Assembly (NCBI GenBank): GCA_965250155.1
Contig: OZ252291.1
Span: 708,583-772,582, forward strand
Reading direction: 5' to 3'
DNA from: Gemmatimonadales bacterium
Lineage (GTDB): Bacteria; Gemmatimonadota; Gemmatimonadetes; Gemmatimonadales; GWC2-71-9
Length of the DNA: 64,000 nucleotides
In this document: positions 1-64,000 of the stretch, one piece after another
How positions within the stretch are numbered: position 1 is the first letter of the stretch
How the letters are laid out: each line of letters opens with the position of its first letter
The notes under the pieces: model-generated
Seen by the model: only the letters and a program-made list of their open reading frames with translations
Database searches by the model: none
Told to the model about the DNA's origin: nothing
Made by a program: the position numbers and the translations under genes

Positions 1-106
1 TTCTCCGGGACTCTCTCCCCCCAGTCCGAGGAGTCGGACAAACGCACCGGCGAGGGCCAGCGCGAGGAGCAGGAAAGCGGCCCTCGTGTCATCCCTGGTG
101 GCCATG
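1..106 (-). CDS. hypothetical protein, N-terminal fragment (gene runs off the window start)
   Basis: The reverse strand reads ATG(104-106) MATRDDTRAAFLLLALALAGAFVRLLGLGGESPGE, a signal/TM-like N-terminus. Only 35 codons are visible. Confidence 0.3.
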
Positions 107-181
107 CATTCAAGGTCGCCTAGAGAACCCGGCTTCGGATGATCAAAACGTTGAAGAGCTGTATCGCTCTATTGCGACCGC

Positions 182-1078
182 TCAGCGGACGAGGGCCAGG
201 GCGACGCTGCCCACGATTGCGAGGCTGCGAGCGCTGATCTTGTCGAGGGTGTCGTCCGTGGTGTGATGCTGGGGGTAGGTGAAATCGATGACGTCGATCG
301 CGCGGATCCCGGCCTGCTGGAGCGGGATATGATCGTCCGTCACCCAGCTTCCGACATCTTGGCGGAAGATGCTGCCCCAGCCAAGGTCTCGCGCTTTCTG
401 CCATATGCGATCGACCACCTCGGGTGCTCCGTCAACGGAATAGCCTTCCTTGGGAATCTGCAAATCGGCGTCACCCACCATGTCGAACAGCACGGCATAG
501 AGGGGCTGATAGCCCTCGGGTAGATTGGCCGAGAAATGCTTCGACCCGAGCAACACATCGGTTCTCGCTGTCCAGTCGCCGTAATCTTCACCGTCTACGA
601 ACAACAGATCGACGCCGAAGGCCGGCGGCTCTTTCTTGAGCTCGTCCGCTATTCCCAGCAAGATGGCGACACCAGACCCGCCGTCGTTGGCGCCCGGTGT
701 AGGCAGCCTTTGCCGGCCCAGATTGGTGTCCTTCTCGGCTACGGGCCGGGTGTCCCAGTGGGCTAGGAACAGAATCCGTTCCAACAGGTCCGGGCGAAAG
801 CTGGCGATGAAGTTTCTGAGGTGGAGGGTGTCTCCGGCGGCCGTCACGTGGGTGAATCGTTGCACCTCGGTGGAATCGGCTCGCGACTGCAGATGGGCGA
901 GTATCCAGTGGCCGGTGCGTCTATGCGCTTCCGTGTTTGGAATTCGGTTCCCGAAGTTCATTTGTGTCTCGACGTACGACAGCGCCACAGCGCCATCGAA
1001 CTGCAGCGCGGCCTCACCACCGCTGCCACACGCTACGAGCAACCCAACCGTCATCGCGGCAGAGAGGTTCTTCATCAT
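182..1078 (-). CDS. M28-family metallopeptidase-fold lipoprotein, glutaminyl-cyclase-like
   Basis: 298 aa ORF with lipobox LLVACGS. Motifs LFLAHWDTRP, GANDGGSGVAILLGIADEL and DLLFVDGEDYG fit the M28 fold and type II glutaminyl cyclases. Its ATG overlaps the sprA stop (ATGA at 1075-1078). Confidence 0.75.
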   Translation of the reverse strand: MMKNLSAAMTVGLLVACGSGGEAALQFDGAVALSYVETQMNFGNRIPNTEAHRRTGHWILAHLQSRADSTEVQRFTHVTAAGDTLHLRNFIASFRPDLLERILFLAHWDTRPVAEKDTNLGRQRLPTPGANDGGSGVAILLGIADELKKEPPAFGVDLLFVDGEDYGDWTARTDVLLGSKHFSANLPEGYQPLYAVLFDMVGDADLQIPKEGYSVDGAPEVVDRIWQKARDLGWGSIFRQDVGSWVTDDHIPLQQAGIRAIDVIDFTYPQHHTTDDTLDKISARSLAIVGSVALALVR

Positions 1079-4000
1079 CGCACCTGACTCGCCAGAAAGT
1101 TTATGTTCAAGAATACCGTGAAAACCATTTGTGAGAATTGGCTCGACGTGTGCCGTTCTTCGGTCAGCACGTAAGTGAAGTTTGCGCCGCCCCGCATGCT
1201 GGGTGGTAAGGCGGTGTCCAACCGGAAATCCAACTGGTGCCGGCTGCTCTCAGATACGGAAGCGCACTCTGCACTCCCGCTCCGCTGCAAGCACACGCTG
1301 TCGTCCGTGGCACTTGCCGTGAACGACGTGCGGATTTCACTCGGGAGCCGAACCAACCAGCCGGGCGCTTTGACCGAGAAATTGAGACTCGCTCCCAAAC
1401 GTTGCACATCATTCACGGTGAGATTACCCGATGTGAGCACGTCGCTCTGAAAACGTGTATACTCGACCCTGCTCACCACGCCTGCCACCCACGTCAACGT
1501 AACCGTCGGTGCGAAGTTCGTGGATATGGTTTCCGTAAACACTCCCGTGGTACTGCTTCCGTCGGCGCTGGTTCCCTGTCCCGGCAGACCGAGTGCACCC
1601 GGTTGGAAGCTAGAAGCCAGAGTGCGTCGATACCGCGCCCGGGCCGTCACACTAGACAACAGGTTTCGCATACCCCTCGGGGGAGTGAACACCCACGACA
1701 CCGTACCAGACGGCCACTGGCGAAAGCTCTGTTCGATTCGTGTCTGTTGGTCGCCTCGCCGCGCCCACGTGTTGGTCTTCGTCCGGCGAAAGTCAAATCG
1801 CGCGTCGAACCCCAAGGGGAGCCTGGATCCCCCCGCGAACGTCCACTGCTTCGACTCGACGGCCGATGTTGCAAGTACGCCCTCTTGCTCCCGAAACTCG
1901 TCAGCTCCCCCGAGGGCGAGCTGATAACGCAATGTGGGCTCGAACGGGATGCGGTCGAAGGTAGAACCTCTGGTGGTGCGGAACGAAACGTCGGCTGGAA
2001 CAATCCCCTTGAAAACGCGTGCTACAGTACTCGATGCTCCGGCAGCGGCTTCGACCAGTCTGCGTAGGTTGAACGTCGCACCCATGACACGATCTCTCGA
2101 GTTGGAAAGGGCTTCCGGAATGCGAAACGTCGTGCCCGAATCACTTACCACCTGAACGGCAACGCGCCCGTTCGGGTCGCGATGGAATACATAGTTGCTG
2201 GAGAAACTAAACCTCGGTCGCAACCAGCCATTGATGACTGGAGTGGTCGTTAGGCGAGTTGACAGCGTGCGATCCCGCTCAAAGCCGATATCCCTGCCGG
2301 CGAAAGTGCCGCGATGGTCCTTCACCAACCTTCCGATCTGTGTCGAATCACCATAGTCTTGCAAGTCCCGAGTCGTAATGTAGTCCACACGTAACCCCAG
2401 CGAGGAAAACGGACGCAAGTCTGCACCTGTCGTATTACGCCAGGTATGAACCACGCTTCGCAGAGGGGCCCGCGACTGATCGTCCGGCAGCGTCACCGGT
2501 ACGCGGAAGGTGCGTCGTTCGGTCAGGTTGGTGGTGAGTTCGGACCTCATGCGTACTTGATAAGGATTCCACCGCACTCTAGACGTTCGCAGCCCCTTGC
2601 CGAATTCACTCTCTCTCAGCCATCTGGGCAACCGCTCCACGAGCTGGACCAAGAAACCGGGCACCGCCGGGACTGTCTCAGGCGGCGGCCGGTTGTCATA
2701 CTCAGCCCGGACTTGGCGATTCTTCGTCGCTGCCGTGCTCAGTTCCGAGACGTTTTGCGCATTCAGGCGCGCCGCGGCCAGCGACAGCGGGTCCAACAAC
2801 AATCGCTCGGCGAAGCTGTTGCCACGTCGCGTTCGGCGTAGCCCCACTTGATACGAGCTGACCGAATTCCCGGGGGTTCTTAGATTCACAAGCGATTGCG
2901 CCCGCACGTCACTGTTTCGAACGAAGAACGGATCTGTGGCAAGACGCTGATATTGGACGGAGAAGGGAATGCTCATTCCCCACGACTCCGGAAGCAATTT
3001 GTCGATACGCACGGTCGAGCCGAAGCGCGTTCGGGCATCTGCGAGGTAGTCAGGCAATTGATCGATCGTGCGGAAGCGATCGTCGGTACTGACGAACGAA
3101 AAGTCGATTTCGGCAAAGTCGGCGGCGGTCAAGCGAGCCTCGACCGCGCCAGCCACACCCACGTCGGCCACCACATCGCTCAGGCGGATGTCGTCAACCC
3201 ACAACTCCGCTTGGGGTATGAAAATGGATTGTTCCACGCGCAAGATACCGACCGCAACTTCCGAAACACGCGCCAGATTGGGCGGTCGAACACCGGGATC
3301 CTTAACCTGAATCAGGTACGGCCCATCGCACCTCACAAATGCCTCCGAGTCGCCACCGCCACAATCGATAGACCCAGACGGATTTTCGCCGGCCAGCCAC
3401 GCGTTCTCCACCTCCTCCCGTAGTGTCAGCCAGCGATCCAAGTCCACGACCACCTCGGGTTCCCAACCGACCGTCCGAGCCGGCGTGCTGTAGAAATAGA
3501 AATTGTCTTCGTCACTGCCGACCTTGATGAAAAAGTTGAGATCGCCGGCCTCCCAACCGGATCCCCGCCCCCTGGCCCAAACACGCAGCTTCCTGTATTG
3601 GAGAAAGTTCTTGTCCGCCGCCCCCGCAAACCGCAAAAACGCCTCGGCCCGTTCTCCCACGCGCAGGTCGCGCGCGATGAGGCGTAACGACCGCTCATTG
3701 ATCTGCTGCGAGCCAAACTCGAAAGCAGCACCCCGGCGTTCGGCCACATCGATCACGCCCGGCGGCGAAGTGTACCCCAGATCTCTATCCGCCGTCGAGA
3801 CGACGGACGCGATAACTTCGCCGTGCAACTCCCCTTGCGCGCCGCCAAGACCCACGATAGGCGTCGCCGCCAGCTTCAGCCACGGCGCCCCCACCAGGGT
3901 CAAGCGCGCCAATGCCAGCGCCACTTCCCTCTCGTCACCCGGACGAGTGGGCGCCACCATTGTGATCCGAAGCGCGCGGATCCGTCTCAAGTCGGGAGAA

Positions 4001-7000
4001 CCGATCTGCACGGTGTCCCGCCGGAATGGAATGCGATAGAGCTTCCACTGCCGGGCAAAACCGTCGACCTGAGATGGCTGGAGCTCGCTACCGTCCCGAA
4101 CCACGAAGCGAGGGTCACCGAGTTGCACAACGTACCGCATGACGTCCTCCTGGGTGACCCCGATGGTGAGATCCAGCCGATTATCACCGTTGAGATCCTC
4201 AGAATCCACGAATCCGTTGCTGCGTGTACACCGAGCGCTGAGATCACCACGGGGAAAAGCGGGGATCGTCACGCCGGTGAACACGCGCTCACACATGGGG
4301 AAATCAGTCAACACCTGCCCAGTGTTGATGTTGTAGATGGACGGAAGCAGGTCTCCGTGAACACCAACATCATTCACTGAGGCGTTGAACAAGTTGGTGA
4401 ACGGATTCTTCTCCGAATCCAGCGTTCCGGCGCCGATCTGCTGAAAGCCCGAGAATATCGTGTCATTGCCGACGACCCTGAAGGAATCGGGCCCGAACGC
4501 GACCGCATCCTCCAGCACGGTGCCGAAATCGAACACGAGGTTGATTTCTTGAGCCCTGCCGAGCCCCGTTTCCATCAAGGCCCAGAACTCGAGAAACTCG
4601 ATGCGGGACAGGTCAACGCCGAGACCCGAACGGTCGAGCGGCTGCGTGATGCTGCGCCACCGCGGGCCCGGCGTGGACGGGCGGATCCAGCGCGCACGGC
4701 CAGTCAGGGGATCGGGACCTCCCCCCACCGTATCCAGCTTGAGCGTCAGCCAAAGAAGCGTCTCTTTCGGCCGCGACGCGCCCGTCAGCACGATGCTGGA
4801 GTCGATCTCCTGGGGGCCGACTTCGAACGGCTCACCGTCGCTTTTCTCGATGGCGTTTTGCCACACGAACGTCACGGCGTCGTTGGTATCGAATTCGCCG
4901 AGTGTGGAGAGATGCGTCGCCGGAACACCCCTTCCGGACACCGGACGGCCACCGAGCTGAAACTTCTGCTCGTTGAGATTGATAACAGTCGACGACTGAG
5001 CCTCGAACTCCTCCAGGTACGCCTGCCTGGTGAGATTTGGGTTGGGGCGGGACACGGCAACCTCCCCGCTGATCTCGAGCGTAGAGGGCACGTTTGTGCT
5101 CAACAGAGGAAGGGCGTCGAGAGCGCGCGTGAGTCCATCGGCACGAAACCGCAGCTCCGTGCTGAGGCCGCCGAGGAACATGGCTTGCGGTTCGAAGCCC
5201 AAAGTGGGACGGGTGAAGATCGTTCGCTCTCGCTGGAACAGCGTCGTTGCGTCGATACGCACCCGCGAGCCGAGATTGTAGGTACCCTGAAACCCGAACA
5301 CGTTGCTCGGAGCGACATCAAACAACTGATTCTGTTCAAAGCGTGCTTGCACGCGTGTTGGACCAGTGAATAGAGAATCGGGATTGAGAAACGTCACCAC
5401 GCCCAGGTCATATGAGATTTCGTAATCCCGCCCGCGGACGAGGTCGCGATTCCCGATACGGATTTGCTCGCTGCCGATCCGGATCTGCGGCGCGCCGAGG
5501 CTCAGGCGCGATCGATCGCCGGAGCCCGCAGCCTGATAATCCCAAATGAAGCGAAACCGCGGAGCAGGCCCCTCGGTGTTGCGAAGGAACGTGGGTGTGC
5601 GGTAAATCGAGTCGTTGCGCTCGCCCTCCAGCAGGCGTGACCTGTCGGCCAAAGGCTGTAAGTGCGGAAACACGACGAAGAGATCACGCAGGGGTGATCC
5701 GCCACCGGGATCCCGCTCGCGGGGGAAAACGCGATTGAACTCGTCGAGTTGGCTCGGATCGGTGGACGTGACCAGCCCGAGCCGTGCCAGATACGTTCCC
5801 ACTCCATCCAAGGGACGTTCTGAATCGTTCACTACGAGCGATAAATGGATCGTCGTTCGACTGATGCCGCCACCGACCCGATAGAAGTTCCTCATCTCAT
5901 GGAGGAACGTGGGAACCTCCGGACCGCGCCGCGGCTCGTGAATCAGAAACAAAGTGTCGCTCGGGCCGGTCACCGACGGAAAAGTACCCACGGTGTCTCC
6001 GGCAACTGTCACATAAGAAACAGCCAGGAACTCGTCTAGCCCCACCCGATTCTGCAACCCGAACCAGATGCCGGACGGGTCGAGGTAATAATCCCGACCC
6101 TCGACCAAGAGATCCCAAAAGTAGGGACCGACAAGCTGCGGACTGTCGTCACGCCGGGCCACGGCTTCGATGCCGCGCAGGCTGGGGTTGATGCCGACTT
6201 GCCCGCTTTGCGCGCGGAGACGATATACTCGGACTTGGACGAGCTGGAGCACGAGCGGCAGCGCTTCGGGCACGATGTTCAACACATCGACGTTGGGGTA
6301 CGCCGGCAGGAACAGCGGGTTCACGATGAAGAAAAACCGGCTGTCCTCGAACTCCACGTCACGCGACTCCCGTTCGATCACCTGCGTCGCCTCGTCGCCC
6401 ACCGTGAATACTCGGACTCTCACAGACGACCCCTTCTGCTGTGCCAAGATGGACCGGAACTCCAGTGGTCCGAGCTGAGCTTCGGCCTGGATCCCAAACG
6501 AATTGGCGGGGATCGCCGATGTGATGAATCGTGATGACGGTAGCCGAAAGTCGAGGTTCCCCACCTCCACCCGGCGCAGGATGTCATCTTCGAGACCCTG
6601 GTACCACACGTTGATCCGGTTGTTTGCGCTGAACTCGCGTTGGCTGTCGAAATCCACGTTGACGTGGAGTCGGTCGCCGATCACCCCGCCTACGCGAAGT
6701 GCGAATTCCTGGTCCAGCAGCGGAGTCGGAAAGCCTCCCTGACAACCGGACGCAGGATTGGAGGCGTCGAGGGCCGTACAGTTGAGATTGCGGAGGCGGT
6801 CCAATCGGCTTTCGAGCCGCGCGTTCAGCTCGATGCTCAGATCCGCATAGCGTGCCAGGGCCTCCAGGGAGGGGGGGGGGGCTACCACCTCGGACGGATC
6901 GACCGGCGGGACGGGCCGCCGCTGCCCCGCTTCGCCGGTGGTGTCTTCCGGAAAGGGGGCCAATTTGCTCAACAAGCGTAGCTTCCAGCTGAGAACGCGG

Positions 7001-7275
7001 TTGCGCGACATGAGGCGCCGCGTACCCTCGGCCCAGCGCTGGGCCACCAATCGGGGCGTGGAACGACGATCCCACAGCTCCCCCGGCCGTAGCGCCGGAG
7101 GCGGTCGCATTTGTAATGTGTCAGTGACGAGGTAGAAGCGAACACCGGTCCCGCCAATCTGGGCGCTGGCACCGGCGGGCAAGAACAGGCTCATGCCCAG
7201 CACGACCGCCGGCCACGACACTTTCGTGGCGGACGGGGTGTAAGCCATAGTAAGCAGGGAAGCGAGACTCCTCAC
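1075..7275 (-). CDS. sprA: T9SS translocon / cell-surface protein SprA
   Basis: 2066 aa ORF with signal peptide ...PAGASA/QIGG. The block NVWYQGLEDDILRRVEVGNLDFRLPSSRFITSAIPANSFGIQAEAQLGPLEFRSILAQQKG recalls the conserved N-terminal SprA segment. Size and beta-rich composition also fit. Confidence 0.8.
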   Translation of the reverse strand: MRSLASLLTMAYTPSATKVSWPAVVLGMSLFLPAGASAQIGGTGVRFYLVTDTLQMRPPPALRPGELWDRRSTPRLVAQRWAEGTRRLMSRNRVLSWKLRLLSKLAPFPEDTTGEAGQRRPVPPVDPSEVVAPPPSLEALARYADLSIELNARLESRLDRLRNLNCTALDASNPASGCQGGFPTPLLDQEFALRVGGVIGDRLHVNVDFDSQREFSANNRINVWYQGLEDDILRRVEVGNLDFRLPSSRFITSAIPANSFGIQAEAQLGPLEFRSILAQQKGSSVRVRVFTVGDEATQVIERESRDVEFEDSRFFFIVNPLFLPAYPNVDVLNIVPEALPLVLQLVQVRVYRLRAQSGQVGINPSLRGIEAVARRDDSPQLVGPYFWDLLVEGRDYYLDPSGIWFGLQNRVGLDEFLAVSYVTVAGDTVGTFPSVTGPSDTLFLIHEPRRGPEVPTFLHEMRNFYRVGGGISRTTIHLSLVVNDSERPLDGVGTYLARLGLVTSTDPSQLDEFNRVFPRERDPGGGSPLRDLFVVFPHLQPLADRSRLLEGERNDSIYRTPTFLRNTEGPAPRFRFIWDYQAAGSGDRSRLSLGAPQIRIGSEQIRIGNRDLVRGRDYEISYDLGVVTFLNPDSLFTGPTRVQARFEQNQLFDVAPSNVFGFQGTYNLGSRVRIDATTLFQRERTIFTRPTLGFEPQAMFLGGLSTELRFRADGLTRALDALPLLSTNVPSTLEISGEVAVSRPNPNLTRQAYLEEFEAQSSTVINLNEQKFQLGGRPVSGRGVPATHLSTLGEFDTNDAVTFVWQNAIEKSDGEPFEVGPQEIDSSIVLTGASRPKETLLWLTLKLDTVGGGPDPLTGRARWIRPSTPGPRWRSITQPLDRSGLGVDLSRIEFLEFWALMETGLGRAQEINLVFDFGTVLEDAVAFGPDSFRVVGNDTIFSGFQQIGAGTLDSEKNPFTNLFNASVNDVGVHGDLLPSIYNINTGQVLTDFPMCERVFTGVTIPAFPRGDLSARCTRSNGFVDSEDLNGDNRLDLTIGVTQEDVMRYVVQLGDPRFVVRDGSELQPSQVDGFARQWKLYRIPFRRDTVQIGSPDLRRIRALRITMVAPTRPGDEREVALALARLTLVGAPWLKLAATPIVGLGGAQGELHGEVIASVVSTADRDLGYTSPPGVIDVAERRGAAFEFGSQQINERSLRLIARDLRVGERAEAFLRFAGAADKNFLQYRKLRVWARGRGSGWEAGDLNFFIKVGSDEDNFYFYSTPARTVGWEPEVVVDLDRWLTLREEVENAWLAGENPSGSIDCGGGDSEAFVRCDGPYLIQVKDPGVRPPNLARVSEVAVGILRVEQSIFIPQAELWVDDIRLSDVVADVGVAGAVEARLTAADFAEIDFSFVSTDDRFRTIDQLPDYLADARTRFGSTVRIDKLLPESWGMSIPFSVQYQRLATDPFFVRNSDVRAQSLVNLRTPGNSVSSYQVGLRRTRRGNSFAERLLLDPLSLAAARLNAQNVSELSTAATKNRQVRAEYDNRPPPETVPAVPGFLVQLVERLPRWLRESEFGKGLRTSRVRWNPYQVRMRSELTTNLTERRTFRVPVTLPDDQSRAPLRSVVHTWRNTTGADLRPFSSLGLRVDYITTRDLQDYGDSTQIGRLVKDHRGTFAGRDIGFERDRTLSTRLTTTPVINGWLRPRFSFSSNYVFHRDPNGRVAVQVVSDSGTTFRIPEALSNSRDRVMGATFNLRRLVEAAAGASSTVARVFKGIVPADVSFRTTRGSTFDRIPFEPTLRYQLALGGADEFREQEGVLATSAVESKQWTFAGGSRLPLGFDARFDFRRTKTNTWARRGDQQTRIEQSFRQWPSGTVSWVFTPPRGMRNLLSSVTARARYRRTLASSFQPGALGLPGQGTSADGSSTTGVFTETISTNFAPTVTLTWVAGVVSRVEYTRFQSDVLTSGNLTVNDVQRLGASLNFSVKAPGWLVRLPSEIRTSFTASATDDSVCLQRSGSAECASVSESSRHQLDFRLDTALPPSMRGGANFTYVLTEERHTSSQFSQMVFTVFLNINFLASQVR

Positions 7276-7322
7276 CGGAGCACCAATTCGTTCACATATA
7301 GAGAGTTACGCGACTTCACCAA

Positions 7323-8825
7323 GTGACGATACTCAGCAAATACCTCCTCAGCCAGCATCTGGTTCCGTTCGTGTTCGCCATGTCGGCGTGTACCAGCATC
7401 ATGATCCTGAACCAGATCGCGAAACGGCTTCCCGATCTCGTGGGCAAGGGCTTGCCCTGGTCTGTGATAGTGGAGGTATTCGCACTTTCGGTCCCGTTTG
7501 TGGTCGCGATGACCATACCGATGGCCGTCCTCGTCGCCGTCTTGTACGTGGTGAGCCGACTGGCGGCGGAAAACGAACTCACCGCGTTGCACGCCGGCGG
7601 AGTTTCCCTAGGGCGGCTGATGCGTCCCCTGCTGGTCGGCGGGGTCTTTATGACATTAGTGGCGTTTCTTTTCGGCGACCAGGTGCTGCCCCGATCCAAC
7701 CACCGTCTCAAGACCCTGTTGACCGATATCGCCCGCACCAAACCGACTTTCTCGCTCGAAGAGCAGGTCATCAATGAAGTGCAGCGTGATAGATTCTTCC
7801 TCCGAGCCAACCGCATCAACCGAGCGACCTATCAGCTCCGGGACGTTACGATCTACGACCTCACGAATCAAACCAGGAAGCGCACCATCTACGCAGACAG
7901 CGGCACGATGGGGTTCGGTGCCGATCAACGGGATCTCTACCTCACGCTGTTCGACGGCACCATGCACGAGTCGAACCGCCAGGATCCGCGGCAATTCCAG
8001 GTGATGGATTTCCGCCGGCAGATCATCCGCGTCAAAGGTATCGGCGGCAACTTCTCACGCAGCGAGGCCGATCGGTTCAAGGGTGATCGGGAAATGAGCG
8101 TGTGCGAGATGGACTCGGTGATCGTCGTGGCACGTCGAGAGGGGCGCTCCGCGGAGCGGCGCGCCGCCGGTATTGAGCTGAACAGTTTACGCGGCTTGGT
8201 CGGCCTGGCACCTGTCCCGATCGACTCGAGCGATCTCGACTCCAGACCGACGGTTTATTGCCGCGCGTTGCGAGACATCGCAGAATGGCTTGCCCCGAAG
8301 GCGGCGGAAGCACAGGAACAGGGCTCCGACTCCACCGCGGAGGCGTCCGTCGAGGACGAGCATACCGGCGAACCGGGTCGCGTAGTGTACGCCAGCGGGG
8401 TCAGCCCACCGAACGCTCGATCCGCACAGTCGCTCCGCGATCGCGCACGCAGCGCAAAAATCCGTGCGGCGAATTATCTCGTCGAAGTACACAAGAAGTA
8501 CGCTATGGCCGCAGCGTCGTTCGTATTCGTAATCGTCGGCGCGCCGGTGGCGATTCGGTTTCAGCGAGCGGGTGTGGGCCTCGTCATCGGTGTGAGCCTC
8601 GGCGTCTTCACCATTTATTATGTCGGCCTCATTGCGGGTGAGTCTCTCGCCAACCAGCTCGTCGTGCCTGCTGTATGGGCGATGTGGACGCCGAATATCG
8701 TTTTCGGTTTGTTGGGGCTCGCCGGGCTGCGCCACATTCGCCGGCGGACCACCACGGCTCGCGGCGGGGGCGCTCTCCTAGCCGCTATGCGCGCCAAACT
8801 CCAGACCCGCCGGCGGGACCCATGA
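7323..8825 (+). CDS. LptF/LptG-family LPS export permease (YjgP/YjgQ)
   Basis: 500 aa. The N-terminus MTILSKYLLSQHLVPFVFAMSACTSIMILNQ and a periplasmic insert followed by C-terminal TM helices are typical of the family. The next paralog starts at an ATGA overlap. Confidence 0.8.
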   Translation: MTILSKYLLSQHLVPFVFAMSACTSIMILNQIAKRLPDLVGKGLPWSVIVEVFALSVPFVVAMTIPMAVLVAVLYVVSRLAAENELTALHAGGVSLGRLMRPLLVGGVFMTLVAFLFGDQVLPRSNHRLKTLLTDIARTKPTFSLEEQVINEVQRDRFFLRANRINRATYQLRDVTIYDLTNQTRKRTIYADSGTMGFGADQRDLYLTLFDGTMHESNRQDPRQFQVMDFRRQIIRVKGIGGNFSRSEADRFKGDREMSVCEMDSVIVVARREGRSAERRAAGIELNSLRGLVGLAPVPIDSSDLDSRPTVYCRALRDIAEWLAPKAAEAQEQGSDSTAEASVEDEHTGEPGRVVYASGVSPPNARSAQSLRDRARSAKIRAANYLVEVHKKYAMAAASFVFVIVGAPVAIRFQRAGVGLVIGVSLGVFTIYYVGLIAGESLANQLVVPAVWAMWTPNIVFGLLGLAGLRHIRRRTTTARGGGALLAAMRAKLQTRRRDP

Positions 8826-9904
8826 AATTCGGGTTGCTCGATCGTTACCTGCTGTGGGAGTGGACCAAGATCTTCGTGGCCACCGCTGCCGGCTTCCCGT
8901 TGTTCGTGATCGTCATTGATGTCACCGAAAAGATGAATGACTACCTGCTGCAAGGGATTGCTCCGGGAGATCTGGCGCTGAGTTATGTCTTCAGCTTCCC
9001 CGCAAACCTCAGCCTCGTTCTTCCCGCAGCAGTGCTCTTCGCCACTGTCTTCAGCATCGGTGCATTCAGCCGCCATTCCGAATTGAGCGCGGCCAAAGCG
9101 TCGGGACAAAGCTTCTACCGCCTCATCGTCCCTATTCTGATGGCGTCTCTCCTGGCCACCGGATTGGCACTGGGCGTCGGCGAGATCGCTCCTGCAGCTA
9201 CTCGAAAGCAAATGGAGCTGCTCGGCGAGCGCGAACGGCAATCCGGTTCTCGGCGGTTCAACTTCGTGTACCGGGCCGAAGAGGGTTGGGTTTATGTGAT
9301 CTCTTCTATCGACGAGTCGGAGCGGCTGGTGCGCGACATTCAAATGGAGCGTGAAGGCACCGGGGAGGAATACCCAACTCTGATCGTCCAGAGTCGCCGC
9401 GGAACCTACTCCGATTCCCTCGCGCGTTGGACTTTGCGCGGAGGGCGCTTTCGCATCCTCACCGGCGGCCATGCAGCGTTGACGTTCGAGTTCGACTCGA
9501 TGCGCGTGCAACATTTTTCAGAAGAGCCCGCAGCGCTCCTCGCCGAGCCGGCGCGGCCCGAAGAGATGGACTACGTGGAGCTGGGCCGGTATATCGACGC
9601 GCTGGAACGCTCGGGCGGAGATGGCAGGAAGCTTCGAGTGGGGCAGGAACTCAAGATCGCTATTCCCTTCACGTGCCTGATCATCGCCATCTTCAGCGCG
9701 CCACTCGCCGTTACCTCCCCACGAGTGAGTGGCGCGTTCGGCATCGGAGTCGGCCTCGGCACCACGATCGTATTTCTCTTGTTGGTGCAGCTCTCTCAGG
9801 GAATCGGCACCGGCGGGTTGCTGCCACCGGTGTGGGCGGCATGGATGCCCAATATCTTGTTCTTTTTCGCCGGTCTCTGGCTGATGATCAAGGTGAGGAC
9901 CTAA
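8822..9904 (+). CDS. LptF/LptG-family LPS export permease
   Basis: The internal Met MKFGLLDRYLLWEWTKIFVATAAGFPLFVIVID (ATG 8822) overlaps the upstream stop. It has the same architecture as the upstream gene. Confidence 0.8.
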   Translation: MKFGLLDRYLLWEWTKIFVATAAGFPLFVIVIDVTEKMNDYLLQGIAPGDLALSYVFSFPANLSLVLPAAVLFATVFSIGAFSRHSELSAAKASGQSFYRLIVPILMASLLATGLALGVGEIAPAATRKQMELLGERERQSGSRRFNFVYRAEEGWVYVISSIDESERLVRDIQMEREGTGEEYPTLIVQSRRGTYSDSLARWTLRGGRFRILTGGHAALTFEFDSMRVQHFSEEPAALLAEPARPEEMDYVELGRYIDALERSGGDGRKLRVGQELKIAIPFTCLIIAIFSAPLAVTSPRVSGAFGIGVGLGTTIVFLLLVQLSQGIGTGGLLPPVWAAWMPNILFFFAGLWLMIKVRT

Positions 9905-9917
9905 CCTCAACCAGCAG

Positions 9918-10784
9918 CTATTCTGACTCTAACTCGATTTCGAAGCTGATTGAAACGATATCGGGAGCATACGTAAGAGCGCCGATCGAAATCCGCCGCG
10001 CACCGGCCTCGGCATACTGGCGTGCGGTGTCGGGTGTGATGCCGCCCGAAGCTTCTATGGTGACCTCCGGCCCGCCGCGCCGCGACCACGCGGCGATCGT
10101 TTCCGGCGTTTGATTGTCCGCCAGAATCCAATCAACACCAGCGTCCAGTACTGCATCAAGCTGTTGCTCGTCTTCGACCTCAACACACACCCTCACCCCT
10201 TCCGCCACACCGCGTAACAACTCGGCCAGACCTCGGCCTTCCCGATTCCCCAACAGTTCCCAATGGTTGTCCTTCCAGAGAACCACATCTGCCAACGATG
10301 CCCGGTGATTCTCACCACCACCGACACGCACCGCGTATTTCTCCAGTCCCCTGAGTCCCGGCGTCGTCTTGCGCGTGTCCGTGATGACCGCGCCGGTTCC
10401 TGCCACCGCTTCCACCGCACGACGCGTCATGGTGGCGATGCCGCTGAGTCGCTGGAGGTAGTTCAAAGCGACACGTTCGCCGGAAAGCAGTGCGCCACCA
10501 GGCCCGCGAACCACCGCCACACTGTCTCCCACTGCGACCCTGCCTCCTTCGGCAACCATCGGCTCGACGGATGTTGACCCATCCAGCTCCCGAAACACGG
10601 CTGCCACCAACGGAAGGCCCGCCACCACGAAGCCGCTTTCCGCACGGAATCGCCCTGCCGCAGGCCGTGCGGCACGCTCACCCAGCAAGGCCGTGGTGAC
10701 GTCCTGACGGGCACAGTCTTCTTCCAGTGCCCGCTGAGCGTACTCCTCCCAGTTCGGCTCTCTGATCGCCATCGCTCCACTCAT
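9918..10784 (-). CDS. nadC: nicotinate-nucleotide pyrophosphorylase (quinolinate phosphoribosyltransferase)
   Basis: Motifs ALEEDCARQDVTT, NYLQRLSGIATMT, TDTRKTTPGLR, MLDN-like ILADN and ASGGIT. The start was taken at MSGAMAIREP (10784), giving 288 aa. Confidence 0.85.
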   Translation of the reverse strand: MSGAMAIREPNWEEYAQRALEEDCARQDVTTALLGERAARPAAGRFRAESGFVVAGLPLVAAVFRELDGSTSVEPMVAEGGRVAVGDSVAVVRGPGGALLSGERVALNYLQRLSGIATMTRRAVEAVAGTGAVITDTRKTTPGLRGLEKYAVRVGGGENHRASLADVVLWKDNHWELLGNREGRGLAELLRGVAEGVRVCVEVEDEQQLDAVLDAGVDWILADNQTPETIAAWSRRGGPEVTIEASGGITPDTARQYAEAGARRISIGALTYAPDIVSISFEIELESE

Positions 10785-10833
10785 TTTCCGCCCCCACAAG
10801 ATACGATTCGGAACGTCCGGCCGCCGGTTTAAA

Positions 10834-11820
10834 TTGGCCTCGGATGAAACCAAATCCTTGGCCCGGCCGCGCGGGTTGCCTGCCGAGGGCAGGTTGACGA
10901 TCCTTGGCGCCATGCAAATCATACGATTCCTCGCATTCGTGGCGAGCGGGGCCTCCTACCTGCTCATCGTTCTCGGTGGATGGGTTCGGATCTCCGGTTC
11001 AGGACTCGGCTGTGGTGACGACTGGCCGCTGTGTAACGGTCGGATCATCCCTCAGCTTTCCGATATGGCCACGCTCATCGAGTGGGCGCATCGCCTGGTG
11101 GCCCTTGGTGTGAGTGCCTTGGTTGTAGGCCTTGCCGTCGTGGCGTACACGCAGAGACAAACCCCCGGCGTGAGCGGCCGGGGCGGCCCGCTTCGCCCAG
11201 CGACACTTGCCGCGGCGCTGTTGGTGATTCAGGTGCTCCTCGGAGCAATCACCGTGTGGCTGGAATTGGCTTCATCCGTCGTCGTCCTGCATTTGGGCAC
11301 GGCGATGGCCATGCTGGCCGCGTTGATCGTTGTCGGGCTGCGGGCCGGAGAGCGCCAAGGGAAAAATCCGTGGACCGGCGACCCGGCCACGTGGCGCAGT
11401 GCCGCCGTGGCCCTCGGCCTCGGGGGCCTCGTCGTGCTCATGGGAAGCTTGACCGCCAACCTGGGGGCCGCTGGAGCGTGCCTCGGTTTTCCCCTCTGCA
11501 GCGGTGAGATATTCCCCAATGAATCGAACGGCGGGCTGGCGCACATCCACTGGTTCCATAGGCTCGTGGCCTATGGGCTCACGCTCCACCTGATTGGCAT
11601 CGCGGCTCGGGTCACTCGCCGAAAGACCCCGCCGCCGGTCAAACGAGCAGCGCTCGCTGCGCTCGCCATCACCCTGGTTCAGGTGGCGGTGGCTGCCGGC
11701 ATGATGTGGAGTGTCTTGCAGCCACATTGGCGGGTAACGCACGTGGCCGCGGGAACCGCGGTGTGGACCGCCTTGGTGGCGTTCGCGTGGTTTACCTGGC
11801 CTAGGAAGGCCGCTGCGTAA
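10834..11820 (+). CDS. ctaA: heme A synthase (COX15/CtaA)
   Basis: Motif GSGLGCGDDWPLCNG, a second pair ACLGFPLCSG, multiple TM helices and conserved His residues. The start may instead be the MQIIRF Met at 10912. Confidence 0.8.
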   Translation: MASDETKSLARPRGLPAEGRLTILGAMQIIRFLAFVASGASYLLIVLGGWVRISGSGLGCGDDWPLCNGRIIPQLSDMATLIEWAHRLVALGVSALVVGLAVVAYTQRQTPGVSGRGGPLRPATLAAALLVIQVLLGAITVWLELASSVVVLHLGTAMAMLAALIVVGLRAGERQGKNPWTGDPATWRSAAVALGLGGLVVLMGSLTANLGAAGACLGFPLCSGEIFPNESNGGLAHIHWFHRLVAYGLTLHLIGIAARVTRRKTPPPVKRAALAALAITLVQVAVAAGMMWSVLQPHWRVTHVAAGTAVWTALVAFAWFTWPRKAAA

Positions 11821-13183
11821 TGAGGTCCTGCTGACGCTCCACCGGTGTCGGTTCGGGACCAGTTTCGTGCAGGTAGACGTTGATCTCGCTCCTGATGCCG
11901 AAACGGCCCGTCAAGTAGATGCCTGGCTCGATGGAAAAACCGGTGCCGGGCAGAAGCTCCCGCACATCGTTGGTTTCGAAGTTGTCCAGATTCGGTCCCG
12001 ATCCATGCAGCTCGATATCGATGGAGTGGCCCGTACGATGCACAAAGGCATCGCCGTACCCGTGCTTCGAGATGTGGCCCCTCGCCACGTCGTCCAGATC
12101 GGCCCCCGTCACCGGACGACCCTCGGCGAACCCCCGCTCCAAGTGCTGCAAAGCCACGTCGCGAGCATCGCGAGTGGTGGTCCAGGCGTGCATCACGTCA
12201 TCCGGTGGCGTAGGACCCGCGAAACCCATCCACGTCTGATCCGCGAAGACGGAGTGGAGGGTCTTACCACCCCATAGATCGACGAGAACCACCTCACCTT
12301 CCCTGAGTTCGGCGTCGGATCCGTCGCGAGGCTCATAGTGGGGATTCGCCGCATTCGGACCGAAGGCCACGATCGGCGGATGGTCTGTGGTCAATCCGGC
12401 GTTCTCCATCGCCTGCAACACTTCTCGCTGCACTTCCGCTTCGCGGGCCTCCCCAACCCGTCCCACCACATCCTGAATCGTGCGCCGCCCGATGTCCGCT
12501 ATCGTCTCGGCCGCCGCCCTGTGCCCTTCCAGCTCTGCCACGGACCACCGCGCCGCAAACAACGACACCATAGCGGCCGAGGATACCACCGTCCCGCCCA
12601 ATCGCTCCACCAGAGACACAACACCCGCCGGCACCCGGTCCAAGGAGGGGACGGCATTGTCCGGCGAGGTTTCCATCGCCAATTTCTTCCCGTTCACGAC
12701 TTCCCCGAGCAGTTGGTGAAGTTCCTGCCATGCGGCGTAAGGTCGCACTTCACCCGGGAATCCCTCGATGCCCTGCAGCTCTATGCGGTGCGCCAGCGCC
12801 ACCGGCGCCCCGACCTTCGGGAGCCAGACAAACAGCCGCCTGGTTGTCATCCCTGAATATCCAACGACCCTTTTCGCGATCGGGTTGATGCCGTGAAAAT
12901 CGAACAGCAGCCATCCATCTACGTCGTTGGCGGCGATGGCAGGGCCAACGGCATCCAGATCAATCCCTGAAAACAGCGACGTTTCAAGCCTCTCGTTCTT
13001 GTGTCGTGCTCCACCTGCAGGTCCCGTCTCCCCGGGCTCGGCACGCCATCCGAAAGTAAGCGCCGTCAAACGCAGTGAAGGTACGCAGCAGCTCGGCCAA
13101 TCCCGATCCGTAGAGCCCGCACGGCCCACCCCCGGGGATGGCTTGCGCGCCACACGCATCGACGGCGGAGGCGTTAGATCCAT
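11801..13183 (-). CDS. M24-family Xaa-Pro peptidase; true start uncertain
   Basis: C-terminal pita-bread motifs VLVDLWG, HRTGHSIDIELHG and GFSIEPGIY. The homologous region begins near 12990. The ATG-defined ORF overlaps the upstream gene by about 200 bp. Confidence 0.75.
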   Translation of the reverse strand: MDLTPPPSMRVARKPSPGVGRAGSTDRDWPSCCVPSLRLTALTFGWRAEPGETGPAGGARHKNERLETSLFSGIDLDAVGPAIAANDVDGWLLFDFHGINPIAKRVVGYSGMTTRRLFVWLPKVGAPVALAHRIELQGIEGFPGEVRPYAAWQELHQLLGEVVNGKKLAMETSPDNAVPSLDRVPAGVVSLVERLGGTVVSSAAMVSLFAARWSVAELEGHRAAAETIADIGRRTIQDVVGRVGEAREAEVQREVLQAMENAGLTTDHPPIVAFGPNAANPHYEPRDGSDAELREGEVVLVDLWGGKTLHSVFADQTWMGFAGPTPPDDVMHAWTTTRDARDVALQHLERGFAEGRPVTGADLDDVARGHISKHGYGDAFVHRTGHSIDIELHGSGPNLDNFETNDVRELLPGTGFSIEPGIYLTGRFGIRSEINVYLHETGPEPTPVERQQDLITQRPS

Positions 13184-13586
13184 CGTGAGCTATTGTGATG
13201 TCGAAGACGCACGCCGCCGCCCGACGCACCAACCGCCGGCCTATCCGATCTCGCAAATCTCGGGTTAGCGCCCTGTGTAGCATGCGTAGCGGCAGCGCCG
13301 TCCGCTCTGCCGCGTGTCGGCCCGCACGACGCCCGGCGTCGCCAAAGACAAGATCGGCGTCAGACCTTCGCGACACCAGAGTGAACAGCCCAGCGAGTTC
13401 CTCCGCGCTAACAGCGCCATTGCGCCGCACCATCGCCGAATATCGGTCGATCTGAGCAGCAACGCTGGCGGTCCGCCCCAGCTTTACGGCTCCCTGGCCA
13501 GGATGATCCTCGTCGCGAGGATCCCCCTTCGCCAAATCGGAGGCGCGCACAGCTTCTAGTACCGACAGGGCGATGATTGGGTGCAT
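12984..13586 (-). CDS. V4R-like (4-vinyl reductase type) small-molecule-binding domain protein
   Basis: The C-terminal pattern GGPCGLYGSGLAELL...MACRARGDGTCRW resembles the V4R Cys motif. The start was taken at MHPIIALSV. Confidence 0.45.
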   Translation of the reverse strand: MHPIIALSVLEAVRASDLAKGDPRDEDHPGQGAVKLGRTASVAAQIDRYSAMVRRNGAVSAEELAGLFTLVSRRSDADLVFGDAGRRAGRHAAERTALPLRMLHRALTRDLRDRIGRRLVRRAAACVFDITIAHDGSNASAVDACGAQAIPGGGPCGLYGSGLAELLRTFTAFDGAYFRMACRARGDGTCRWSTTQEREA

Positions 13587-13715
13587 TGAGTTTACGGAGT
13601 TGTCGTGGTTCCGTGCGGACTCGGACCGGGGTAAAGCTAATCGCTGAACGCCGAGTGTTAAGGGCGGATTACGCCATTGCGCGAGCCGGTGAGGTAGGCG
13701 ATTGTACACCTGGTT

Positions 13716-14309
13716 GTGCCCGAAACGGTAAAGGTTGCCCCCATGGGATTGTCTCCGGACGAAAAGCGAGAGGCGTTCGAGAAAGAGGCGATACCGTATC
13801 TGGACACGGTGTACCGGGTAGCGCTTCGTCTAGCCGGCGACTCGACACAGGCCGACGATCTGACCCAGGAAACCATGCTCAAGACCTACAAGGCATGGCA
13901 CCAATACAAGCGGGGAACGAACGTCCGAGCGTGGCTCCTGACGATCCTGCGCCACACGTTCATTAACGAATACCGTCGCGAAAAGAGCCGCGGGACCACC
14001 GTCGACATCACCGAGTTCGAGCAATTCACGGTTTTCCACGACGTCCAGGAAGTTGATCCGGAAGGCCGATTCTTCGACAAGATCGTCGATGAGGAAGTGG
14101 TTCGGGCCATCGATCAACTACCCGAGGGGTTCCGCGAGTGTCTCGTACTGAGCGACATTGCCGATCTCAGCTACGCGGAGATCGCCGATGTCATGAAGGT
14201 TCCCGTGGGTACGGTGAAGTCGTGTCTCTTCCGCGCCCGCCAGGCGCTGCAGCGTGTGCTGTACGACTACGCAGTGGAGGCCGGATACATAAAGCGGAGC
14301 GTGCGATGA
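13716..14309 (+). CDS. ECF-type RNA polymerase sigma-70 factor
   Basis: Region 2 (YRVALRLAGDSTQADDLTQETMLKTYKAW) and region 4 (YAEIADVMKVPVGTVKSCLFRARQAL). GTG start, with an alternative ATG at 13743. Confidence 0.85.
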   Translation: MPETVKVAPMGLSPDEKREAFEKEAIPYLDTVYRVALRLAGDSTQADDLTQETMLKTYKAWHQYKRGTNVRAWLLTILRHTFINEYRREKSRGTTVDITEFEQFTVFHDVQEVDPEGRFFDKIVDEEVVRAIDQLPEGFRECLVLSDIADLSYAEIADVMKVPVGTVKSCLFRARQALQRVLYDYAVEAGYIKRSVR

Positions 14310-14569
14310 CATCTGAGCCCATGCAAATCGATTGTAAAGAAGCGGCGAAACGCCTTCATGAACTAATAGACGGCGAACTCACACCGGAAGTCGAAGAAAC
14401 GATAGAGCACCACCTGAGAGATTGTGCCCGGTGCATGGCCGTGTACGAATTCGAGGAAGCGTTCTGTCGCTTTGTGAAGATCAAGGCCAAAGGTCAAACC
14501 ACGCCCGGAGACTTGAAGGAGCGGATCTTGAAGGAACTCGGCCTCTCCGGGAATTCCTGCAACGAATGA
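14306..14569 (+). CDS. zinc-binding anti-sigma factor (ZAS, RsrA-like, soluble)
   Basis: 87 aa with an ATGA overlap to the sigma gene. It has Cys10 plus H36-x3-C40-x2-C43 (HHLRDCARC) and no TM segment. Confidence 0.75.
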   Translation: MTSEPMQIDCKEAAKRLHELIDGELTPEVEETIEHHLRDCARCMAVYEFEEAFCRFVKIKAKGQTTPGDLKERILKELGLSGNSCNE

Positions 14570-15351
14570 CCCCCGTGGCAGCCTTCGGGGCTGCCGGCAT
14601 CGTCGCCGTCGCGGCAGGAAGTCTCGGATGGCTCACCCGGGGAGGCGTGGCGGCAGCCTTCTTCGTAGGGGGAGCAGTCCTGACGGGGAGCGGTGTCCAG
14701 GGCGGTATGCTGCTCGGCCTTTTTTTTGTATCAGGCAGCATCCTCACCAGACGATCGCAACGCTCAGGCTTTGTGACGGATGATGCAAAGGACGGGGGCA
14801 GCAAACGCGACGCCGCGCAAGTGGCCGCGAACGGCTTCTGGGCGGCTGCAGGCGCCCTGGCGATCCCCTATGCACCAGTGTTCTGGGGTGGTCGGCCTTG
14901 ACCGGCGCGCTGGCGGCGGCCCAGGCCGATACGTGGGCCACCGAGATCGGCGCCCTGGCAGCTCGGCCACCGCGTCTCATCACCACCAGCGAACGCGTGC
15001 CCCGGGGGACCATCTGGAGGGGTGACCCCACTGGGCACCGGCGGAGGGGTGGCGGGAGCCCTCCTGATGTCATTCATCGGCGCCGCGGGTCAAGTGCCGT
15101 TGCCGGCCGCGGTGTCGGGCCTGTTGGGCGGCATTCTCGGCATGCTGGTCGATTCGCTGCTCGGCGCGACAGTTCAAGTCAAGAAGCCGCTCCCCAGCGA
15201 CTCCGCGATCCCCCGCCAAGCGCGAGTTGCTTCGCAGAGAGCGTGGGATAGAGGGTGGGCCTGGTGTACGAACGATGCGGTCAACTTCGCGTGTACGGGT
15301 ACCGGCGCGGCCGTAGCAGCAGGTCTTGCCTGGGCGTGGTCTCTGACATGA
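14566..15351 (+). pseudogene. DUF92/TMEM19-family membrane protein, disrupted by two compensating frameshifts
   Basis: Homology runs in frame 1 (14566-~14890) and then frame 0 (AAQADTWATEIGALAARPPRLITTSERVPRGT). It returns to frame 1 from 15013 (SGGVTPLGTGGGVAGALL...DSLLGATVQ). Frame 1 has a TGA at 14899-14901. Confidence 0.6.
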
Positions 15352-15394
15352 CGACACCCCTGCCCACTCGCCGACCGGAGCACCACAGTGAGGT

Positions 15395-15913
15395 GTGGTG
15401 GTGACCCCTCCCGCAGATTCCCAGTTGTTCCGGTCGCTGCTGGGTTGTTTTGCCACGGGCGTGACGGTGGCTACCACACTGGACACCGCCGGACGCGCAT
15501 ATGGGATGACGGCCAGTGCGGTCGCCGCCGTTTCCCTCGAGCCACCGCTGCTATTGATCTGCGTGGATAGAGACGCGAAGTTCCACGCCGCAGTCGGCGC
15601 CGGGCTGGGGTTTGCGCTCAACGTTTTGGCATCCGACCAGGAATACCTGTCCCAGATCTTCGCCAGCAGCGCGGCCGATCCCTTTTCCGAGGTCGAGTTC
15701 CACAGAGCGAGTGGCGGGTTTCCGCTCCTGGACGGGGTTGTCGCACATATCATCTGCGCGGCGTGGGGATCCCACGAAGCCGGAGACCATACCATTTTCT
15801 TCGGAACGGTGATCGAAGGAGAGATGTTCGACCGGCCGCCACTGCTGCACTATAAGAGCCAGTACACGACGATACGGTCGGACGGTCGGACGGTCGGACA
15901 GCCGGAAAGTTGA
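15395..15913 (+). CDS. flavin reductase family protein (FMN-binding split barrel)
   Basis: Motifs LFRSLLGCFATGVTVATT, MTASAVAAVSLEPPLLLICV and GDHTIFFGTV. Confidence 0.8.
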   Translation: MVVTPPADSQLFRSLLGCFATGVTVATTLDTAGRAYGMTASAVAAVSLEPPLLLICVDRDAKFHAAVGAGLGFALNVLASDQEYLSQIFASSAADPFSEVEFHRASGGFPLLDGVVAHIICAAWGSHEAGDHTIFFGTVIEGEMFDRPPLLHYKSQYTTIRSDGRTVGQPES

Positions 15914-15983
15914 TTTGTTACGTACCTGAGACTGACTGCCCAACTTTGGTTCGTCGCTAATCAGTCACAACGGGAGAGTATTT

Positions 15984-16664
15984 ATGGGTGCGAAGCTCCG
16001 ACCTCTTACGGCAGAGTTCATCGGGACGTTCGGCCTCGTTTTCATCGGTGCGGGATCGATTGTCGTGAACGAAGCCAGGTCGGGCGCTCTCGGGTTGCTC
16101 GGCGTCGCTCTCGCCCACGCCATCGTCCTATCGGTCATGGTGACGGCACTCATGCGCATTTCCGGTGCCCACTTCAACCCGGCGGTGACATTCGGGCTTT
16201 GGTTGGGCAATAAGATCGAGGCCAAGGACGCCGGTTTCTACGTGTTGACGCAGCTGGTGGCCGCGGTGGTGGCCGCCTTGCTGGTGAAGACGCTCCTCCC
16301 ATCCGTGGCCGGCGAAATCACCGGGTATGGCGTACCACGAATTGCGGGTGATGTAGATCTGATTCAGGCCATCCTGCTCGAGGCCATCCTCACCTTCTTC
16401 TTGGTGTCCGCGGTGTTCGGGACGGCGGTCTCACCCGAGGCGCCGAGCGGCATCGGTGGGTTCGGCATAGGTCTCGTGTTGTTGTTTGACATCCTGGTCG
16501 GCGGCCCGCTCACGGGTGCGGCCATGAATCCCGCGCGCGCGTTCGGGCCTGCCGCGATCGCAAACGATTGGGTAGGCCAAAGCGCCTATTGGATCGGCCC
16601 GCTGCTCGGTGGGGCAGTGGCTGCGTTGGTGTGGGGAAAGGTGTTGCTGCCGAAAGACGGGTAG
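15984..16664 (+). CDS. aqpZ: MIP-family aquaporin
   Basis: Two NPA boxes (HFNPAVTF and MNPARAF) and six TM helices. Confidence 0.9.
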   Translation: MGAKLRPLTAEFIGTFGLVFIGAGSIVVNEARSGALGLLGVALAHAIVLSVMVTALMRISGAHFNPAVTFGLWLGNKIEAKDAGFYVLTQLVAAVVAALLVKTLLPSVAGEITGYGVPRIAGDVDLIQAILLEAILTFFLVSAVFGTAVSPEAPSGIGGFGIGLVLLFDILVGGPLTGAAMNPARAFGPAAIANDWVGQSAYWIGPLLGGAVAALVWGKVLLPKDG

Positions 16665-16689
16665 GGGCCCGGCATGCTCGGCCCCTACC
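16660..16689. terminator. GC-rich hairpin between convergent aqpZ and ccmD
   Basis: GGTAGGGGCC (16660-16669) pairs perfectly with GGCCCCTACC (16680-16689) across a 10-nt loop. The arms contain the aqpZ TAG and the ccmD stop. Confidence 0.5.
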
Positions 16690-16792
16690 GTAGCTTGCGG
16701 ACCCTCCAAGCCAACAACGCGGCGTAGGCCAACACCACCACCGCCACTACGACATACGCCGCCATCAGGTAGCCACTATTTTCAGGAGTCAC
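16685..16792 (-). CDS. ccmD: heme exporter protein CcmD (small ORF absent from the ORF track)
   Basis: Hand translation gives (GTG)TPENSGYLMAAYVVVAVVVLAYAALLAWRVRKLR*, a single TM helix followed by a basic tail. The start overlaps the ccmC stop. Confidence 0.55.
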   Translation of the reverse strand: MTPENSGYLMAAYVVVAVVVLAYAALLAWRVRKLR

Positions 16793-17483
16793 GTAACATC
16801 TCCTCTTCTCGCATTTCCTGTAGGGCCGCCACCGCGTAACGCTGGGTCAAAAAACCTACATACAAGAGGATGAACACCCCCATCGACGACAGCAAGGTCA
16901 CCAACATCACCCCGGGCATCGACGGGGCACTTGGCTTGATGAGTGTGGGATCCGGGTGCAGAGTGCGAAACAGATACACCGTCAAGTGAATGAACGGCAC
17001 GAGCACCAAACCCATGATGCCGATGACCGCAGAGAATCGCGCGCGTTGATCCGGATCGATCACGGAGTCGCGCATGATCAAATATCCGACGAACAACAAA
17101 AAGATGAACAGGGTAGACGTGAGTCGCGCGTCCCACGTCCACCAAGTGCCCCACACGGGCTTTCCCCATATGGGGCCCGTGATCAACATGGCAACCGAAA
17201 GCGCCACGCCTACCTCCGCCGATGCCGCTGCGGCCCGATCGAGACGTCGATCCCTCATCGCCAGATAGATGAGGCTGAGCACTCCGCAAACGGCAAATGC
17301 CATGAGAGACGTGAACGCGACTGGAGCGTGAATGTACAGGATCTTCTGGGCCGGCCCCTGCAACCGATCGACCGGAGTGAACGCCAGGGCCCGCACAAAG
17401 ACACCGGCAAGCGCAAGCAGCGAAATAACCGTGACGATTTGCCCGGTGCGAGCCATGCCGAGGGCTCTCTCGCGACGCGTCAT
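16782..17483 (-). CDS. ccmC: heme exporter protein CcmC
   Basis: WWD motif WGKPVWGTWWTWDARLTS plus conserved His residues in the flanking loops. Confidence 0.9.
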   Translation of the reverse strand: MTRRERALGMARTGQIVTVISLLALAGVFVRALAFTPVDRLQGPAQKILYIHAPVAFTSLMAFAVCGVLSLIYLAMRDRRLDRAAAASAEVGVALSVAMLITGPIWGKPVWGTWWTWDARLTSTLFIFLLFVGYLIMRDSVIDPDQRARFSAVIGIMGLVLVPFIHLTVYLFRTLHPDPTLIKPSAPSMPGVMLVTLLSSMGVFILLYVGFLTQRYAVAALQEMREEEMLRDS

Positions 17484-18160
17484 TCGTCTAACGTGGCCTC
17501 AAAAAGGAGTACAGTAAGGACGCAAAAAACGATATCGAACCCGGCAAGCAACTTAAGCCAGCCCATCATCTCACTCAAGGGACGCCCCGCCAATATCCGC
17601 GCAGTCACCTGTACGGCGCACACCACAGGCGGGATGAGGAACGGAAGCAACAGCACGGGTAGCATCAACTCCGCAAATCGTGTCCGCACTACCATCGCGC
17701 TGAGCAACGTCCCAACCGCAACGAACGCCACGGTCGCCATCGCGGTCACGACTATCAACTGGGGCAAGCGCGCGGCCAAGGACACGTTGTAGAACAGGAT
17801 GAACAGAGGAATGCTGATCGCCTCGACGAGCGCCACGAACAGCAGATTCCCCCCCATCTTGCCCACGAAGATGGCCGTGCGCGAGATGGGAGTGAGTAAC
17901 ATGCCGTCCATGGCGCCGTTTTCACGTTCCAGCAAGAAGGCACGGTTGAGACCTACCATCGCCGCAAACGTGAAGGTGACCCATAGAGCACCCGGGGCCA
18001 CGTCCAACGAACTCACCGCCGTGGGATCGCGGGCGAAGAAAAGGATCGACAGAACCAGTATCGCGAACACCATGGCCGACAAGAAGGCCGTCTTGGTTCG
18101 CCATTCGACCATCGCGTCTTTGGCGATGATCGCCCAAACCACTCTCGCATAATCACCCAC
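17480..18160 (-). CDS. ccmB: heme exporter permease CcmB
   Basis: Six-TM protein between ccmA and ccmC. The GTG at 18160 overlaps the ccmA stop (GTGGGTGA), giving 226 aa. The longer ATG ORF would overlap ccmA. Confidence 0.8.
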   Translation of the reverse strand: MGDYARVVWAIIAKDAMVEWRTKTAFLSAMVFAILVLSILFFARDPTAVSSLDVAPGALWVTFTFAAMVGLNRAFLLERENGAMDGMLLTPISRTAIFVGKMGGNLLFVALVEAISIPLFILFYNVSLAARLPQLIVVTAMATVAFVAVGTLLSAMVVRTRFAELMLPVLLLPFLIPPVVCAVQVTARILAGRPLSEMMGWLKLLAGFDIVFCVLTVLLFEATLDE

Positions 18161-18827
18161 TGGCAAGGAGACTCCGGTATTTGTGCGAGACGACCTCCGG
18201 TGCACGCCCGTCGAAGGGCTCCGGACCTTCGAGCAACCCTCCCACGAGGTATCCCACGCTGGTCGCGACGGCCGCAATCCGCTCGAACTGATGGGTGACC
18301 ACCGCAATCGCCCGCCCGCGTTCGGCTAGCTCATCAATCACCTGCAAGACCACTTCGGCTCCGGGCTCATCGAGACTGTTCAGGGGCTCGTCCAGCAGCA
18401 GGATGCCCGGATCGTGAACGAGCGCCCTGGCAATCGCCAAGCGTTGAATCATGCCGCGGCTGAAGGCGGCAGTCCGCATCTCGCCCCACTTGGACAGTCC
18501 GAGCCGGTCGAGCAGTCGGTCAATTCGGTCTGTCTCGGAGACGCCCCACAACCGCGCCGCAAAGGCAAGATTCTCCCGCGCCGTCAATGCATCGTACCCC
18601 ATGGAGTGGTGGGCCACGAGCCCGATCATGCCGTTACGCCGCACACTTCCTGTGGTGGGTTTCAACAGGCCAGCCAGGACCCGCAGCAGCGTCGTCTTGC
18701 CCGCACCGTTCGGGCCCACCAAGGCCAACACTTCTCCCGGCTCCAGGGTGAGGGTGACATTGCTGAAGATCTGGCGGTACCCGAACCGCCGGGAAACGTC
18801 CTGAGCGGCGAGAAGCGGCGCGCTCAC
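18153..18827 (-). CDS. ccmA: heme ABC exporter ATP-binding protein CcmA
   Basis: Walker A GPNGAGKTT, signature FSRGMIQR and Walker B ILLLDEP. Confidence 0.85.
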   Translation of the reverse strand: MSAPLLAAQDVSRRFGYRQIFSNVTLTLEPGEVLALVGPNGAGKTTLLRVLAGLLKPTTGSVRRNGMIGLVAHHSMGYDALTARENLAFAARLWGVSETDRIDRLLDRLGLSKWGEMRTAAFSRGMIQRLAIARALVHDPGILLLDEPLNSLDEPGAEVVLQVIDELAERGRAIAVVTHQFERIAAVATSVGYLVGGLLEGPEPFDGRAPEVVSHKYRSLLASG

Positions 18828-18881
18828 TAGCTGGACCTACTCAAAAGCTGCTGCGACCTCCAGAGTCGGGGGGCGGGGGGG

Positions 18882-19310
18882 TCAGCTCTTGGAGGGACGC
18901 TCCCGCAACCCCGAGAGAGCGGTAGCGAATACGCTGAAGACCAGGACGGCTACTAGTATGCACCACCGGCACCAGGCTTTGAGAACAAATGCCTCCAGGT
19001 AGGTGAGGTAGAGACTGAAGGCGCCGCCGCCGCCGCTCAAGGCCACCAACAGCTTTGTGGGACCCTGTTTTCCCACGAAGCCCGGCCGCAAACCTACGAG
19101 GCTCACTACCAGCAGCGCCAGGAACCCGGCCACTCCGAAAAAGGCGACCGGTATCCCGAACAAATAGGCGAACCGGCTCATCTGCACCACCTCGCATGAA
19201 CCCACACCGCACACCAGCGGCCCCATTAGCCCGATCTTCCACAGCGAGAGATAGAGCGCCACGTAAAGCCCGATGAGGGACAACGCGGCGATCACCATCC
19301 TATGCTTCAT
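18882..19310 (-). CDS. vitamin K epoxide reductase (VKOR) family protein
   Basis: Four TM helices, loop cysteines CGVGSC and the active-site motif CRWC. Confidence 0.8.
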   Translation of the reverse strand: MKHRMVIAALSLIGLYVALYLSLWKIGLMGPLVCGVGSCEVVQMSRFAYLFGIPVAFFGVAGFLALLVVSLVGLRPGFVGKQGPTKLLVALSGGGGAFSLYLTYLEAFVLKAWCRWCILVAVLVFSVFATALSGLRERPSKS

Positions 19311-19978
19311 TGGCTAGCGACAGCAGTAAGGCTGTCTACGATGGCCTTTATCCGATCATACGAAATCCCACCGTAGAGCCTGTTGCCGATAATGAAGGTC
19401 GGGGTGCTGTTGACGCCGAGAGCCGCGCCGCCCTCGATACTGGCCTGGATACGGCCTCGATATCTCCCCTCTTCCATGCAGGCGTCGTACTGGCCTAGAT
19501 CGACGCCGATGTCGCCGGCATAGCGTCGGAACCGGATTTCGGCGCCCGAACGCCCGGTCCATTCGTCTTGCATCACAAACAGCTTGTCGTGCATTTGTTG
19601 GAACATTCCCTGTTCGGCCGCGCAGGCCGCGGCGTGATGCGCCGGGCGGGAGTTCACGTGCATGCTGAGGGGGAAGTCACGAAACGCATACCGAACCCGT
19701 CCAGTCGCCACCAGCCGCTGCTTCACGTCTTGGACAGTCAGCACCCACTGTACCCTACAGGCGGGGCATTCGAAATCCGCGTATTCGATGATCTCAACCG
19801 GAGCATCGGCATCACCCACCACATAGCCCCCCCATCCCCGGCCGGTCTCGATCGCCGCGACGTCTATCGGTCCGCTGGGCAGTTCGGCTGCCCCCCGGCC
19901 CATCGCCACCAGCAACACACCGGCCCCGCCGACCACCAGCGCCCCGAATCCGACATAAAACCCCTTCATTCCAGCCAT
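19307..19978 (-). CDS. DsbA-family thiol:disulfide oxidoreductase, membrane anchored
   Basis: CPAC in EYADFECPACRVQW with an N-terminal TM helix. 4-nt overlap with the VKOR gene. The start may be the MKGFYV Met at 19969. Confidence 0.8.
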   Translation of the reverse strand: MAGMKGFYVGFGALVVGGAGVLLVAMGRGAAELPSGPIDVAAIETGRGWGGYVVGDADAPVEIIEYADFECPACRVQWVLTVQDVKQRLVATGRVRYAFRDFPLSMHVNSRPAHHAAACAAEQGMFQQMHDKLFVMQDEWTGRSGAEIRFRRYAGDIGVDLGQYDACMEEGRYRGRIQASIEGGAALGVNSTPTFIIGNRLYGGISYDRIKAIVDSLTAVASQ

Positions 19979-20295
19979 GGGTCGTTTTCCTCCGAGTCTC
20001 CCAACTCAAATTCGCTGCTATCGGGCAGATCGAGTTGATCTGCTGACTTTTTCGCCTGCTCCACGATCCTCCGTGATTCCCTAAGCTCAGGAGAATCGTA
20101 CGTGCACCGGACCTCGTAATGGAAGAGTTCGCTGCGGGCGTCACCCATGAGCCTGATCAGCTCGGGGCCGGCGTCCACGAGGTCACCGTGCGCCTTGAGC
20201 GCCTTGATGCGGGCGGCCAGCACTTTGAGAAGCCCCAGAAGGCGTTTTGCCCGGTCGTCATCGTAAACCTGTTCATGTGCCATAGACAGCTCCAC
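19966..20295 (-). CDS. hypothetical acidic protein
   Basis: 109 aa ORF heading the dsbA-VKOR-ccm string. It has coding-like composition and no recognised domain. Confidence 0.45.
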   Translation of the reverse strand: MELSMAHEQVYDDDRAKRLLGLLKVLAARIKALKAHGDLVDAGPELIRLMGDARSELFHYEVRCTYDSPELRESRRIVEQAKKSADQLDLPDSSEFELGDSEENDPWLE

Positions 20296-20488
20296 ATTTC
20301 CAGCGACCCGACCCGAAACGAGGAAAAGGACGCGTCGACATGGGTATTTTCAAGGGTAATTTAATCTCGTTACCGGCTCGGTGTGGTGTGCCACAGACAG
20401 GGTCGCGGCTCGGGCTTGAAACGGCCGCAGCAGCCGGATACACTTGCAGGCTGTATGAAATGCATCACCGAGAGGAGATACCATTCGA

Positions 20489-20758
20489 ATGGCCAGTAGG
20501 AAACCCGGGAACCGCACCGAAACACCCTCCAGCGTATTCGAACAAGCCAGGGACGAGCTTTTCAGCCATATCCTCCGTTGCGGGGTGTTGCAGGCCACCG
20601 TCGACCACCAAAAGGAGTGGTTTGACGATACCATGGACTACCTGTCCGATCGATACGACACGCTGCCGGATAATGAACTGGGCCGCGTTCGGCGTTTGGG
20701 CGAGCAGTACTGCCGCCCCGTCATCCGGAACAGTGATCCCGTCACGGCTGGCAGCTGA
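20489..20758 (+). CDS. hypothetical protein
   Basis: 89 aa ORF with balanced composition. A CGCGCG...CGCGCG hairpin lies just downstream. No recognised domain. Confidence 0.4.
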   Translation: MASRKPGNRTETPSSVFEQARDELFSHILRCGVLQATVDHQKEWFDDTMDYLSDRYDTLPDNELGRVRRLGEQYCRPVIRNSDPVTAGS

Positions 20759-20983
20759 ACCAGTTGCCACAAAGATATTAATCTCTCCCACGCGCGCAGC
20801 AAACGCGCGGTTTCCCCATCCACTCCATACCCTAACCGCATCGAACGGCACTCAGGGATCGCTGGACACTTCTACGTCGTACGTAATCTCCACGTCGGTG
20901 CGCCAGCGTATGCATCACGGAGCACCGGAACCTCAACCCCTCTCCCGCCCAGTCGAGTCGAGCCGAACGCTTCGGACCGGCGG

Positions 20984-21553
20984 TCAACCTCCCCTCCGAG
21001 TGGTCAACCCGAAGAACAAGCGGTGGCGGTTGAGCGCGTCCTCCGCATGGTATTCCAGGAGCCAATTCATGCTGCTCCGGAACCCCACCTCGAACCCCAG
21101 CACGAACTGAAGCCACGCCTCGGGACAGCTTGGTCCGGTGCTGCAGTCGTCACGGCCGGCGAGGGCGAGGCCGAATCCCACATAAGGGATCGCCTTTTCC
21201 GTATCCGGAGTGAAGCGATAGAGGATTTCAGCGCTTACCACGTAGGTGTCTACGTCCTCAGCGAAGCCGATCTCTGCAGATGGCCGCAGGCGCACCCGGT
21301 CGGAGCCCAAATCCCCCAAATCGACTGTGATGCTGATGATGCCTTCACCGTCCTCAAGATCCCACCCGAGACGGGTACCGAAGCCGTACAAACCAATCTT
21401 GATCTTCGAGCCCTGATCGGACTCCTGTCCGCCAACCTCCGGCGGAGTGAACTCTTGGGCCGACAACTTCCCGACTGGCGTTACTCCCGCCAGGAAAAGG
21501 AGCGGCCACGCCACAGGCTTTGTCGCCGAATGGGCCGATGATTTGCTCGTCAC
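20984..21553 (-). CDS. outer-membrane beta-barrel protein (OmpA/OmpW-like barrel)
   Basis: Signal peptide ...VGKLSA/QEF, alternating beta-strand pattern and an aromatic-rich C-terminal strand RHRLFFGLTTRRGG. Confidence 0.5.
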   Translation of the reverse strand: MTSKSSAHSATKPVAWPLLFLAGVTPVGKLSAQEFTPPEVGGQESDQGSKIKIGLYGFGTRLGWDLEDGEGIISITVDLGDLGSDRVRLRPSAEIGFAEDVDTYVVSAEILYRFTPDTEKAIPYVGFGLALAGRDDCSTGPSCPEAWLQFVLGFEVGFRSSMNWLLEYHAEDALNRHRLFFGLTTRRGG

Positions 21554-22086
21554 GGACGCCAGGCCTCCCGAGTGTAATCATATATAGCATACACGGATAC
21601 CGCTCCCGTCGCCCACGCCAGGGGCCGCAGCAAGTCCGAACCGGCAAGAAACGCAACCAAGGTGAGCCCCTGCAGGATCGTGACCGCCTTCCCTCCGGCG
21701 CGAGCCGGCAGCGCAGTAGCCTTACGCCGTACGACCGTTGTCAAGAAGGCCACAGCCGCGGTAAGGTCACGAATCAGCACACCCGCGACTTCCACCAGCG
21801 ATAGCACGCCACCCTGTAACACAACCACAAACGCCGCCAACATGAAGAGCTTGTCGGCAATCGGATCTAACACGGCACCAGCACGAGATCCGCCGATGCG
21901 ACGCGCCCATATCCCGTCAGCTACATCGCTGGCAGCCACTACAAGGATGATACCCAACCGCACGGCGGCGCTTTCGAACGCGAGGAACCCCACTGCCAAC
22001 GGGATCCTGAGGCCTGTAACAATGTCCGGAGCTTTGAATAACGGAACTGCTTGCCCGGCAATCGGTGCCCCTGTAGCTTGCGACAA
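21550..22086 (-). CDS. CDP-alcohol phosphatidyltransferase family protein
   Basis: Motif DVADGIWARRIGGSRAGAVLDPIADKL (D-G-x2-A-R...G-x3-D-x3-D) in a multi-TM protein. Confidence 0.8.
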   Translation of the reverse strand: MSQATGAPIAGQAVPLFKAPDIVTGLRIPLAVGFLAFESAAVRLGIILVVAASDVADGIWARRIGGSRAGAVLDPIADKLFMLAAFVVVLQGGVLSLVEVAGVLIRDLTAAVAFLTTVVRRKATALPARAGGKAVTILQGLTLVAFLAGSDLLRPLAWATGAVSVYAIYDYTREAWRP

Positions 22087-22117
22087 TTAGAACGCTCCTC
22101 CGATAGAACGGCTGCGA

Positions 22118-22576
22118 ATGGATCTCACTATGCTCAAGAATGCGCAGGTCTTTGCAGACCTCGACGACGAAGAACTCGCCACCGTTGCAGAAATCTGCTC
22201 CGCGCAATCGTTCAAATTCGGAGAGAAGATCTTCAAAGAGGGCGATCCCAGTAACCGATTGTTTATCATCGCCGAAGGCGAAGTCCGCATTTCCCGCGAT
22301 GTGCCCGGTTCCGGCGAAGAAGCTCTCGCCGTCTTGAAACCGGGTGCCTGCTTCGGCGAGATGGCCGTGTTCAATCGCTCTGAACGATCCACCGACGCCA
22401 TTGCCAACGTTGATTGCAAGCTCATCACGATTATCCGCGCCGATTTTGAGATGCTGATGGACTTCAACCGCGACCTGGCTTACAAGGTTCTCTGGTCGGT
22501 CGTGCGACTATTGTGCGAACGGTTACGCATCACGAACGACAATCTTCGTTCATTCCTCGCGATGTCCATGTTCTAG
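22118..22576 (+). CDS. cyclic-nucleotide-binding domain protein
   Basis: Motifs IFKEGDPSNRLFIIAEGEVRI and FGEMAVFNRSERSTDA. It is stand-alone, with no HTH domain. Confidence 0.8.
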   Translation: MDLTMLKNAQVFADLDDEELATVAEICSAQSFKFGEKIFKEGDPSNRLFIIAEGEVRISRDVPGSGEEALAVLKPGACFGEMAVFNRSERSTDAIANVDCKLITIIRADFEMLMDFNRDLAYKVLWSVVRLLCERLRITNDNLRSFLAMSMF

Positions 22577-25191
22577 CCCCCCCTCACTCCTCCCGTCTCC
22601 CGTCCCACCACCACAAACTCCGCCCGTTCCTCAGCGCGAAAGGTAGCGGCTGCGACCCGACGCACATCGTCCGAAGTAACCGCCCGCAGGCTCTCGGGCA
22701 ATGCCGGCAGCGACTCGAGATCGCCGTGAACCCACGCATCCAATATTTCGCCGGCCAGGGCCCGGCTGCTCTGGAGGCGAAGCTGCAGGGCTCCTGCCGC
22801 GTAATTCCTAGCCCGCTCGATGTCTTCCTTGGCTATGGTCGCTACACCCATCTCCGCCAGCTTCTGAAGCATGGCCTCCCGCGCCTCGCGTTCTTTCTCC
22901 GGCGAAGTGGCAATGTAGGTCAACACGGCCCCCGTATTGCGCTTCAGCCAGGGCATCGCGGCCACCGTATAGGCCAACGCACGAACTTCCCGAAGCTCCT
23001 TGAACAGGGTGCCCGCGAGCCCGCTCAATAGCGAGCCGGCGACGACGAGCGGAAACCGATCTGCCGATTGGTACGACGCACTGGGGAACGCCATTGCTAT
23101 AGCGGTTTGAGCCTTCTCGCGCGTCTCGCGGGCACGCCCCGCATGCCAAGTGCCGGCCGGAACGCCGGCGGTGCCGGCCTCGCCGCCAGTCCAGGATCCG
23201 AAAGCTCGGAGAGAGTCGATCATCTCCTCAACGCCGAGGTCGCCGACGGCGACCACAGTCAGCCTCCGGTTGCGAAGTTTCTCCGCCCAGAGAGCGACCA
23301 ATTGGTCACTCATGCCAAGCACCGTCTCAGGCGTCCCAAGAGCCGGAAGGCCGTATGCCGAATCGGGCAACGCCAAGGCTAGGGCGCGCTGGATGGGATA
23401 TCCAAACATGTCATCCCGTTGCCGCACCGCATCGCTGGCCTGTAGCGACCGCTCGACGGAGAGATCGTGAGGGCGCAAGTCGGGCTCGGCGGCAACCGTG
23501 TACAGTAGGCGGGCTGCCTCGCCCAACGCCGCCGGCCGCACGGTCATGCCCCAACCCACCAAGTCTGCGGAGGCGGAAGCCGCTATGGACCCACCCAACC
23601 TCTCGGCCGCCAGCGCCAGCTCCTCGGAATCCATCCCACCCGCGCCGCGAATTGCGGACCGCGCGAGCAGGGTGGATACGCCGGCCGTTTCCGCCGTCTC
23701 GCCGGCGCGCAGACCGAGAACGTAGGCACCCACGAATACCAATCCCGAGCCGGATTTCGAGCGCACCAGGAGATCGGCACCGTCGAGCGCCAGATGATAC
23801 ACGTTCCCCACCGGAATCGGGTGACCGCCGCCCGATTTCCTCCCACCCCGTGGCCTGAAGCTGATGTCGGGAGCCGCCACGCCGGACACCGGATCCCCCT
23901 TGTTCGAAGCCGGCGGCCACGTCGAATCCTCGAACCGTGTCTCGAAGGCGTCTCCTCCGTACATCACCGCAGACGATTTCTCTACCGCCAGGTAAGACTC
24001 GGCGGCCTCGCGAACCTCGCTCGTCGTCGTCTCCATCATGCGGCGATAGAATTCGTCCACCAGGGCGTACCCTCCGAGCGCCTCCGCCTCCGCCCATAGG
24101 CTCGCCCGGCCGTCCATCGACTCGACACGACGCGACCACTGTACGGTCATCATGGCACGGACCCGCTCCACGTCACTGTCAGCCGGTCCCTCTTCACGCA
24201 ACTGCGCCACCAGATCGAGGCTCCGGGAGACGGCGTCATCGATACGCCGCTCATCACCATCCAGCACCATCTCGAAAACACCCACTTCCGACGTCGCGTA
24301 GTGAAACGCCCGGGCGCTACTCGCCAGCCCCGGTGTCCGCACGGCACGTGACAGCCATGAGCCCCGTCCGGAGCCCAGAACCGCCCCCGCAAAGTCCAGC
24401 GCTGTCGCCGCGGGGTGTAGCGCGTCCACACTGCGCCAGCCGATCACCGCAATCGGTCGCTCCACATCTCCCCTGAGAACGCGGACTGCCGGGGCCGGCG
24501 AATTCACCTCATCGGGCGATGCTTCACCATGCGGGGCATCGGTGCGCCAATTGCTATAGGTGGCGCCCGCCAAATTGAGTGCGTGCCCTACGTCGAGGTC
24601 GCCCACGAGCGCTACGATGGTGCGCTCGGGCGTGTACCGCGTTCGGTAGTAGCTGCGGAGATCATCAGCGGTGAGTGCCCGAAGGACTTCCTCGGAGCCG
24701 ATGCGCCAGCGGCGAATCCGGTGTTGGGCGTACAGCAGCCCGTAGAGCGTTTCGCCGGCCACGGCCGACGGCGTATCGAGCTTGCGCTTTGCTTCCTGGA
24801 TGATGACCTCCAGCTCGCGCGACAGCTCATCCTCGTGGAACTCCGCATGCATGAGCGCATCGCCTTGGAGGTCCACCGCTCTTGCTAGGGCATCGTCCGC
24901 GGCCGGAAGTACGGTGTAGTAGACCGTCTTGTCGTAGATGGTTCCGGCGTTCAGGTATCCACCCAGCCGTTGCGTCTCGCGCGCAAGCTCGCCTGCCGGG
25001 CGTGTCGGAGTGCCCTTGAAATACATGTGCTCCAGCACGTGCGAGATCCCAACCCACTTGTCCGGCTCGTCGAAGTAACCGGCCTTCAAGTGGGTGACCG
25101 CAGCCACCACGGGTGCAGAACCGTTCCGCTCGACCAGAAGGGTCAGTCCGTTGGGGAGTACACGTCGCACTACGTTCGACACTAGTGACAT
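22573..25191 (-). CDS. M16-family (pitrilysin/insulinase) zinc peptidase, tandem M16 units
   Basis: HxxEH motif GISHVLEHMYFKGT and the downstream Glu region. At 872 aa it has room for two M16 halves. Confidence 0.85.
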   Translation of the reverse strand: MSLVSNVVRRVLPNGLTLLVERNGSAPVVAAVTHLKAGYFDEPDKWVGISHVLEHMYFKGTPTRPAGELARETQRLGGYLNAGTIYDKTVYYTVLPAADDALARAVDLQGDALMHAEFHEDELSRELEVIIQEAKRKLDTPSAVAGETLYGLLYAQHRIRRWRIGSEEVLRALTADDLRSYYRTRYTPERTIVALVGDLDVGHALNLAGATYSNWRTDAPHGEASPDEVNSPAPAVRVLRGDVERPIAVIGWRSVDALHPAATALDFAGAVLGSGRGSWLSRAVRTPGLASSARAFHYATSEVGVFEMVLDGDERRIDDAVSRSLDLVAQLREEGPADSDVERVRAMMTVQWSRRVESMDGRASLWAEAEALGGYALVDEFYRRMMETTTSEVREAAESYLAVEKSSAVMYGGDAFETRFEDSTWPPASNKGDPVSGVAAPDISFRPRGGRKSGGGHPIPVGNVYHLALDGADLLVRSKSGSGLVFVGAYVLGLRAGETAETAGVSTLLARSAIRGAGGMDSEELALAAERLGGSIAASASADLVGWGMTVRPAALGEAARLLYTVAAEPDLRPHDLSVERSLQASDAVRQRDDMFGYPIQRALALALPDSAYGLPALGTPETVLGMSDQLVALWAEKLRNRRLTVVAVGDLGVEEMIDSLRAFGSWTGGEAGTAGVPAGTWHAGRARETREKAQTAIAMAFPSASYQSADRFPLVVAGSLLSGLAGTLFKELREVRALAYTVAAMPWLKRNTGAVLTYIATSPEKEREAREAMLQKLAEMGVATIAKEDIERARNYAAGALQLRLQSSRALAGEILDAWVHGDLESLPALPESLRAVTSDDVRRVAAATFRAEERAEFVVVGRETGGVRGG

Positions 25192-25267
25192 ACAGCAACC
25201 GATTTCGAGTGGGTTTACGTGGCCGTCAGATCTGTTCCACAGCCGACAAATCTAGCCGGGGGAGGTA

Positions 25268-25298
25268 GGGGAGTGGGGAGTGGGGAGTGGGGAGTGGG
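25268..25298. repeat. tandem heptamer GGGGAGT x4 (plus a partial fifth copy)
   Basis: Perfect copies at 25268-74, 25275-81, 25282-88 and 25289-95, preceded by GGGGG at 25258-62. It is intergenic, between the TPR gene stop and the M16 gene start. Confidence 0.9.
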
Positions 25299-25304
25299 AA
25301 GCCG

Positions 25305-26453
25305 TCAGGCCGAGATTTGCAGCAATCCCGCCTCGGCGATTCCGCGGATGAAGCTCTCGGCGTCGGTGGACGGAACGGCGATGCCGGTTTGCTCCCGACT
25401 GCGGCGCGCCACGTCTTCCATATACTGGGCGAGCGACCCTCCCACCCATTGGTCGTCGTCCTTGACGATCTGAAGGACGATTTGTTCCCAGGTTCCTTGA
25501 TACGTCACCCCATCCTTCATCGTGACATTGTGGATTTCGCCGACGCGCCGGCGACGCATCGCCTGAGGCAGGGAGAGTTGGGCCGCGAAGAAGTCGAGTT
25601 GGTGCGGGTCGAGAAAGGTTCCGTCCGCGAGCGTTGCCTCGATCTCGGCCAGCACCCTGTCATCGCTGCTCATGGCAGCAGCAAGCTCTTGGAGGCGATC
25701 GACCCATGGGCGCACATCTGGATCGTCGGCATAGAGTCGGTACATCGATTTCTTCAGAGCGACGTAGCGCCAGAGGGCAAGCTCCTCCAAGTGATCCTGG
25801 GGACTCGTATTATCAAAGTGTTCGAGCGCGCCGTCGAAATCGCCACCGTCGTACAACACATTGCCGAGGTAGATCTGAGCCTCGGCGTCGTTGGGGTCCA
25901 ACTCCAGCGCGCGCCTGATCCACCGCACGGCGCCCTCGTCATCACCCAGCCGATGTGCGGCATACCCCAGGCAGGCCGCGGCTTCAGCCGAGTCCGGATG
26001 TGCCACCAACACAAGCCCGAAGAAATCCCGCGCCCGATCGAACACCCCCTCGCGGAAAAGGGTCCGCCCCACTTGCTGCATCAGGTCATGGTCCTCGCGA
26101 AACCCCAGGGCCAAGATCACGTCGAAGCACCGCAGGGCCCGGTCAAGCTTCCCGACCTTCAACAGAACCTCGCCTAGCCCGGCGAGTCCGTCTTCGTTTT
26201 TCGGTTCGAGAGCCAGGCCTTCGTTGAAAGATTGAAGCGCCCAGGCAATCTCGTCCCGAGCAAGGTGGGCGTACGCAATCCCAACGTGCAGTTCTGCTGC
26301 CTGAGGAAAAATGTCGATGGCTTCTCGCAGGACGTCGAGAGCGTCGTCGTAGCGGCCGTCGGTGTATAACCGATGCGCCTTTTCAGCGTAGTCGTCGGAA
26401 CTCAGGAATGAATCCGAAATCCGCCGGTCTCCAAGTGGAAAGTCGCACCACAA
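25305..26453 (-). CDS. tetratricopeptide-repeat protein
   Basis: Repeated 34-aa A/Y/L-patterned units, for example AEAQIYLGNVLYDGGDFDGALEHF. Confidence 0.75.
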   Translation of the reverse strand: MWCDFPLGDRRISDSFLSSDDYAEKAHRLYTDGRYDDALDVLREAIDIFPQAAELHVGIAYAHLARDEIAWALQSFNEGLALEPKNEDGLAGLGEVLLKVGKLDRALRCFDVILALGFREDHDLMQQVGRTLFREGVFDRARDFFGLVLVAHPDSAEAAACLGYAAHRLGDDEGAVRWIRRALELDPNDAEAQIYLGNVLYDGGDFDGALEHFDNTSPQDHLEELALWRYVALKKSMYRLYADDPDVRPWVDRLQELAAAMSSDDRVLAEIEATLADGTFLDPHQLDFFAAQLSLPQAMRRRRVGEIHNVTMKDGVTYQGTWEQIVLQIVKDDDQWVGGSLAQYMEDVARRSREQTGIAVPSTDAESFIRGIAEAGLLQISA

Positions 26454-26580
26454 TATAACGCAACTGCTTTTTGCACAAGCGGTTGCCGCACTGTCACGCT
26501 ATCACCAGGTTGCGCCTGTGCCGCCTCTGATCATGCTGCCCAAAGGTAGCATCAGGGTGGCGTGCGCAGCGGCGTCAGGG

Positions 26581-27060
26581 CTATGGATTCACTGAAATAT
26601 GTTGTGTGTGAATCCTCCAGAGGCCATCCTCGGAATCCTTCACGAACACCAAGGTTCCGAACCCAGCCCACACGTCGCGCCTCGTGTCAAACCACTGCAC
26701 GTCCACAGAGTGTCTGAACGTGACGACCGCCACCGTGGAGCTCAGCACCTCGACATGGGCACTTTGCGCCGCGAAGTTCATGAAGCGGGCGCGGCCGTAG
26801 AAATCCGCAATCATAGCCTCGTACTCTTCGAAGCCGACCGCTTTGGCGCCTTCGAGCCACATGACCGTCAGATCCGGAGAGTTCTCATACATTCCCGCCA
26901 GATCCTCGAATTCTTTGTTGTTCAAGGCCTTCGTCCAAGCGTTTACGCGACCTTGCACGAACTGCTCCTCGACGGCCCTCTGTCGCCGAGTCAGATCCGG
27001 GGACTCGCAACCCAAGAGAGCAACGCTCGCAATGGCCGTTGACAGTATCGACCGGCGCAT
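26581..27060 (-). CDS. NTF2/SnoaL-like (DUF4440-type) lipoprotein
   Basis: Lipobox ALLGCES and the C-terminal pattern GLWRIHTQHIS, typical of NTF2-like folds. Confidence 0.55.
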   Translation of the reverse strand: MRRSILSTAIASVALLGCESPDLTRRQRAVEEQFVQGRVNAWTKALNNKEFEDLAGMYENSPDLTVMWLEGAKAVGFEEYEAMIADFYGRARFMNFAAQSAHVEVLSSTVAVVTFRHSVDVQWFDTRRDVWAGFGTLVFVKDSEDGLWRIHTQHISVNP

Positions 27061-27247
27061 CTATCGCCTCCATGGCATCGGGAAATCCGAAGTACAAGCT
27101 ACCCGCGGTGAGCCTTGCGTCAATCCGTGGCGCCCTGTAAGGTTGCCTCCGCCCTTGATACGGATCGGCCGGGATTACCGCACACATTTTCCGACACGTT
27201 GTCGCCCACCCGGGGCATCGGGGCGGCCAGGCGGTGGAAAGGCTACC

Positions 27248-28225
27248 CTATAACTCGACCACCACCCCTAGGTCTCCTGCTTCCGCTCGCTGCAACGCAC
27301 GCGCCGCGGCACACAGGTCTTGCGCGGCCAAGCCCACCGACTTGAACACCGTTATCTCATCCCTTCCCTGCCTGCCGGGACGCGCGCCATCGACTATCGG
27401 GCCCAACTCGACCAGTTCGTCTTCGCGAATCAGTCCTTTCCGCACCGCAGCAATCACCTCGCCGGCCTGTTCCAACGTCGCCCGGACCTGATCTACCACA
27501 AGCCGGGCTCGGGGAAGCAAGCGTGGATCCAGCTCCTGCATCGATGCCGTGTACGACCCCACGGCGTTGATGTGTGTTCCGGGGCAAACATCGTCACTCG
27601 AGAGAACGGGCGTGGAAGCGGTCGTCGCGGTACAGACAATGTCTGAATCCCGGACCACTTCGGCGGCCGAAGACGCCACGTGAATGGTGTCCAGGACGTT
27701 CCCAACGCCCTGCATCTCCTCTGCAAACGGCTGCGCGCCGCCCGGGGAATAGACGGCCACCTGCTCGATGGTTCTGGCGCAGCAGACCGCCTCGAGCTGC
27801 GTTCTGGCCTGGGTACCCGACCCGATGATCCCCACCCGTGACGCATCCGCCTTCGCAAGCAGCGAGGTTGCCAGCCCCGACGCCGCGCCGGTGCGAATGG
27901 CTGTCAGCGCCGTTCCCTCGAGCAATCCCGTGGGACGCCCCGTACGCGCGTCGAACATCACCATTAGTCCCTGAATGAAAGGCAGACCGCTATCCGGATT
28001 GTTGGGAAACAGCGTCAGCAGCTTGGTGCCGAGCCGGACGGGCCCGCTGGTGGCTGCAGGCATGGTGAGCATGGCTCCGTCCCCGCCTTGCAGGGCTAGG
28101 TGCGTTCTCAGTGGCAACACGACCCGGCCACTGGATACGGCTGTGAAGGCCTCCCGCATCGCCTCGATGGCCTCCGCCATGGGGAGGGCGGCGCGAACGT
28201 CGTCGGCCGTTAGCAGTCGTATCAT
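27248..28225 (-). CDS. ornithine cyclodeaminase / mu-crystallin family protein
   Basis: MIRLLTADDVRAALPMAEAIEAMREAF, Rossmann motif VGIIGSGTQA and KSVGLAAQD. The start was taken at the internal Met (28225). Confidence 0.8.
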   Translation of the reverse strand: MIRLLTADDVRAALPMAEAIEAMREAFTAVSSGRVVLPLRTHLALQGGDGAMLTMPAATSGPVRLGTKLLTLFPNNPDSGLPFIQGLMVMFDARTGRPTGLLEGTALTAIRTGAASGLATSLLAKADASRVGIIGSGTQARTQLEAVCCARTIEQVAVYSPGGAQPFAEEMQGVGNVLDTIHVASSAAEVVRDSDIVCTATTASTPVLSSDDVCPGTHINAVGSYTASMQELDPRLLPRARLVVDQVRATLEQAGEVIAAVRKGLIREDELVELGPIVDGARPGRQGRDEITVFKSVGLAAQDLCAAARALQRAEAGDLGVVVEL

Positions 28226-28314
28226 CTCGGATCCTTGGAGTCGTGAGCAGTGAGCCGGCCACGCCCCTCCACTATTGGGTGGTGGGCGGCCCCGCTTATC
28301 TCTCACCGCTCACG

Positions 28315-29151
28315 TCAGTGTCGCGGCTGCGGCAGGCTCTGCTTGAGAACGACAGAGCCCTCCGGCTCATCCACCGCGTGCCATTTGAAGAACAGAATAG
28401 TCGCGGCGGTAAACACCGCAACGGCGCCTCCGAGCTTCATGATCAAGCCCGCGATCAGTTGATCCTCTCCCGCGGAAATCCATCCGACCCGTGGAGCCAA
28501 CTCGTACAGCTCGTACAGGGGATACGTGGCAAAGATGAGAAACGCGGCCGGCGCCGCCGGCACGATGATCGAGACGAGGAGATATCCCAGGCGACCAGGG
28601 TAGGAGAGTCCGTTCATTTCAGGCATCGGGTTGATCACCGGCCACCACAGGGCAAACCCGGCGACGATCCATGCCAGATCCAGCCCAAAGGTGCCGAGCT
28701 GCGTTGGCATCCAGCCGTCCACCACCTCCGGAAAGTGAGTGGCAACGACCAGAACGTTGAAGGTTACAAGGGCAATCAATGGCCGCGTCACCAGCTCCGC
28801 CACTCGCCGCACGTGGCGGGGCCGAAAGGCGCGCCGCCAGATGGCGGATGAAGTTCCCAGCAACAGCAGTGGTGGAGCCACCATGGTGAACAACACGAAC
28901 TGGGCTTGGTGCACGGAGAGCAGATATCCAGCGCCGAGGGCGCCCACCGGCCAGTCGGCACCAATCCACAAGTACAGCAGGCCTACAAAAAAGAACCGTT
29001 TCTCGCGGGGCGTGGCCCTGTCACTCGGCTCGAGACCGGCGTTGGCCCGCAGATACGCGGCCGCCACGGCCGCAACCAGCAACCACACTCCGGGGTAGGG
29101 CCGCCACTCCCAGGTCCACGGCAGTCCTTGGGCCGAGCACCACCAGGTCAT
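28315..29151 (-). CDS. ctaG: cytochrome c oxidase assembly factor CtaG (caa3-type, membrane)
   Basis: N-terminus WTWEWRPYPGVWLLV in a multi-TM protein with the VHQAQFVLFT pattern. 4-nt overlap with the SCO gene. Confidence 0.7.
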   Translation of the reverse strand: MTWWCSAQGLPWTWEWRPYPGVWLLVAAVAAAYLRANAGLEPSDRATPREKRFFFVGLLYLWIGADWPVGALGAGYLLSVHQAQFVLFTMVAPPLLLLGTSSAIWRRAFRPRHVRRVAELVTRPLIALVTFNVLVVATHFPEVVDGWMPTQLGTFGLDLAWIVAGFALWWPVINPMPEMNGLSYPGRLGYLLVSIIVPAAPAAFLIFATYPLYELYELAPRVGWISAGEDQLIAGLIMKLGGAVAVFTAATILFFKWHAVDEPEGSVVLKQSLPQPRH

Positions 29152-29774
29152 TCGTGCGACGGCGGCCCGTTCTCGACCAGCATGGGAAGATCGTGGGCCC
29201 AGTCCTCCTGGCGCGTCCCGAAGGCGTACATCACGTGGGCCTTGTTGTCGGTCGTGTATGCCAGGACCTGTGCGGCATGAGCCATCCCATATTCACCGGA
29301 CGGCATCTCTTCCCGAAACGCCGGGCCGAGTCCGATGGAAGCCTGTATGGCGTTCACCTCGTCCAATGTGCCACGGAGTCCTACGAATTTGCGATCGAAA
29401 TGGCCGAGCCATTCGCGCAGCCTCTCGGGAGTGTCTCTCTCCGGGTCCGTCGTCACGAACACCACTTTGATCTGATTGGCCACGTCGGGAGTGAGCTTCT
29501 TCAGTACCGCGCTGATGTTTGCCATGTGTAACGGGCAGATGTCCGGGCAGTACGTGTAGCCGAAGAAGAGCAGTGTGACGAAGCCCTCTGTTTCCTTTAG
29601 AAACGAGAAGTCGTCGCCGTTCATGGATTCGAGGGTGAAGTCCGCCTTGGGGAGCGGGTCGTCTACGATCCAGCCGCGCAGCTCCGAGGGCTTCCAGGAC
29701 TTCCGTCCTTCTATGGCGCAGCCGCCCAGCAGCAGGGCGACCGCGCCTGTCAGTATCGCGCCTCGCCGAATCAT
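29148..29774 (-). CDS. SCO1/SenC copper chaperone lipoprotein
   Basis: Lipobox LLGGCA and CxxxC in FFGYTYCPDICP, with a downstream conserved His. Confidence 0.85.
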   Translation of the reverse strand: MIRRGAILTGAVALLLGGCAIEGRKSWKPSELRGWIVDDPLPKADFTLESMNGDDFSFLKETEGFVTLLFFGYTYCPDICPLHMANISAVLKKLTPDVANQIKVVFVTTDPERDTPERLREWLGHFDRKFVGLRGTLDEVNAIQASIGLGPAFREEMPSGEYGMAHAAQVLAYTTDNKAHVMYAFGTRQEDWAHDLPMLVENGPPSHE

Positions 29775-29897
29775 CTATGCCTCCTGAAGCTGCGTTCTTC
29801 GATTTCGAGTGGGCCGGGGGCGTAAGATAACCGTCGTTCCCCGGGCTGTCGCCCCGGGGTTAGCTCTGGCAGCCGGAGGGTGAGGGGTGCGGAGGAC

Positions 29898-30587
29898 CTA
29901 CCACTCCAACCCACAGGCCTCGGCCAAAAACCGCATGAACGGCTTGGCTGCAGTGCAGGTTTTCGTAAAGCGGTCGAGGAACGCGGGCGCCACGAGGTCT
30001 TTCTCCTTCAGCTTAGTCACCGCGATGAAGTCCTTGCGTCGAAGATCTTCGATCAACGGGTGGCCCGGGTCGTAGCCCTTGGGTGCGCGCTTCAGCGAGT
30101 CTCCGGCCAGTTCAAATCTCTCGGCGAAGGCCTTGGCCGATTCGGCTCGTTTCCATTTGGCTGGACTCTCGACGATGGCGTCGCGCAGCAGCTTCAACGT
30201 GTCCGAATCGGGATGCCAGATCCCAACCCCGATAAAAGCCTGCTGGGGCTCGATGTGAAGGTAGAAGCCCGGGGCGTGAACGTCCTTGGCCCGCTCGTGG
30301 CGAAACTGCACACCGGCGTAGGTCTTGTACGGGCGCTTGTCGTGGGAGAATCGTGTGTCGCGGTGAATGCGAAACAGAGAGCCGCCGACTTTGCTGGGAT
30401 TAGCAACGAAGTGGGGGCTGATCTTGGCGAGGCGTGGGCCGAATGCCTCGATGAATTTCAAAAGCGGCTGGCGTACGTCGCTCTCGTAGCGATCCTTGTT
30501 CTTCTGAAACCACTCGCGGTTGTTGTTTGTCTTGAGCTGTTTGAGGAACTGGAGGAGTCCTGGTTGAAGATGAGCGGTCTTCGGCAT
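29898..30587 (-). CDS. DUF2461 (TIGR02453) family protein
   Basis: Motifs FLKQLKTNNNREWFQKNKDRYE and SLFRIHRDTRFSHDKRPYKT. The start was taken at MPKTAHL. Confidence 0.75.
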   Translation of the reverse strand: MPKTAHLQPGLLQFLKQLKTNNNREWFQKNKDRYESDVRQPLLKFIEAFGPRLAKISPHFVANPSKVGGSLFRIHRDTRFSHDKRPYKTYAGVQFRHERAKDVHAPGFYLHIEPQQAFIGVGIWHPDSDTLKLLRDAIVESPAKWKRAESAKAFAERFELAGDSLKRAPKGYDPGHPLIEDLRRKDFIAVTKLKEKDLVAPAFLDRFTKTCTAAKPFMRFLAEACGLEW

Positions 30588-30731
30588 GCTGGGGTCCGTG
30601 CGAGAGTCGGAGGGAAGATAAGCCGCGTGCCGGGATTCTGGATGCCCAAGAAAAAGGGCGGCTCCCAAAGGAACCGCCCTTGTACACCTCTGTCTCTCTT
30701 TCAGCTACCTCTCCCTACTATGTCGCCATCG

Positions 30732-30992
30732 CTAGATTTTCACTTTTCTGCATCCGCCCGACCCGTTTGCTTCGGCGCACGTGCCGTCTGCGTTGAAGAT
30801 GATCCCTACACCTTGAAGATTGCCACCGATCTCCACATGGAAGGAGACGTATCTCCGCTCAGGGTTCGAGAGGTCGACCACGCCCGTTAAGTCAACCCTG
30901 TCCACCAAGACTTCGAACTTTCCGTCATCTTTGATGTTCATGTGCTTGATCCCGCTGACCTTGCCCTTCAGTTTGAACTCGAATAAACCCAA
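30732..30992 (-). CDS. hypothetical small Lys-rich protein
   Basis: 86 aa ORF in a locally less GC-rich stretch. No signal peptide or recognised domain. Confidence 0.35.
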   Translation of the reverse strand: MGLFEFKLKGKVSGIKHMNIKDDGKFEVLVDRVDLTGVVDLSNPERRYVSFHVEIGGNLQGVGIIFNADGTCAEANGSGGCRKVKI

Positions 30993-31354
30993 GCGGGGTA
31001 CGAACTCAAAGTCGCTCGCTCTAAGAGATCCGTGGTGTCAGTCAACGTGTAAGAATCCTTGACAGTGCAAGCTGCTAGAATATCCGTCAGGTCGCATGTC
31101 GGCTAGGGGTCGGTGTCTAGGCCAAGTGGGGGCACCGTCAGTAAGTTGTTCTAATGGCCGAATTTCCGATGCCAAGGGGGAGAGCGCCTTGCCGGGTGCC
31201 CGGCGACGGGAACGCTCGCCGCCCTCCGAGCGCTTTCTTAGGGACGGGGTGTCTCAAAAAAAGTGTTGTGAAGCGTTTCACTCATTGCCTGGCCGAGCAT
31301 GACAGGCGAGCTTGCCATGGGACGGAGCCGCCGCCCGTAACATGAGGATGGGGT

Positions 31355-33652
31355 TTGGTGATCACACTAATCGACGACGTTCAGGACATTCTGGGTGACC
31401 GCTACACGGTCGAGCGGGAGATCGGCCGGGGAGGTATGGCCACCGTCCTTCTCGCCCGGGAGCATCGGCCGCCGCGGCAAGTGGCGATCAAGGTGCTGCG
31501 TCAGGAACTCGCCCAAGGGATGGGTCGGGAGCGTTTTATCCGGGAGGTGGAGTTCTCTTCGCAATTAACGCATCCCAACATCATTCCCATTTTCACGGCG
31601 GACGAAGTCGGCGATCTGCTGTACTACACGATGCCCTACATCGAGGGCGATTCGTTGCGGTTGCGGCTGGCCAGAGACGGCAGCTTGTCGGTCGACGAAG
31701 CGTTGCAGATCGCCCAGGAGGTAGGCGATGCGCTGCACTATGCGCACGGGCAGGGCGTGGTGCATCGCGACATCAAGCCGGAGAACATCCTACTGTCACA
31801 CGGGCACGCATTGGTAGCCGACTTTGGTGTGGCCAGAGCGGTGTGCGTGGCGTGCGACGACAACATTACGATAGCGGGCATCCCGATCGGCACGCCGGGC
31901 TACATGAGCCCGGAACAGACCAAGGGACTGGACGTGGATCCGCGCACCGACGTGTACAGTCTGGGTTGTGTGGTGTACGAGATGCTGACGGGGACACCAC
32001 CGTTCCGGGGTCCGACCATCGAAGCGATCATCGAGGCCAGGTATTCGCAGCCGACTCCAACGCTGAGTGGGGCCGGCTGGACGCTCTCGGCAACGATCGA
32101 CCGGGCGGTGCGCCGGGCGATGGATCTCGATCTCGACAAGCGCTTCGAGACGGCGGCGGATTTCATGGAGGTGTTGCGGCCAAAGATTTCCGGGGGCGGG
32201 CTCGTTGCGTCGCTCCCCCAGGATACGATCCTCCCCACTCAGGATGCTCCTGCTTCCACGCCCGGCAACAAGACTGTCGCGGTACTGCCTTTCGCCAACC
32301 TGAGCGCCGATCCGGAGAACGAGTATTTCAGCGACGGTATTACCGATGACATCATTAGCCAGCTCTCCAAGCTTGCCGATCTCGAAGTGACCTCACGCAC
32401 TTCCATAATGCAATACAAGAATACGACCAACAGCCTGGGCCAGATTGGAAACGAGCTCCAGGTGGCGTCCATTCTCGAGGGCACCGTTCGCCGCGCCGGC
32501 AACCGCGTGCGGGTCGTGGCTCAGCTCATCGACTCGAAAACCGACAAGCACTTGTGGGCCGAGCGATACGACCGAGAGCTGACCGACATCTTCGAGATCC
32601 AAAGTGAAATTGCGGAGCGCATAGCCGATGCATTGCAGGCAACGCTGTCGCCAGACGAAAAAGCGAAGCTCTCGCAAAAGCCCACCGCCAACATGGAGGC
32701 GTACAACCTCTACCTCCAAGGCCGGTTCTACTGGAACAAGTTCACCGGGGAGGGCGTCGAGCGCGCAATCGAACTCTTCGAGCGAGCGGCAGATCTCGAC
32801 GAACACTACGCCCTCGCGTACGCCGGTTTGGCGGATTGTTATCTCCTCATGTCAGTGACGGTGGGGCAGCTGCCTCCCACCGACGGGCTACCCAAGGCTA
32901 GAGTCGCAGCACTCAAGGCGATCCAACTAGACGAGACACTCGCGGACGCGCACGCCACGCTGGGCGTTGTGTGCATGTGGTACGATTTCGACTGGAACGG
33001 CGCCCAACAGGCGTTGCAACGCGCGCTGGAACTCGATCCCGAAGGTGAGAAGCCGCTCTTGATGCACAACCTCTACCTTGCGGCAATGGGCCGCCACGAG
33101 GAAGCCATCGAGTCTGCCAAGAAAGCCGCCGATCTCTTCCCCGTCTCGATGCTCACCAGTTCGCACCTTGGGCTCCAGTACTACTGGGCGCGGCGATTCG
33201 ACGAGGCCGTAGAGCATTTGAAGCAAACCCACGAGATGGATCCCAACTTCCCGCCGGCGCATTATCTCCTCGGCTGGCCGTATCTCCAACTGGGGCGCTA
33301 CGACGAAGCCATCGTCGAAGCGGAACACGCCATCGAAATGATGGGCGACACCCCTCGACGACGCGCGGCGCTGGGCACGATACTCGCGTCGGCCGGCCGC
33401 AAACAGGAGGCAGCCGAAATCCTCACGGACCTGGAACGCATCGCTGCAAGTGACGGAGACTACGTTTCGGCGGCCGATATCGCGATGCTGCACTGCGCCC
33501 TCGACCAGCGCGACCAGGCATTCGAGTGGCTGCACAAGGCCGTCGACCAACGGTCGGGGTGGCTCGGGTATCTCAACGTGGATCCCATCTGGGACCCAAT
33601 CCGGTCAGACCCTCGATTTGCGGACGTGCTTCAGCGCACCGGTTTGAGTTAG
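31355..33652 (+). CDS. Ser/Thr protein kinase with periplasmic-type middle domain and C-terminal TPR array
   Basis: Kinase motifs GRGGMATV, AIK, HRDIKPEN, DFG and GTPGYMSPE. These are followed by VAVLPFANLSADPENEYFSDGITDDII and then TPR repeats. Confidence 0.85.
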   Translation: MVITLIDDVQDILGDRYTVEREIGRGGMATVLLAREHRPPRQVAIKVLRQELAQGMGRERFIREVEFSSQLTHPNIIPIFTADEVGDLLYYTMPYIEGDSLRLRLARDGSLSVDEALQIAQEVGDALHYAHGQGVVHRDIKPENILLSHGHALVADFGVARAVCVACDDNITIAGIPIGTPGYMSPEQTKGLDVDPRTDVYSLGCVVYEMLTGTPPFRGPTIEAIIEARYSQPTPTLSGAGWTLSATIDRAVRRAMDLDLDKRFETAADFMEVLRPKISGGGLVASLPQDTILPTQDAPASTPGNKTVAVLPFANLSADPENEYFSDGITDDIISQLSKLADLEVTSRTSIMQYKNTTNSLGQIGNELQVASILEGTVRRAGNRVRVVAQLIDSKTDKHLWAERYDRELTDIFEIQSEIAERIADALQATLSPDEKAKLSQKPTANMEAYNLYLQGRFYWNKFTGEGVERAIELFERAADLDEHYALAYAGLADCYLLMSVTVGQLPPTDGLPKARVAALKAIQLDETLADAHATLGVVCMWYDFDWNGAQQALQRALELDPEGEKPLLMHNLYLAAMGRHEEAIESAKKAADLFPVSMLTSSHLGLQYYWARRFDEAVEHLKQTHEMDPNFPPAHYLLGWPYLQLGRYDEAIVEAEHAIEMMGDTPRRRAALGTILASAGRKQEAAEILTDLERIAASDGDYVSAADIAMLHCALDQRDQAFEWLHKAVDQRSGWLGYLNVDPIWDPIRSDPRFADVLQRTGLS

Positions 33653-33673
33653 GGTTATCGGCATTGCTTCACC

Positions 33674-33697
33674 GGGGTGAGGCGAAAGGGTCACCCC
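33674..33697 (+). terminator. candidate hairpin after the kinase gene
   Basis: GGGGTGA (33674-80) pairs with TCACCCC (33691-97) across a 10-nt loop. There is no T-run. Confidence 0.3.
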
Positions 33698-33798
33698 TGT
33701 CCAAGCTCCCCTTCCCAGCGCACTATTAGCCCGCCAATACTACGCCCGGTTCATTCCCCGGACGGCTCGGAAGGCAACCACGAGACGAGCAGCGCCAG

Positions 33799-35226
33799 AT
33801 GAGTTCGACACCTGAGCAGCAACTCACACCTCCCCCACCGGAAGCCTGGCCACGTGCCCGTCGACTGGCACAGACCGTCTCTCAACCGGTCGAGCGGTTC
33901 GTGCACATCGAGGCGAGCAGCGGCATCATCCTTCTGACGACGGCAGTCGCTGCCATCGTGTGGGCAAATTCTCCATGGGCCGAAAGCTATCACGCACTGT
34001 GGCGTACTCCACTCAGCTTGGGATTGGGGAGTTGGGTCTTCGAGCGGGATCTGCATTTCTGGATCAACGACTTTCTGATGGCGATTTTCTTTCTCGTCGT
34101 TGGCCTGGAAATCAAACGAGAGCTTGCCGAAGGAGCACTATCGGAGCTTAAGCGGGCCACCTTACCCCTGGCCGCGGCTTTGGGTGGCATGCTGGTCCCG
34201 GCCCTCCTGTTTTTTGCGTTCAATCCTTCGGGTCCCGGACGAACAGGATGGGGCGTGCCGATGGCGACCGACATCGCCTTCGCCGTCGGGATCCTCACGC
34301 TGCTGGGAAGCCGAGTCTCTGCGACATTGCGCGTCCTCCTGCTGGCCCTCGCCATCATCGACGACGTCGGCGCCATAGTCGTCATAGCGATCTTCTACTC
34401 TGCCGGCATCGACGTCAGCGCACTGATTTGGGTCGGGGCGGGCATCTTCGGGATCTTCGCCCTCCAGACAATCGGTATTCGCCCCGGTTTCGTCTTCGCG
34501 ATTCCGGGAATCGTGCTGTGGGCGGGGATGTTGCAGCTCGGCGTGCACCCGACGATTGCCGGAGTCATCATCGGCCTCATGACGCCGGTCAAGCCTTGGT
34601 ATGGCAAGGAGGGGTTCCTACGAGCCGCACGCAAAGCAATCGACGACTTCCAGTTGAGAGTGGACCGTCCGGATCACGACGATCACGAACTGCTTGAACC
34701 GCTGGGGCGGCTGGAACGTGCACGTAGGGAGGCCATCTCCCCCGCCAAGCGAATCGAAGCAAGCCTCCACCCTTGGGTTGCCTTCGGCATAATGCCTCTC
34801 TTTGCGCTGGCAAACGCCGGTGTCACGGTCTCGGGAGTTCAGCTTGGCGACACCACTTCGCTGGCGGTGTTCATGGGGGTGGCCCTAGGATTGGTCGTGG
34901 GAAAACCGCTGGGAATAGTCGGCTTCAGCTGGGTTTCGACACGACTCGGCTGGTGCATGCTTCCCCAGGGTGTCACGTGGGCCGGTATGTATGTGGTTGG
35001 TGCAGCCGGGGGAATCGGGTTCACGATGGCCATTTTCATCGGCGAGCTGGCATTCAGCGACGCCATGCTGACGGTAGGCAAGCTCGGCGTTCTGGTTGGG
35101 ACCATCGTCGCATCCGCGTTGGCCCTCGTTGCCGGAGTGGTTCTCTTGCCCAGGAGGCGGGCCGAAAAGGTCGACGAAATTACGCTCTCCGACGCCGAGG
35201 GAGAAACCGTGTATTGGACAGAATAG
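33799..35226 (+). CDS. nhaA: Na+/H+ antiporter NhaA
   Basis: Motifs WINDFLMAIFFLVVGLEIKRE and IIDDVGAIVVIA, with 12 TM helices. Confidence 0.9.
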   Translation: MSSTPEQQLTPPPPEAWPRARRLAQTVSQPVERFVHIEASSGIILLTTAVAAIVWANSPWAESYHALWRTPLSLGLGSWVFERDLHFWINDFLMAIFFLVVGLEIKRELAEGALSELKRATLPLAAALGGMLVPALLFFAFNPSGPGRTGWGVPMATDIAFAVGILTLLGSRVSATLRVLLLALAIIDDVGAIVVIAIFYSAGIDVSALIWVGAGIFGIFALQTIGIRPGFVFAIPGIVLWAGMLQLGVHPTIAGVIIGLMTPVKPWYGKEGFLRAARKAIDDFQLRVDRPDHDDHELLEPLGRLERARREAISPAKRIEASLHPWVAFGIMPLFALANAGVTVSGVQLGDTTSLAVFMGVALGLVVGKPLGIVGFSWVSTRLGWCMLPQGVTWAGMYVVGAAGGIGFTMAIFIGELAFSDAMLTVGKLGVLVGTIVASALALVAGVVLLPRRRAEKVDEITLSDAEGETVYWTE

Positions 35227-35239
35227 GACGGCCTACTCA

Positions 35240-35806
35240 ATGCTTTCAACGCTGGCAAGATCACGATTGGGCGTACTCGCGCTTAGCCTCCTGCTCGCCA
35301 CGGCGGCCCAGGCACAAGTCGACCTCCACCCATCCACCGTAAAGCCAGCCGCCTGGGAGCGCTTTGCCCTGCGGGCGATCAACCAGACCGACACCGCCTT
35401 CGTGGCCGTTCGGCTCACGGTGCCGGAGGCCATCATGATTCTCGGCGTCGAGCCGTTGCCCGGATGGGAGTTCCGGCTCATTGCCGGCAGTGACACCACA
35501 CCGCAGATCATCGAGTGGTCGGGCGGAGAACTCCTGAGAGGCGAGTTTCTGGAATTCGCCTTCTTCGGCCGTCTTCCCGGCGACGCGCGGCGCCGGGAGC
35601 TGGTGTTCCCGGTTCACCTCACCCGGGCGAGCGGATCGGTGGTTGCGTGGGACAACCGCTCCGGAGGCGGCGAAGCTCCAACCGTACGGATCCTGGGTAC
35701 CACCACCGTCACCGCCTGGGGGTCGCTGGCCTTGGCGGGGGTGGCCGTGGGATTGTCGGTGCTTGCAATCGCGCTGGCGGTTGGCAAGCGGCGGGGCGAG
35801 TCCTAG
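35240..35806 (+). CDS. YcnI-like DUF1775 domain protein (copper-related), C-terminal TM anchor
   Basis: Signal peptide ...TAAQA/QVDLHPSTVKPAAWERFALRAINQTD, PGWEF and a C-terminal TM helix. ATG at 35240. Confidence 0.55.
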   Translation: MLSTLARSRLGVLALSLLLATAAQAQVDLHPSTVKPAAWERFALRAINQTDTAFVAVRLTVPEAIMILGVEPLPGWEFRLIAGSDTTPQIIEWSGGELLRGEFLEFAFFGRLPGDARRRELVFPVHLTRASGSVVAWDNRSGGGEAPTVRILGTTTVTAWGSLALAGVAVGLSVLAIALAVGKRRGES

Positions 35807-36990
35807 AGTTTTTCTATCAGCAGAGCGGCACACCTGCCTCCAAAACTCTCTGCGAGAAGCAGAACTTTTTTCGCCTCACTTTCCTCGAACGTCCGCTGCA
35901 CCGTGCATGGGGGCAGGAGGGGGTCGAGCTCTTCGAGATCCAGGGTCGCTGGAATGAATCCCCCGTCGAGGGCCAAGACTGCTGCTACACCTTCAACGGC
36001 ACCAGATGCTCCCAGACAATGCCCAAAGATCGGCTTCAGGCTCGTGAGTGGAATCGCACGGAGTCGGTCTCCGAACACCGCAGCCAGACCGTTGCACTCT
36101 GCCGCGTCGTTCGCAGGGGTTCCCGTACCATGCGTCTTTATCCAACCCACGGGGGTTCCATTGCCACTCGCGAGGGCCTGCTGCGCAGCGATAGTCACTC
36201 CCGTACCATCCGGCTGCGGAGAGATCATCGAATACGCCTCACTCGCGAAGCCATAACCAGTAACGGCACCGAGTGGGACGGCACCGCGTCGACGCGCGTG
36301 GTCAGCCGCTTCGAGCACTAGCACCCCAGCTCCTTCGCCCAGCACGGTTCCGGACCGTCGTGCATCGAAAGGGCGACAAACACCATCGCGCGTGATCACA
36401 CCGGCTGCACGAAAGTTGTTGACCACGTCGGCTTGCAGTGGGCACTCGGCTCCACCCGTGACCATCAGATCCACCAGTCCTGCAGAGATTTTCTGGAATG
36501 CCTCTCCAATGGCGCAGACTGCCGAAACCGAACCAGCGGATACATGCAGCACGGGGCCCCGAAGGTCTTGAAGCTGGGAAAACGCCGCACCACCGGCGCC
36601 TGTCATGAAGCGAATGAGCGCGGTGGGCCCAATCCGCGCACCGGGCTCGGCGAGCTGTTCCCGATACACGTCCAGCAATTCCGCCATTGGGCCGAGCGAC
36701 GATCCCTCGATCACTCCGCACCGAGTTGCGTTGACCGGCCCGTCTCCGAGACCGGCGTTCTGCCAAGCCTCCAGGGCGGCGGTCAGGAAGAAGCTGGCGC
36801 TTCGGTCGAGACGCCGTGCCGCCCGGGGGATCGGAGCATCCGGCGCCCGGCCGACAGGGAGGGAGCCCAGGTCGGGCGCCCTCCGCACACCACTCGTGCC
36901 GTCGTGCAGCATAGTGCTGAGTGGATCCAGGCCCACGCCCGCCGCTGTCACAGCGCCCATCCCGGTTATCCAAACTTCGTGGGTCATCAT
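35803..36990 (-). CDS. beta-ketoacyl-ACP synthase II-like protein with Ser in place of the catalytic Cys
   Basis: A gapless alignment with E. coli FabF can be made between the RGP and GGAE anchors. THGTGTPAND and GHCLGASG retain both catalytic His residues. The codon at 36529-36531 is TCG (Ser) where FabF has Cys163. ATGA overlap with the upstream gene. Confidence 0.8.
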   Translation of the reverse strand: MMTHEVWITGMGAVTAAGVGLDPLSTMLHDGTSGVRRAPDLGSLPVGRAPDAPIPRAARRLDRSASFFLTAALEAWQNAGLGDGPVNATRCGVIEGSSLGPMAELLDVYREQLAEPGARIGPTALIRFMTGAGGAAFSQLQDLRGPVLHVSAGSVSAVCAIGEAFQKISAGLVDLMVTGGAECPLQADVVNNFRAAGVITRDGVCRPFDARRSGTVLGEGAGVLVLEAADHARRRGAVPLGAVTGYGFASEAYSMISPQPDGTGVTIAAQQALASGNGTPVGWIKTHGTGTPANDAAECNGLAAVFGDRLRAIPLTSLKPIFGHCLGASGAVEGVAAVLALDGGFIPATLDLEELDPLLPPCTVQRTFEESEAKKVLLLAESFGGRCAALLIEKL

Positions 36991-38546
36991 TGGGTCCTCA
37001 CTCCGAAAACCTGCCACGCCTCGTTCATTCGCCTCACCGAGATCCGCGACGCCGCATCGCGATCGCTCACGGTCTCCCTGAGCAGCGTGATCTGTGGTGC
37101 AGCCGTCGGGGATGTGTGTACCCGGTACCACCCGGTCGACTGCAGCACGAAGCTCCGTGTCTTGCCCGGTTCCGCCGGAGGCAAGTCGAACTGCAACTCC
37201 ACATAGTCCCCCGTTTCCATAACAAGTTCGCGCTCATCGACGGCAGCGAGCAGATGCCGTACGTCACGCCCCGCATGATCGATGGCCCGCGTTGCGTTGA
37301 TTTCTTGCACCGTGAGTGGCTGCGACGTCGTGTAGTCCAACGCGACCTGGTCTATGAGCCAGAAAGACGGAGCGGACTCGAGCCGCACCCTCACCGTGTC
37401 GCCGCGCACCCGCCACAGATCCAGAGGAAACACCTGCCGCTTGGCGATCTCCGGCCCCACCTCCCAGACGTATCCCTGGTGTTCCCAACCTGCAGCGGTG
37501 TGCATGGAAACACCGAGGAACCCGGTATGCGCCGCCAGCGATGCAAACTGCTGCCGGAATCGGGGCTGTGTGTCGAGGGAGTCGTACCAGGCGTCCGTAG
37601 CAGTTCCGTGGGCCTCGACAAGCTCGGTCAACATGTAGGATGCCCAAGTCGTGTTCCGCCCGTCGATGACCAACTTCCCCGTATTCACGCCTGCCGGGCG
37701 CACGAAGCTGAGCACCAGACCGTCACGAACGTCTTCAGCCCGGTCGGGGCTTCGACCGAATGGCGCCGACTGCCAGTTCAGCCCGTCTGCAGCAGCAACC
37801 AGCTGGAGCACATCGCCTCCTCGAAAGTCGCTGGCGCCAAGTGGAGTTTGCAACTTGCCGAGACTGTGTAGGTTGCCGTCACCGTCCGGCGCAACTGTGA
37901 CGTCCGGATCGTGATCCACCACGAGCACAGAGAGGGCGTCCACGTGGTCGGTCTCGTCGAGTTCATTGGCGAGTTTGAGGCGCAACCTACCGCCGTCCGA
38001 AGCGGCGTATACGAGGTTGTCCACGTCGGTACGCGTGGCGGCCCGTGTGATCGCACCGCCGAATGTTCCGGAATCCAACCGCCAGGCTTCACCATCCCAG
38101 CTATAGACCAGTGGGCATGAGACGTACTCACCCCCCCCACCCGAACTCGTGCGTCGTGGCGGGGGGTCGTCTTGAGCAGCTGCGGCAACTGCGGCCGCAA
38201 CGGCCAGGCCTGCGATTCCCAAGCCTACGACTAGCGCCGTCGTTTTTCCATCGTCGATCCCCCGAGTCTCGACGATGCGGATGTCGTCTAGCGCCACCGC
38301 CGCGAAGAAACGCCTCGAGCCCGGGCGGGTTCCCACAATGCTGTCGCCCACGATGCGCGGGTTCGTAATCTCAACACGCGATCCGTCCAGCCGGGTGAGC
38401 CTGATTCGTTTCGGATGCTCGTCCAGGATCACGGCTTGCGCCGGGAATGATTGAGCGCGCCAGGTGGTGCAGGCGGGCAGATAGAGCACAAACAGTGCCA
38501 ATGCAACGCCTCGCACGAACGGCGCACGTTTTCTGAATACAGTCAT
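36987..38546 (-). CDS. hypothetical lipoprotein (519 aa)
   Basis: Lipobox LYLPACT, one internal hydrophobic helix (ALVVGLGIAGLAVAAAVAAAA) and motif SCPLVYSWDGEAW. No family recognised. Confidence 0.6.
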   Translation of the reverse strand: MTVFRKRAPFVRGVALALFVLYLPACTTWRAQSFPAQAVILDEHPKRIRLTRLDGSRVEITNPRIVGDSIVGTRPGSRRFFAAVALDDIRIVETRGIDDGKTTALVVGLGIAGLAVAAAVAAAAQDDPPPRRTSSGGGGEYVSCPLVYSWDGEAWRLDSGTFGGAITRAATRTDVDNLVYAASDGGRLRLKLANELDETDHVDALSVLVVDHDPDVTVAPDGDGNLHSLGKLQTPLGASDFRGGDVLQLVAAADGLNWQSAPFGRSPDRAEDVRDGLVLSFVRPAGVNTGKLVIDGRNTTWASYMLTELVEAHGTATDAWYDSLDTQPRFRQQFASLAAHTGFLGVSMHTAAGWEHQGYVWEVGPEIAKRQVFPLDLWRVRGDTVRVRLESAPSFWLIDQVALDYTTSQPLTVQEINATRAIDHAGRDVRHLLAAVDERELVMETGDYVELQFDLPPAEPGKTRSFVLQSTGWYRVHTSPTAAPQITLLRETVSDRDAASRISVRRMNEAWQVFGVRTQ

Positions 38547-38643
38547 GAGAGACTCCTGTGTCGCGGGAGGTAGCCAAGGCTACACAGGGGTCGTCAAGGG
38601 AACGTCAAGCGGCGGACGGGAGCGCGGAAGCGCAACGTTGCCG

Positions 38644-38832
38644 CTAGCGCCTCAGAAACCGCTTCAGATTCCGCAGGTAGTAGCTCAACCCAAGCGCCGC
38701 AATGCCGAACGAGATTCCCAGAACGAGCAGCGCCACGCTGCCGTTGCCCCAGAACGCCAACAGCATCCAAACGCCGAGTCCGGCGCAGAAGAAAATGGCC
38801 GTTGCGATGAGGAAGCGGTGAAAGCCGATCAT
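38644..38832 (-). CDS. small two-TM membrane protein
   Basis: 62 aa with two hydrophobic helices. ATGA overlap with the ctaB stop. Confidence 0.5.
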   Translation of the reverse strand: MIGFHRFLIATAIFFCAGLGVWMLLAFWGNGSVALLVLGISFGIAALGLSYYLRNLKRFLRR

Positions 38833-39701
38833 ATGCGCGATCCCATGAGGATCAGGAGCAAGGGCAAGTAGGCTAGGGAGTATGTGAAGACACGGCGTGC
38901 TTTCGCCATGGTACAGTGCCTCACGGCGGAGAAACTGGCGTACAGAAAGGCACCGGACAGCGCCATCGCCCCCACGAAGTACGCCGTACCGGCCATGCCC
39001 ACGATCGTCGGGGTGAGGCTCACCGGCACGAGCGCGGCAGCGTAGAGTGTGGAGTACCCGAAGGTCATGCGGCCGTCCGGATCCCCCACGCTCAAGATCT
39101 TGAATCCGGCGCGGGCATAGTCGTCACGATACATCCAAGCGAGGGCCAGGAAGTGGGGCAGCTGCCACAGAAAGAGGATCCAGAACAGCACCCAGACCTC
39201 ACCGCTCAACGTTCCCCGCACCGCCGTCCACCCACCAACGATCGGCAAGGCCCCCGGCACTGCCCCCACGAGTGTCGCTATCGACGTGCGCTTTTTCAGG
39301 GGCGTATACACGAAGGCGTACGACATCAGAGTGGCCGCTGCGATACCGGCGGTGAGGATGTTGGCGAAAGCACCCAGATACGCCACACCAGCTACCCCCG
39401 TCACCCAGGCAAAGGCACTCGCCGCCGCCACACTGAGGCGTCCCGCCGGGACCGGCCGGCCTCGGGTCCGGTGCATGAGGGCATCGGCCTCCCGCTCGCT
39501 AACCTGGTTGAGGGCGTTTGTGCCCGATGCGACCAGCACCGTTCCCACCAGCACGTGGAACAACACCATAGCCTGGTGCGCCTCCGGCCCCGCGAGCCAG
39601 AATCCCGCCGCGGCCGTGAGCATCACCATTACCACGATCCTGGGCTTTGCCAACTCGGCAAAGTCATGAAGCTGGAATCTGTCTAAAGAAAGCTTTACCA
39701 A
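38829..39701 (-). CDS. ctaB: protoheme IX farnesyltransferase (heme O synthase)
   Basis: UbiA-family motifs NALNQVSEREADALMHRTRGRP and YRDDYARAG in a multi-TM protein. Confidence 0.9.
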   Translation of the reverse strand: MVKLSLDRFQLHDFAELAKPRIVVMVMLTAAAGFWLAGPEAHQAMVLFHVLVGTVLVASGTNALNQVSEREADALMHRTRGRPVPAGRLSVAAASAFAWVTGVAGVAYLGAFANILTAGIAAATLMSYAFVYTPLKKRTSIATLVGAVPGALPIVGGWTAVRGTLSGEVWVLFWILFLWQLPHFLALAWMYRDDYARAGFKILSVGDPDGRMTFGYSTLYAAALVPVSLTPTIVGMAGTAYFVGAMALSGAFLYASFSAVRHCTMAKARRVFTYSLAYLPLLLILMGSRI

Positions 39702-39973
39702 ACGTACTCCGTGAGCACGGCCACTATTATGACGATAGTTAACGGCAAAGGCGCAATGGCGAATATCCGCATCCTGTTGCCCTCAAACTTCAAATGCATG
39801 AAGTACAGCGCTACCAGGAGCGCCTTCCAGATGGCAAGCACGAGCAGGACGAGCAGCTGAATCTCCTTCGACCAGGGGAGGAAAGCCACTCCCAGCTCGA
39901 CGACGGTGAGCACCAACAGATAGGCCCAAATCGTCCAATACTTCGGTTGTGTGTGCGCCACTCCGTCGGACAT
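39695..39973 (-). CDS. cytochrome c oxidase subunit IV family protein
   Basis: 92 aa from MSDGVAHTQPKYW, with three TM helices and the pattern YFMHLKFE. Confidence 0.7.
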   Translation of the reverse strand: MSDGVAHTQPKYWTIWAYLLVLTVVELGVAFLPWSKEIQLLVLLVLAIWKALLVALYFMHLKFEGNRMRIFAIAPLPLTIVIIVAVLTEYVW

Positions 39974-39990
39974 AGATCCTCCCAGCCTGC

Positions 39991-40650
39991 TCAAACGAGA
40001 TAGACGATGGTGAACAAGATTATCCAGACCAGATCCACGAAGTGCCAATACAGGCCGACCACCTCAACTCCGCGATGATCTTCCTTCGTATACGCGCCTC
40101 TGTAGGCCTTCCAAGTCACAAAGCTCATGCAGATGACGCCCATGGTGACGTGAAAGCCATGGAATCCCGTCATGGTGTAGAACGACGAGCCGTAGACCCC
40201 CACAGACACCGGCAACAAGCCTTCGGCCGCTCGCTCCGCCAGCTCGCTCCCGGGACCGTACCCCGAAGGCAAGAATCCCGCGTGAACGAGATGGGTGTAC
40301 TCGTAGACCTGCACGCCGACGAAGGCCGCACCGATCGCAACGGTGGCCAGCAGGTACAGTTTGAGGAGGCGCTGGTCGCCGTCTTGAATCGCGGCGAACG
40401 CCTTCACCATCGTCACGCTGCTACAGATCAGGAGGAACGTGTTGACCGCAGTGAGCGGAACGTTGAGGATCTGTCCCGGAGCGCCCCACTGCTCGGGGCT
40501 GCCGAAGCGCAGAATGATGTACGATCCGATCAGGGCCGTGAAGAACAGCACTTCCGACCCCAGGAAGACCCACATGCCCAGCTTCTCGCTGTAGACATCC
40601 GCGCCGATCTCGCGTCGGGCCGGTGGACTCATCAAGGCAGGGTGAGCCAT
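39991..40650 (-). CDS. ctaE: cytochrome c oxidase subunit III
   Basis: Motifs FLGSEVLFF, TGFHGFHVTMG and YWHFVDLVWI. Confidence 0.9.
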   Translation of the reverse strand: MAHPALMSPPARREIGADVYSEKLGMWVFLGSEVLFFTALIGSYIILRFGSPEQWGAPGQILNVPLTAVNTFLLICSSVTMVKAFAAIQDGDQRLLKLYLLATVAIGAAFVGVQVYEYTHLVHAGFLPSGYGPGSELAERAAEGLLPVSVGVYGSSFYTMTGFHGFHVTMGVICMSFVTWKAYRGAYTKEDHRGVEVVGLYWHFVDLVWIILFTIVYLV

Positions 40651-40664
40651 ATTTCTCGTCCCTC

Positions 40665-42425
40665 CTATGCGCCGGCCGCAGCCGAATCGACGTCAGATAC
40701 CAGCTTGCGGGTTTGCGGGAGGAAGTCCTCCTCCACCAGCGGCGAGCTGTACTCGTAGGGACCGCGATACACCGTCGGTACCTTGGCAAAGTTGCCATGG
40801 GGCGGCGGAGAGGGAACCGTCCATTCCAGCCCGTTGGCATCCCACGGGTTCTCGGCAGCCTTCTCGCCCTTGAACCAGCTCATGATGAAATTCACCACGA
40901 ACAGTATTTGCACAATCAACAGCAACAACGCACTCACCGTAATGAACCTGTTGAGCGGGGCGAGCGACTGTAGGAATTCGTATTGCGAGGGGTCGTAAAT
41001 GCGTCGCATGTGTCCGCTGATGCCTAGATTGTGCATCGGGAAGAACGTCAGGTTGTAGAAAAGGAAAGTCAGCCAGAAATGGATCTTGCCCAGGGTGGCG
41101 TTCATCATCCGGCCGAACATCTTCGGGTACCAATATGTCACCGCCGCAAAGATGGCGAAGAGGCTTCCGCCGAACAGTACGTAGTGGATATGAGCCACGA
41201 TGAAGTAGGTATCGTGGATGTAGATGTCCACAGGCGTGGCAGCCATGAAGATTCCGCTCAGGCCGCCAATCACGAACATCGCCACAAACCCGACCGCGTG
41301 GAGCATCGGTACGTGGAAGCGAATGTTCCCCCGCCACATCGTTCCCATCCAATTGAACACCTTGATAGCCGACGGCACCGCGATGATCATGGTGGATATC
41401 ATGAACGTCATGCCCAACGTGGGATTCATGCCGCTCTGGAACATGTGGTGGCCCCACACGACCCATCCCAGAAAGGCGATGGAGATGAGCGCGAACACCA
41501 TCGAGTAGTAACCGAACACCGGCTTGCGCGATCCGTTCGCAATGATGTCCGAGACCATGCCCATCGCCGGCAGGATGAGGATGTAGACCTCAGGGTGCCC
41601 GAAGTACCAGAACAGGTGTTGCCAGAGGATCACTTGGCCGCCGTCCGTCCAATCAAAGAAGTGCGTCCCGATAGTCTGGTCGAAGAAGAGCATGATCGCC
41701 GCCCCCGAGAGGATGGGGATGGCAAGCAGCACAAGGATCGCCGTGACGAAGAGTGACCAGATCGACAGTGGCATCCTGAACCAGGTCATCCCGGGAGCCC
41801 GCAGGTTTACCACCGTCGTGATGTAGTTCACGGCACCCAAGATCGACGCTAGACCGAGGATCGCCAGGCTCAGCAGCCAGATTTGTTGTCCCCCCCTTAC
41901 GCCGGTCCATTCGGGATCCGCGCTGAGCGGCGCGTACGCCGTCCAGCCCGCAGCCGCGTGGCCGCCTTCGACGAAGAAGCCTGCCATCATCAAGATCCCG
42001 GCAGAGAAGGCAATCCAGAACGACGCCATATTGAGTCGCGGAAATGCCATGTCCGGCGCGCCGATCTTGAGTGGGATCAAGAAATTCCCGAACACGCCGA
42101 CCAGCAGCGGCATGATGGCGAAGAACACCATGATCGTGCCGTGCATAGTGACCAGCGAGTTATAGAATTCGGGAAGCAGGATCCCGTCGGGCGCCATGGT
42201 CTCGGGAAGCAGCTGCCCCGCCGGGAGCGGCCGGTCCGGAAATCCGAGTTGCCATCGGATCATCATCGCCATCAACCCGCCGAACAGCAGGAACACAAAG
42301 CTCATCAGCAGGAATTGAATGCCGATGATCTTGTGGTCGGTCGAGAAGATGTACTTTCGCAGGAAAGATAGCTCGTGGGCTTCCACGTGCGCTGCGGGTT
42401 CCAAAGAAACCGCGGAAGTCGCCAT
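40665..42425 (-). CDS. ctaD: cytochrome c oxidase subunit I
   Basis: Motifs WYFGHPEVYILILP, GHHMF, FVIGGLSG and VAHIHYVLFGG. Confidence 0.95.
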   Translation of the reverse strand: MATSAVSLEPAAHVEAHELSFLRKYIFSTDHKIIGIQFLLMSFVFLLFGGLMAMMIRWQLGFPDRPLPAGQLLPETMAPDGILLPEFYNSLVTMHGTIMVFFAIMPLLVGVFGNFLIPLKIGAPDMAFPRLNMASFWIAFSAGILMMAGFFVEGGHAAAGWTAYAPLSADPEWTGVRGGQQIWLLSLAILGLASILGAVNYITTVVNLRAPGMTWFRMPLSIWSLFVTAILVLLAIPILSGAAIMLFFDQTIGTHFFDWTDGGQVILWQHLFWYFGHPEVYILILPAMGMVSDIIANGSRKPVFGYYSMVFALISIAFLGWVVWGHHMFQSGMNPTLGMTFMISTMIIAVPSAIKVFNWMGTMWRGNIRFHVPMLHAVGFVAMFVIGGLSGIFMAATPVDIYIHDTYFIVAHIHYVLFGGSLFAIFAAVTYWYPKMFGRMMNATLGKIHFWLTFLFYNLTFFPMHNLGISGHMRRIYDPSQYEFLQSLAPLNRFITVSALLLLIVQILFVVNFIMSWFKGEKAAENPWDANGLEWTVPSPPPHGNFAKVPTVYRGPYEYSSPLVEEDFLPQTRKLVSDVDSAAAGA

Positions 42426-42459
42426 TGTTATTCCTTACGTCGAAGTGTTCTTACCCTCG

Positions 42460-43134
42460 CTACTCCTCGTCGGCCGCCACGGTCCTGTCCGACAGCCACT
42501 GTTGGTAATCTTCCGCCAAGTGGACGATCACCCTGGCCCGCATGAGATAGTGACCCAGACCGCACAGCTCGGCACAAGCAATCTCGTACTCCCCTACTTC
42601 CGTCGCTTCGAACCACACCTTGATGTCCATACCCGGCACCGCGTCCTGCTTGACGCGGAACGCAGGGACGAAGAATGAGTGTATCACGTCTTCGGCAATC
42701 AGCTGCAGCTCCACAGGCCGGTTCACCGGAATGTGAAGCTGGTTTCTCAGCGTGAAATCGTCGCCGGTCCCGAGCTGCCCATCGGGACCCCGATAAGTGA
42801 AGTTCCACTCGAACTGCTTGGCATGGACTTCGTACGGGATGGCGTTCGGCGGAATGCTGTTCCGGCCCCTGACGTGATTCCACACCCCGCCGCTCATGAG
42901 TCCGATGATTACCAGCGTCACAGCCGGAACCGCAGTCCAAACAATCTCGGCCCTTATGCTTCCTTCGATGTATTGGGCCTTGCGGCCCGGCCGGGCCCGA
43001 TACTTGATCGCGAACACAACCAGCCCGACTTCGACCACCACAAACGCTATACCGGTAATGACGAGAATGACGTAATACAAAAAATCGATATCACCGGCGA
43101 ACGTGGACGCACTGGATGGTAGAATCCAACTCAT
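42460..43134 (-). CDS. ctaC: cytochrome c oxidase subunit II (no fused cytochrome c domain)
   Basis: Two TM helices with CuA ligands VIHSFFVP and CAELCGLGHYLM. The protein ends about 30 aa after the CuA motif. Confidence 0.9.
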   Translation of the reverse strand: MSWILPSSASTFAGDIDFLYYVILVITGIAFVVVEVGLVVFAIKYRARPGRKAQYIEGSIRAEIVWTAVPAVTLVIIGLMSGGVWNHVRGRNSIPPNAIPYEVHAKQFEWNFTYRGPDGQLGTGDDFTLRNQLHIPVNRPVELQLIAEDVIHSFFVPAFRVKQDAVPGMDIKVWFEATEVGEYEIACAELCGLGHYLMRARVIVHLAEDYQQWLSDRTVAADEE

Positions 43135-43146
43135 GCCGGAATCTCC

Positions 43147-43902
43147 TCAGCCGCCGAACGTGAAGTGCAGACTCGCCGAGCCGTCAGCTGCCATCGTGAC
43201 TTCGCCCGACTGCGTACCGAACGTTTCGTGCCAGGCCTCGACCTGGTAGGTCCCCGCCGGCAACCCGCCGATGGTGAACGAGCCGTCGGCAGCAGATGTT
43301 GCGAAGTAGGGATGCTCCACCACGCCCACGTACGCGTTCATCCACCCGTGCACGTTGCACTCCATGGGAATCATGATTTCGGGCGTGGCGAAACTGCGCC
43401 GCGATGTCATTCCCACGCGCGGCTGGCTGATATTGAAGCCACGGTTTTCGGTCGGGACCGCCTTGATGTTGTGAAGCAGCGGGTCGCTGTTGGTGATTTC
43501 CAGAGTCTGGCCCACCATCACCCCCACCACTCGAGGCGAGTAGAGGCATCCGTTTTGGTCTATGGTTGCGGCTTCACTGGGCTCCGGATACGGCCCGCCG
43601 GGCAGTCCGCCCACGATGCGGATGAACACATTTGCCAATTTGCCGTCCGTCACCACCACAATCGGGTCCGTGGGTCCGTCGCTGTGTTTGGCGGCGCAAT
43701 CCGGTTCCTCTGCCATGTCGATGGCCGGGTTCGTTGGCACGCTGCCGGCAAAACTGATTACACCTGTGATACTGCTGTTACCCAGCGGCGCCGCAGATGC
43801 CGCGGCACCACCGCTCCCACCCGAGCCCCCGTCGCCCCCACCACACGCGAGAAACGCGAACAAGCACGAGGTTACCCAAAAACGTCGCATCTTTCCTCCC
43901 AA
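43147..43902 (-). CDS. cupredoxin-like (type 1 copper) lipoprotein with C-terminal carboxypeptidase-regulatory-like beta domain
   Basis: Lipobox FLACGGG. Putative ligands are LLHNI ... ECNVHGWM (C-x2-H-x2-M, as in amicyanin). The C-terminus ADGSFTIGGLPAGTYQVEAWHE fits the regulatory-like beta domain. Confidence 0.6.
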   Translation of the reverse strand: MGGKMRRFWVTSCLFAFLACGGGDGGSGGSGGAAASAAPLGNSSITGVISFAGSVPTNPAIDMAEEPDCAAKHSDGPTDPIVVVTDGKLANVFIRIVGGLPGGPYPEPSEAATIDQNGCLYSPRVVGVMVGQTLEITNSDPLLHNIKAVPTENRGFNISQPRVGMTSRRSFATPEIMIPMECNVHGWMNAYVGVVEHPYFATSAADGSFTIGGLPAGTYQVEAWHETFGTQSGEVTMAADGSASLHFTFGG

Positions 43903-43914
43903 TAGAGAACGATT

Positions 43915-45510
43915 CTATGCCCCGCGTTCCCGTCGCTGGGCGCGCCAGACGATGCCGAATCCAAGTCCTGCACTCAGCACAACAGCAACGATTGGTGCCA
44001 CAAACACGCGAGGCGGTGTCGGCACATCCAAATAGATCGCATACCAGGCACTGATCGAGCCGCGCACACCGTCCTCACCGGCGGTGCCGTCTGCGGCAAA
44101 GAAACCGATCGGCAACGGCTCACCCGGCGTGAATGGGACGGCACCGCTCGGGTCAGCCGGGGCCAACACCCGCATGAACTGCACCTGCCACTGGCCATCC
44201 GCAAATGTAGCCGAATGTGCAACCTGAGGCGCCCCGGCGATGGGCGCGAACGAACCCATTCCGGTAGCCGTGCCCTCTCGAACCCGATCCGGCGAGCTGG
44301 TCCACTGCCACATGTACACCGGGTGCCGCGGGTCGCCGCCCATAAAGAAGGGTAACTCCAATCCCTCGGGCGGGTCGAGCGGGAACTGAATTCCAATCCG
44401 GTCGGGACCCTGCTCCCCGACGTGGGGCGCATCGACATCTGGGAGCGTCTCGACGATGCCCTGGAAGAATGCGTCCCATTCCGGATCGGGACTTCGGGAC
44501 GGATCGTTCCACGTGAGCTTCACGGTCAGGTTCTGGTCGTCGTGCGCGGCTCGCACCCAAATGCCGTCCACCGTGGGCGCGAACCACCGTGGCTTGATAG
44601 TAATCTGACCGACCATCGGGATGTAATACGGTTCGACGTTGTCCCACAGCGGATCCTCCGGACCGGACGGCAACGCCCCGTCAAACCGCGCCGCACGCAC
44701 CACGTCGCGAGGCTGGGGCGCCTCGTCGGGCGAAAGACTCAGCACGTACTGCGCAACCCGCCAAAGCTGCTCGTCGGTAATGATTCCAGCGTCTATGACA
44801 TCACTGTTGGAGGGCATCGGTGTTCCATCCAACCCCGTCCGCATCCGGAGGTAGATGTCGTCGACCGTACCGCCGCCGTTGAAATTCCAGTTTTCCGAGA
44901 GATCGGCTGCCCGAACCGGGAACCCCCAGTCGTCGGTCAACTCCGGGGCGGAGTTCCCATCGCCGCGGCCCTCATCGCCATGGCAGCGGAGGCATTCCAG
45001 CTCATCCACAAACACGCGCCGCCCTTCCTCGAGGTCTGCTTCGGAGGGCCGCCCGGGCTTGCGCCCTACACTGATCGGCTCGGGCGGGGCGCCGTCGAAG
45101 AATCTCGAAAACGTCTTGATATACGCGATCACGTCATCCCGCTCGCCGCCGCTCAGCTTGTCAGCCCACCCCGGCATAGCCGTGCCAGGCATTCCATTGT
45201 CGATGACGGCGCGCATATCGTCATCCGTAGGCAACTCGCCGCTCGCAGTCGTTCTCACCTGGTAGACGGCCGTCGTGAAGTCGCGCGGTCGCGGCAACAT
45301 GAACGCCGCTGCCTCGCCGTCTCCGGCACCCGTGTCTCCGTGACACCCGGCGCACCATTTCTCGTAGAGCTGCTCGCCACGGTCTAGGTCTTGGGCAAGG
45401 ACGGAGGGGGGAGCAGGGAGGAGGAACGCCCCGGCCAGGAGCAGGAAGGCCGCGCACGGCAAGACTCCTCCCACCTCCCACCTCCCACCTCCCTTGACCG
45501 GCCGGATCAC
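43915..45510 (-). CDS. diheme cytochrome c fused to an ethylbenzene-dehydrogenase-gamma/DOMON-like (EB_dh) domain
   Basis: CAGCHG and CLRCHG, followed by IWVRAAHDDQNLTVKLTWND...DRIGIQFP. The GTG start at 45510 has AAGGAGAG upstream and overlaps the upstream stop (GTGA). Signal peptide ...SVLA/QDL. Confidence 0.7.
   Translation of the reverse strand: MIRPVKGGGRWEVGGVLPCAAFLLLAGAFLLPAPPSVLAQDLDRGEQLYEKWCAGCHGDTGAGDGEAAAFMLPRPRDFTTAVYQVRTTASGELPTDDDMRAVIDNGMPGTAMPGWADKLSGGERDDVIAYIKTFSRFFDGAPPEPISVGRKPGRPSEADLEEGRRVFVDELECLRCHGDEGRGDGNSAPELTDDWGFPVRAADLSENWNFNGGGTVDDIYLRMRTGLDGTPMPSNSDVIDAGIITDEQLWRVAQYVLSLSPDEAPQPRDVVRAARFDGALPSGPEDPLWDNVEPYYIPMVGQITIKPRWFAPTVDGIWVRAAHDDQNLTVKLTWNDPSRSPDPEWDAFFQGIVETLPDVDAPHVGEQGPDRIGIQFPLDPPEGLELPFFMGGDPRHPVYMWQWTSSPDRVREGTATGMGSFAPIAGAPQVAHSATFADGQWQVQFMRVLAPADPSGAVPFTPGEPLPIGFFAADGTAGEDGVRGSISAWYAIYLDVPTPPRVFVAPIVAVVLSAGLGFGIVWRAQRRERGA
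45467..45494. repeat. tandem heptamer CCTCCCA x3 plus one imperfect copy (TGGGAGG on the coding strand)
   Basis: Copies at 45467-73, 45474-80 and 45481-87, then CCTCCCT at 45488-94. It lies in codons 6-15 (KGGGRWEVGG) of the cytochrome gene. Confidence 0.9.
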
Positions 45511-46286
45511 TGCTCTCCTTCCACTTCCCACGTCCTCGGCTCCAACCCCGCCTGCTCGTAGATGAAGATGATCACGGACCAGATCTCGTCCTCGGTAAGG
45601 AAATCCTCCCACACCGGCATCGCCGAATTCCACGGCGTCCCTTCAGGCGGCAACCCCGGACCGCCCTTTGCTATGCGCCAGAAGAGGAAGCTCTCTTGCA
45701 GTTGATCGATCGTGCCTGCCTCGAACGCCAGCGGTGTCGGGTTGAAACCGTGGCCGAAGTGCCCTTGCCCGTCCAACAGATCGCCGTGACAAGGCAGGCA
45801 ATTCTGATAGTAGACCCGCCTTCCCTCCAAGTAATGCTCTTCCATGGAGCCGCGCGACCGCAGCGGGTTCTCCAGGCCGGCTAACTTGATAGTCTTATCG
45901 CCGAACCTGATGGTCGCAGGCGGCGCCGGGTGAATCGACCGCAGCTGAGCCGTCGAGCCCACTTTCGGCCGTGCCATGTTGAATGTCGCCAGCCCGATCA
46001 GCACTGAAATCGCCGCAAGCAATGCGCCTCGCAGCGCGCGCTTGTCCGCATCCACCAGCGTCGCCTGTATCGGCTCCTTGAACCTCTTCCAGCGCTCCTC
46101 GTTCTCGCTCACAAAGATGAGTATTCCCAGCAACGCAATGAGCATGTACTCCAACACCACGCTGTTCGGTACGGCGGCGCTCCCGGGAAACAACGGAATC
46201 CCATAATTGAAAAACAGAAATGCGCCAAGCGAAAGCGCGACCGCCTGACCGAACGGATGCTTCATCCAACCCAGGATTCTCTTCAC
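45507..46286 (-). CDS. membrane-anchored monoheme cytochrome c
   Basis: Three N-terminal hydrophobic helices, CLPCHG, and AMPVWEDFLTEDEIWSVIIFIY (class I cytochrome c C-terminal pattern). The GTG start overlaps the upstream TAG by 1 nt. Confidence 0.75.
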   Translation of the reverse strand: MKRILGWMKHPFGQAVALSLGAFLFFNYGIPLFPGSAAVPNSVVLEYMLIALLGILIFVSENEERWKRFKEPIQATLVDADKRALRGALLAAISVLIGLATFNMARPKVGSTAQLRSIHPAPPATIRFGDKTIKLAGLENPLRSRGSMEEHYLEGRRVYYQNCLPCHGDLLDGQGHFGHGFNPTPLAFEAGTIDQLQESFLFWRIAKGGPGLPPEGTPWNSAMPVWEDFLTEDEIWSVIIFIYEQAGLEPRTWEVEGEQ

Positions 46287-47080
46287 TATCGCCGTCCTGC
46301 CAGGAACTGAACCATGGCTTCTAGCTGCTGGGCCGACAGTTTCTGCCCGAAGTCAACCGGCATCATGCCTGCAAATTGTTCAAAGCCGTCGGAAATTTCT
46401 GCATTTGGATCGAGAATAGCGCTCCTTATCTGATCCGCCGTGAGCCGGGCGCCAATCCCGTCGAACGACGGCCCGATCGGAATCGAGATTCCGTTGATGC
46501 CGTGGCAACCGATGCACACATTCTGTGTGAGCAGCTGCATTGGATCTGTGGTCGAGCTGAAAGTGGCCGGCACCGCCGCAGCCGCGGCCGGCTCCGCGGA
46601 TTCGCCTCCGCCTGGCTGGATGTCGGCGGCCGTTACCGTAACCTCACCCCCTTGATCCTGGAGATAGGCGATGATGGCCCAGATCTGGTCAGCCGAGAGT
46701 TGTCGCCGAGCATCCGGCATGATAGCGGTGAATCCGTCTACCAGGTACTCGGCCGGCTGAGTGAGCGATTCGTAGAGATATGCTTTGCAATCCATCCCCG
46801 GCTTAGAATCGCCACACCGCTGCCCAATCGTCCCCTGGCCGGCGTGATCCGTGCGGAGATTCGGCGCCCGGGTACCCAACCCATGGCACACCGTGCAGCC
46901 ACCCGCACCGCTGAAGAGCGCCTCACCGGCAGGTACCAGCACCTCAGGAGTGACCCCTGCACTCAGATCCAGCACCTCCGGCACGGCAGATTGCAGTTGC
47001 GGAATGATCTGTGCCACCATCGTGTAAAACCCCAGCACGATGGCGGCGAGCAACAGCACCCTGAGATTCGTCTTCCACAT
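46286..47080 (-). CDS. diheme cytochrome c, N-terminal anchor/signal
   Basis: CTVCHG and CIGCHG, with DQIWAIIAYLQ and QLEAMVQFL helices. The start was taken at MWKTNLRVLLL, 4 nt after the upstream stop. Confidence 0.8.
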   Translation of the reverse strand: MWKTNLRVLLLAAIVLGFYTMVAQIIPQLQSAVPEVLDLSAGVTPEVLVPAGEALFSGAGGCTVCHGLGTRAPNLRTDHAGQGTIGQRCGDSKPGMDCKAYLYESLTQPAEYLVDGFTAIMPDARRQLSADQIWAIIAYLQDQGGEVTVTAADIQPGGGESAEPAAAAAVPATFSSTTDPMQLLTQNVCIGCHGINGISIPIGPSFDGIGARLTADQIRSAILDPNAEISDGFEQFAGMMPVDFGQKLSAQQLEAMVQFLAGRR

Positions 47081-47084
47081 AACG

Positions 47085-48839
47085 CTACTCCACGAGAGTC
47101 GCGGGTTGTGTCTGCCGCGCAAGCGGCGCCGCCTTGGACTCCGATGCGATCCCCTCGGCCAGGCCGCCCAGCCAAAAGATGAACGTGACCAAGCTCAAGA
47201 AGATTACGACACACACGGTTATCATGTTCGCGGCGTACCCCAACGCCGGCGTGACGGCATAGTCGCTGGTGTCGCGCATGACCTCCCACACGTGCCAGTG
47301 CTGCCGAATGCCGCTGCGTGCGAAGCCCATCAACCCCATGAGCCAGGTGAAAGTGATCGCTAGAACGAAGATCGCGTATTGCGACCGCTCGGGCATCTCA
47401 CCCCAGCGAATCTCGCCTTTCGACCCCGCTCCTCGGAGGATGAACACGTCGATCACCGTCACCCCGATGATACACGCGAGCACCGCAACCACCTGTAACG
47501 GGCTGAGTACGGCGACCCGTGTGATGGTCTCGACCCCGAACGACACACCGAAGAGATCGAATTTGTATCCAATGATTCCCAAGAACAGCACGACGCCCCC
47601 GGACAGCACGAACATCGCCCCCTGGATAAGGGTCCCCGTCTTGGCCCAGGGGACCGTAGGAATCCTGTTCGCCCGCCGATACAGCAAGAAGGAAAGGAAA
47701 GTGGTCAGAATCATGAAATTAACGGCGGTGTTCTTCGCGCTCATCAGGCCGAGCACACCGAGGAAGGGATGGCGGCTGCCCCCCATTGCCGCGAATTCGT
47801 CACGCGTAGCGATCAGGGTGTTCGGAGTGCCCCATACTATCCAACAGATGATCAGGACCACCAGCATCCACTTCGTGTAGGGCATGAATCGTTCGGCTCC
47901 GGGTATTCGCCCCATCCCCGTCCACAGGTAGTAATTGGCCGACAGGAACAGTACGCCGATGAGAATGGCTTGGACGATCCACAACCAGCTCATGAAGCCA
48001 CCCATCATCGTAATGCCCAGCTGTTGGTTGTACTCGTAAATCTCCCGTCCCAGGTAATAGCCCGCGAAGGGCAGCACGATAAACATCGAGATGGCGATGA
48101 ACGTCCCCACGTATCCCATCCAATCGTAGTGGGCACGCTCTTCATCGGTCTTGGCCGCCAAGAAACGATACGCCGCGTACGCCGCGACGATCGAGCCACC
48201 GAACACGGCGTTGGCAATCATGCGGTGTATGTTGATCGGCATCCAAGTGGCGTTGGCGATGGCGTTCCACAACCCGACGCCCTCGGGCAGGCCTTGCACG
48301 GTGGTGCCCTCGGGCGGCGACATCATGTAGGTAAGCCATCCATTGGCAATGAACATGACGGCGGTGCCCCACACGTTCAGCAGCAGGCCGAGCCCCCAGT
48401 GCCCCCATTTGGCGCGACCTTCCTTCCACTTGTCCCAGCCGTAGTAATAGAGGTATAGCGTGAACGATTCGATGAAGAACAGGCCGGCATAGATCCACAT
48501 TGACAGATGGAAGATCTCCGCCATGTGGCCCCAGAACGCCGGGTAGAGCGTTGACAGAAGAAACAGCAGCAACCCGCCCCACAGAGCGGTGGCGCTGTAG
48601 GCGAAAACCAACAGCCGCGTGAACTCTTTCGAGAGCTTGTCGTATTTCGAGTCCTTGCCGACGATTCCGATGAACTCGGTGATCACGGCAAACATGGGCA
48701 CGCCGAGTACAAACGCGGCGAACATCAGGTGGATTTCCGCCGCAATCCAAACCGCGCCCCGCGCACCAATGCCCGGGAAGTCGCCGTACTGGCGGGCGCC
48801 ATCCGCGGCTCCCTGGATCAGGCTCAGCGCGTCAATCAT
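47085..48839 (-). CDS. cytochrome bd-like membrane protein (CydA family, no Q-loop, no CydB partner)
   Basis: The N-terminal ~190 aa are collinear with E. coli CydA (EIHLMF, FFIESF, YYYGWDKW, FIANGWLTYMM, NIHRMI). About 13-14 hydrophobic spans. Degenerate GIRQHW stands in place of GRQPW. Confidence 0.75.
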   Translation of the reverse strand: MIDALSLIQGAADGARQYGDFPGIGARGAVWIAAEIHLMFAAFVLGVPMFAVITEFIGIVGKDSKYDKLSKEFTRLLVFAYSATALWGGLLLFLLSTLYPAFWGHMAEIFHLSMWIYAGLFFIESFTLYLYYYGWDKWKEGRAKWGHWGLGLLLNVWGTAVMFIANGWLTYMMSPPEGTTVQGLPEGVGLWNAIANATWMPINIHRMIANAVFGGSIVAAYAAYRFLAAKTDEERAHYDWMGYVGTFIAISMFIVLPFAGYYLGREIYEYNQQLGITMMGGFMSWLWIVQAILIGVLFLSANYYLWTGMGRIPGAERFMPYTKWMLVVLIICWIVWGTPNTLIATRDEFAAMGGSRHPFLGVLGLMSAKNTAVNFMILTTFLSFLLYRRANRIPTVPWAKTGTLIQGAMFVLSGGVVLFLGIIGYKFDLFGVSFGVETITRVAVLSPLQVVAVLACIIGVTVIDVFILRGAGSKGEIRWGEMPERSQYAIFVLAITFTWLMGLMGFARSGIRQHWHVWEVMRDTSDYAVTPALGYAANMITVCVVIFLSLVTFIFWLGGLAEGIASESKAAPLARQTQPATLVE

Positions 48840-50154
48840 CGCGCGAGAAGAAAGGCAGACGTTTCGAGAAATCCACCGGCATATTGCGGCGCACCTCCCG
48901 CATCAGTTCGGCGGTAACCTCGGTGTGCCCCTCGCGCCGCGCGTAATCCTCCAGCCGTTTCACGACCACGCCGCGTACAAACGAGGGGATGCGTTGAATC
49001 CGCGCCTCAGCCTCATCCGACCACTGCAATTTGGCGGTGACCACCGCCCCATAGGTCACGGCGCGCGAGGTGACGAGCGGACGAGTCTCGTCCGGCTCAT
49101 AGGCACAGGAAGAATCTTCCGCCATGTAGTCGCCGCTCGAGCTGTAAGCCCGGGCACGACACCCACCACAAATCGCTCGGTATTCACAGCGACCGCACTT
49201 TCCGCCTAGCGCTCCCCGGCGCAGATCGTGAAACAGCTCCGAGTTGTTCCACACCTCGGCGAACGACGACTCACGGAGATCGCCGGCCGGGAGCGGCATA
49301 TAAGGACACGCCGTGAGCTTGCCGTCTGGTGTTATGCGCCCGTACTGCACGCCGCACGGGCAGCGGGTGGCATAATTGAGAATCGGAGACTCCGGAGCGC
49401 GCTGGTGCACCAGCCGCATGAAATGCGGTGCACACTTGGCTCGCACCATCATTCGCCCCATGTACTCGATATGAAGGTCCACGAGCTCGCCCAACGAATC
49501 CTCGTATTCCTCCGGCGACAACTCCGCCATCTTAGCGCCGCGCCCCGTGGAAACCACGAAATACGCGTTGAACGACACGGCGCCCTTCTCGGCGGACCAC
49601 GCAACCAGTCCAGGCAGCTCGCGACGGTTCCCCTTGGTGAGCGTGGTTTGTATGACGAAATCGAGACCGTGCACTACCAACCTGTCCACTGCAGCCAGCG
49701 TCGCATCGAGCGAACCGTGGCCGTGCCGGAAGCGGTCGTGATACTTCACGTCGAGCGACTCGACACTCACGGCAACACCGGTCACGCCGGCGTCCTGTAA
49801 CGCGGCGATTTTCTCGGAGGTGAGCAAAGTGCCATTGGTGCCTACGACCACTGTAGCTCCACCCTTCGCCGCATGCGAAGCTATCTCCGAGAGATCCTCA
49901 CGCAGCAGGGGCTCGCCGCCCGACAGGATAAACATGGGATTGGGATTGAGGGCGAGAATCTCGTCTGCGATGCGCAGGCACTCGTCGGTAGACAGCTCAT
50001 CGTCGGCGGATTCGGAGGGGCCCGCCGAGATATAGCAGTGCGCACACTGGAGATTACACCGGCGCGTGAGATTCCACGCGACAACATGGGGCAAGTAGTT
50101 GCCCGCTTGGCGATCACCGGCCGGCGCCTCTCCCAACGCCGCGAGTGACGTCAC
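48832..50154 (-). CDS. radical SAM/SPASM enzyme of the NirJ/AhbC/AhbD type with C-terminal PCP_red-like domain
   Basis: VVAWNLTRRCNLQCAHCY, ILSGGEPLLREDL and the SPASM Cys cluster GKCGRCEYRAICGGCRARAY. The C-terminus reads WSDEAEARIQRIPSFVRGVVVKRLEDYARREGHTEVT. Confidence 0.8.
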   Translation of the reverse strand: MTSLAALGEAPAGDRQAGNYLPHVVAWNLTRRCNLQCAHCYISAGPSESADDELSTDECLRIADEILALNPNPMFILSGGEPLLREDLSEIASHAAKGGATVVVGTNGTLLTSEKIAALQDAGVTGVAVSVESLDVKYHDRFRHGHGSLDATLAAVDRLVVHGLDFVIQTTLTKGNRRELPGLVAWSAEKGAVSFNAYFVVSTGRGAKMAELSPEEYEDSLGELVDLHIEYMGRMMVRAKCAPHFMRLVHQRAPESPILNYATRCPCGVQYGRITPDGKLTACPYMPLPAGDLRESSFAEVWNNSELFHDLRRGALGGKCGRCEYRAICGGCRARAYSSSGDYMAEDSSCAYEPDETRPLVTSRAVTYGAVVTAKLQWSDEAEARIQRIPSFVRGVVVKRLEDYARREGHTEVTAELMREVRRNMPVDFSKRLPFFSRDD

Positions 50155-52139
50155 TCGTCTCCTGTTTTCAGCAACTTTTCGACCGCTGCCTTGGCGTCAG
50201 CCACCGACACTGTTTTAAAGTCAACGGGACAGGCCGACGCTTTTTCCTCTATATCCCTTATGGGACACCTGGTGACCCCGGACGCCTTCGCCTCTTCGAT
50301 AAATTGCCGCATCTCCCGCGACAGTCCATCTCCACCCTCGGCTTCCGCACGAATCTGCTTGGCGCGCAGCTCCCGGAACATCCCCATCATTGTCTCCGCA
50401 TCGAACTCGTCCGCCTCGATCATCGCCTGTTTGTTCTCGTCCATGACCGAAGTGGTGACGCGCCACATCTCATGACCACTGGCGAATTTCTCCACCGCAT
50501 TGCGGGCCAGCGGACGGGCGATCAAGGGAACCGTTCTGAGGCGCTCGAAAGCTTCGACGGTCCAGACAGTGGAGTCTGCCACTTTACGTTCGCGCGTCGT
50601 CATGTGACCGGTCATGGGGCACTTTACGTCGACCACGGCCCCCGCGATTTCGCTGTCTGCCTCATTCCCCAGCACCAGCGTTTTGGCCATCTGCTCCTCG
50701 GCCTTGATTTCGGCACGAGCCAGCTCCTCTGCGTCACCGACGCCCATCAGCAACTGCATGTGAGTCGGCAACAACTTCCGGATGGCCTCGTCCAACCATT
50801 TGTTCGTCACCAGGTCGGCGCCGTGCTCAATGGTGTACTCCTCAACCGCGCGGCGCGCTATCCCCTGTGCGAACGGAGGCACGCGCTGAATTCGCACCTC
50901 GGCGTCCGGGGCCCACGGAATTCCCTCTTTGCCGTCCTCTTCGAGCCAGGGAATGTCCTCGGGCCTTACACCGACCGTCCCGGTAACCAGCAGATTGCAC
51001 GGGGCGAGTCGCAGCAGGTTCTCTACCTGAGAGCCCATCTCCGTTCCATCGATCCGGTGTGCGCCGTGTCGCCCCACGATCAACAGGCTTGGTTGAATCT
51101 CCTCGACCCACTGCAGAATGACTTGGAACGGTTTGCCTATGAGAATCTGCGTTTCGAACCGAACATCGGGAAACTCTTTTGCGATCGCCTCAGCACGCTT
51201 GATGTTCGCTTGGCTGAGCTTCAGGAGTCCCTTGTCGATGATGTTGTTGTGAAGCTCCTCCTGCTCTTCGAACTTGAAGACCTTGGACGCCTTCTCGGAG
51301 AGTACATCCTTGATGTTGTTGAAGACGGCGTGATGATATTCGACGTCGAACGCACTGCAAACGTATACCATCGCATCAAAGTCGCGGGCAAGTTCCAGAG
51401 CGACTCTCATCGTCCTGTAGCTGTACGCGGACCCGTCGACGCAAACCATGAACTTGCCGCGACGCAGTGGCTTGTCGTTGCGGATGATGAGCATGTCCTT
51501 TTCAATGCGCCTTGCCGCCCTGGCAACTACACCGCCAATCTGCGAGTACGGCTGGCGGCCGATGCCGTGTGCGCCCATCAATACCAGATCGTATTGCCGC
51601 CCCGACGCGCCGGCGAGTTTGTCAGCCTGATCTTCGTCCTCACCAACTATGCGTCCGTCGGCACCCAGCCGGACGTCAGAACGAACCCGCTCGCCCCCGT
51701 CGTAATTGGCCGCGATGTTCGGATCGAACCCGATCAGGCTGGGTAGTTGACCCGCTCCACGATTAACCTCGTTAACAATTTCCTCGTAGTTGATTCCCTC
51801 GAGGAGTTGTCGCCGCAACGGAACATCCGCAGCCGCGCAGCGCCGCTCCACCTGGTCGAGGAACGAGTCGGAGATGAGTTGCAGGCCCTTCTCGATCAGC
51901 TTGTCGTGGACTTTGCGCTGGCGCTTGATCTCGGCGGGCGTCTGAAATTGTGCTGGAAGGCCTGTCTCGAGCTGGCGGAATCGAACGTCGTGAAGCCGCG
52001 CCGCGTAGACATGGTTGCCGGTGATGCGCCCTTGGGATTTCGAGCACACCTCGATTGCGCGGGCCACGGCCCAATCGGAGCATTGGGAGTTATCAACTGG
52101 AACGAGAACTTCACTGTACATACCCCCGCCCTTCGGCAA
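50151..52139 (-). CDS. tandem universal-stress-protein domains fused to two PCP_red-like domains
   Basis: Usp patterns VLVPVDNS...DLVLMGAHG and FMVCVDGS...SLLIVGRHG. The PCP_red-like copies are at aa 407-455 and 525-570. The C-terminal tail carries CPIRD...ACP. Confidence 0.7.
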   Translation of the reverse strand: MPKGGGMYSEVLVPVDNSQCSDWAVARAIEVCSKSQGRITGNHVYAARLHDVRFRQLETGLPAQFQTPAEIKRQRKVHDKLIEKGLQLISDSFLDQVERRCAAADVPLRRQLLEGINYEEIVNEVNRGAGQLPSLIGFDPNIAANYDGGERVRSDVRLGADGRIVGEDEDQADKLAGASGRQYDLVLMGAHGIGRQPYSQIGGVVARAARRIEKDMLIIRNDKPLRRGKFMVCVDGSAYSYRTMRVALELARDFDAMVYVCSAFDVEYHHAVFNNIKDVLSEKASKVFKFEEQEELHNNIIDKGLLKLSQANIKRAEAIAKEFPDVRFETQILIGKPFQVILQWVEEIQPSLLIVGRHGAHRIDGTEMGSQVENLLRLAPCNLLVTGTVGVRPEDIPWLEEDGKEGIPWAPDAEVRIQRVPPFAQGIARRAVEEYTIEHGADLVTNKWLDEAIRKLLPTHMQLLMGVGDAEELARAEIKAEEQMAKTLVLGNEADSEIAGAVVDVKCPMTGHMTTRERKVADSTVWTVEAFERLRTVPLIARPLARNAVEKFASGHEMWRVTTSVMDENKQAMIEADEFDAETMMGMFRELRAKQIRAEAEGGDGLSREMRQFIEEAKASGVTRCPIRDIEEKASACPVDFKTVSVADAKAAVEKLLKTGDE

Positions 52140-52261
52140 TGTTGGTGGGTTCCACCAAAAACCAGACTTGGAGGCCGCCTCACGGCACTAGATTGACCTG
52201 ACCTGCTCCGCCCGATTTTGCGCGCGATTATATAGCCCTCGGACCATCTGTCAAGACCGTT

Positions 52262-52507
52262 TCACGGCACGAGTTGCTTTCCGTCGCCATCGAAAACCGT
52301 GAGAGCGTCAACCGGACAAATCTCACACGCTCGAAGGAGTCTCTCGCGCTCTACCGACTCGGGATGCTCGCCGAACACGGCGATGTCATCAGCATCCAGC
52401 TGGAACCCCTCCGGCGCCTCGGACACGCAATCTCCGAAGCCAACGCAGAGACCTCGGTCGATTTGGATTCTCAGCCCTGCGATCGTGCGCTCGTCAATCT
52501 CGGACAC
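52262..52507 (-). CDS. single-cluster ferredoxin
   Basis: 81 aa with CVGFGDC ... CEICP (a CxxFxxC...CP pattern, suggesting 3Fe-4S or a 4Fe-4S cluster with a non-Cys ligand). Confidence 0.8.
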   Translation of the reverse strand: MSEIDERTIAGLRIQIDRGLCVGFGDCVSEAPEGFQLDADDIAVFGEHPESVERERLLRACEICPVDALTVFDGDGKQLVP

Positions 52508-52948
52508 CTACATCGCCTCCAGACCCAGATCGGCACGGGCTTCATCCATGACGGCGGGAGTAATCTCGGCAATCCCGTGTTCGGCCGCCCACTCCACATA
52601 AATCTTCTTGACCATCCCCCGAACGAACTTGGGCACCCTGGTCAGCCGTTCCTCGCTTTCGGCGCTCCAACGCACGCCGCCGGGTCCGCCGGGTGCGGCA
52701 TCCTCGAACGCGTCTTCCCGACCGATCATGGAGCGGCGCGTGAGTTCCATGGGCTGCTCGTCCAGCGTCCGCCCTCCAATCTGCACACCGAGGGCCCCCA
52801 CCAACTGCGTTTCCATGGGATTCGCCAACATCGCTACCTTGTACCCGCACTTCGGACAGCTAAACGATGCGCCAAATGTTCCGTCGCCGGGTTCTTGCCT
52901 CTCCTCGAACGTCATCTGCTCGTCGCAACCGACGCATAGGAACTTCAT
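52508..52948 (-). CDS. zinc-ribbon + PCP_red-like domain protein
   Basis: CVGC...CPKC at the N-terminus. The C-terminus reads VRWSAESEERLTRVPKFVRGMVKKIYVEWAAEHGIAEIT. It abuts the ferredoxin start. Confidence 0.6.
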   Translation of the reverse strand: MKFLCVGCDEQMTFEERQEPGDGTFGASFSCPKCGYKVAMLANPMETQLVGALGVQIGGRTLDEQPMELTRRSMIGREDAFEDAAPGGPGGVRWSAESEERLTRVPKFVRGMVKKIYVEWAAEHGIAEITPAVMDEARADLGLEAM

Positions 52949-52985
52949 GCCAACGCTCCCAAAAACGGTGATCGAAGGGACAACA

Positions 52986-53828
52986 TTACCGGACGCACCC
53001 CCAAAAGGCGTCTACCAGGCCGGGCGTATCACAGCTCGCCGGCCCGGCGCCCGGCGTGAACGGAACGCGCGCCAGCAGGGGCACGCCAAACTCCTCAGAC
53101 AGGTCGTTGCCCGCCGTTCCATCGAACAACGCACGCAGCGCACCACACTCATCACATCGATAACTGCTCATGTTTTCCACGATCCCGAGGAGGGGTATGC
53201 CGGCTTCCGACGCCGAGCACATGGTTCGAGCGACCGATCTACGAGACTCCTCGCTGGGGATCGTGACGACGAGGGCACCGGTCAGGTTGGGAACCATCTG
53301 CTTGAGATCCACACCGCCGTCCGCACCGGGAGGCAGGTCGACCAGCAGCAGGTCAAGGGCTCCCCACACCACGTCGCTCAGGAACTCTCTCAGCGTACCG
53401 GTCTCCAGCACACCCCGCCACACAAAGCGCTCGGTGGTCGGCTCACGCCAACGCAGCGGTTGGCTTTCCTCCAGGAGCAAGTCCGTCGACACCACACGAA
53501 CGCCGACCGTACCTATGGCTGGTTCGATGCCGTCTTCGGTGACGCGCAAGGGGCCGCTCACCGCCAGAAGTCTCGCCACGGTGGGGCTGCGCAGGTCGGC
53601 GTCCAGAACACCCACTCCCTGTTCGAGACGTGAGGCCAGGCCGGCTGCCAGAGTCGCCGTCAGATGGCTCTTGCCGACGCCGCCCTTGCCGCTCATCACG
53701 GCCACAACCTGTCGCACGGATGCCAGTCGACGACCCACTCTCTCACGCTGGGCTACCACCTGCGCGTACAACTGCGACCGATCTTCGCCCCCGACGTCGT
53801 GATAGGTGCGGAAACTCATAGATCCCAT
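52986..53828 (-). CDS. Mrp/NBP35 (ApbC)-family Fe-S cluster carrier ATPase
   Basis: Deviant Walker A SGKGGVGKS, LLLVDLPPG and ENMSSYRCDECG (CxxC). Confidence 0.85.
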   Translation of the reverse strand: MGSMSFRTYHDVGGEDRSQLYAQVVAQRERVGRRLASVRQVVAVMSGKGGVGKSHLTATLAAGLASRLEQGVGVLDADLRSPTVARLLAVSGPLRVTEDGIEPAIGTVGVRVVSTDLLLEESQPLRWREPTTERFVWRGVLETGTLREFLSDVVWGALDLLLVDLPPGADGGVDLKQMVPNLTGALVVTIPSEESRRSVARTMCSASEAGIPLLGIVENMSSYRCDECGALRALFDGTAGNDLSEEFGVPLLARVPFTPGAGPASCDTPGLVDAFWGCVR

Positions 53829-54244
53829 CCAGCCCGTGCGAGCATCCAGAGGTTGATCGTCACGACCACGATCGCCGCCATGTGGAAACCAGGCGGTGCG
53901 CGACTATCGGCGGCCGCGAAAAACGCCCCTTCGATCAAGAACGGGAGCCGAAGACCGTGGATCGGCCATATCACGCGGGCAAACCACACGTTACGCCACC
54001 TATACAGCCCAACGAACACAAGTCCGGCCACGAAGGCGCCGACCCCGAGCCAAAACCAGGCACGGACTCCGGTGGGCACCCCACCGCCCCCCATCATCAC
54101 ATACGCCGCCGCCTCGTAGAGGATGGCAACGTGCAGGTACACGAACGCCGCTTGGCGAAATTTCGCCACGCGAGCGTCAGGCCAATCCTGTTTTAGTATG
54201 AACCCTGCCATCGCACCACAACAATCCACCCCAACGCCACGCAT
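53816..54244 (-). CDS. hypothetical integral membrane protein
   Basis: 142 aa with 3-4 hydrophobic helices. It is the first gene of the minus-strand string. No family recognised. Confidence 0.45.
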   Translation of the reverse strand: MRGVGVDCCGAMAGFILKQDWPDARVAKFRQAAFVYLHVAILYEAAAYVMMGGGGVPTGVRAWFWLGVGAFVAGLVFVGLYRWRNVWFARVIWPIHGLRLPFLIEGAFFAAADSRAPPGFHMAAIVVVTINLWMLARAGWDL

Positions 54245-54277
54245 GGCAAGGGCCTATTGCGTTAGTTTGCTAGACCC

Positions 54278-54901
54278 ATGCCGGCATTGTTGCATCCCAT
54301 GAGAAGCGAGCGCGGGATTGCCGCCGCACCGATCCTGCTCCTCACCGGTTTCGGACTCTTTGTGATCGTCATCGGTTTTCTGGTGGTGTCATCGATGATG
54401 CCCAGAGAGGCCTTGGTGTTCGAGCCCACACCGATCTGGCCAACTCCCGCCCCGGTACAAACACTGCTGCACGACACGGTGACGATCGACTCGCAAGAGC
54501 CGACTATCTGGCACTTCTTCGACTTCGATCGCGCTTCCATCGTGCTACCACCGGACACGGCCGGATGGGACCTGGCGATCCGGCGGTTTGCGGTGATAGC
54601 GGCGGATGCGGTGGCCGACATGGGCCCGGCGGCGTTTGACGAGGTGACCGAAGCCCCTGTAGCCGGCTTCGTCGAAACGTCATTTGGCCGGGATACCCTC
54701 AACGCAGCTATCGACCGGTGGTACCGCTACAGCATGGTATCCCACCTATTGGAGCCCAACGATCATGTGTACGTGGTGCGGACACGCGAGTCCCGATTTG
54801 CGAAGTTGGAGTTCCTCAGCTACTACTGTCCCGGGGTCGTCGCGGGCTGCCTGACGTTTCGCTATGTGTATCAGCCGAATGGCGAGAGGGAGTGGCAGTA
54901 G
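54278..54901 (+). CDS. membrane-anchored HmuY-like domain protein (tentative)
   Basis: N-terminal TM helix. GWDLAIRRFAVIA and VYVVRTRESRFAKLEFLSYYCPG resemble HmuY-like family blocks as I recall them. Confidence 0.4.
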   Translation: MPALLHPMRSERGIAAAPILLLTGFGLFVIVIGFLVVSSMMPREALVFEPTPIWPTPAPVQTLLHDTVTIDSQEPTIWHFFDFDRASIVLPPDTAGWDLAIRRFAVIAADAVADMGPAAFDEVTEAPVAGFVETSFGRDTLNAAIDRWYRYSMVSHLLEPNDHVYVVRTRESRFAKLEFLSYYCPGVVAGCLTFRYVYQPNGEREWQ

Positions 54902-54904
54902 GCA

Positions 54905-54947
54905 GTACCGCCCTACCGCCTTACCGCCTGCGTGGGTGGGGTGGGGC
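54905..54947. repeat. tandem octamer NTACCGCC x3 followed by a G-run tract
   Basis: GTACCGCC, CTACCGCC and TTACCGCC at 54905-54928, then TGGGTGGGGTGGGGC at 54933-54947. Together they occupy almost all of a convergent intergenic gap. Confidence 0.85.
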
Positions 54948-55447
54948 TACTCTCCGTCCGCCGTCTCGCCGAGGGGATGCTCGATCAGATCCTGTCTGAT
55001 CTCTGGATGGACGGTCCACAGGTAGTACCCCATACCCACCGCGGCAATCAAGTTGCCCACCGCAACACTCGACCATGCCAAATGTCCCAGCAGCGCCGCC
55101 GCCATGGTGGCAACGACGATATAGAAGCCCACCTCGAAGATCGCAAAAAAGACGACAGCCAGGAACAGCGTCGATGGAAATTTATGGATTACGCAGGCAA
55201 GCGCCGACGCGATCATTCCCACAAAGGCAAAGAGCAGCACATGCAGCATCGTGTAGGCGATCACGGTGGGGAAATTGATCTCGACCAGGGCCGGATCCCG
55301 CAATCCCCAAAAGACCGCCGATCCCAACATAGACGGCGTGTAGAACGGGTTGCCGCCGATCAAGTCGACCAGGAAGAACCAGAGTGCCACGGCGGCCGCC
55401 CCAACCAGCCCGGCAACGAAACCCTCCCGAATGATGCGTGCGAACAT
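54947..55447 (-). CDS. hypothetical four-TM membrane protein
   Basis: 166 aa with four clear hydrophobic helices. No family recognised. Confidence 0.55.
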   Translation of the reverse strand: MFARIIREGFVAGLVGAAAVALWFFLVDLIGGNPFYTPSMLGSAVFWGLRDPALVEINFPTVIAYTMLHVLLFAFVGMIASALACVIHKFPSTLFLAVVFFAIFEVGFYIVVATMAAALLGHLAWSSVAVGNLIAAVGMGYYLWTVHPEIRQDLIEHPLGETADGE

Positions 55448-55469
55448 ATGCTAGTATACTCCCTCCTCC

Positions 55470-56438
55470 CTATTCACCCAACACATACGAAAATATCAAC
55501 GGCGCAACGATTGTCGCGTCCGAGTTGATCATGAATTTCGGCGTGTCCACGTCGAGCTTGTACCACGTAATCTTCTCATTCGGCACGGCCCCTGAGTAGG
55601 AACCGTAGGAGGTGATGCTGTCGCCGATCTGGGCAAAATACGCCCAGAACGGAACTTCGCGCTTGAGGTCCTGGAGGATCAACGGCACCACACAGATCGG
55701 AAAATCCCCGGCGATGCCACCACCGATCTGAAAGAATCCCACCGGCGTCGACTCCTCAGCACGCCGCAGATACCACTCCACCAGCGTCTGCATCTGTTCC
55801 GTGCCCGTGCGTACGGCAGTGTGACCCTTGAGGTGCCCCCGGATAACACGCGCCGTGAAGATGTTCCCCAGCGTCGAGTCTTCCCAACCGGGTGTGAAAA
55901 TTGGAAGGTTCTTCTCCTTAGCGGCAAGCACCCACGAGTGTTCCGGGGGCACCTGAAAGTATTGCTCGAGTTCCTTGTGATCGAGCAGATCGTACACGTG
56001 CTCCCATGGAAACTTGGCCTCAGCACTGCCCTCGGCCGCTTTCCACAACTCGACCAGGATATTCTCGGTGTGGCGCATCACCGATTCCGGGATGCACGTA
56101 TCTGTCACCCGGTTGAACCCCTTGTCCCGCAGCTCCCGCTCGTCCTCGGGTCGGAGATCCTTATAATGCGGGACGAGAGCGTACTCCCTGTTGGCAAACA
56201 GATTGAACAAGTCTTCCTCTAAATTCGCTCCCGTAGCGCAGATTGCGTGCACCTTGCCCGCTCGGATCATCTTTGCCATCGAGATACCGAGCTCGGCCGA
56301 ACTCATGGCCCCGGCAACAGTCAGGAACATTTCGCCACCGTCATCGAGCAGCTTCTTCCACCCCTCCGCAGCCGCTACTGTCTCCCGGGCGTTGAAGTGC
56401 TTGAAGTGCGTTCCCATGAAAGAGCTGATCGTGCTCAT
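55470..56438 (-). CDS. deoxyhypusine synthase family protein
   Basis: Motifs FLTVAGAMSSAELG, VHAICATGANLEEDLFN and GGGIAGDFP. Confidence 0.85.
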   Translation of the reverse strand: MSTISSFMGTHFKHFNARETVAAAEGWKKLLDDGGEMFLTVAGAMSSAELGISMAKMIRAGKVHAICATGANLEEDLFNLFANREYALVPHYKDLRPEDERELRDKGFNRVTDTCIPESVMRHTENILVELWKAAEGSAEAKFPWEHVYDLLDHKELEQYFQVPPEHSWVLAAKEKNLPIFTPGWEDSTLGNIFTARVIRGHLKGHTAVRTGTEQMQTLVEWYLRRAEESTPVGFFQIGGGIAGDFPICVVPLILQDLKREVPFWAYFAQIGDSITSYGSYSGAVPNEKITWYKLDVDTPKFMINSDATIVAPLIFSYVLGE

Positions 56439-56495
56439 GGCGCCTTTCCTTGAACTAAGATCAAAATCAGCCGTTGAAGGCAGGATCGGTAAAAC

Positions 56496-56807
56496 ATGCG
56501 AAGTAATGAAACGCCGGGCGCTGTTTCACGCGAGGGCCACAGAGCCAAAGATGAACGGTCGCGCAACCTGAGCCCGCTGGAGCCGAGCGTGGTGACGGTT
56601 GGCATCGTCCGGGGCGGCACGCGGTTCAACATCATCCCCGATGAGGTGCATCTGGAGGGAACCGTGCGGAGCTACAACCCCGACGTGCGGGATATTGTAG
56701 AGCGCCACATGGGTGAAATTCTCGAGAGTATAACGGCAGCGGCCGGCGGCACGTACGAGTTGGACTACGACCGGGGGATCGCTCCGTGCAGCCAGCCTGC
56801 GCCGTAA
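56496..56807 (+). pseudogene. remnant of an M20D-family amidohydrolase (C-terminal dimerisation-domain piece only)
   Basis: SVVTVGIVRGGTRFNIIPDEVHLEGTVRSYNPDVRDIVERHMGEILESI matches only about 85 aa of a roughly 390-aa family. No catalytic N-terminal half is present upstream. Confidence 0.55.
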
Positions 56808-56961
56808 CGCGACCCTGCGACAACCAGCACGGACTCAGCCCTCGCGGGCCGAACACTGCGGATGTCTGGACCGGAAAGTCCAACTGGCGCTGCAACAGAC
56901 AACAATGCTATGCCGATCAATCCGTGGCGGACCGCCCCGCTGGACACTCGGAGTAACCTGG

Positions 56962-57994
56962 TCACATAGAACCATATAGTGCGCGTCCGGCAGTCTGCCG
57001 AGCCCTCTCATCGGCTACGCGACCAATCGCCTTTCCTACCCTCTGCTGCGGAGTGGGAGTGGTCGCTGCCTTCAACCCCTGCTTCGACTCGGCCATCGAC
57101 TGAAACCGGTGCACTAGGCGAAAGCCGAGAATTCCGAGCCTCTCCGACCAACGCCGGCAGGACCGGGTCATCACCGACGTGGGCGTCGCGTACTCTGACC
57201 CGACGGCGCGCATGAACCGGCCGACCGATGGAAAGCGCATCTGCGGGTTCACCGACATCGCCTTCGCCACCGCCAGTGAAATACCAGATGGGAGGCCCCG
57301 CACCAGCTCGTCGATGCGCGGCACGGGCTTGGTAAACCGATCTGCGATCGTGGCCTGGTCCGAGTCTCCCGCAAACGGAGCTTGTCCCGTCAGCATCTCG
57401 TACAACACGCACGCCAGGCTGTAGATGTCGCTCCGGGCGTCCAGATGGTCTCCCGTGGCTTGCTCCGGACTCACGTACGCCGGCGTCCCACCTGAGGAAT
57501 TTACCATCGCACGCCTAAGGACGGCCCTCTACGTGCTGGGCTCTGGCGACTCCGAAATCGGCCAGCACGGCGTGCCCCGCAGACATCAGGATGTTCTCCG
57601 GCTTGATGTCGCAGTGGATGAGACCGCTCTCGTGGGCGTGTTCCAATGCCTCGGCTACCGAAAGCCGCTTCTTCTCGTGCAGGAGATCCCGCAGCGATCC
57701 CGCCTTGAGGTACGGCATGACGTAGTACAGGCTGTCAGCGCCCTTTCCGGAATCGATCAACGGAAGGATGTGGGGATGCTGCAACTGGGCCGTCACCCGG
57801 ATCTCGCGACAGAACTGACGCTCCCCCACATCGGCGACGACCTCGGCCGACAGCGCCTTGATGGCGATCTGCCGTCCGTGCTTTACGTCGCGAGCCAGGA
57901 ATACGGTGCTCATCCCACCGCGCCCCAACACACGGTCGAAGATGTATCTGTCGGACAGGGCTGCCTGGAACCGAGCGTCAGCAAGCTGCGTCAT
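56962..57994 (-). pseudogene. Ser/Thr kinase paralog, frameshifted in the activation loop and internally shortened
   Basis: ORF 57515-57994 ends ...[15 protein letters not shown] different frame continues as (VLRRA)[16 protein letters not shown]. About 11 aa are missing before HCDIKPEN compared with the intact kinase at 31355. Confidence 0.7.
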
Positions 57995-58230
57995 GGTACA
58001 CGCTACGATGCAACTCTCGTGCCTGATTCAAGCAATCTATAACTTCATATAACACAATAGATTACCATAGTACATGTAAAGCTAATTCTACAGGTTCTGC
58101 GGTCGCTGCTGAAACCACCGTCCCAATATTCGGACACCACCAGCCGTCCTAACCCAGTCCCGAGTAGCCCAACCCACATACATGAGGATGCACCACCCAG
58201 CTCTACGGTCGCGGTCCCCCAAGAGGTGGA

Positions 58231-58260
58231 TTGACTATCCGGAGCCGCCCCGTGTATGCT
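58231..58260 (+). promoter_or_regulatory. candidate sigma-70-type promoter of the ferritin gene
   Basis: TTGACT (58231-36), an 18-nt spacer, then TATGCT (58255-60), about 65 nt upstream of the ATG. Confidence 0.3.
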
Positions 58261-58325
58261 CTTTCACAACACAGGCAATCCCTTTTCCATGTCAATGACC
58301 GGGTTCTCCCAGCCCTGAGGACGAA

Positions 58326-58832
58326 GTGATGCTCAGCAAGGCAATCCAGGAAGCTCTCAACGAACAGATCAAGCAAGAGTTTTTTTCTGCCAACGCCTAC
58401 CTGGCGATGACAGCCTATTTCGAGGACGGCAACTTCCCCGGCTTTGCCAAATGGACGCGGTTGCAGTACGAAGAGGAGATCTCCCACGGGATGCGGTTAT
58501 TCGACTTCGTGCATGCGCGCGGTGGTCATGCTACTGTCTATGCTATCGACCAACCCGCAAGCGGGTTTGCGTCGCCCCTCGACGTGTTCGAGAAGGCGCT
58601 GCAACAGGAGCAAAAAGTCACCGCGCTGATCGACAGGCTCTACGAATTGGCCCAGAAAGAGAAGGATTACGCTACGCAAATAGAGCTGCAGTGGTTCATC
58701 ACCGAGCAGATCGAGGAAGAGAGGATTTTCAACGAAGTCATTCAGACGCTCAAGCTGGCCGGCGACAACCAGGCCGCGCTGCTGCTACTCGATCGGCAGC
58801 TAGGTAGCCGGCAGGCCGAAGCTGTGAATTAG
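58326..58832 (+). CDS. ftnA: non-heme ferritin
   Basis: LNEQIKQEFFSANAYLAMTAYF and YEEEISHGMRLFDFV (ferroxidase-centre Glu/His pattern). Confidence 0.9.
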   Translation: MMLSKAIQEALNEQIKQEFFSANAYLAMTAYFEDGNFPGFAKWTRLQYEEEISHGMRLFDFVHARGGHATVYAIDQPASGFASPLDVFEKALQQEQKVTALIDRLYELAQKEKDYATQIELQWFITEQIEEERIFNEVIQTLKLAGDNQAALLLLDRQLGSRQAEAVN

Positions 58833-59076
58833 CGGGACGGTAGCCGACTGCGTCCGGTCAGCCGCTGATAATCGACCCCCGGTGGTAGCCCCTGGGGAAA
58901 TCGGGTATGCGGAGGCAAATCTCCACAGGAACACCCATACCTTCGCAGCTTGTCGCAGCCTTCGCATGGTGTCTTCCTCGATTGCGGGTTGGCGCTGGAC
59001 GTCGCAGGATACCGGTCGGCCCGGCATCCACTCGGCACCGGAGCGTCAAGCCGGCGTCAACCGGCAGCCAAATCGC

Positions 59077-59373
59077 CTAGGAAGATCCTGGAGGACGTGA
59101 CTCCCCGCCCGCTGACTCCAAGCCTGGGAAAAATATTCTCAGATTGCTTTCAGGGACTCGACGTGTGTAGCGCGATACGGCCAAGAAGAGAATCAGGCTG
59201 GTCACAACGCCCACCTCCACCGCGTCGATGCCGTGCGACGCGAATCCACGTTGGCCCGTGAGTTCCCAAGCCAGACACGCACCGAAGCCCCCCACCATCG
59301 ACGCCACCGCGCCACTCGCCGTACCACCGCGCCAGTTGAGACCGATCACTACTGGAACAAAGAAGAAACTCAC
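59077..59373 (-). pseudogene. C-terminal remnant of a sodium:solute symporter (SSS) family transporter
   Basis: FFFVPVVIGLNWRGGTASGAVASMVGG plus two TM helices. This is only the last ~80 aa of a ~500-aa family, and no upstream continuation was seen. Confidence 0.5.
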
Positions 59374-59654
59374 AATGAACTTCGCTTACTCCACTACAAT
59401 GGCTTGCACGTCACCGAACTCTTGAAGAGCGAGCGGCGGCAGGGCTGGCTGCCACTGCGCTGATAGCGACCACAGTGATATTCGCGTCATTGCGAACATC
59501 ACGGACACGCTCAGGGATTCTCGGGCCGAGTGGTGGATGGCGGTGCTAGCACTCATCTTATCTCTTCCCTGGGCAATCCGCTTCGTTCGGAATAGCTGGC
59601 CGGACGACGGGTGGGATTTGCCGTATCAAGCCGTTCGAGAGTAGGCAGTGGGCG

Positions 59655-60413
59655 GTGGGTAGTGGATTAGGAGCACCGGTGTCAAAGCAACACGTCCACA
59701 TCGAGCAAATCGATCGGGTAGCCGTGGTGAGGCTCGACCGTCCACCGGCGAACGCCCTCGATCTTTCCTTCACACGAGATCTCGAGGCAGCCCTGGGCGA
59801 AGTCGAGTCCGGTGACGCCGCCTCCCTCGTCCTCACCGGCTCGGGAGATTTCTTCTCGGCGGGTCTCGACCTGAAGGTGGTCCCCGGCTACTCCCGCGAG
59901 CACCAGCGCGACATGATCGTCGCCCTGGGAAGGCTGGTCGGCAGGCTGTATGGCAATCCACGGCCCACCGTTGCCGCGGTGAACGGCCACGGCGTCGCTG
60001 CGGGGACGCTCCTTGCGCTGGCGTGCGATTATCGGATCGGGCCTCTGGGGGATTACCGATTCGGTCTCACCGGAGCCCGTGTTGGAATCCCGTATCCTGT
60101 TGCGGCACAAGCTGTTATAGACTCAGAACTGGATCCCGCCGCGAGGCGGATCCTGCTCCTGGGAGTTGCCCGGTTGTCTCCCGATGAGGCGGCCGCCCGG
60201 GGCATCCTCGACGAGCTGCATCCCCCGGAGAGAGTCCTGGAACGGGCCATCGAGGTGGCCCGAGAGCGGGCCGAGTTACCCGCCGACGCCTACGCGAAGA
60301 TCAAGGGCCAGCTTCGCGGCGCGGCATTGCAACGTATTCGGGACGCGAACGACGGCGGCAACGACCCCTTGCTGCAATCCTGGATAACGGTCGACTCGGC
60401 AAATGGGCCGTAA
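59655..60413 (+). CDS. enoyl-CoA hydratase/isomerase (crotonase) family protein
   Basis: Motifs VAVVRLDRPPANAL, GSGDFFSAGLDL and AAVNGHGVAAG. The likely true start is the GTG at 59679, preceded by AGGAG. Confidence 0.8.
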   Translation: MGSGLGAPVSKQHVHIEQIDRVAVVRLDRPPANALDLSFTRDLEAALGEVESGDAASLVLTGSGDFFSAGLDLKVVPGYSREHQRDMIVALGRLVGRLYGNPRPTVAAVNGHGVAAGTLLALACDYRIGPLGDYRFGLTGARVGIPYPVAAQAVIDSELDPAARRILLLGVARLSPDEAAARGILDELHPPERVLERAIEVARERAELPADAYAKIKGQLRGAALQRIRDANDGGNDPLLQSWITVDSANGP

Positions 60414-60577
60414 ATTTATCCTTCCTGGACGCTCATGGCCCATCGGCATATCTTTACCCGGCAGAGGGATACGGCGCCGCGGACTCGGCCACCGGGTTTC
60501 GCGGCATTGATGTCTCTCGGAAGCAGCAGCGGCTAGTCGAGCGTTGGCGCGGTGATTCGATCCCTTCGGAGTAATCG

Positions 60578-62266
60578 ATGACTGTCCCTACCGACAAAGA
60601 GCTGTCGGCGCGCTGGCGCAACGAGCCGGCGCCGTTACTTCCTCTCCTGCACGCCTTCCACGACCGTGATGGTTACTTGTCGGACGACGCTATCGATCAC
60701 GTTTCGCAGGCGCTGAAAATTCCGATCGCTGATCTGTACGGAACCGTCACCTTCTATCACCACTTGTCACGGCGTGAAACCGGCAGCCATGCGCCCCATG
60801 GCGTTGCGGCACCCCGCGTATGCATGGGACCGATTTGCAGCCTCTGGGGTGGGGCCGAGATCCTGGAGGCTTTGAAGAGCGAAGGCGCGACCGCCATGCC
60901 CTGCGCCGGGCGATGCGACGAGCCGGTTCCCGTATTGTGGGGCGCAGAAGTTTTTGTAGGTATGACTCCAGAAACCTCGCAGGCTCGTTCTTCACCGATG
61001 CCGCCACCCAATCCCGGCGGCGTGGAAGAGTGCGTGTTCGCGGCGATTCGTGAGCCGGGCAGGGCAGGTATCGACGGTTATCGGAAGACGTGCGGGTACC
61101 AGGGGCTCGAGCGCACTGTGGCCGTGTCGCCCGATGAAGTGACAGAGATCATTTCCGAGAGCCAGCTCGCAGGGCGCGGCGGTGCCGGTTTTCCGACAGG
61201 TAGGAAGTGGAAGGCCGTGGCAGAGGCATCCGGCGAACCCAAGACCATCGTGTGCAACGCCGACGAGGGGGAGCCCGGTTGCTTCAAGGATCGCGCGATA
61301 CTCGACTACGACCCCCACGGGTTGATCGAGGGCATGGCCATCGCCGCATACGCGAGCGGCGCGACACGTGGGTTCATCTATCTGCGATACGAGTATCCGG
61401 AAACGAGGAATATTCTGGAGAGGGCGATTGGCGAGGCGGAGGCGGCAGGCTACCTGGGCGAGAGCATACTAGGGAAGGATTTTGACTTCCGCATCTACCT
61501 GCGGCGGGGAGCCGGAGCGTACATCTGTGGCGAAGAAGGATCGCTGCTCAACAGTCTCGAGGGCAAACATCCGTTCCCCCGCAATCGCCCCCCTTACCCA
61601 GTCACTCACGGTTACGAGAACCTTCCCACAGTCGTCAACAATGTCGAGACGCTGGCATCGGCACCGCACATCCTGCGGCGCGGCGCAGAGTGGTACCGAA
61701 GCCTCGGGCGGAACGGACATGCGGGAACGAAGCTGATCAGCCTGTCCGGCGACATCCGCAGGCCGGGAAACTACGAGGTTCCCCTCGGCCTCCCGTTGCA
61801 GACGCTGCTCCACGACTGGGCGGGGGGACCATGCGACGGTCGGTCGATTCGAGCCGTGACGATGGCCGGATTGTCCGGGGGGTTCCTCGCCGGCGACGAT
61901 CTCGATGTCACCCTCGACGAGCCGAGCATTCGGAGCGTGGGATCGATGCTGGGGGCGGGAGGGATAATGGTGTTCGACGACAGCCGGGACATGATGGCCG
62001 TATCCCACGCGGCCATGGAGTTTTTCGCCGAGGAATCGTGCGGCAAGTGTTTCCCGTGTCGCATTGGTACGCGGCGCCTCACCGAACGGCTGGCAGACGG
62101 GGGGCAGGGGCCCACGGACGTGACGGAATGGATCGATGAGGTTACGGATATCGGCCGAACCATGAAGGCGACCAGTGCTTGTGGGCTCGGAATGGCCGCA
62201 CCACTAATCACCGACAGCCTAATGCGTTATTTTCCACAGTTGGTTGCGGAGCACGTGAAGTCTTGA
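60578..62266 (+). CDS. fused NuoE-like/NuoF-like NAD(H)-binding flavoprotein (formate dehydrogenase beta-type subunit)
   Basis: N-terminal 2Fe-2S motif CMGPIC...CAGRC. Then GRGGAGFPTGRKW, CNADEGEPG and ESCGKCFPCRIGT. Confidence 0.85.
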   Translation: MTVPTDKELSARWRNEPAPLLPLLHAFHDRDGYLSDDAIDHVSQALKIPIADLYGTVTFYHHLSRRETGSHAPHGVAAPRVCMGPICSLWGGAEILEALKSEGATAMPCAGRCDEPVPVLWGAEVFVGMTPETSQARSSPMPPPNPGGVEECVFAAIREPGRAGIDGYRKTCGYQGLERTVAVSPDEVTEIISESQLAGRGGAGFPTGRKWKAVAEASGEPKTIVCNADEGEPGCFKDRAILDYDPHGLIEGMAIAAYASGATRGFIYLRYEYPETRNILERAIGEAEAAGYLGESILGKDFDFRIYLRRGAGAYICGEEGSLLNSLEGKHPFPRNRPPYPVTHGYENLPTVVNNVETLASAPHILRRGAEWYRSLGRNGHAGTKLISLSGDIRRPGNYEVPLGLPLQTLLHDWAGGPCDGRSIRAVTMAGLSGGFLAGDDLDVTLDEPSIRSVGSMLGAGGIMVFDDSRDMMAVSHAAMEFFAEESCGKCFPCRIGTRRLTERLADGGQGPTDVTEWIDEVTDIGRTMKATSACGLGMAAPLITDSLMRYFPQLVAEHVKS

Positions 62267-62282
62267 TGCGAGAGCGCAGACC

Positions 62283-64000
62283 ATGATCATGAAGTCCGGT
62301 ACAGCGGTGGCGAAGATGACCCTCGACGGGGAAGAAGTAGGCTTTACCCCCGGCGAGACGGTCTACGAGGTTGCGGAGCGCCACCGTAGGGAAATCCCGA
62401 CACTGTGCTACGATCCGCGGCTCGAGCCATTCGGGGGTTGCCGGCTGTGCGTGGTGGAGTTGGAGGGAGCCCGGGCCCCGGTCGCCTCCTGCACCACGAG
62501 GGCCGAGCCGGGCATGGTGATCCGCACCCGGACGGAAGCGATCGACGGGCACCGCAGAACCCTGCTCGAGATGGTGGCGTCGGAAAACCGGGAGAACGAT
62601 GTCGATCCGCTTCGCGGCTACGCATCGCAGGAGCTGGCCACCCTGCTCGATCGGTACGATGCCCGGACGGGACGTTTCGCCGGAAGTCACTCCGGCCGGA
62701 CCCGTGATGACGACGACAATCCGTTCATCCTACGAGACTACGATCTCTGCATCTCGTGCTACCGGTGCGTCCGCGTGTGCGCGGAGCAGCAGGGCGATTA
62801 CGCCATCAGCATCAAGAACCGGGGATTCGACACGGAAATCACGACGGAGTTCAGCGGATTACTGAGAGGATCCGCATGCGTGTTCTGCGGGCAGTGCGTT
62901 CAGACATGTCCGACAGGTGCCTTGGCCGATCGGAAGGCGTTGGCCAACGCGGAGGTCCCGGGTGAGATCGAAAAGACGCGAACGATTTGCCCGTACTGCG
63001 GGGTGGGATGCTCCATCGATGTCATGACGAAAAGCGAGAGGATCGTCGGCGTTCAGCCCGCAATGGACGGGCCCGCCAACGAGGGCGCGCTATGCGTGAA
63101 GGGGCAGTTCGCCTTCGATTTCGTCCATCATCACGAGCGGCTCGTGAGGCCGTACGTACGCGGTGAAGACGGGCGACTGCAGGAAGCCAGCTGGGAGGAA
63201 GCGCTGGACCGGGCGGCCCACGGGTTCCTCACGGCGGTGGACGAACACGGCCGCCACTCGGTGTACGGCGTCGCATCGGGGCGGGCGCCGCACGAGGCCG
63301 CCTACACCATGCAGAAGTTCATTCGTGTGGGGTTTGGCACCAATCAAATTGACAACTGTAGCCGTGCTTGACACTCCCCTACGGTTGCCGGTCTGGCAGC
63401 CACGATCGGACGGGGCGCCATGTCGAACCCTCTGGCCGACATGGATAAACCCGATGTGATCTTTTGCGTCGGCACCAACATGACGGAGTGCCATCCCGTT
63501 GCGGCGACCCGGCTCAAGCAGGCGCTGGCAAGGGGGGCAAAGATGATCGTTGCTGACCCACGTCACATAGGGCTCGCGGACCTCGCGGATGTGTACCTAC
63601 CGATCCGCGTTGGCTCAGATGTGGCACTGTTGTTGGCCATGGCCCATGTGATCGCACGGGACGGCCTCGTCGATCCCGTTTTCATCGCGGAGCGCACCAC
63701 CGGGAGCGAAGCGTTTTTCGAGCACGTCCGTAAATTCACGCCCCAATGGGCTGAGACCATCACGGAGGTTCCGGCGGCCGATATCGAGAAGGCCGCGCGC
63801 ATGTACGGCGAGGCCGACAAAGGCGCCATCTACTACACGCTGGGCGTCACGGAGCACATCTGCGGCGTCGACAACGTCCAGAGTCTTTGCAACCTCGTAC
63901 TGATGACAGGAAACATCGGCCGCGAGGGCACAGGCATCAATCCGATGCGCGGCCAAAACAACATTCAGGGGGCCGGCGACTGCGGAGCGCTGCCCAACAA
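62283..64000 (+). CDS. formate dehydrogenase alpha subunit (NuoG-like N-terminus + molybdopterin domain), selenocysteine-containing; 3' partial
   Basis: CYDPRLEPFGGCRLC, CISCYRCVRVC, CVFCGQCVQTCP and CPYCGVGCS. The read-through NQIDNCSRA-U-HSPTVAGLAATIGRGAMSNP... continues open to the window end. An alternative start is MTLDGEEV at 62316. Confidence 0.85.
63383..63401 (+). promoter_or_regulatory. SECIS hairpin for the UGA at 63369-63371
   Basis: GGUUGCC (63383-89), loop GGUCU, GGCAGCC (63395-401), giving a 7-bp stem including one G-U pair. The core GGUUGC-GGUCUG matches the E. coli fdhF SECIS as I recall it, at the same distance from the UGA. Confidence 0.65.

Follow-up and report, generated by a model that had tools for sequence, protein, structure and literature searches.

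A 64,000-nucleotide window of a Gemmatimonadota bacterium genome carries 17 co-directional genes, in which iron-sulfur, radical SAM and PCP_red proteins are encoded upstream of a cytochrome bd-like membrane protein, c-type cytochromes and an aa3-type oxidase. The locus raises the question of what the upstream genes do and how closely they are tied to the respiratory genes that follow. An earlier note had suggested that they may make or insert a modified tetrapyrrole for the bd-like protein, or mature it in some other way. The cluster is best read as a three-module respiratory supercluster comprising module A (g01-g06), module B (g07-g11) and module C (coxBACD plus heme O synthase).

Cluster layout

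All 17 minus-strand open reading frames (38644-54244) were present, and every gene junction quoted in the earlier note was borne out on reading the sequence (Table 1). Minus-strand ATGA joins g01 and g02 (53816-53819) provided that Mrp starts at Met 53819, the g03 stop abuts the g04 start (52508/52507), GTGA joins g05 and g06 (50151-50154), and g06 and g07 overlap by 8 nt (48832-48839). A 4-nt gap (47081-47084) separates g07 from g08, provided that translation of this diheme cytochrome begins at ATG 47080. TAGTG at 46286 forms the g08/g09 junction and GTGA (45507-45510) the g09/g10 junction, the latter with g10 starting at GTG 45510; 12-nt gaps precede g11 and coxB. The largest spacer is 122 nt (52140-52261), or 140 nt with the g05 start placed by its conserved sequence MY..VPV at ATG 52121.

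The cluster ends upstream at the divergent HmuY-family gene, its true neighbour on that side, which adjoins it in approximately 25 related loci. Downstream, the minus-strand run extends by two more reading frames (36987-38546 and 35803-37131), the first of which has a homologue in one related locus only (L004).

Transcription as one continuous unit is improbable. The cluster probably comprises more than one transcription unit, since a conserved, perfect sigma-70 promoter lies between the ferredoxin and Usp genes. The pattern TTGACA-N16-18-(C/T)ATA(C/A)T was kept upstream of the Usp-PCP_red gene in approximately 40 Gemmatimonadota loci. The Usp and radical SAM genes remain on the bd-like gene's side of this promoter. 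The 5' leader of g05 matched no Rfam family.

Table 1. Features of the supercluster, in order from the upstream boundary.
Feature	Position	Strand	Assignment	Evidence or remark
HmuY-family gene	54278..54901	+	Heme-binding protein family	Pfam HmuY 39.2 bits (cut-off 27)
g01	53816..54244	-	Small membrane protein, ~2 TM helices	Hydropathy; true start maybe ATG 54211
g02	52986..53819	-	Mrp/NBP35-type P-loop Fe-S cluster carrier	CxxC motif (YRCDECG); Pfam ParA/NUBPL 187 bits
g03	52508..52948	-	N-terminal Cys4 (zinc-ribbon or rubredoxin-like), C-terminal PCP_red	PCP_red 45.6 bits
g04	52262..52507	-	Single-cluster ferredoxin	Fer4_13/Fer4_15
Promoter	52227..52254	-	Sigma-70-type, TTGACA-16 nt-TATAAT	12/12 matches; sole sizeable spacer, upstream of g05
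g05	50151..52121	-	Cytoplasmic; two ATP-type Usp and two PCP_red domains	Pfam Usp 103.6 bits (2 stretches), PCP_red 70.2 bits (2 stretches)
g06	48832..50154	-	Radical SAM/SPASM, AhbD/NirJ2 (heme b synthase) clade, C-terminal PCP_red	Pfam Radical_SAM, SPASM, PCP_red
g07	47085..48839	-	CydA-like membrane protein, OR-N2 subfamily of cytochrome bd superfamily	Pfam Cyt_bd_oxida_I 61.6 bits
g08	46286..47080	-	Membrane-anchored diheme cytochrome c	2 CXXCH, 1 TM helix; Pfam
g09	45507..46286	-	Monoheme cytochrome c, N-terminal membrane anchor	1 CXXCH, 3 hydrophobic segments; Pfam
g10	43915..45510	-	Diheme cytochrome c plus EbdC-like (EB_dh, heme b) domain, C-terminal TM helix	Pfam Cytochrom_C x2, EB_dh 45.5 bits
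g11	43147..43890	-	Lipoprotein, probable type-1 copper (cupredoxin) domain, CarboxypepD_reg-like C-terminus	Lipobox LAC
coxB	42460-43134	-		CoxB 168.6 (cut-off 147.7)
coxA	40665-42425	-	COX1	CoxA 647 (cut-off 670.75)
coxC	39991-40650	-	COX3	
coxD	39695-39973	-	COX4_pro	
ctaB	38829-39701	-	Heme O synthase	268.7 (cut-off 210.3)
g17	38644..38832	-	Two-helix membrane protein, 62 aa	Last gene of conserved cluster

Modules B and C

Nearly all earlier domain calls were confirmed; the cupredoxin call stands as probable. The ten best PDB fold matches of g07 were all CydA, and no CydB is encoded in the cluster. The protein has approximately 13-14 helices (13 long helices in the AF2 model), and the spacing of its invariant residues H37, H147, H205, M366, E124 and Y117 agrees with that listed for OR-N2 in Supplementary Table 6 of Murali. 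Equivalents of His19, His186, Met393 and Glu107 are retained. Together, g08-g10 carry five c-type hemes (2 + 1 + 2 CXXCH); g10 also matched NCBIfam DMSO_red_II_gam at 71 bits, below the 169.85 cut-off. A natural fusion (P0121) joins a g08 homologue to the C-terminus of a CydA-like protein (36% identity, E 2e-44), which supports a physical complex formed by module B.

The sole Pfam match of g11 was the C-terminal CarboxypepD_reg, with no Pfam cupredoxin match. The protein is nevertheless probably a cupredoxin, since H144, C182, H185 and M188 were invariant among 61 homologues and a weak PDB match to the blue-copper protein 5fc9 was found. It also accompanies OR-N2 modules in other phyla.

The cluster had been thought to have a composition without characterised precedent. 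For module B the composition is already in the literature: the operon type consisting of a bd-like gene, c-cytochromes and an EbdC homologue was described bioinformatically as OR-N2 by Murali, Gennis and Hemp (2021). By its predicted composition module B thus belongs to this known, biochemically uncharacterised subfamily, in which O2 reduction is unproven (PMC10839748).

In module C, coxBACD-ctaB (38829..43134) encodes an A-type heme-copper oxidase (aa3-type) and a heme O synthase. CoxB contains COX2 with the CuA motif and lacks a cytochrome c domain. The gene that follows, g17, is conserved in 38 loci, with H5 and Y52 invariant.

Module A

The signature gene of the module is g05, for which 429 relatives were confirmed in metagenomes; GxxG-x9-G[S/G] motifs were read from its sequence. 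Among NCBIfam models, g06 scored highest against the two for heme b synthase, at 297 bits for AhbD and 293 bits for NirJ2, with full-length matches to both. Scores against AhbC, NirJ and NirJ1 were 156-186 bits and those against peptide maturases at most 143 bits, and orthologues in other lineages showed the same scoring pattern. Both leading scores fall under the curated cut-offs of 500, so assignment of g06 (approximately 300 bits) as an AhbD equivalog was rejected. Nor did the HMMs assign the upstream genes to nir-type heme d1 or PQQ synthesis, an outcome named beforehand as a refutation: NirJ scored 186 (cut-off 515) and PqqE 100 (cut-off 381), and no further nir or pqq genes are present.

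The invariant cysteines of g06 comprise CX3CX2C and nine more, an arrangement compatible with two auxiliary clusters, as in AhbD. Its AF2 model (pLDDT 82) resembles SPASM enzymes, with the PCP_red tail forming three helices. To our knowledge, a genuine AhbD requires no Usp, PCP_red, Cys4 or Mrp partner.

PCP_red, a domain familiar elsewhere from the tetrapyrrole enzyme BchB, occurs in three proteins of the module (g03, g05 and g06). The PCP_red part of g03 aligns with the extreme C-terminus of BchB (PDB 3AEK residues 470-521) and also with the stand-alone proteins 2KRU and 2L09; C5, C8, C31 and C34 of g03 were invariant in 59 sequences. The conserved cysteines of g04 are C21, C27, C61 and C64. 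Of the NCBIfam models, MrpORP matched g02 best at 186 bits, short of its cut-off of 450, followed by ApbC at 124 bits. The variable sub-block g01-g04 begins with g01, which matched no family in Pfam or NCBIfam; its homologues occur in 22 related loci as well as in L089-L096, which are NC10-like.

Linkage across lineages

The order g05-g06-g07 was invariant in approximately 73 Gemmatimonadota loci or species with enough upstream sequence. Gene order was collinear in dozens of species with proteins just 40-85% identical, and is thus conserved beyond chance. In NC10 and other metagenome lineages the arrangement was reshuffled, with the Usp-PCP_red/radical SAM pair upstream, downstream or divergent relative to CydA-like and cytochrome c modules. 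Of 24 well-flanked metagenome loci, 13 had the pair beside such modules (GC 0.40 to 0.69). Synteny of the bd-like gene with the radical SAM and PCP_red genes, a test set beforehand, was therefore upheld, and the link between module A and the bd-like gene is real.

Module A is not an obligate or exclusive partner of the bd-like protein, as shown by exceptions in both directions. Many OR-N2 genes lack the module within 10 kb, among them those of Nitrospira (L084, L085), of the Nitrospinae-like L087 and of locus L088. Conversely, module A also occurs where cox operons are its sole oxidase neighbours. The Usp-PCP_red/radical SAM pair directly follows cox operons in L093 (collinear with the end of the Rokubacteria locus L080), L094, L097, L151 and L163, and approximately 35 loci carry the module with no oxidase nearby. 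No description of g01-g06 was found in the literature searched; the block appears undescribed, and its linkage to bd-like and aa3 oxidases recurs in several other bacterial lineages.

Proposed function

A tetrapyrrole-related role for module A is plausible, given the AhbD and NirJ2 matches of g06 and the heme-biosynthesis genes that flank the module in two lineages. In Gemmatimonadota the genes found to flank the cluster are hemE, hemH, hemA, hemY, a HemQ-Rieske fusion and an HmuY-like gene. In L167 a HemY gene (234 bits, cut-off 97.85) lies directly 3' of the radical SAM gene, and in L168 a tblastn match to HemY occupies the same position. Against a heme or oxidase reading, the module's neighbours in a large clade are UbiE and a radical SAM gene of the B12-binding type, and neither oxidase nor heme genes lie close by. 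Furthermore, the AhbD homologue Gms (36% identity), which carries an additional domain, modifies lipids and not heme (PMC11214058).

The special modified tetrapyrrole of the original proposal is possible, but ordinary heme b synthesis or delivery fits the data at least as well. PCP_red outside DPOR could also simply mediate protein-protein contacts.

Module A is tentatively proposed, at somewhat short of even confidence, to be an oxygen-independent heme-finishing or hand-off machine serving the adjacent heme-rich oxidases. It would be a cytoplasmic, self-contained radical SAM system with g05-g06 as core and g01-g04 as accessories. Mrp (g02) would load the three Fe-S clusters of g06, and electrons would come from the ferredoxin g04 and perhaps also from the Cys4 domain of g03. 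The presumed substrate of g06 is a heme precursor, the most likely reaction being an O2- and H2O2-independent decarboxylation of coproheme to heme b. The BchB-type helical PCP_red domains of g03, g05 and g06 may assemble the proteins or hold the tetrapyrrole, and g05 may, through its tandem Usp domains of the ATP type, gate transfer of finished heme to the neighbouring heme-rich membrane complexes.

AhbD is documented in coproporphyrin-pathway organisms without other Ahb enzymes, as an O2-independent alternative to ChdC/HemQ (PMC13564367), and HemW offers a precedent in which a protein with the radical SAM fold serves respiratory enzymes as a heme chaperone (PMC10114771). The role proposed for module A would combine these two functions, and modules B and C would most likely be two terminal branches with common cytochrome c and cupredoxin donors.

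Organisation and boundaries of the cluster

The earlier note described 17 minus-strand genes (g01-g17) running from 54244 down to 38644. The ORF listing shows this run to be unbroken, and each of the gene junctions quoted there was found on reading the sequence (see table). The domain calls made at that stage agreed almost one for one with those of Pfam and NCBIfam. Two gaps of 12 nt were also present, and the sole large spacer, which precedes the gene for the Usp-PCP_red protein g05, measures 140 nt if that gene starts at the Met (52121) of the conserved N-terminus MY..VPV.

The upstream boundary is marked by a divergent gene of the HmuY family, a family of heme-binding proteins. Its product has an N-terminal membrane segment, and the gene is kept beside the cluster in approximately 25 related loci. 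A minus-strand ORF on the same DNA was considered as an 18th gene and rejected as spurious. Downstream, the minus-strand run continues for two ORFs, the first of which has a homologue only in locus L004 among the related loci.

Elsewhere in the window, a Ser/Thr protein kinase domain is split over two adjacent ORFs (Pfam Pkinase positions 3-149 in one and 155-212 in the next), which may reflect a frameshift, a pseudogene or an error in sequencing. A homologue of deoxyhypusine synthase (Pfam DS, 142 bits), a family unusual in bacteria, lies two genes upstream of the cluster, and a very large ORF (2066 aa) stands at the window start.

Features of the cluster, of the rest of the window and of related loci (L numbers); coordinates without a locus name are those of the window
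Feature	Coordinates	Strand	Description
g02			Mrp/NBP35-type P-loop protein, CxxC motif
g03			Four invariant Cys + PCP_red
g04			Single-cluster ferredoxin
g05			Two Usp domains with ATP-type GxxG-x9-G[S/G] motif, + two PCP_red domains
g06			Radical_SAM + SPASM + PCP_red
Junction	53816-53819	-	ATGA overlap
Junction	52508/52507	-	Stop and start abut
Spacer	52140-52261	-	Sole large spacer in cluster
Promoter match	52254-52227	-	TTGACA-16-TATAAT
Junction	50151-50154	-	GTGA
g06/g07 junction	48832-48839	-	8-nt overlap
Junction	47081-47084	-	4-nt gap
Junction	46286	-	TAGTG
Junction	45507-45510	-	GTGA
HmuY-family gene	54278-54901	+	Divergent from cluster
Rejected 18th gene	54262-54702	-	Spurious ORF opposite the conserved HmuY-family gene
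Rejected CtaA candidate	29880-30890	+	Translation looks non-coding; opposite strand encodes DUF2461
Maturation genes	16782-18827 and 28315-29774	-	CcmA, CcmB, CcmC (cytochrome c maturation system I); SCO1 + CtaG
Split kinase	56962-57507 and 57515-57994	-	Ser/Thr protein kinase domain
Deoxyhypusine synthase homologue	55470-56438	-	Pfam DS
Large ORF	1075-7275	-	2066 aa
HemQ-Rieske fusion	L002:3324-4430		HemQ/chlorite-dismutase-family domain fused to Rieske [2Fe-2S] domain
Dehydrogenase genes	L079:521-4377		PQQ-dependent dehydrogenase, periplasmic binding protein, two small cytochromes c
OR-N2 locus, Nitrospinae-like	L087:10001-21563		CydA-like protein fused to cytochrome c domain, followed by antiporter-like genes
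Tandem OR-N2 modules	L088:10001-21829		Two modules, each CydA-like + cytochromes c + cytochrome c/EB_dh protein
Oxidase-free gene set (example)	L133:7304-14095		Five genes

Transcription

A promoter sequence matching the consensus at 12 of 12 positions, on the correct strand, was found in the sole sizeable spacer; by our own estimate such a match is expected approximately 0.006 times in the region. The same arrangement (TTGACA, then 16-18 nt, then (C/T)ATA(C/A)T) was found upstream of the Usp gene in approximately 40 related loci and is kept even where the preceding gene differs. The conserved promoter indicates that g05-g17 probably form a transcription unit of their own, with g01-g04 separate and more mobile. 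The earlier note had treated all 17 genes as one supercluster; on this basis the single unit probably holds for g05-g17 and probably does not extend to g01-g04. Terminator matches within the cluster were only intragenic and at chance level (20 against 13.6 +/- 3.4 expected). No Rfam family was matched anywhere in the window, and no riboswitch or known RNA was found in the 5' leader of g05.

The bd-like protein and its cytochromes

The CydA-like protein g07 was matched by Pfam Cyt_bd_oxida_I at 61.6 bits (cut-off 26.2), and the ten best Foldseek matches of its AF2 model in the PDB were all CydA chains (E 1e-6 to 3.5e-4). The model (pLDDT 75.5) has 13 long helices plus short ones, against only 9 found by a simple hydropathy scan. 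As regards a quinol-binding Q-loop, the model has no long periplasmic loop, only short loops of low confidence at 177-189, 269-282 and 341-360. Residues H37, Y117, E124, H147, H205 and M366 are at least 98% conserved among 89 sequences and are spaced as H99, Y183, E190, H213, H269 and M430 of the OR-N2 reference row (Murali Supplementary Table 6), a mapping made by spacing and not by alignment to the reference protein. The cytochromes g08, g09 and g10 carry 2, 1 and 2 CXXCH motifs, with an EB_dh domain and an anchor at the C-terminus as further parts of g10. No Cyt_bd_oxida_II (CydB) match was obtained with Pfam within the cluster. Some relatives have the CydA-like protein and a homologue of g08 joined in one chain, as in P0121 (36% identity over 274 residues, E 2e-44), which argues for a physical complex.

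The cytochrome bd superfamily was divided into the qOR, OR-C and OR-N families by Murali, Gennis and Hemp (2021). Passages of that work describe OR-N2 as a 14-helix CydA homologue without a quinol site, often the lone CydA-like gene of an operon that 'typically' contains several cytochromes c and an EbdC homologue, and list Gemmatimonadota among the phyla bearing OR-N. The present genes agree with these passages in having a CydA homologue, perhaps of approximately 14 helices, with no CydB in the operon, in keeping the equivalents of His19, His126, His186, Met393 and Glu107 with Tyr in place of Glu99, and in encoding several cytochromes c with an EB_dh (EbdC) homologue. They differ in that radical SAM, PCP_red and Usp genes appear nowhere in the paper or its supplements, and in that the OR-N2 passages describe no fusion with an aa3 operon.

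Judged by sequence and predicted fold, g07-g10 fit the OR-N2 description, so the core of the cluster would be another member of a described but biochemically uncharacterised family: oxygen reductase activity is unproven for the whole OR-N family, and OR-N2 has never been purified or assayed (PMC10839748). The earlier note named no characterised system of this composition; g07-g10 are of the OR-N2 type already described, and the upstream genes are apparently undescribed.

Two distant OR-N2 loci differ in composition. At the Nitrospinae-like locus L087, two genes of the Proton_antipo_M family (NuoL/M-like antiporters) come after the CydA-like fusion, and then genes for a cytochrome c/EB_dh protein and for a cytochrome b. 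This gene set raises the possibility of an OR-N2 complex that translocates ions. The second of the tandem modules at L088 ends with a CarboxypepD_reg-type protein, and the radical SAM block is absent.

The aa3 oxidase operon and the cupredoxin

The operon closely resembles known A-type (aa3) coxBACD-ctaB operons, with four subunits, a heme O synthase and an intact CuA site. CoxB scored 168.6 bits with TIGR02866 (cut-off 147.7), lacks a cytochrome c domain and has a complete CuA motif (H-x34-C-x-E-x-C-x3-H-x2-M). CoxA scored 508 bits with Pfam COX1 and 647 with TIGR02891, just below the cut-off of 670.75, and the heme O synthase CtaB scored 268.7 bits (cut-off 210.3). The operon differs from the known type in being preceded by a cupredoxin lipoprotein and the bd-like module, and no ctaA was found in the cluster or among the other window ORFs scanned. 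One plus-strand ORF was considered as a hidden CtaA and rejected (see table). Replacement of heme A synthase by the upstream genes was also rejected, because CtaA co-occurs with them: locus L163 and the lineage of L080 and L093 have CtaA in the cox operon as well as the module.

In Pfam, g11 matched only CarboxypepD_reg and no cupredoxin family. Its residues H144, C182, H185 and M188 (Cys-x2-His-x2-Met) are invariant in 61 homologues, and a weak match to the blue-copper protein 5fc9 of the PDB was obtained (E 0.047). The earlier identification of g11 as a cupredoxin lipoprotein is probably right. Genes for cytochrome c maturation and for SCO1 and CtaG, which serve copper insertion into cytochrome oxidase, are present elsewhere in the window.

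Proteins of the upstream block

The block comprises the pair g05-g06 and the accessory genes g01-g04. The radical SAM protein g06 has the CX3CX2C motif (C33, C37, C40) and nine further invariant Cys; Pfam SPASM was matched at 34 bits, and the structural model resembles SPASM enzymes, with a PCP_red tail of three helices at its end. Its best NCBIfam matches, both over the full length, were AhbD heme b synthase (TIGR04545, 296.9 bits) and NirJ2 heme b synthase (TIGR04055, 293.3 bits), each with a cut-off of 500. AhbC, NirJ and NirJ1 scored 156-186 bits and peptide maturases at most 143 bits. Orthologues from five other lineages or loci gave the same pattern at 277-356 bits. Since all of these fall below the equivalog cut-off, g06 and its orthologues would form a branch of their own within the heme b synthase clade. 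Assignment of the upstream genes to a nir heme d1 or PQQ pathway, raised as a possibility in the earlier note, did not hold: NirJ scored 186 against a cut-off of 515 and PqqE 100 against 381, and no nirDLGH, nirF, nirS or pqqA-D companion genes occur among the 17.

Four known systems were compared with g06 and its partners. AhbD and NirJ2 (coproheme decarboxylase) are, like g06, radical SAM and SPASM proteins with extra clusters, and they supply its best full-length HMMs; g06 differs in its score (approximately 300 bits against the cut-off of 500), in carrying a further PCP_red domain at its C-terminus, and in its constant pairing with a Usp-PCP_red protein. AhbD occurs in coproporphyrin-pathway organisms without other Ahb enzymes and is an O2-independent alternative to ChdC/HemQ (PMC13564367). 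The HemN relative HemW is a heme chaperone for respiratory enzymes (PMC10114771) and is alike in concept, as a paralogue of a heme-biosynthetic radical SAM enzyme recruited for heme delivery to respiratory membrane enzymes. HemW differs in belonging to the HemN-like lineage (HemN/CgdH) and not to the SPASM proteins, and it has no sequence relationship to g06, for which we infer the chaperone role.

The PCP_red domains of the cluster (approximately 45 residues, helical; Pfam E-values 7e-12 to 1.5e-19) are clearly homologous to the C-terminal domain of DPOR BchB/ChlB. That of g03 aligns to BchB residues 470-521, approximately the last 50, and to stand-alone PCP_red proteins in the PDB. The cluster differs from DPOR in lacking the BchN/BchB nitrogenase-like core and BchL: matches to the BchB models covered just their final 45-60 residues and no Oxidored_nitro domain was found, and PCP_red is joined instead to Usp, Cys4 and radical SAM domains. 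The GMGT synthase Gms, which is homologous to AhbD and carries an added domain, modifies lipids and not heme (PMC11214058). Both Gms and g06 are AhbD-like radical SAM enzymes in which an additional domain probably sets the substrate; the added domain of Gms is an N-terminal lipid-binding COG4001 domain, whereas that of g06 is a C-terminal PCP_red, and Gms was taken as a caution and not as a model.

In Gemmatimonadota the Cys4 element belongs to a protein of its own (g03), and it is inserted into the Usp-PCP_red protein in NC10 and in a clade whose loci lack oxidases. This domain shuffling suggests that the parts work together. No homology of the membrane protein g01 to the DUF4149/CopD-like membrane protein of the oxidase-free clade was found (hhalign probability 0.2%).

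Linkage across genomes

At least 597 relatives were obtained when one genome per species was scanned, and 75 of the best 80 loci were from Gemmatimonadota (Gemmatimonadales and Longimicrobiales). Protein searches with the window proteins reached close relatives only, and the near relatives of g07 are annotated as Gemmatimonadetes or Gemmatimonadales; the distant contexts come from the one-genome-per-species representatives and from a metagenome scan. When all 17 proteins were searched by tblastn, the whole cluster was found to be collinear in Gemmatimonadota genomes, with protein identities of 40-90%. The g05-g06-g07 triad is invariant, and g01-g04 have at least four arrangements, in all of which they stay upstream and keep the same strand.

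In NC10 CSP1-5 (L079), genes for the Usp-PCP_red protein, radical SAM protein, TM protein, Mrp and Cys4-PCP_red protein lie directly upstream of the CydA-like gene, with no cox genes nearby and a PQQ dehydrogenase cluster in front. The position of these dehydrogenase genes, immediately upstream of the block and the OR-N2 genes, suggests that the bd-like complex may take electrons from a periplasmic dehydrogenase. The bd-like genes of Nitrospira (L084, L085) are solitary, and L087 and L088 have the cytochromes and lack the block.

The metagenomes were scanned with the Usp-PCP_red protein, the NC10 sequence being first in the query alignment, and 429 relatives were confirmed. The 80 closest to the NC10 sequence were kept and all 17 families were mapped on them by HMM; the context counts refer to these 80. 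Three contexts were seen. In the first, the Usp-PCP_red/radical SAM pair stands beside a CydA-like gene with three cytochromes, in many gene orders, the block being downstream of, upstream of or divergent from the OR-N2 module (GC 0.40-0.69; CydA-like identity to the window protein 46-64%). In the second, the pair directly follows a cox operon (L093, L094, L097, L151, L163). OR-N2 genes, block and cox genes occur together in L160 and L149, the former also with Mrp and Cys4-PCP_red genes. The third context, approximately 35 of the kept loci and a single clade, has no oxidase within 10 kb; the order is UbiE methyltransferase, B12-binding radical SAM protein, Usp-PCP_red protein, radical SAM-PCP_red protein and DUF4149/CopD-like membrane protein. 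This five-gene set is found in L107 and L114-L147. Its B12-binding radical SAM protein best matches the cyanobacterial slr0320 'PSII high-light acclimation' family, at 447 bits, below the cut-off.

Among the loci with at least 6 kb on both sides, a CydA-like gene was present in 13 of 24, cox genes only in one and neither in ten. By a rough estimate, an OR-N2 gene is expected in approximately 1% of random 20-kb neighbourhoods. The Rokubacteria loci L080 and L083, with OR-N2, cupredoxin and cox genes and no block within 10 kb, were first considered as counter-examples and then downgraded. The end of L080 (ctaA, ctaB and coxC, 59-75% identity) has a collinear counterpart in metagenome contig L093, which continues past the cox genes into Usp-PCP_red, TM protein and Mrp genes, so the block probably lies just past the fetched flank of L080.

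Synteny of the bd-like gene with the radical SAM/PCP_red genes, on which the earlier proposal depended, thus holds in Gemmatimonadota, NC10 and metagenome lineages. Because the association of block, OR-N2 and cox genes recurs through independent rearrangements, these gene neighbourhoods are good evidence for a functional link between block and oxidases, which would be neither obligatory nor exclusive.

Heme genes near the cluster

In many Gemmatimonadota the cluster is flanked by hemE, hemH, hemA, hemY, a HemQ-Rieske fusion and an HmuY-like gene. In a second lineage, the radical SAM gene of L167 has a HemY gene, above the curated cut-off, immediately after it, and HemY was matched by tblastn at the same position in L168. 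The HemQ-Rieske fusion of L002 is absent from the window and was also seen in L006, L022, L024, L026, L028, L029, L032, L055, L056, L064 and L077. Its best NCBIfam match was HemQ_actino (124 bits, below the cut-off), together with a Rieske ferredoxin, and the gene lies just upstream or downstream of the cluster in approximately 12 Gemmatimonadota genomes.

Proposed function of the block

The reading that we favour, tentatively and somewhat short of calling it probable, is that the block is an oxygen-independent system for finishing heme and handing it off, with the bd-like and aa3 modules as parallel branches. The AhbD-like g06 would finish heme b from coproheme, using Fe-S clusters provided by Mrp and electrons provided by the ferredoxin. 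The PCP_red proteins, gated by the ATP-binding Usp domains, would hand the heme to the neighbouring complexes, which together would require several b hemes, five c hemes and the heme O/A of the aa3 oxidase. Both modules would be terminal branches fed via the cytochromes c and the cupredoxin.

The observations of the earlier note were accurate and its interpretation is supported only in part. It had proposed that the block makes a modified tetrapyrrole, for example one like heme d, required specifically at the OR-N2 active site, which we regard as rather unlikely. The membership of g06 in the AhbD/NirJ family, as an equivalog of no characterised member, makes a different reaction on a related substrate plausible. 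The coupled translation of g06 and g07, the recurrence of the CydA-like linkage in many lineages despite rearrangement, and the NC10 locus, where the module adjoins OR-N2 with no cox or heme-biosynthesis genes near, also speak for it. Against it, the OR-N2 genes of Nitrospira, of the Nitrospinae-like locus and of L088 have no module nearby; the module is accompanied by cox genes only in L163 (10 kb each side) and by no oxidase in approximately 35 loci; and no sequence feature indicates a particular modification. It is similarly doubtful that the module, with Mrp, ferredoxin and Cys4-PCP_red helpers, is an unrecognised machinery tailoring or inserting the active-site heme of bd-like (OR-N) oxidases. 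If true, a dedicated cofactor-maturation system would be known for the first time in the cytochrome bd superfamily.

Less likely again is action on something other than a tetrapyrrole, either as a SPASM maturase of a protein or peptide (conceivably an oxidase subunit or one of the small membrane proteins) or as a modifier of a lipid or quinone, with PCP_red serving only as an interaction domain. The best PDB matches of the g06 model are the maturases PqqE, SkfB, SuiB and anSME, but the PDB holds no AhbD or NirJ structure, which biases the fold ranking, and peptide-maturase scores are less than half of the heme b synthase scores. Gms sets a precedent, as an AhbD homologue that modifies tetraether lipids (PMC11214058), and in the oxidase-free clade the module stands beside UbiE quinone methyltransferase and B12-binding radical SAM genes. 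On the other side, no conserved precursor-peptide gene or RRE domain was seen, the radical SAM gene of L167 is directly followed by HemY and that of L168 by a tblastn match to it, and PCP_red is otherwise known only from a tetrapyrrole enzyme.

A mainly regulatory and not biosynthetic role, as an ATP- and redox-sensing Usp/Fe-S assembly tuning the synthesis or activity of the terminal oxidases under hypoxia or stress, is improbable. It would account for the tandem ATP-type Usp domains of g05, Usp proteins being typically linked to stress and hypoxia, and for the dedicated conserved promoter, but no DNA-binding, kinase or other output domain occurs in the module, all catalytic cluster ligands are retained in the radical SAM enzyme, and a dedicated Fe-S carrier and ferredoxin suit catalysis better than sensing. 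That the adjacency is meaningless, the upstream genes being an unrelated unit inherited beside the oxidase genes, is very improbable and disfavoured by the data: an internal promoter divides g01-g04 from the rest and either partner is found without the other, but the linkage is kept through at least six gene orders and orientations across the whole range of GC (0.40-0.69) and CydA-like identity (46-64%), g06 and g07 overlap, and OR-N2 genes are found in 13 of 24 neighbourhoods where the estimate for random ones is approximately 1%.

Significance

Neither the OR-N2 module nor the aa3 operon is out of the ordinary for its known kind. The Usp-PCP_red/AhbD-like-PCP_red module and its recurrent coupling to oxidases are widespread and appear to be undescribed; searches of the open-access literature for 'bd-like' with 'radical SAM', and for PCP_red/PF08369 in this context, returned nothing relevant.

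The OR-N bd-like oxidases are regarded as the chief terminal oxidases in Nitrospira and Nitrospina and in many uncultured phyla. To our knowledge none has been purified, and their subunits, hemes and electron donors are guesses. A module that travels with these oxidases offers concrete candidate genes, namely a radical SAM enzyme of the heme b synthase clade and PCP_red proteins, and Gemmatimonas species are culturable. Should the module prove to be only an AhbD-type heme synthase, it would still be a new and widespread architecture, AhbD-like plus PCP_red with an obligate Usp-PCP_red partner, which at present is annotated just as 'radical SAM protein'. The finding bears on the heme supply of bd-type oxidases, including how heme d is made, and on how Gram-negative organisms with the coproporphyrin pathway complete heme without oxygen.

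Follow-up and report, generated by a model that had tools for sequence, protein, structure and literature searches.

A cytochrome bd-like complex of the OR-N2 type is encoded together with a blue-copper lipoprotein and an aa3 oxidase in Gemmatimonadota

What role does a cytochrome bd-like protein play when its gene is followed by genes for 3 c-type cytochromes, a blue-copper protein and an aa3 oxidase? The question is raised by a locus from a Gemmatimonadales bacterium, which we analyzed within a window of 64,000 nucleotides (contig OZ252291.1, positions 708,583 to 772,582; Table 1). All 3 cytochromes c belong, as integral subunits, to a "cytochrome bd-like" complex of the OR-N2 type. The module corresponds to a cluster that is known from Murali et al. 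2021 as the "bd-like oxidase", a match that the initial annotation did not recognize when it considered the bd-like protein and the cytochromes. No published description of this module packed with cupredoxin-coxBACD-ctaB was found in the literature; its conserved linkage to the blue-copper and aa3 genes offers a new way to test the role of the bd-like complex.

Table 1. Features of the locus, listed along the reverse strand (positions refer to the window).
Positions	Strand	Feature	Evidence
52986..53828	-	Mrp/NUBPL-type iron-transfer P-loop NTPase	Pfam ParA/NUBPL E 4e-55
52508..52948	-	small PCP_red protein (tetrapyrrole-site domain of BchB/ChlB)	Pfam PF08369 E 7.3e-12; syntenic
52227..52254	-	promoter-like site TTGACA-16-TATAAT	12/12 positions; consensus match only
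50151..52139	-	universal-stress-protein domains and 2 PCP_red domains	Pfam Usp 1.7e-29, PCP_red 1.5e-19; syntenic
48832..50154	-	radical SAM/SPASM, AhbD/NirJ2 (haem-modifying) group, C-terminal PCP_red	Pfam; syntenic
47085..48839	-	cytochrome bd-like subunit, OR-N2 signature, 13 predicted TM helices	Pfam, profile, AF2, Foldseek
46286..47080	-	dihaem cytochrome c, one N-terminal TM helix, CTVCH and CIGCH	membrane-anchored; Pfam
45507..46286	-	monohaem cytochrome c, CLPCH, 3 TM helices	Pfam; Nitrospira orthologue
43915..45510	-	dihaem cytochrome c with EB_dh/DOMON (EbdC/NxrC-like), C-terminal TM anchor, CAGCH and CLRCH	
43147..43902	-	probable lipoprotein, type 1 copper cupredoxin with C-terminal CarboxypepD_reg beta-sandwich	
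42460..43134	-	CoxB, CuA site, no cytochrome c domain	curated CoxB model, Pfam
40665..42425	-	CoxA, haem-copper oxidase subunit I	Pfam COX1 2.3e-152
39991..40650	-	CoxC, subunit III	Pfam COX3 8.2e-27
39695..40048	-	CoxD, subunit IV	TIGR02229 44.5 bits (cut-off 37.25)
38829..39701	-	CtaB, haem O synthase	TIGR01473 268.7 bits (cut-off 210.3)

The bd-like, cytochrome, cupredoxin and oxidase genes are packed as if in one operon, overlapping or standing 4-34 nt apart, and ctaB closes the tightly packed run, with a 282-nt gap after it. Among 80 loci, the module abuts cupredoxin-coxBACD-ctaB wherever the contig reaches, with 2 apparent exceptions, and the order bd-like, dihaem c, monohaem c, dihaem c-EB_dh, cupredoxin, coxB is conserved in 2 phyla, Gemmatimonadota and Methylomirabilota; the radical-SAM/PCP_red block ahead of the module is found in Gemmatimonadota and one NC10 locus. 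This spacing and shared order bear out the view of the initial annotation that the bd-like protein, cytochromes, cupredoxin and oxidase belong together. Its statement that the window holds no bc1 or alternative complex III (ACIII) genes is likewise upheld by a Pfam scan, in which no cytochrome b, Rieske or Act-type domains were detected in 50 of the 56 predicted proteins (all except 6 ORFs of ~100-190 aa).

The products of the 3 genes at 43915-47080 are c-type cytochromes that are anchored in the membrane and bind 2+1+2 haems c. The CXXCH motifs lie at aa 62 (CTVCH) and 189 (CIGCH) of the first dihaem protein, aa 163 of the monohaem protein (a single CLPCH) and aa 53 (CAGCH) and 173 (CLRCH) of the dihaem-EB_dh protein, all 5 within Pfam cytochrome c domains, and no others occur in the whole window (56 predicted proteins, 18,393 aa); shuffling of the 3 cytochrome sequences yielded a mean of 0.0014 motifs, compared with the 5 observed. 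Both the motifs and a distal Met are conserved across 63-71 syntenic homologues. Thus, the 5 haem sites have the motifs and positions first reported for them. The EB_dh/DOMON-like domain noticed at the same time in the 43915-45510 product is also confirmed, by matches to PF09459 (E 1e-11) and, at E 5.7e-20, to TIGR03477, the model for the haem b subunit of DMSO-reductase type II enzymes.

These 2 matches relate the protein to the EbdC/NxrC gamma subunits of the type II DMSO-reductase family, from which it differs in that the EB_dh domain is fused behind 2 cytochrome c domains and followed by a C-terminal TM anchor, a molybdoenzyme partner is not encoded here, and the column mapped to the Lys haem ligand of EbdC holds an Arg (Arg483). 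Arg or Gln occupies this column in 57 of 66 relatives, Lys in 5, all from Methylomirabilota or unclassified loci, and the Met column is variable among relatives. The dihaem part matches Kuenenia 6h5l_B (E 8.8e-57, ~50% identity in the printed alignment), the partner of an octahaem enzyme. A Nitrospira orthologue of the protein was also found (E 2.5e-75); publications on Nitrospirota call the equivalent protein "alt_NxrC" or "periplasmic cytochrome b".

The core subunit is recognizably CydA-like, with matches to Pfam Cyt_bd_oxida_I (E 6.9e-17) and to CydA 5doq in a profile comparison (1.9e-17), and the best Foldseek hits of its AF2 model (pLDDT 89.3) are exclusively CydA/AppC (TM 0.4-0.58). The OR-N2 residue pattern (Murali et al. 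Table S6) is reproduced and is invariant in 78 loci; the candidate haem and proton-path residues are H37, Y117, E124, H147, H205 and M279, and the periplasmic H357 and H516 are likewise invariant. As in canonical CydAB (PDB 5doq, 6rko, 7oy2), with which the first 4 to 5 helices are homologous, equivalents of His19, Glu107, His126 and His186 are present, and they are invariant. By contrast, there is no adjacent cydB, extra helices follow at the C-terminus, and the TM6-TM7 loop has only ~13 residues, so that the Q-loop is absent, c-type cytochrome subunits replacing the quinol site. Since the Glu99 equivalent is Tyr, i.e., not conserved, and the Glu445 equivalent is not conserved according to the table of Murali et al., an intact di-haem O2 site is not assured.

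The gene content follows the same pattern. Several cytochromes c and a homologue of EbdC are encoded in OR-N2 operons, whose likely electron donor is cytochrome c (Murali et al. 2021), and the Nitrospira module comprises a bd-like protein, 2 c-cytochromes and alt-NxrC. The Nitrospira locus L081 contains orthologues in identical order and with the identical 2+1+2 CXXCH pattern, including a 345-aa cytochrome orthologous to the monohaem protein (E 7.6e-55), and the counterpart in Ca. Manganitrophus, TO_1, is expressed at the 98th percentile. With these "bd-like oxidases" of Nitrospira, Nitrospina, anammox bacteria and Ca. Manganitrophus our locus shares the signature residues of a CydA-like core devoid of the Q-loop and the downstream succession of dihaem c, monohaem c and dihaem c with EB_dh. 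It departs from them in having 13 rather than 14 TM helices, as the N-terminal extension is missing, in the absence of NXR genes nearby, in the Arg at the mapped Lys column, and in forming one run with cupredoxin-coxBACD-ctaB, with the radical-SAM/PCP_red block ahead; moreover, its host belongs to the Gemmatimonadota, a phylum known mainly for heterotrophy and not for the oxidation of nitrite or Mn. In some relatives (e.g., P0136), the C-terminus of the bd-like subunit is fused to the counterpart of the first dihaem cytochrome (BLASTP E 1e-42, full length), whereas in Methylomirabilota the monohaem protein is fused to the dihaem-EB_dh subunit (L074, E 5e-81; also L076 and L079). These fusions physically tie the cytochromes to the bd-like subunit, in keeping with the earlier view that they belong together, and, together with the overlapping or 4-nt-spaced genes, they indicate that the 4 products assemble into one four-subunit complex.

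The blue-copper lipoprotein, by contrast, goes with the downstream aa3 oxidase and not with the bd-like module: it accompanies cox in nearly all cox-bearing loci (it was not detected in L006 and L037), and the 2 loci in which the module exists without an adjacent oxidase, L074 and L081, have neither cox nor the cupredoxin. Translation probably starts at the ATG at 43890, as M5 is conserved, and Cys20 is followed by a Gly-rich linker. Although Pfam cupredoxin models did not detect the 43147-43902 protein, of 57 syntenic homologues 56 retain its copper ligands H144, C182, H185 and M188 and one has a gap there, and with its AlphaFold model (mean pLDDT 81.9) Foldseek finds amicyanin at TM ~0.70, plastocyanin at 0.74 and also 5fc9, a cupredoxin of Nitrosopumilus, which confirms the amicyanin-like H/C/H/M pattern discerned earlier. 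The fold and the His...Cys-x2-His-x2-Met spacing are those of amicyanin, whereas the lipoprotein-type N-terminus, the C-terminal CarboxypepD_reg domain and an extra N-terminal beta segment with a conserved Cys69/Cys119 pair set the protein apart from amicyanin and plastocyanin. CoxB (224 aa; curated CoxB model 168.6 bits, cut-off 147.7) contains no CXXCH and ends ~20 residues past the CuA motif, in agreement with the earlier reading that it lacks a fused cytochrome c. The true start of coxD is probably further downstream than listed, as the listed one overlaps coxC by 58 nt.

As to function, the sequence data cannot separate the 2 hypotheses of the initial annotation, a cytochrome c-fed terminal reductase and a quinol-oxidizing complex. 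We tentatively favor the former, with the cupredoxin assigned to aa3, at somewhat less than an even chance, because the residues typical of oxidases are invariant and the Q-loop has been lost. The 5 haems c would form a wire along the periplasmic membrane face, leading to a b-type haem with H205 and M279 as its ligands, placed where the quinol-binding loop lies in canonical bd oxidases, and electrons would pass onward to the H37-ligated haem, the presumed site of O2 reduction, with protons drawn from the cytoplasm via the retained Y117/E124/H147 path. The complex would thus be a bd-type oxidase that depends on cytochrome c and does not pump protons. Electrons at this haem c level would also be carried by the cupredoxin to the CuA of the proton-pumping aa3, so that the respiratory chain would branch in the terminal segment that the operon encodes. 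Consistently, the analyzed Nitrospira genomes are reported to lack haem-copper oxidases, and bd-like enzymes have been proposed as their terminal oxidases; the high expression of TO_1 in Ca. Manganitrophus likewise speaks for an oxidase role of the family. Against this stand the facts that no OR-N enzyme is known to have been purified or is present in the PDB copy searched, and that the same module is reported from anaerobic anammox bacteria and from Nitrospina, a genus with a cytochrome c oxidase of its own. Two terminal oxidases in a single tight operon across 2 phyla are also an odd arrangement.

A published survey of 326 Gemmatimonadota genomes gives petB in 23%, ACIII in <10% and a caa3-type oxidase in 74%; with petB and ACIII so scarce, a cytochrome c-fed oxidase would have no obvious supplier of reduced cytochrome c. 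The same figures speak for a reading that we consider credible, if rather doubtful, in which the bd-like complex oxidizes menaquinol at an unrecognized site and passes electrons through the b haems, the 5 c haems and the cupredoxin to CuA, working like complex III or ACIII but related to neither. The survey authors suggest the possible existence of novel modules for complex III; a complex-III-like role for this module was raised already in 2013 (Lucker et al.), and Mundinger et al. 2019 connected clusters of this type with the quinone pool. The reported occurrence in anaerobic anammox bacteria, a CoxB without its own cytochrome c, and a conserved gene order from the bd-like gene to coxB that resembles ACIII-oxidase operons, with a multi-haem-c membrane complex encoded directly upstream of a haem-copper oxidase, point the same way. 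However, ActB (molybdopterin/FeS), ActC/F (NrfD-like) and the pentahaem ActA are absent here, and the sole structural echo of ACIII is a weak Foldseek hit of the bd-like subunit to 6btm_C (E 0.013, TM 0.25-0.31). Furthermore, all known quinol-binding residues are gone along with the Q-loop, leaving no identified quinol site, and the retained residues are those that serve O2 chemistry and proton delivery from the cytoplasm, a path through which quinol oxidation would dissipate the proton-motive force. The module also occurs without a neighboring oxidase, and the KEGG-based ACIII counts of the survey are unreliable, as its authors concede. In the part of its tables considered, 3 of 16 genomes with an orphan cydA carry petB as well, so that the 2 are not mutually exclusive, although this is a weak test.

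Two further readings appear improbable. Electrons might enter from a periplasmic dehydrogenase docked by the EB_dh domain, as in NxrC/EbdC, and flow through the c haems and cupredoxin to aa3, the bd-like subunit being mainly a membrane anchor; the proposal of "alt_NxrC" as a nitrite oxidoreductase anchor and the resemblance to 6h5l_B would fit, but no molybdoenzyme and no other dehydrogenase of the periplasm is encoded in the operon or the syntenic loci, Gemmatimonadota have Arg in place of the candidate Lys ligand, and the invariant haem and proton-path residues argue for catalysis over anchoring. It is similarly unlikely that the complex reduces a substrate other than O2 (NO, peroxide or another oxidant) and is expressed alongside aa3 for protection or as an alternative reductase. 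The reports from anaerobes and the non-canonical active site would accord with such a role, and the dedicated upstream radical-SAM block could mean a non-standard haem; however, direct evidence is lacking, and Nitrospira genomes without another cytochrome c oxidase need an O2 reductase.

That upstream block begins with the Mrp/NUBPL NTPase gene, syntenic in most Gemmatimonadota loci and in L074, and a protein similar to the small PCP_red protein adjoins a bd-like paralogue in L081. The radical SAM gene overlaps the bd-like gene by 8 nt, and its product scores 296.9 bits with the AhbD and 293.3 bits with the NirJ2 NCBIfam models, both under the 500-bit cut-offs. The promoter-like site sits in a 368-nt gap upstream of the Usp/PCP_red gene and is a candidate for the start of the long operon.

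The genes for a CydA-like (bd-like) protein, three cytochromes c, a cupredoxin and a cytochrome oxidase form part of a single minus-strand run that extends from a Usp/PCP_red gene to ctaB and in which neighbouring genes either overlap or are separated by gaps of no more than 34 nt (see the table of coordinates). A sequence matching the sigma-70 consensus at all 12 of 12 positions (TTGACA-16-TATAAT, positions 52227-52254, minus strand) lies inside the 368-nt gap preceding the Usp/PCP_red gene and, judged from the sequence, is the likely promoter of this long operon. Terminator-like sites were not clearly enriched (20 found versus 13.4 ± 3.9 expected), and the short gaps leave no room for an internal terminator between usp and ctaB. 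The G+C content of the window is ~61%.

Coordinates of the operon genes and of respiratory assembly genes in the window
Feature	Position (nt)	Strand	Remark
Usp/PCP_red	50151-52139	-	first gene of the packed run
AhbD/NirJ2-like radical SAM protein	48832-50154	-	PCP_red tail
CydA-like (bd-like) protein	47085-48839	-	
Dihaem cytochrome c	46286-47080	-	one TM anchor
Monohaem cytochrome c	45507-46286	-	three TM helices
Dihaem cytochrome c with EB_dh domain	43915-45510	-	C-terminal TM helix
Cupredoxin	43147-43902	-	start probably at 43890
coxB, coxA, coxC, coxD, ctaB	38829-43134	-	
CtaA	10834-11820		
CcmB/CcmC	16782-18307		
VKOR and DsbA-like	18882-19978		
CtaG and SCO1	28315-29774		

Sequence and fold both place the bd-like protein in the cytochrome bd superfamily. 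It matches Pfam PF01654 (E = 6.9e-17) and, in a profile comparison, residues 10-207 of Geobacillus CydA (5doq_A; E = 1.9e-17), with the sequence similarity to CydA ending after helix 5-6. The top Foldseek matches of its AlphaFold model (pLDDT 89.3) are exclusively CydA/AppC chains, and Foldseek recovered no structure closer to the model than these. The positions equivalent to E99, E107, F114, F116, H126 and H186 of the Escherichia coli protein are occupied by Y117, E124, Y131, Y133, H147 and H205, respectively. Together with the equivalent of His19 (H37), this Y/E/Y/Y/H/H series is the pattern tabulated for the OR-N2 subfamily of cytochrome bd (Murali et al. 2021), and the residue spacing in the bd652 protein of a Nitrospira locus (L081) is exactly that of the OR-N2 reference. 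For comparison, we used 80 loci from GTDB species representatives, which are only the closest of at least 587 relatives, and a protein library of 222 clusters (50% identity, E <= 1e-30). Across 78 related loci, the signature residues, M279 and 2 periplasmic histidines, H357 and H516, are invariant, save for a single sequence gapped at H37, which is retained in the other 77. The quinol-binding loop of canonical bd oxidases (Q-loop) is missing: in the AlphaFold2 model, a loop of ~13 residues connects TM6, which ends close to residue 270, with TM7, which begins at residue 284. The model contains 13 TM helices, compared with 14 given for OR-N2; an N-terminal extension of ~60 residues, present in the Nitrospirota members, is absent from the protein.

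The gene neighbourhood is equally characteristic of this subfamily. OR-N2 operons "typically" encode multiple cytochromes c and a homologue of EbdC, with cytochrome c considered the likely electron donor (Murali et al. 2021), and this operon trait is present in the window. Comparable sets have been described as the TO_1 module of Candidatus Manganitrophus, which consists of a bd-like oxidase, 2 cytochromes c and a periplasmic cytochrome b (Yu and Leadbetter), and as a set, conserved in anammox bacteria and Nitrospina, of a bd-like oxidase, alt_NxrC_2 and 2 membrane c-cytochromes (Mundinger et al.). In the Nitrospira locus L081, the bd-like protein, 48.6% identical to that of the window, is followed by a protein with 2 CXXCH motifs, a protein with 1 CXXCH motif (E = 7.6e-55 to the monohaem cytochrome of the window) and a protein with 2 CXXCH motifs and an EB_dh domain (E = 2.5e-75). 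Because the same set is found there, the 5 haem sites are the usual equipment of a known module rather than free carriers wedged between 2 enzymes. A second group of bd-like paralogues, carrying Leu or Phe at the position of Glu107, was encountered in 3 other Nitrospirota loci (L082, L083 and L084); these genes stand alone, with no cytochrome genes nearby, and in L082 and L084 they are followed by an ArgZ-like gene. Such orphan paralogues (P0182 type) were set aside as uninformative with regard to genomic context, and no bona fide NIDE0901 (bd-like_2) locus was found for comparison.

The 5 CXXCH sites and the EB_dh domain recognized in the initial annotation were confirmed. Each CXXCH motif lies within a Pfam cytochrome c domain, no other is present among the 56 proteins predicted in the window, and shuffling of the 3 cytochromes gave an expectation of 0.0014. 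These motifs, together with the distal Met residues, are retained in 63-71 syntenic homologues. The EB_dh domain was detected with both Pfam (1e-11) and TIGR03477 (5.7e-20). Whether this domain of the window protein binds haem b is uncertain from its sequence. We take the axial haem b ligands of EbdC to be Met108 and Lys201. Since a phmmer search of the PDB with the EB_dh domain alone returned no match, the corresponding columns were mapped from these ligands through the coordinates of the NCBIfam model. The mapped Lys column holds R483 in the window and Arg (51), Gln (6) or Lys (5) among 66 relatives, Lys being confined to 5 loci from Methylomirabilota or unclassified organisms and Nitrospira L081. 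At the mapped Met column, 39 of the 66 relatives have Met and 18 have Gly, and the window has a methionine, M390, one position earlier.

Gene fusions point to a physical association of the subunits. In 3 representative bd-like proteins (P0136, P0138 and P0153), the chain is extended by a TM helix plus cytochrome c domains, and the fused part of P0136 aligns to the entire dihaem protein (E = 1e-42). In 3 loci from Methylomirabilota or unclassified organisms (L074, positions 12491-14674; L076; L079), the monohaem and the dihaem-EB_dh cytochromes are joined in one polypeptide (E = 5e-81 for L074). With 13 TM helices, the first of which bears the His19 equivalent at its periplasmic end, the bd-like protein is expected to have a cytoplasmic C terminus. 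In such a topology, the fusion helix, or the anchor of the dihaem protein, would place the haems c in the periplasm, beside the haem position defined by H205 and M279.

The product of the gene preceding coxB had been proposed to be a type 1 copper-like protein, and its conserved ligands, AlphaFold model and Foldseek matches all agree with a predicted copper site. Of 57 homologues from 2 phyla, 56 retain H144, C182, H185 and M188, and the last is gapped at these columns. The blue-copper protein 5fc9, to which the sequence is weakly similar, aligns at 3 of the 4 ligands (H144, C182 and H185). No Pfam cupredoxin model matched the protein; its confident AlphaFold model (mean pLDDT 81.9) matched amicyanin, plastocyanin and 5fc9, with E values of 4e-6 to 1e-5 and target-normalised TM scores of 0.68-0.75. 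The oxidase set comprises CoxA, CoxB with CuA, CoxC, CoxD and the haem O and haem A synthases, of which CoxB, CoxD and CtaB score above curated cut-offs. As originally noted, CoxB carries no cytochrome c domain, and the window holds no recognizable genes for bc1 or alternative complex III (ACIII): Pfam scans of 50 of the 56 predicted proteins, all except 6 ORFs of ~100-190 aa, detected no cytochrome b, Rieske or Act proteins. Assignment of the operon to ACIII was rejected, with no ActB (molybdopterin-like/FeS), NrfD-like ActC/F or pentahaem ActA found in the operon or among the scanned proteins, as was assignment to bc1/b6f, there being neither cytochrome b nor Rieske protein among the latter. 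In 8 related loci (L018, L020, L024, L025, L051, L052, L059 and L072), a conserved ~361-aa ORF with a Rieske-type CxH...CPWH motif, absent from the window, occurs downstream of ctaB, at ~20.3-21.5 kb in locus coordinates; this form of the motif is typical of oxygenases and ferredoxins rather than of bc1.

The coupling of the module to the oxidase is conserved. Nearly all Gemmatimonadota loci of sufficient length (Gemmatimonadales, Longimicrobiales and Palauibacter) share the order Mrp, PCP_red, Usp/PCP_red, radical SAM, bd-like, dihaem, monohaem and dihaem-EB_dh, with L037 as an apparent exception. Next come the cupredoxin gene, not detected in L006 and L037, and coxBACD, in some cases with ctaB. 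In Rokubacteria/Methylomirabilota, the order is bd-like, dihaem, monohaem (not always present), dihaem-EB_dh, cupredoxin, coxBA, ctaB and coxC, and the genes upstream of the Rokubacteria loci are housekeeping ones (FtsH, HtrA, DnaJ and ClpB), none of them respiratory. The cupredoxin gene goes with cox, being missing from L074 and L081, both of which lack an adjacent oxidase. In some Gemmatimonadota, the operon is directly preceded by another cox cluster (L003, positions 2-3700; L008; L015); the second CoxB of L003 has a fused cytochrome c (caa3 type), and the L008 and L015 loci start at coxA.

Just upstream of the Usp/PCP_red gene are genes for a small PCP_red protein and an Mrp/NUBPL-type ATPase. 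The resulting block (48832-53828, minus strand), namely the ATPase, the small PCP_red protein, Usp with 2 PCP_red domains and the radical SAM protein with a PCP_red tail, is conserved immediately ahead of the bd-like gene, both in Gemmatimonadota and in an NC10 locus (L074). The radical SAM protein scores under the AhbD and NirJ2 cut-offs, and a small PCP_red protein is also encoded beside a bd-like paralogue in Nitrospira L081 (positions 2825-3286). The block may represent a dedicated haem-modification or haem-insertion system. Our literature searches found no report on this block and no paper pairing "bd-like" with Gemmatimonadota, and the main text of Murali et al. does not mention Gemmatimonadota, cupredoxin, aa3 or radical SAM. 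The linkage of the known module to a cupredoxin-aa3 unit and to the radical-SAM/PCP_red block is conserved and was not described in the literature that these searches covered.

The initial annotation offered 2 readings of these genes, both already in the literature: a quinol:cytochrome c/cupredoxin oxidoreductase feeding the oxidase, an idea raised before by Lucker et al., and a bd-like reductase fed by cytochromes c. The genes proved to be a real functional unit, and sequence does not separate the 2 readings. We lean, with somewhat less than even confidence, towards a branched terminal segment, in which the 5 haems c would feed a bd-like O2 reductase and the cupredoxin would feed the CuA site of the proton-pumping aa3 oxidase. 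A bd-type reductase supplied by cytochrome c is favoured because the quinol site has been lost and the haem and proton-path residues are strictly kept, namely H37 (O2-side haem ligand), H205 and M279 (low-spin haem position) and E124 and H147 (part of the cytoplasmic proton path). For OR-N2, the proposed activity is the reduction of O2 by electrons from cytochrome c, and the analysed Nitrospira genomes reportedly lack haem-copper oxidases, some species having bd-like enzymes as their sole oxygen reductases. That the module instead reduces an acceptor other than O2, or that it is the entry point for a periplasmic dehydrogenase, appears in either case improbable.

Complex-III-like quinol oxidation supplying aa3 is possible, if doubtful. 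A multi-haem membrane complex located, in 2 phyla, directly upstream of an oxidase without its own cytochrome c is the arrangement of ACIII-oxidase operons. Moreover, a survey of 326 Gemmatimonadota genomes reports petB in 23%, ACIII in <10% and caa3-type oxidase in 74% of the genomes, and its authors raised the question of novel complex III modules (PMC9426454), although KEGG-based ACIII counts are weak evidence. This reading requires a quinol site not yet recognised and leaves the conserved oxidase-type residues unexplained. In its strongest form, which we regard as rather unlikely, the OR-N2 bd-like/five-haem-c complex would be a third, unrelated quinol:cytochrome c (or cupredoxin) oxidoreductase, supplying the adjacent aa3 in Gemmatimonadota and Methylomirabilota. 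If so, it would explain why most Gemmatimonadota genomes have a cytochrome c oxidase yet neither bc1 nor ACIII; in nitrite oxidisers and anammox bacteria, the complex would operate in the direction of the quinone pool. Connected with this, the conserved AhbD/NirJ-like radical-SAM and PCP_red genes might synthesise or install a modified haem that is particular to these enzymes.

The module itself is of a known kind, and its coupling to cupredoxin and aa3 makes the old question of bd-like function more testable. Gemmatimonadota and Methylomirabilota are known mainly as heterotrophs. Hypotheses to date have all been drawn from slow-growing chemolithotrophs, in which the module lies next to NXR or bc complexes, whereas here orthologous subunits are found away from NXR, coupled to a copper carrier and a conventional aa3 oxidase. 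The operon therefore yields a sharp comparative-genomics prediction on co-occurrence with bc1/ACIII, and the function of the module bears on the respiration of Nitrospira, Nitrospina, anammox bacteria and Mn oxidisers. The Gemmatimonadota survey lists cydA (K00425) for 173 of its 326 genomes, compared with only 95 for cydB (K00426) (PMC9426454, Data Set S4), which suggests that the orphan "cydA" is often the bd-like gene. In published surveys, this gene was probably tallied among the canonical bd quinol oxidases, and such miscounting would distort the respiratory chains inferred for Gemmatimonadota.

Elsewhere in the window, the presence of CtaA, CtaG, SCO1 and CcmBC is consistent with maturation of an aa3 oxidase and c-type cytochromes; VKOR and DsbA-like proteins are also encoded. 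Across a 282-nt gap after ctaB lies a gene for a 519-aa protein with a lipoprotein-like N terminus and no Pfam match (36987-38546, minus strand), which among the 80 loci was matched only in the closest relative (L001). A gene for an HmuY-like haem-binding protein (54278-54901, plus strand), syntenic in many loci, is transcribed divergently from the upstream block, with ~33 nt separating it from the first gene there. Two adjacent minus-strand ORFs (56962-57507 and 57515-57994) each encode part of a Ser/Thr protein kinase domain and may represent a disrupted gene or a sequencing error.

Follow-up and report, generated by a model that had tools for sequence, protein, structure and literature searches.

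What does a CydA homolog do where no cydB accompanies it? The window (the whole 64-kb stretch of DNA analyzed here) carries such a gene, which an earlier note had described as an orphan of the CydA family whose cofactors and electron donor probably differ from those of a quinol-oxidizing cytochrome bd. The role of bd-like (OR-N) proteins has been a standing question since about 2010. The same proteins are the "cytochrome bd-like oxidase" of Nitrospira, Nitrospina, and Kuenenia (reportedly Lücker et al. 2010; Lücker et al. 2013). In two key groups of nitrifiers, Nitrospira and Nitrospinota, proteins of this kind have been put forward as the principal terminal oxidase.

The gene is intact and its product belongs to the CydA family

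The gene in question is the following.

47085..48839, minus strand: CydA-like (OR-N2 or "bd-like") subunit, 584 aa, 13 predicted transmembrane (TM) helices, N terminus out, C terminus in

Its reading frame is unbroken. Given more than 7600 homologs and an identity of about 80% across Gemmatimonadales, this is not a chance ORF. In an alignment of 101 homologs (identity, 52 to 97%), more than 100 columns are invariant. The family assignment, made originally by eye, was borne out by profile, structure, and fold searches. The Pfam profile PF01654 matched the protein with an E value of 6.9e-17 (61.6 bits against a gathering cut-off of 26.2). A phmmer search of PDB chains with the protein returned CydA of 9r2g and 5doq (E 3e-10 and 8e-10), and a family profile returned 5doq (E 4e-18), 9r2g (E 1e-15), and E. 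coli CydA in 6rko (E 9e-9). The top ten Foldseek matches of the AF2 model were all CydA or AppC, with E values from 1e-8 to 3e-5. Public annotation labels it "cytochrome ubiquinol oxidase subunit I."

Heme-ligand candidates are retained, whereas the Q-loop is lost

The sequence match to CydA stops by about residue 270 (phmmer and family profile). Up to that point, the motif pairings proposed in the note reappeared in HMMER alignments (FFIES/FFLES, YYYGWDKW/FFFGWDRL, and ANGW/ANGW). So did two ligand equivalences: the histidine of EIHLMF, H37, aligns with His19 of 6rko_A in the family profile alignment, and that of NIHRMI, H205, aligns with His186 of the Geobacillus and Mycobacterium smegmatis chains. 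Glu107 and His126 are likewise kept, as E124 and H147. One assignment had to be corrected. The glutamate of FFIESF had been taken for Glu99, but that of FFLESTF is Glu107; the Glu99 position is occupied by Tyr117, which aligns with E101 of Geobacillus, in agreement with Table S6 of Murali et al. 2021. Near the C terminus, the altered GRQPW motif reads IRQHW, and Ser509, three residues before its arginine, stands at the position of Glu445, where the note had already seen no glutamate.

Across the 101 homologs, Y117, E124, Y131, Y133, H147, H205, H357, M366, N370, R512, and H516 are invariant, and H37, S509, H514, and W515 reach at least 90% conservation. The AF2 model has 13 long helices; many homologs carry an additional N-terminal hydrophobic segment, missing from the window's protein, that brings them to 14, so the range of 13 to 14 spans given earlier holds. 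Lysines and arginines number 21 inside and 9 outside. By this bias, H205, M366, H357, and H516 lie at the periplasmic face; E124 falls in mid-membrane, and H147 is close to where TM4 reaches the cytoplasm.

In the AF2 model, TM6 and TM7 are connected by residues 271 to 281 only, so that the Q-loop has shrunk to about 12 residues, as the short loop seen earlier had suggested. The alignment and the model place an invariant glutamate, E266, on the periplasmic end of TM6, the point from which a Q-loop would extend. The note had also implied that the region of the heme b558 Met ligand was gone together with the Q-loop. The Q-loop is indeed absent, but the Met candidate is not: M366 is invariant, lies at the periplasmic start of TM9 in the motif MSAKN (M366/K369/N370), and, with N370, is spaced from the His186 equivalent as M430/N434 are in the published OR-N2 reference. 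M366 may thus serve as a ligand of heme b558. Judging by these residues, a b558-like heme near the periplasmic face would keep its His186-type ligand and, probably, a Met ligand. The loss of Glu445 is no proof of heme loss, since two periplasmic histidines, H357 and H516, are widely conserved among homologs. A scan of the CydA-like protein found no CxxCH motif.

An internal duplication, with CydA fused to a CydA'- or CydB-like half, was also considered. Comparison of the N-terminal and C-terminal parts of the family alignment with hhalign gave probabilities below 4%, and, as far as sequence goes, the idea was rejected.

The gene lies in a conserved respiratory array

The CydA-like gene overlaps or abuts its neighbors within a 16-gene codirectional array. 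The other members, in the order of transcription, are as follows.

53816-54244, minus strand: membrane protein of unknown function, 142 aa
52986-53828, minus strand: Mrp/NBP35-type Fe-S cluster carrier ATPase; best NCBIfam match, MrpORP
52508-52948, minus strand: zinc-ribbon and PCP_red protein
52262-52507, minus strand: small [4Fe-4S] ferredoxin
50151..52139, minus strand: protein with two Usp and two PCP_red domains, 662 aa
48832..50154, minus strand: radical SAM/SPASM protein with a C-terminal PCP_red domain; AhbD/NirJ-like family matches
46286..47122, minus strand: membrane-anchored diheme cytochrome c (CTVCH, CIGCH), one N-terminal TM helix; likely start Met at about 47080
45507..46286, minus strand: monoheme cytochrome c (CLPCH), three N-terminal TM helices
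43915..45633, minus strand: diheme cytochrome c (CAGCH, CLRCH) with an EbdC/NxrC-gamma-like heme b domain (EB_dh, TIGR03477) and a C-terminal TM anchor
43147..43902, minus strand: cupredoxin lipoprotein with lipobox LAC, type-1 copper domain, and C-terminal CarboxypepD_reg beta-sandwich
38829..43134, minus strand: aa3 oxidase block (CoxB, CoxA, CoxC, CoxD, CtaB), consisting of the next five genes
42460-43134, minus strand: CoxB (Pfam COX2/COX2_TM)
40665-42425, minus strand: CoxA, aa3-type cytochrome c oxidase gene
39991-40650, minus strand: CoxC, aa3-type cytochrome c oxidase gene
39695-40048, minus strand: CoxD, aa3-type cytochrome c oxidase gene
38829-39701, minus strand: CtaB, heme O synthase

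In some homologs, the CydA-like protein itself carries domains homologous to the diheme cytochrome c at 46286..47122; fused cytochrome c domains occur in P0121, P0123, P0138, P0289, P0310, P0314, and P0322. The 572-aa EbdC-like protein matches the heme b subunit of type II DMSO reductases (TIGR03477, E 7e-20) as well as EB_dh, and is of the "alternative NxrC" type. As listed, its ORF overlaps the upstream gene by 127 nt, and its start position is tentative. In the cupredoxin, the copper-site residues H144, C182, H185, and M188 are invariant. The gaps from the bd-like module down to coxBACD-ctaB measure 12 to 34 nt. CoxB matches COX2/COX2_TM only in Pfam and has no CxxCH, so that no cytochrome c domain was found in it, and family searches found no Rieske or cytochrome b genes in the cluster.

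The array is kept in 80 of 80 Gemmatimonadota loci. These are the best 80 of a scan of genome contigs and come from Gemmatimonadota only; the context in other phyla comes from six single look-ups (Rhodocaloribacter litoris, a Myxococcota MAG, and four other contigs), all of which share the four core genes. Wherever a Gemmatimonadota locus extends far enough to reveal it, the order from bd-like module to cox genes is the same. The label "orphan" is therefore wrong: the gene belongs to a conserved respiratory cluster that also encodes c-type cytochromes, a blue-copper protein, and an aa3 oxidase. More distant homologs from Nitrospira and "Ca. Manganitrophus" (38 to 48% identity) are stand-alone genes, so this clade (P0140, with Nitrospira tepida and "Ca. 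Manganitrophus") is uninformative on accessory genes.

The absence of CydB and CydX from the flanks was seen correctly in the note. The immediate neighbors are the radical SAM and cytochrome c genes, and none of the annotated ORFs of the window matches the CydB family. The 80 related loci, which share the gene order, gave no CydB family match either. These results bear on the simplest explanation of the locus, an ordinary quinol-oxidizing cytochrome bd whose CydB/CydX or Q-loop was missed, or a decaying pseudogene of one. The public annotation is what one would expect of the former. The protein, however, has no Q-loop, has Ser in place of Glu445 and Tyr in place of Glu99, and has no CydB match among the window's annotated ORFs, while the intact frame, the number of homologs, the identity within the order, and the invariant columns contradict decay. 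As far as sequence can tell, this explanation is refuted, and we give it next to no weight.

The residues agree with those that Murali et al. 2021 tabulate for OR-N2 (Table S6), namely H19 as H, E99 as Y, E107 as E, F114/F116 as Y/Y, H126 as H, H186 as H, M393 as M...N, and E445 as S, with a W six residues after the Ser. The corresponding residues here are H37, Y117, E124, Y131/Y133, H147, H205, M366/N370, S509, and W515. The spacings are also those of OR-N2: Tyr/Tyr at +7/+9 and His at +23 from the Glu107 equivalent, Met/Asn at +161/+165 from the His186 equivalent, and Trp at +6 from the Ser. The TM count is near the 14 or so of OR-N2 (13 in the AF2 model, one more N-terminal segment in homologs), and the operon is of the OR-N2 type, with several cytochromes c, an EbdC homolog, and no second CydA-like gene. 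Thus, signature, TM number, and operon identify a new member of a known, biochemically uncharacterized kind. We are nearly certain that the ORF at 47085-48839 encodes the heme-binding membrane subunit of an OR-N2-type "cytochrome bd-like" complex and, jointly with this identity, that the four-helix core of CydA is kept, including the His19-type ligand and a Tyr-Glu-His line from the cytoplasmic side. OR-N proteins were already listed in Gemmatimonadota by Murali et al. 2021, and a "bd-like oxidase" of near-identical anatomy was described by Lücker et al. 2013. OR-N1 was rejected; it requires Glu107 to be replaced by Gly and a petA/petB/petD operon, whereas E124 is invariant and the cluster has no Rieske or cytochrome b genes.

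Possible roles: oxygen reductase or substitute for complex III

We lean, tentatively and at an even chance or slightly less, toward a reading in which the CydA-like complex is a cytochrome c/cupredoxin:O2 oxidoreductase that works beside the aa3 oxidase encoded downstream. The CydA-like protein would assemble with the three co-encoded anchored cytochromes (five hemes c and one EbdC-like heme b) and the lipid-anchored cupredoxin, which would form a periplasmic electron-entry wire to the b558-like heme. From there, electrons would pass to the heme site at His37, where O2 would be reduced with protons from the cytoplasm. An O2-reductase role fed by cytochrome c has already been proposed for bd-like/OR-N proteins, and the suggestion in the note of a donor other than Q-loop quinol is plausible in the same light. 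The family was rightly called biochemically uncharacterized: no such structure is among the PDB chains, and our literature search found no biochemical paper, no purified or cryo-EM bd-like complex, and no measured activity for any OR-N enzyme.

The main rival holds that the module is an alternative complex III (ACIII)-like quinol:cytochrome c (or cupredoxin) oxidoreductase. Menaquinol would be oxidized at a site other than the Q-loop, and electrons would run through hemes b to the cytochromes c or cupredoxin and on to aa3; the direction would be reversed in nitrite oxidizers and anammox bacteria. We consider this rather unlikely, although several observations point to it. Two terminal oxidases in one tight array would be unusual, and the 12- to 34-nt gaps into coxBACD-ctaB, in an order kept in all sufficiently long Gemmatimonadota loci, fit a complex that delivers electrons to aa3. 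Without a cytochrome c domain, CoxB would need an external donor. Within 10 kb, neither the window nor the 80 loci contain ACIII genes, save one ActD-like match in L061. A published survey of 326 Gemmatimonadota genomes found petB in 23%, ACIII in <10%, and caa3 in 74%, and its authors suggest that novel complex III modules may exist. ActA/ActB-like genes precede the bd-like gene in the loci L082, L083, and L085, and in L082 and L083 they lack the NrfD-type quinol subunit. The invariant E266 stands where the Q-loop would start.

The same rival draws on the literature. An ACIII-like role instead of that of an oxidase was raised for the bd-like protein, in the discussion of Nitrospina, by Lücker et al. 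2013. Two further points count against O2 reduction: the module has been reported in strictly anaerobic anammox bacteria, and Glu445 and Glu99 of canonical bd are missing. Other features argue against quinol oxidation. The protein lacks the Q-loop residues published as quinol-binding. The invariant H147-E124-Y117 line, leading from the cytoplasm to the His37 heme site, fits proton uptake for a reductive reaction, and quinol oxidation at that site would deliver protons on the wrong side of the membrane. In L086, one respiratory island contains a complete ACIII, a caa3 oxidase, and the bd-like cluster, so the quinol:cytochrome c step is already supplied there. Finally, a conserved radical SAM protein of heme-tailoring appearance suggests a specialized catalytic heme rather than plain electron-transfer hemes.

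The EbdC-like protein brings in another possibility. The module could hold a periplasmic molybdoenzyme of the type II DMSO reductase family at the membrane and act as its electron hub, linked through the EbdC/NxrC-like protein, or it could reduce NO or H2O2 instead of O2. An anchor role has been proposed for the alternative NxrC clusters of Nitrospira; the 572-aa partner has the TIGR03477 and EB_dh matches, NXR is flanked by this gene set in Nitrospira, Nitrospina, and Kuenenia, and canonical bd enzymes also handle NO and peroxide. Yet neither the cluster nor the related loci contain NxrA/NxrB-type or other periplasmic molybdoenzyme genes, and the consistent neighbors are aerobic respiratory genes. 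The window's only molybdopterin-type gene (62283-63371) is NuoG/FdhA-like, on the opposite strand, and about 8 kb past the upstream end of the cluster. (Its distance from the CydA-like gene is about 13 kb.) We judge this possibility improbable.

Accessory genes and a possible tailored heme

Upstream of the CydA-like gene, whose start is overlapped by the radical SAM stop by 8 nt, the array encodes the radical SAM-PCP_red, Usp-PCP_red, and zinc-ribbon-PCP_red proteins, the ferredoxin, and Mrp, which probably constitute a dedicated cofactor maturation set. The best families of the radical SAM protein are AhbD (heme b synthase; 297 bits) and NirJ2 (293 bits), both under the equivalog cut-off of 500. 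AhbD/NirJ is thus its closest clade, but it is a member of neither equivalog (TIGR04545 and TIGR04055). The set occurs together with the structural genes not only in Gemmatimonadota but also in Rhodocaloribacter and several further lineages. The literature searched (PCP_red/PF08369, and bd-like with radical SAM) contained no mention of it. One could speculate, though we doubt it, that the bd-like enzyme bears a tailor-made heme, neither plain heme b nor heme d, made or inserted by these proteins. If so, the genes would form a new heme modification route tied to a respiratory enzyme. They give the earlier idea of a different cofactor set a concrete, testable form.

The window adds no new kind of protein. 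What it adds is that Gemmatimonadota carry the bd-like module as a constant element of their aerobic respiratory locus, linked there to an aa3 oxidase, and it sharpens the choice between an O2 reductase and a substitute for complex III. This choice matters because, according to the survey, most Gemmatimonadota genomes have no recognizable bc1 or ACIII and most have a caa3-type oxidase. The module also occurs in Rhodocaloribacter litoris, a cultured aerobic heterotroph that should be easier to study than nitrifiers or anammox bacteria.

Comparison with known systems

With canonical CydAB(X) (qOR1-3; 6rko, 5doq, 7nkz, and 9r2g), the protein shares the CydA fold, its orientation, the His19- and His186-type ligands, and Glu107 and His126 of the proton path. 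It differs in lacking the Q-loop, the quinol residues, Glu445, Glu99, and CydB/CydX, in having four extra TM helices, and in its partners, which are c-type cytochromes, a heme b EB_dh protein, and a cupredoxin. OR-C1 (Murali et al. 2021) resembles it in having no quinol site and cytochrome c as the presumed donor; however, CydA of OR-C has 8 TM helices and its own CxxCH, and with 13 helices and no such motif the window's protein was rejected as a member.

Like ACIII (ActABCDEF) beside caa3, the module is a multiheme-c membrane complex encoded directly upstream of a heme-copper oxidase, and in Chloroflexus a cupredoxin, auracyanin, is the partner of ACIII. Unlike ACIII, it is accompanied by neither an NrfD-type quinol subunit nor an ActB Fe-S subunit within the window, and its membrane core is a heme-binding CydA homolog, whereas NrfD subunits carry no cofactor, according to PMC8076601.

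The closest likeness is to OR-N2 (Murali, Gennis & Hemp 2021) and the bd-like oxidase (Lücker et al. 2013). These, too, have 13 to 14 TM helices, of which the N-terminal four to five align with CydA, membrane helices in place of the Q-loop, and no CydB, and their operons encode monoheme and diheme cytochromes c, an EbdC/alternative NxrC-like protein, and a cupredoxin-like protein. In contrast to the bd-like genes of Nitrospira, Nitrospina, and Kuenenia, the one described here belongs to a Gemmatimonadota host and has no NXR genes nearby. It differs further from the published OR-N2 and bd-like accounts in its radical SAM/PCP_red accessory genes, which those papers do not mention, and in a module joined head-to-tail to an aa3 oxidase operon.

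A CydA-family protein without a long Q-loop

The ORF at 47085-48839 (-) encodes a protein of 584 residues whose membership of the CydA family, proposed in the earlier note from the sequence, was confirmed by independent searches. It matched Pfam PF01654 (cytochrome bd subunit I) with an E value of 6.9e-17, above the curated cut-off, and its residues 19-269 aligned with the CydA chains 9r2g_A and 5doq_A of the PDB (E ~1e-10). A profile of 19 diverse homologues retrieved the CydA chains of Geobacillus (E 4e-18), M. smegmatis (1e-15) and E. coli (9e-9) from the same database. The AlphaFold2 model, based on an alignment of 101 homologues, contains 13 long helices (mean pLDDT 82.6, pTM 0.84), and its 10 best Foldseek matches in the PDB were all CydA or AppC chains. 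The canonical N-out orientation is supported by the distribution of lysines and arginines, 21 inside vs 9 outside. Since only ~11 residues link TM6 and TM7 in the model, the long Q-loop is missing, as had been noticed.

The homologue alignment showed conservation of the CydA core and of the His19-, Glu107-, His126- and His186-type residues. HMMER alignments reproduced the motif pairings with E. coli CydA put forward earlier, except that the residue named Glu99 was misnumbered: the Glu of E. coli FFLESTF is Glu107, and E124 is therefore the Glu107 equivalent. The Glu99 position is occupied by Tyr117 in the alignment to CydA, in agreement with Table S6 of Murali et al. The reported changes near the C terminus were also found, with GRQPW of CydA reading IRQHW and Ser509 standing at the Glu445 position. 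Haem loss does not follow from Glu445 loss alone. The periplasmic start of TM9 carries an invariant Met (M366), and the Met ligand of a b558-like haem is probably retained; the earlier interpretation, which placed the Met ligand region in the Q-loop, is supported in part. The periplasmic H357 and H516 are conserved as well, distant homologues included. Following the model topology outward from the cytoplasm, one meets H147 close to the inner end of TM4, E124 halfway through the membrane in TM3 and then Y117; this is the geometry expected if protons travel from the cytoplasm to the haem site on TM1.

A co-directional respiratory gene array

The gene had been described as an orphan, but it stands in an ordered, tight minus-strand array of respiratory genes that overlap or are separated by gaps of <=37 nt, with a single exception of 122 nt. 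The absence of flanking CydB and CydX genes was upheld, and none of the annotated ORFs of the window matched the CydB family.

Gene order in the array
1, (-), 142-aa membrane protein
2, (-), Mrp-type Fe-S carrier
3, (-), zinc-ribbon/PCP_red protein
4, (-), ferredoxin
5, (-), 662-aa protein with two Usp and two PCP_red domains
6, (-), radical SAM/SPASM/PCP_red protein
7, 47085-48839 (-), CydA-like gene
8, (-), TM-anchored dihaem cytochrome c
9, (-), monohaem cytochrome c with three TM
10, (-), dihaem cytochrome c fused to an EbdC-like haem b domain, C-terminal anchor
11, 43147-43902 (-), lipoprotein, cupredoxin
12-16, (-), CoxB, CoxA, CoxC, CoxD, CtaB

The partners of the CydA-like protein are all periplasm-facing, membrane-tethered redox proteins. 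For the lipoprotein encoded between the cytochromes and coxB, Pfam alone gave only CarboxypepD_reg. We identify it as a lipid-anchored cupredoxin because it carries an invariant His...Cys-x2-His-x2-Met pattern (H144, C182, H185, M188) and its orthologue profile matched the type-1 blue-copper protein 5fc9 (E 2e-4) and amicyanins.

Other genes in the same 64 kb
1075-7275 (-), 2066-aa ORF with an SprA_N match (type IX secretion/gliding-related)
16782-18827 (-), CcmC/CcmB/CcmA, cytochrome c maturation
28315-29774 (-), CtaG and SCO1, copper delivery to haem-copper oxidase
54278-54901 (+), HmuY-like haem-binding protein (PF14064, E 1e-9), divergent from the cluster start
60578-63371 (+), NuoF-like flavoprotein gene, then a NuoG/formate-dehydrogenase-like Fe-S/molybdopterin gene whose ORF may extend further

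Conservation of the cluster

The CydA-like protein has >7600 homologues, and the host phylum is evident from the near-identical ones, which carry the names Gemmatimonadetes/Gemmatimonadales. In the best 80 loci of a scan of genome contigs, all from Gemmatimonadota, the whole array was retained wherever the contig was long enough (radical SAM protein in 79/80, dihaem cytochrome c in 77/80, Usp-PCP_red in 72/80 and CoxA in 63/80). Six clustered loci outside this phylum likewise hold the CydA-like gene together with both cytochromes c and the cytochrome c/EB_dh fusion.

Clustered loci outside Gemmatimonadota
L081, Rhodocaloribacter litoris
L084, Myxococcota MAG, two paralogous clusters
L082, L083, L085, L086, four further contigs

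The two clusters of L084 (3439-15546) are divergent and back-to-back, and each encodes a separate set of cytochromes and a cupredoxin-type lipoprotein. Identity to the CydA-like protein of the window is 42% for the one CydA-like protein and 56% for the other. Homologues in Nitrospira and Ca. Manganitrophus (38-48% identity) are stand-alone genes with no cytochrome c neighbours, unlike the window cluster.

An accessory set of possible tetrapyrrole enzymes

For the radical SAM protein, the best family scores were those of AhbD (297 bits) and NirJ2 (293 bits), below the equivalog cut-offs of 500; enzymes of its clade (AhbD, NirJ) decarboxylate or trim precursors of haem. A PCP_red domain is fused to it; this domain forms the C-terminal part of the protochlorophyllide reductase B subunit and covers the tetrapyrrole bound there. 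Together with two more PCP_red proteins, the ferredoxin and the Fe-S carrier, the protein makes up a set that accompanies the structural genes across phyla in varying order (in the six loci, Usp-PCP_red 5/6, Mrp 5/6, small PCP_red 4/6, radical SAM 3/6).

Location of the accessory set
Window, 48832-54244 (-), five to six genes
L081, 16833-21842
L085, 15743-21838
L086, 15081-21800

In Rhodocaloribacter litoris, an IS605 OrfB/TnpB (Cas12f-like) element (L081 15447-16607) lies between the structural and the accessory radical SAM/PCP_red genes.

The set may be a tetrapyrrole-tailoring module, although we consider dedicated haem tailoring or haem insertion rather unlikely. It offers a more concrete lead on the "different cofactor set" of the earlier note than the loss of Glu445 does. 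It is without mention in Murali et al., Lücker et al. 2013 or the papers found by our search.

Proposed electron transfer and the adjacent aa3 oxidase

On our favoured but tentative reading, which we hold to be nearly evenly balanced, the cytochromes c, the EbdC-like haem b domain and the cupredoxin would be the entry point for electrons, which would pass to the b558-like haem (H205/M366) and then to the H37 haem, where O2 would be reduced. In several homologues a cytochrome c domain is fused to the CydA-like protein, an argument that the latter and the downstream cytochrome associate physically. Murali et al. and the Nitrospinota and Nitrospirales genome papers share the O2-reductase reading.

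The gap upstream of coxB is only 12 nt, and CoxB showed no cytochrome c domain, as might be expected if the complex were instead an ACIII-like quinol:cytochrome c/cupredoxin oxidoreductase feeding the aa3 oxidase of the same array. The same possibility is raised by L082 (5268-10004) and L083 (5136-10004), where ActA-like and ActB-like genes and an extra cytochrome c lie directly upstream of the bd-like gene, with no NrfD-type ActC/ActF subunit within 10 kb upstream; this arrangement looks like an ACIII/bd-like hybrid. A published survey of Gemmatimonadota genomes (bc1 23%, ACIII <10%, caa3 74%) and the report of the module in anammox bacteria also fit. However, the known quinol residues are missing, the conserved cytoplasm-to-haem polar line suits a reductive reaction better, and in L086 the bd-like cluster is already preceded immediately by a complete ACIII, SCO1 and a caa3 oxidase. 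We regard the ACIII-like role, the main rival reading, as possible but doubtful. That the complex acts in the membrane as a hub for a periplasmic molybdoenzyme, or reduces another oxidant, appears improbable.

Relation to known bd-like oxidases

Lücker et al. 2013 described a "cytochrome bd-like oxidase" of 14 TM helices in Nitrospina, Nitrospira and Kuenenia. Its N-terminal part aligns with CydA and retains the haem b ligands, predicted membrane helices replace the Q-loop, and the quinol residues are all missing; it is co-encoded with an alternative NxrC, mono- and dihaem cytochromes c and cupredoxin-like proteins. Murali, Gennis and Hemp 2021 named the type OR-N2 and recorded OR-N in Gemmatimonadota. 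Their signature comprises 14 TM, retention of H19, E107, H126 and H186, the changes E99->Y and E445->S, and M430/N434 in place of Met393; OR-N2 operons hold several cytochromes c and an EbdC homologue. All signature residues are invariant or almost invariant in the window family, and their spacing matches. The tested features do not fit OR-N1, OR-C or the canonical quinol-oxidising type. No solved structure of the OR-N2 type was found by sequence and profile searches of our PDB copy, and papers using the OR-N names all describe the enzyme as uncharacterised.

The CydA-like protein itself will not surprise a specialist. The Gemmatimonadota and Rhodocaloribacter context, the aa3 link and the accessory set make the old question of the role of bd-like enzymes more tractable. 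Because signature and operon match the published OR-N2/bd-like oxidase, the finding is a rediscovery of a known, unstudied family, and the window protein is a further OR-N2-type member in a phylum already recorded for OR-N.
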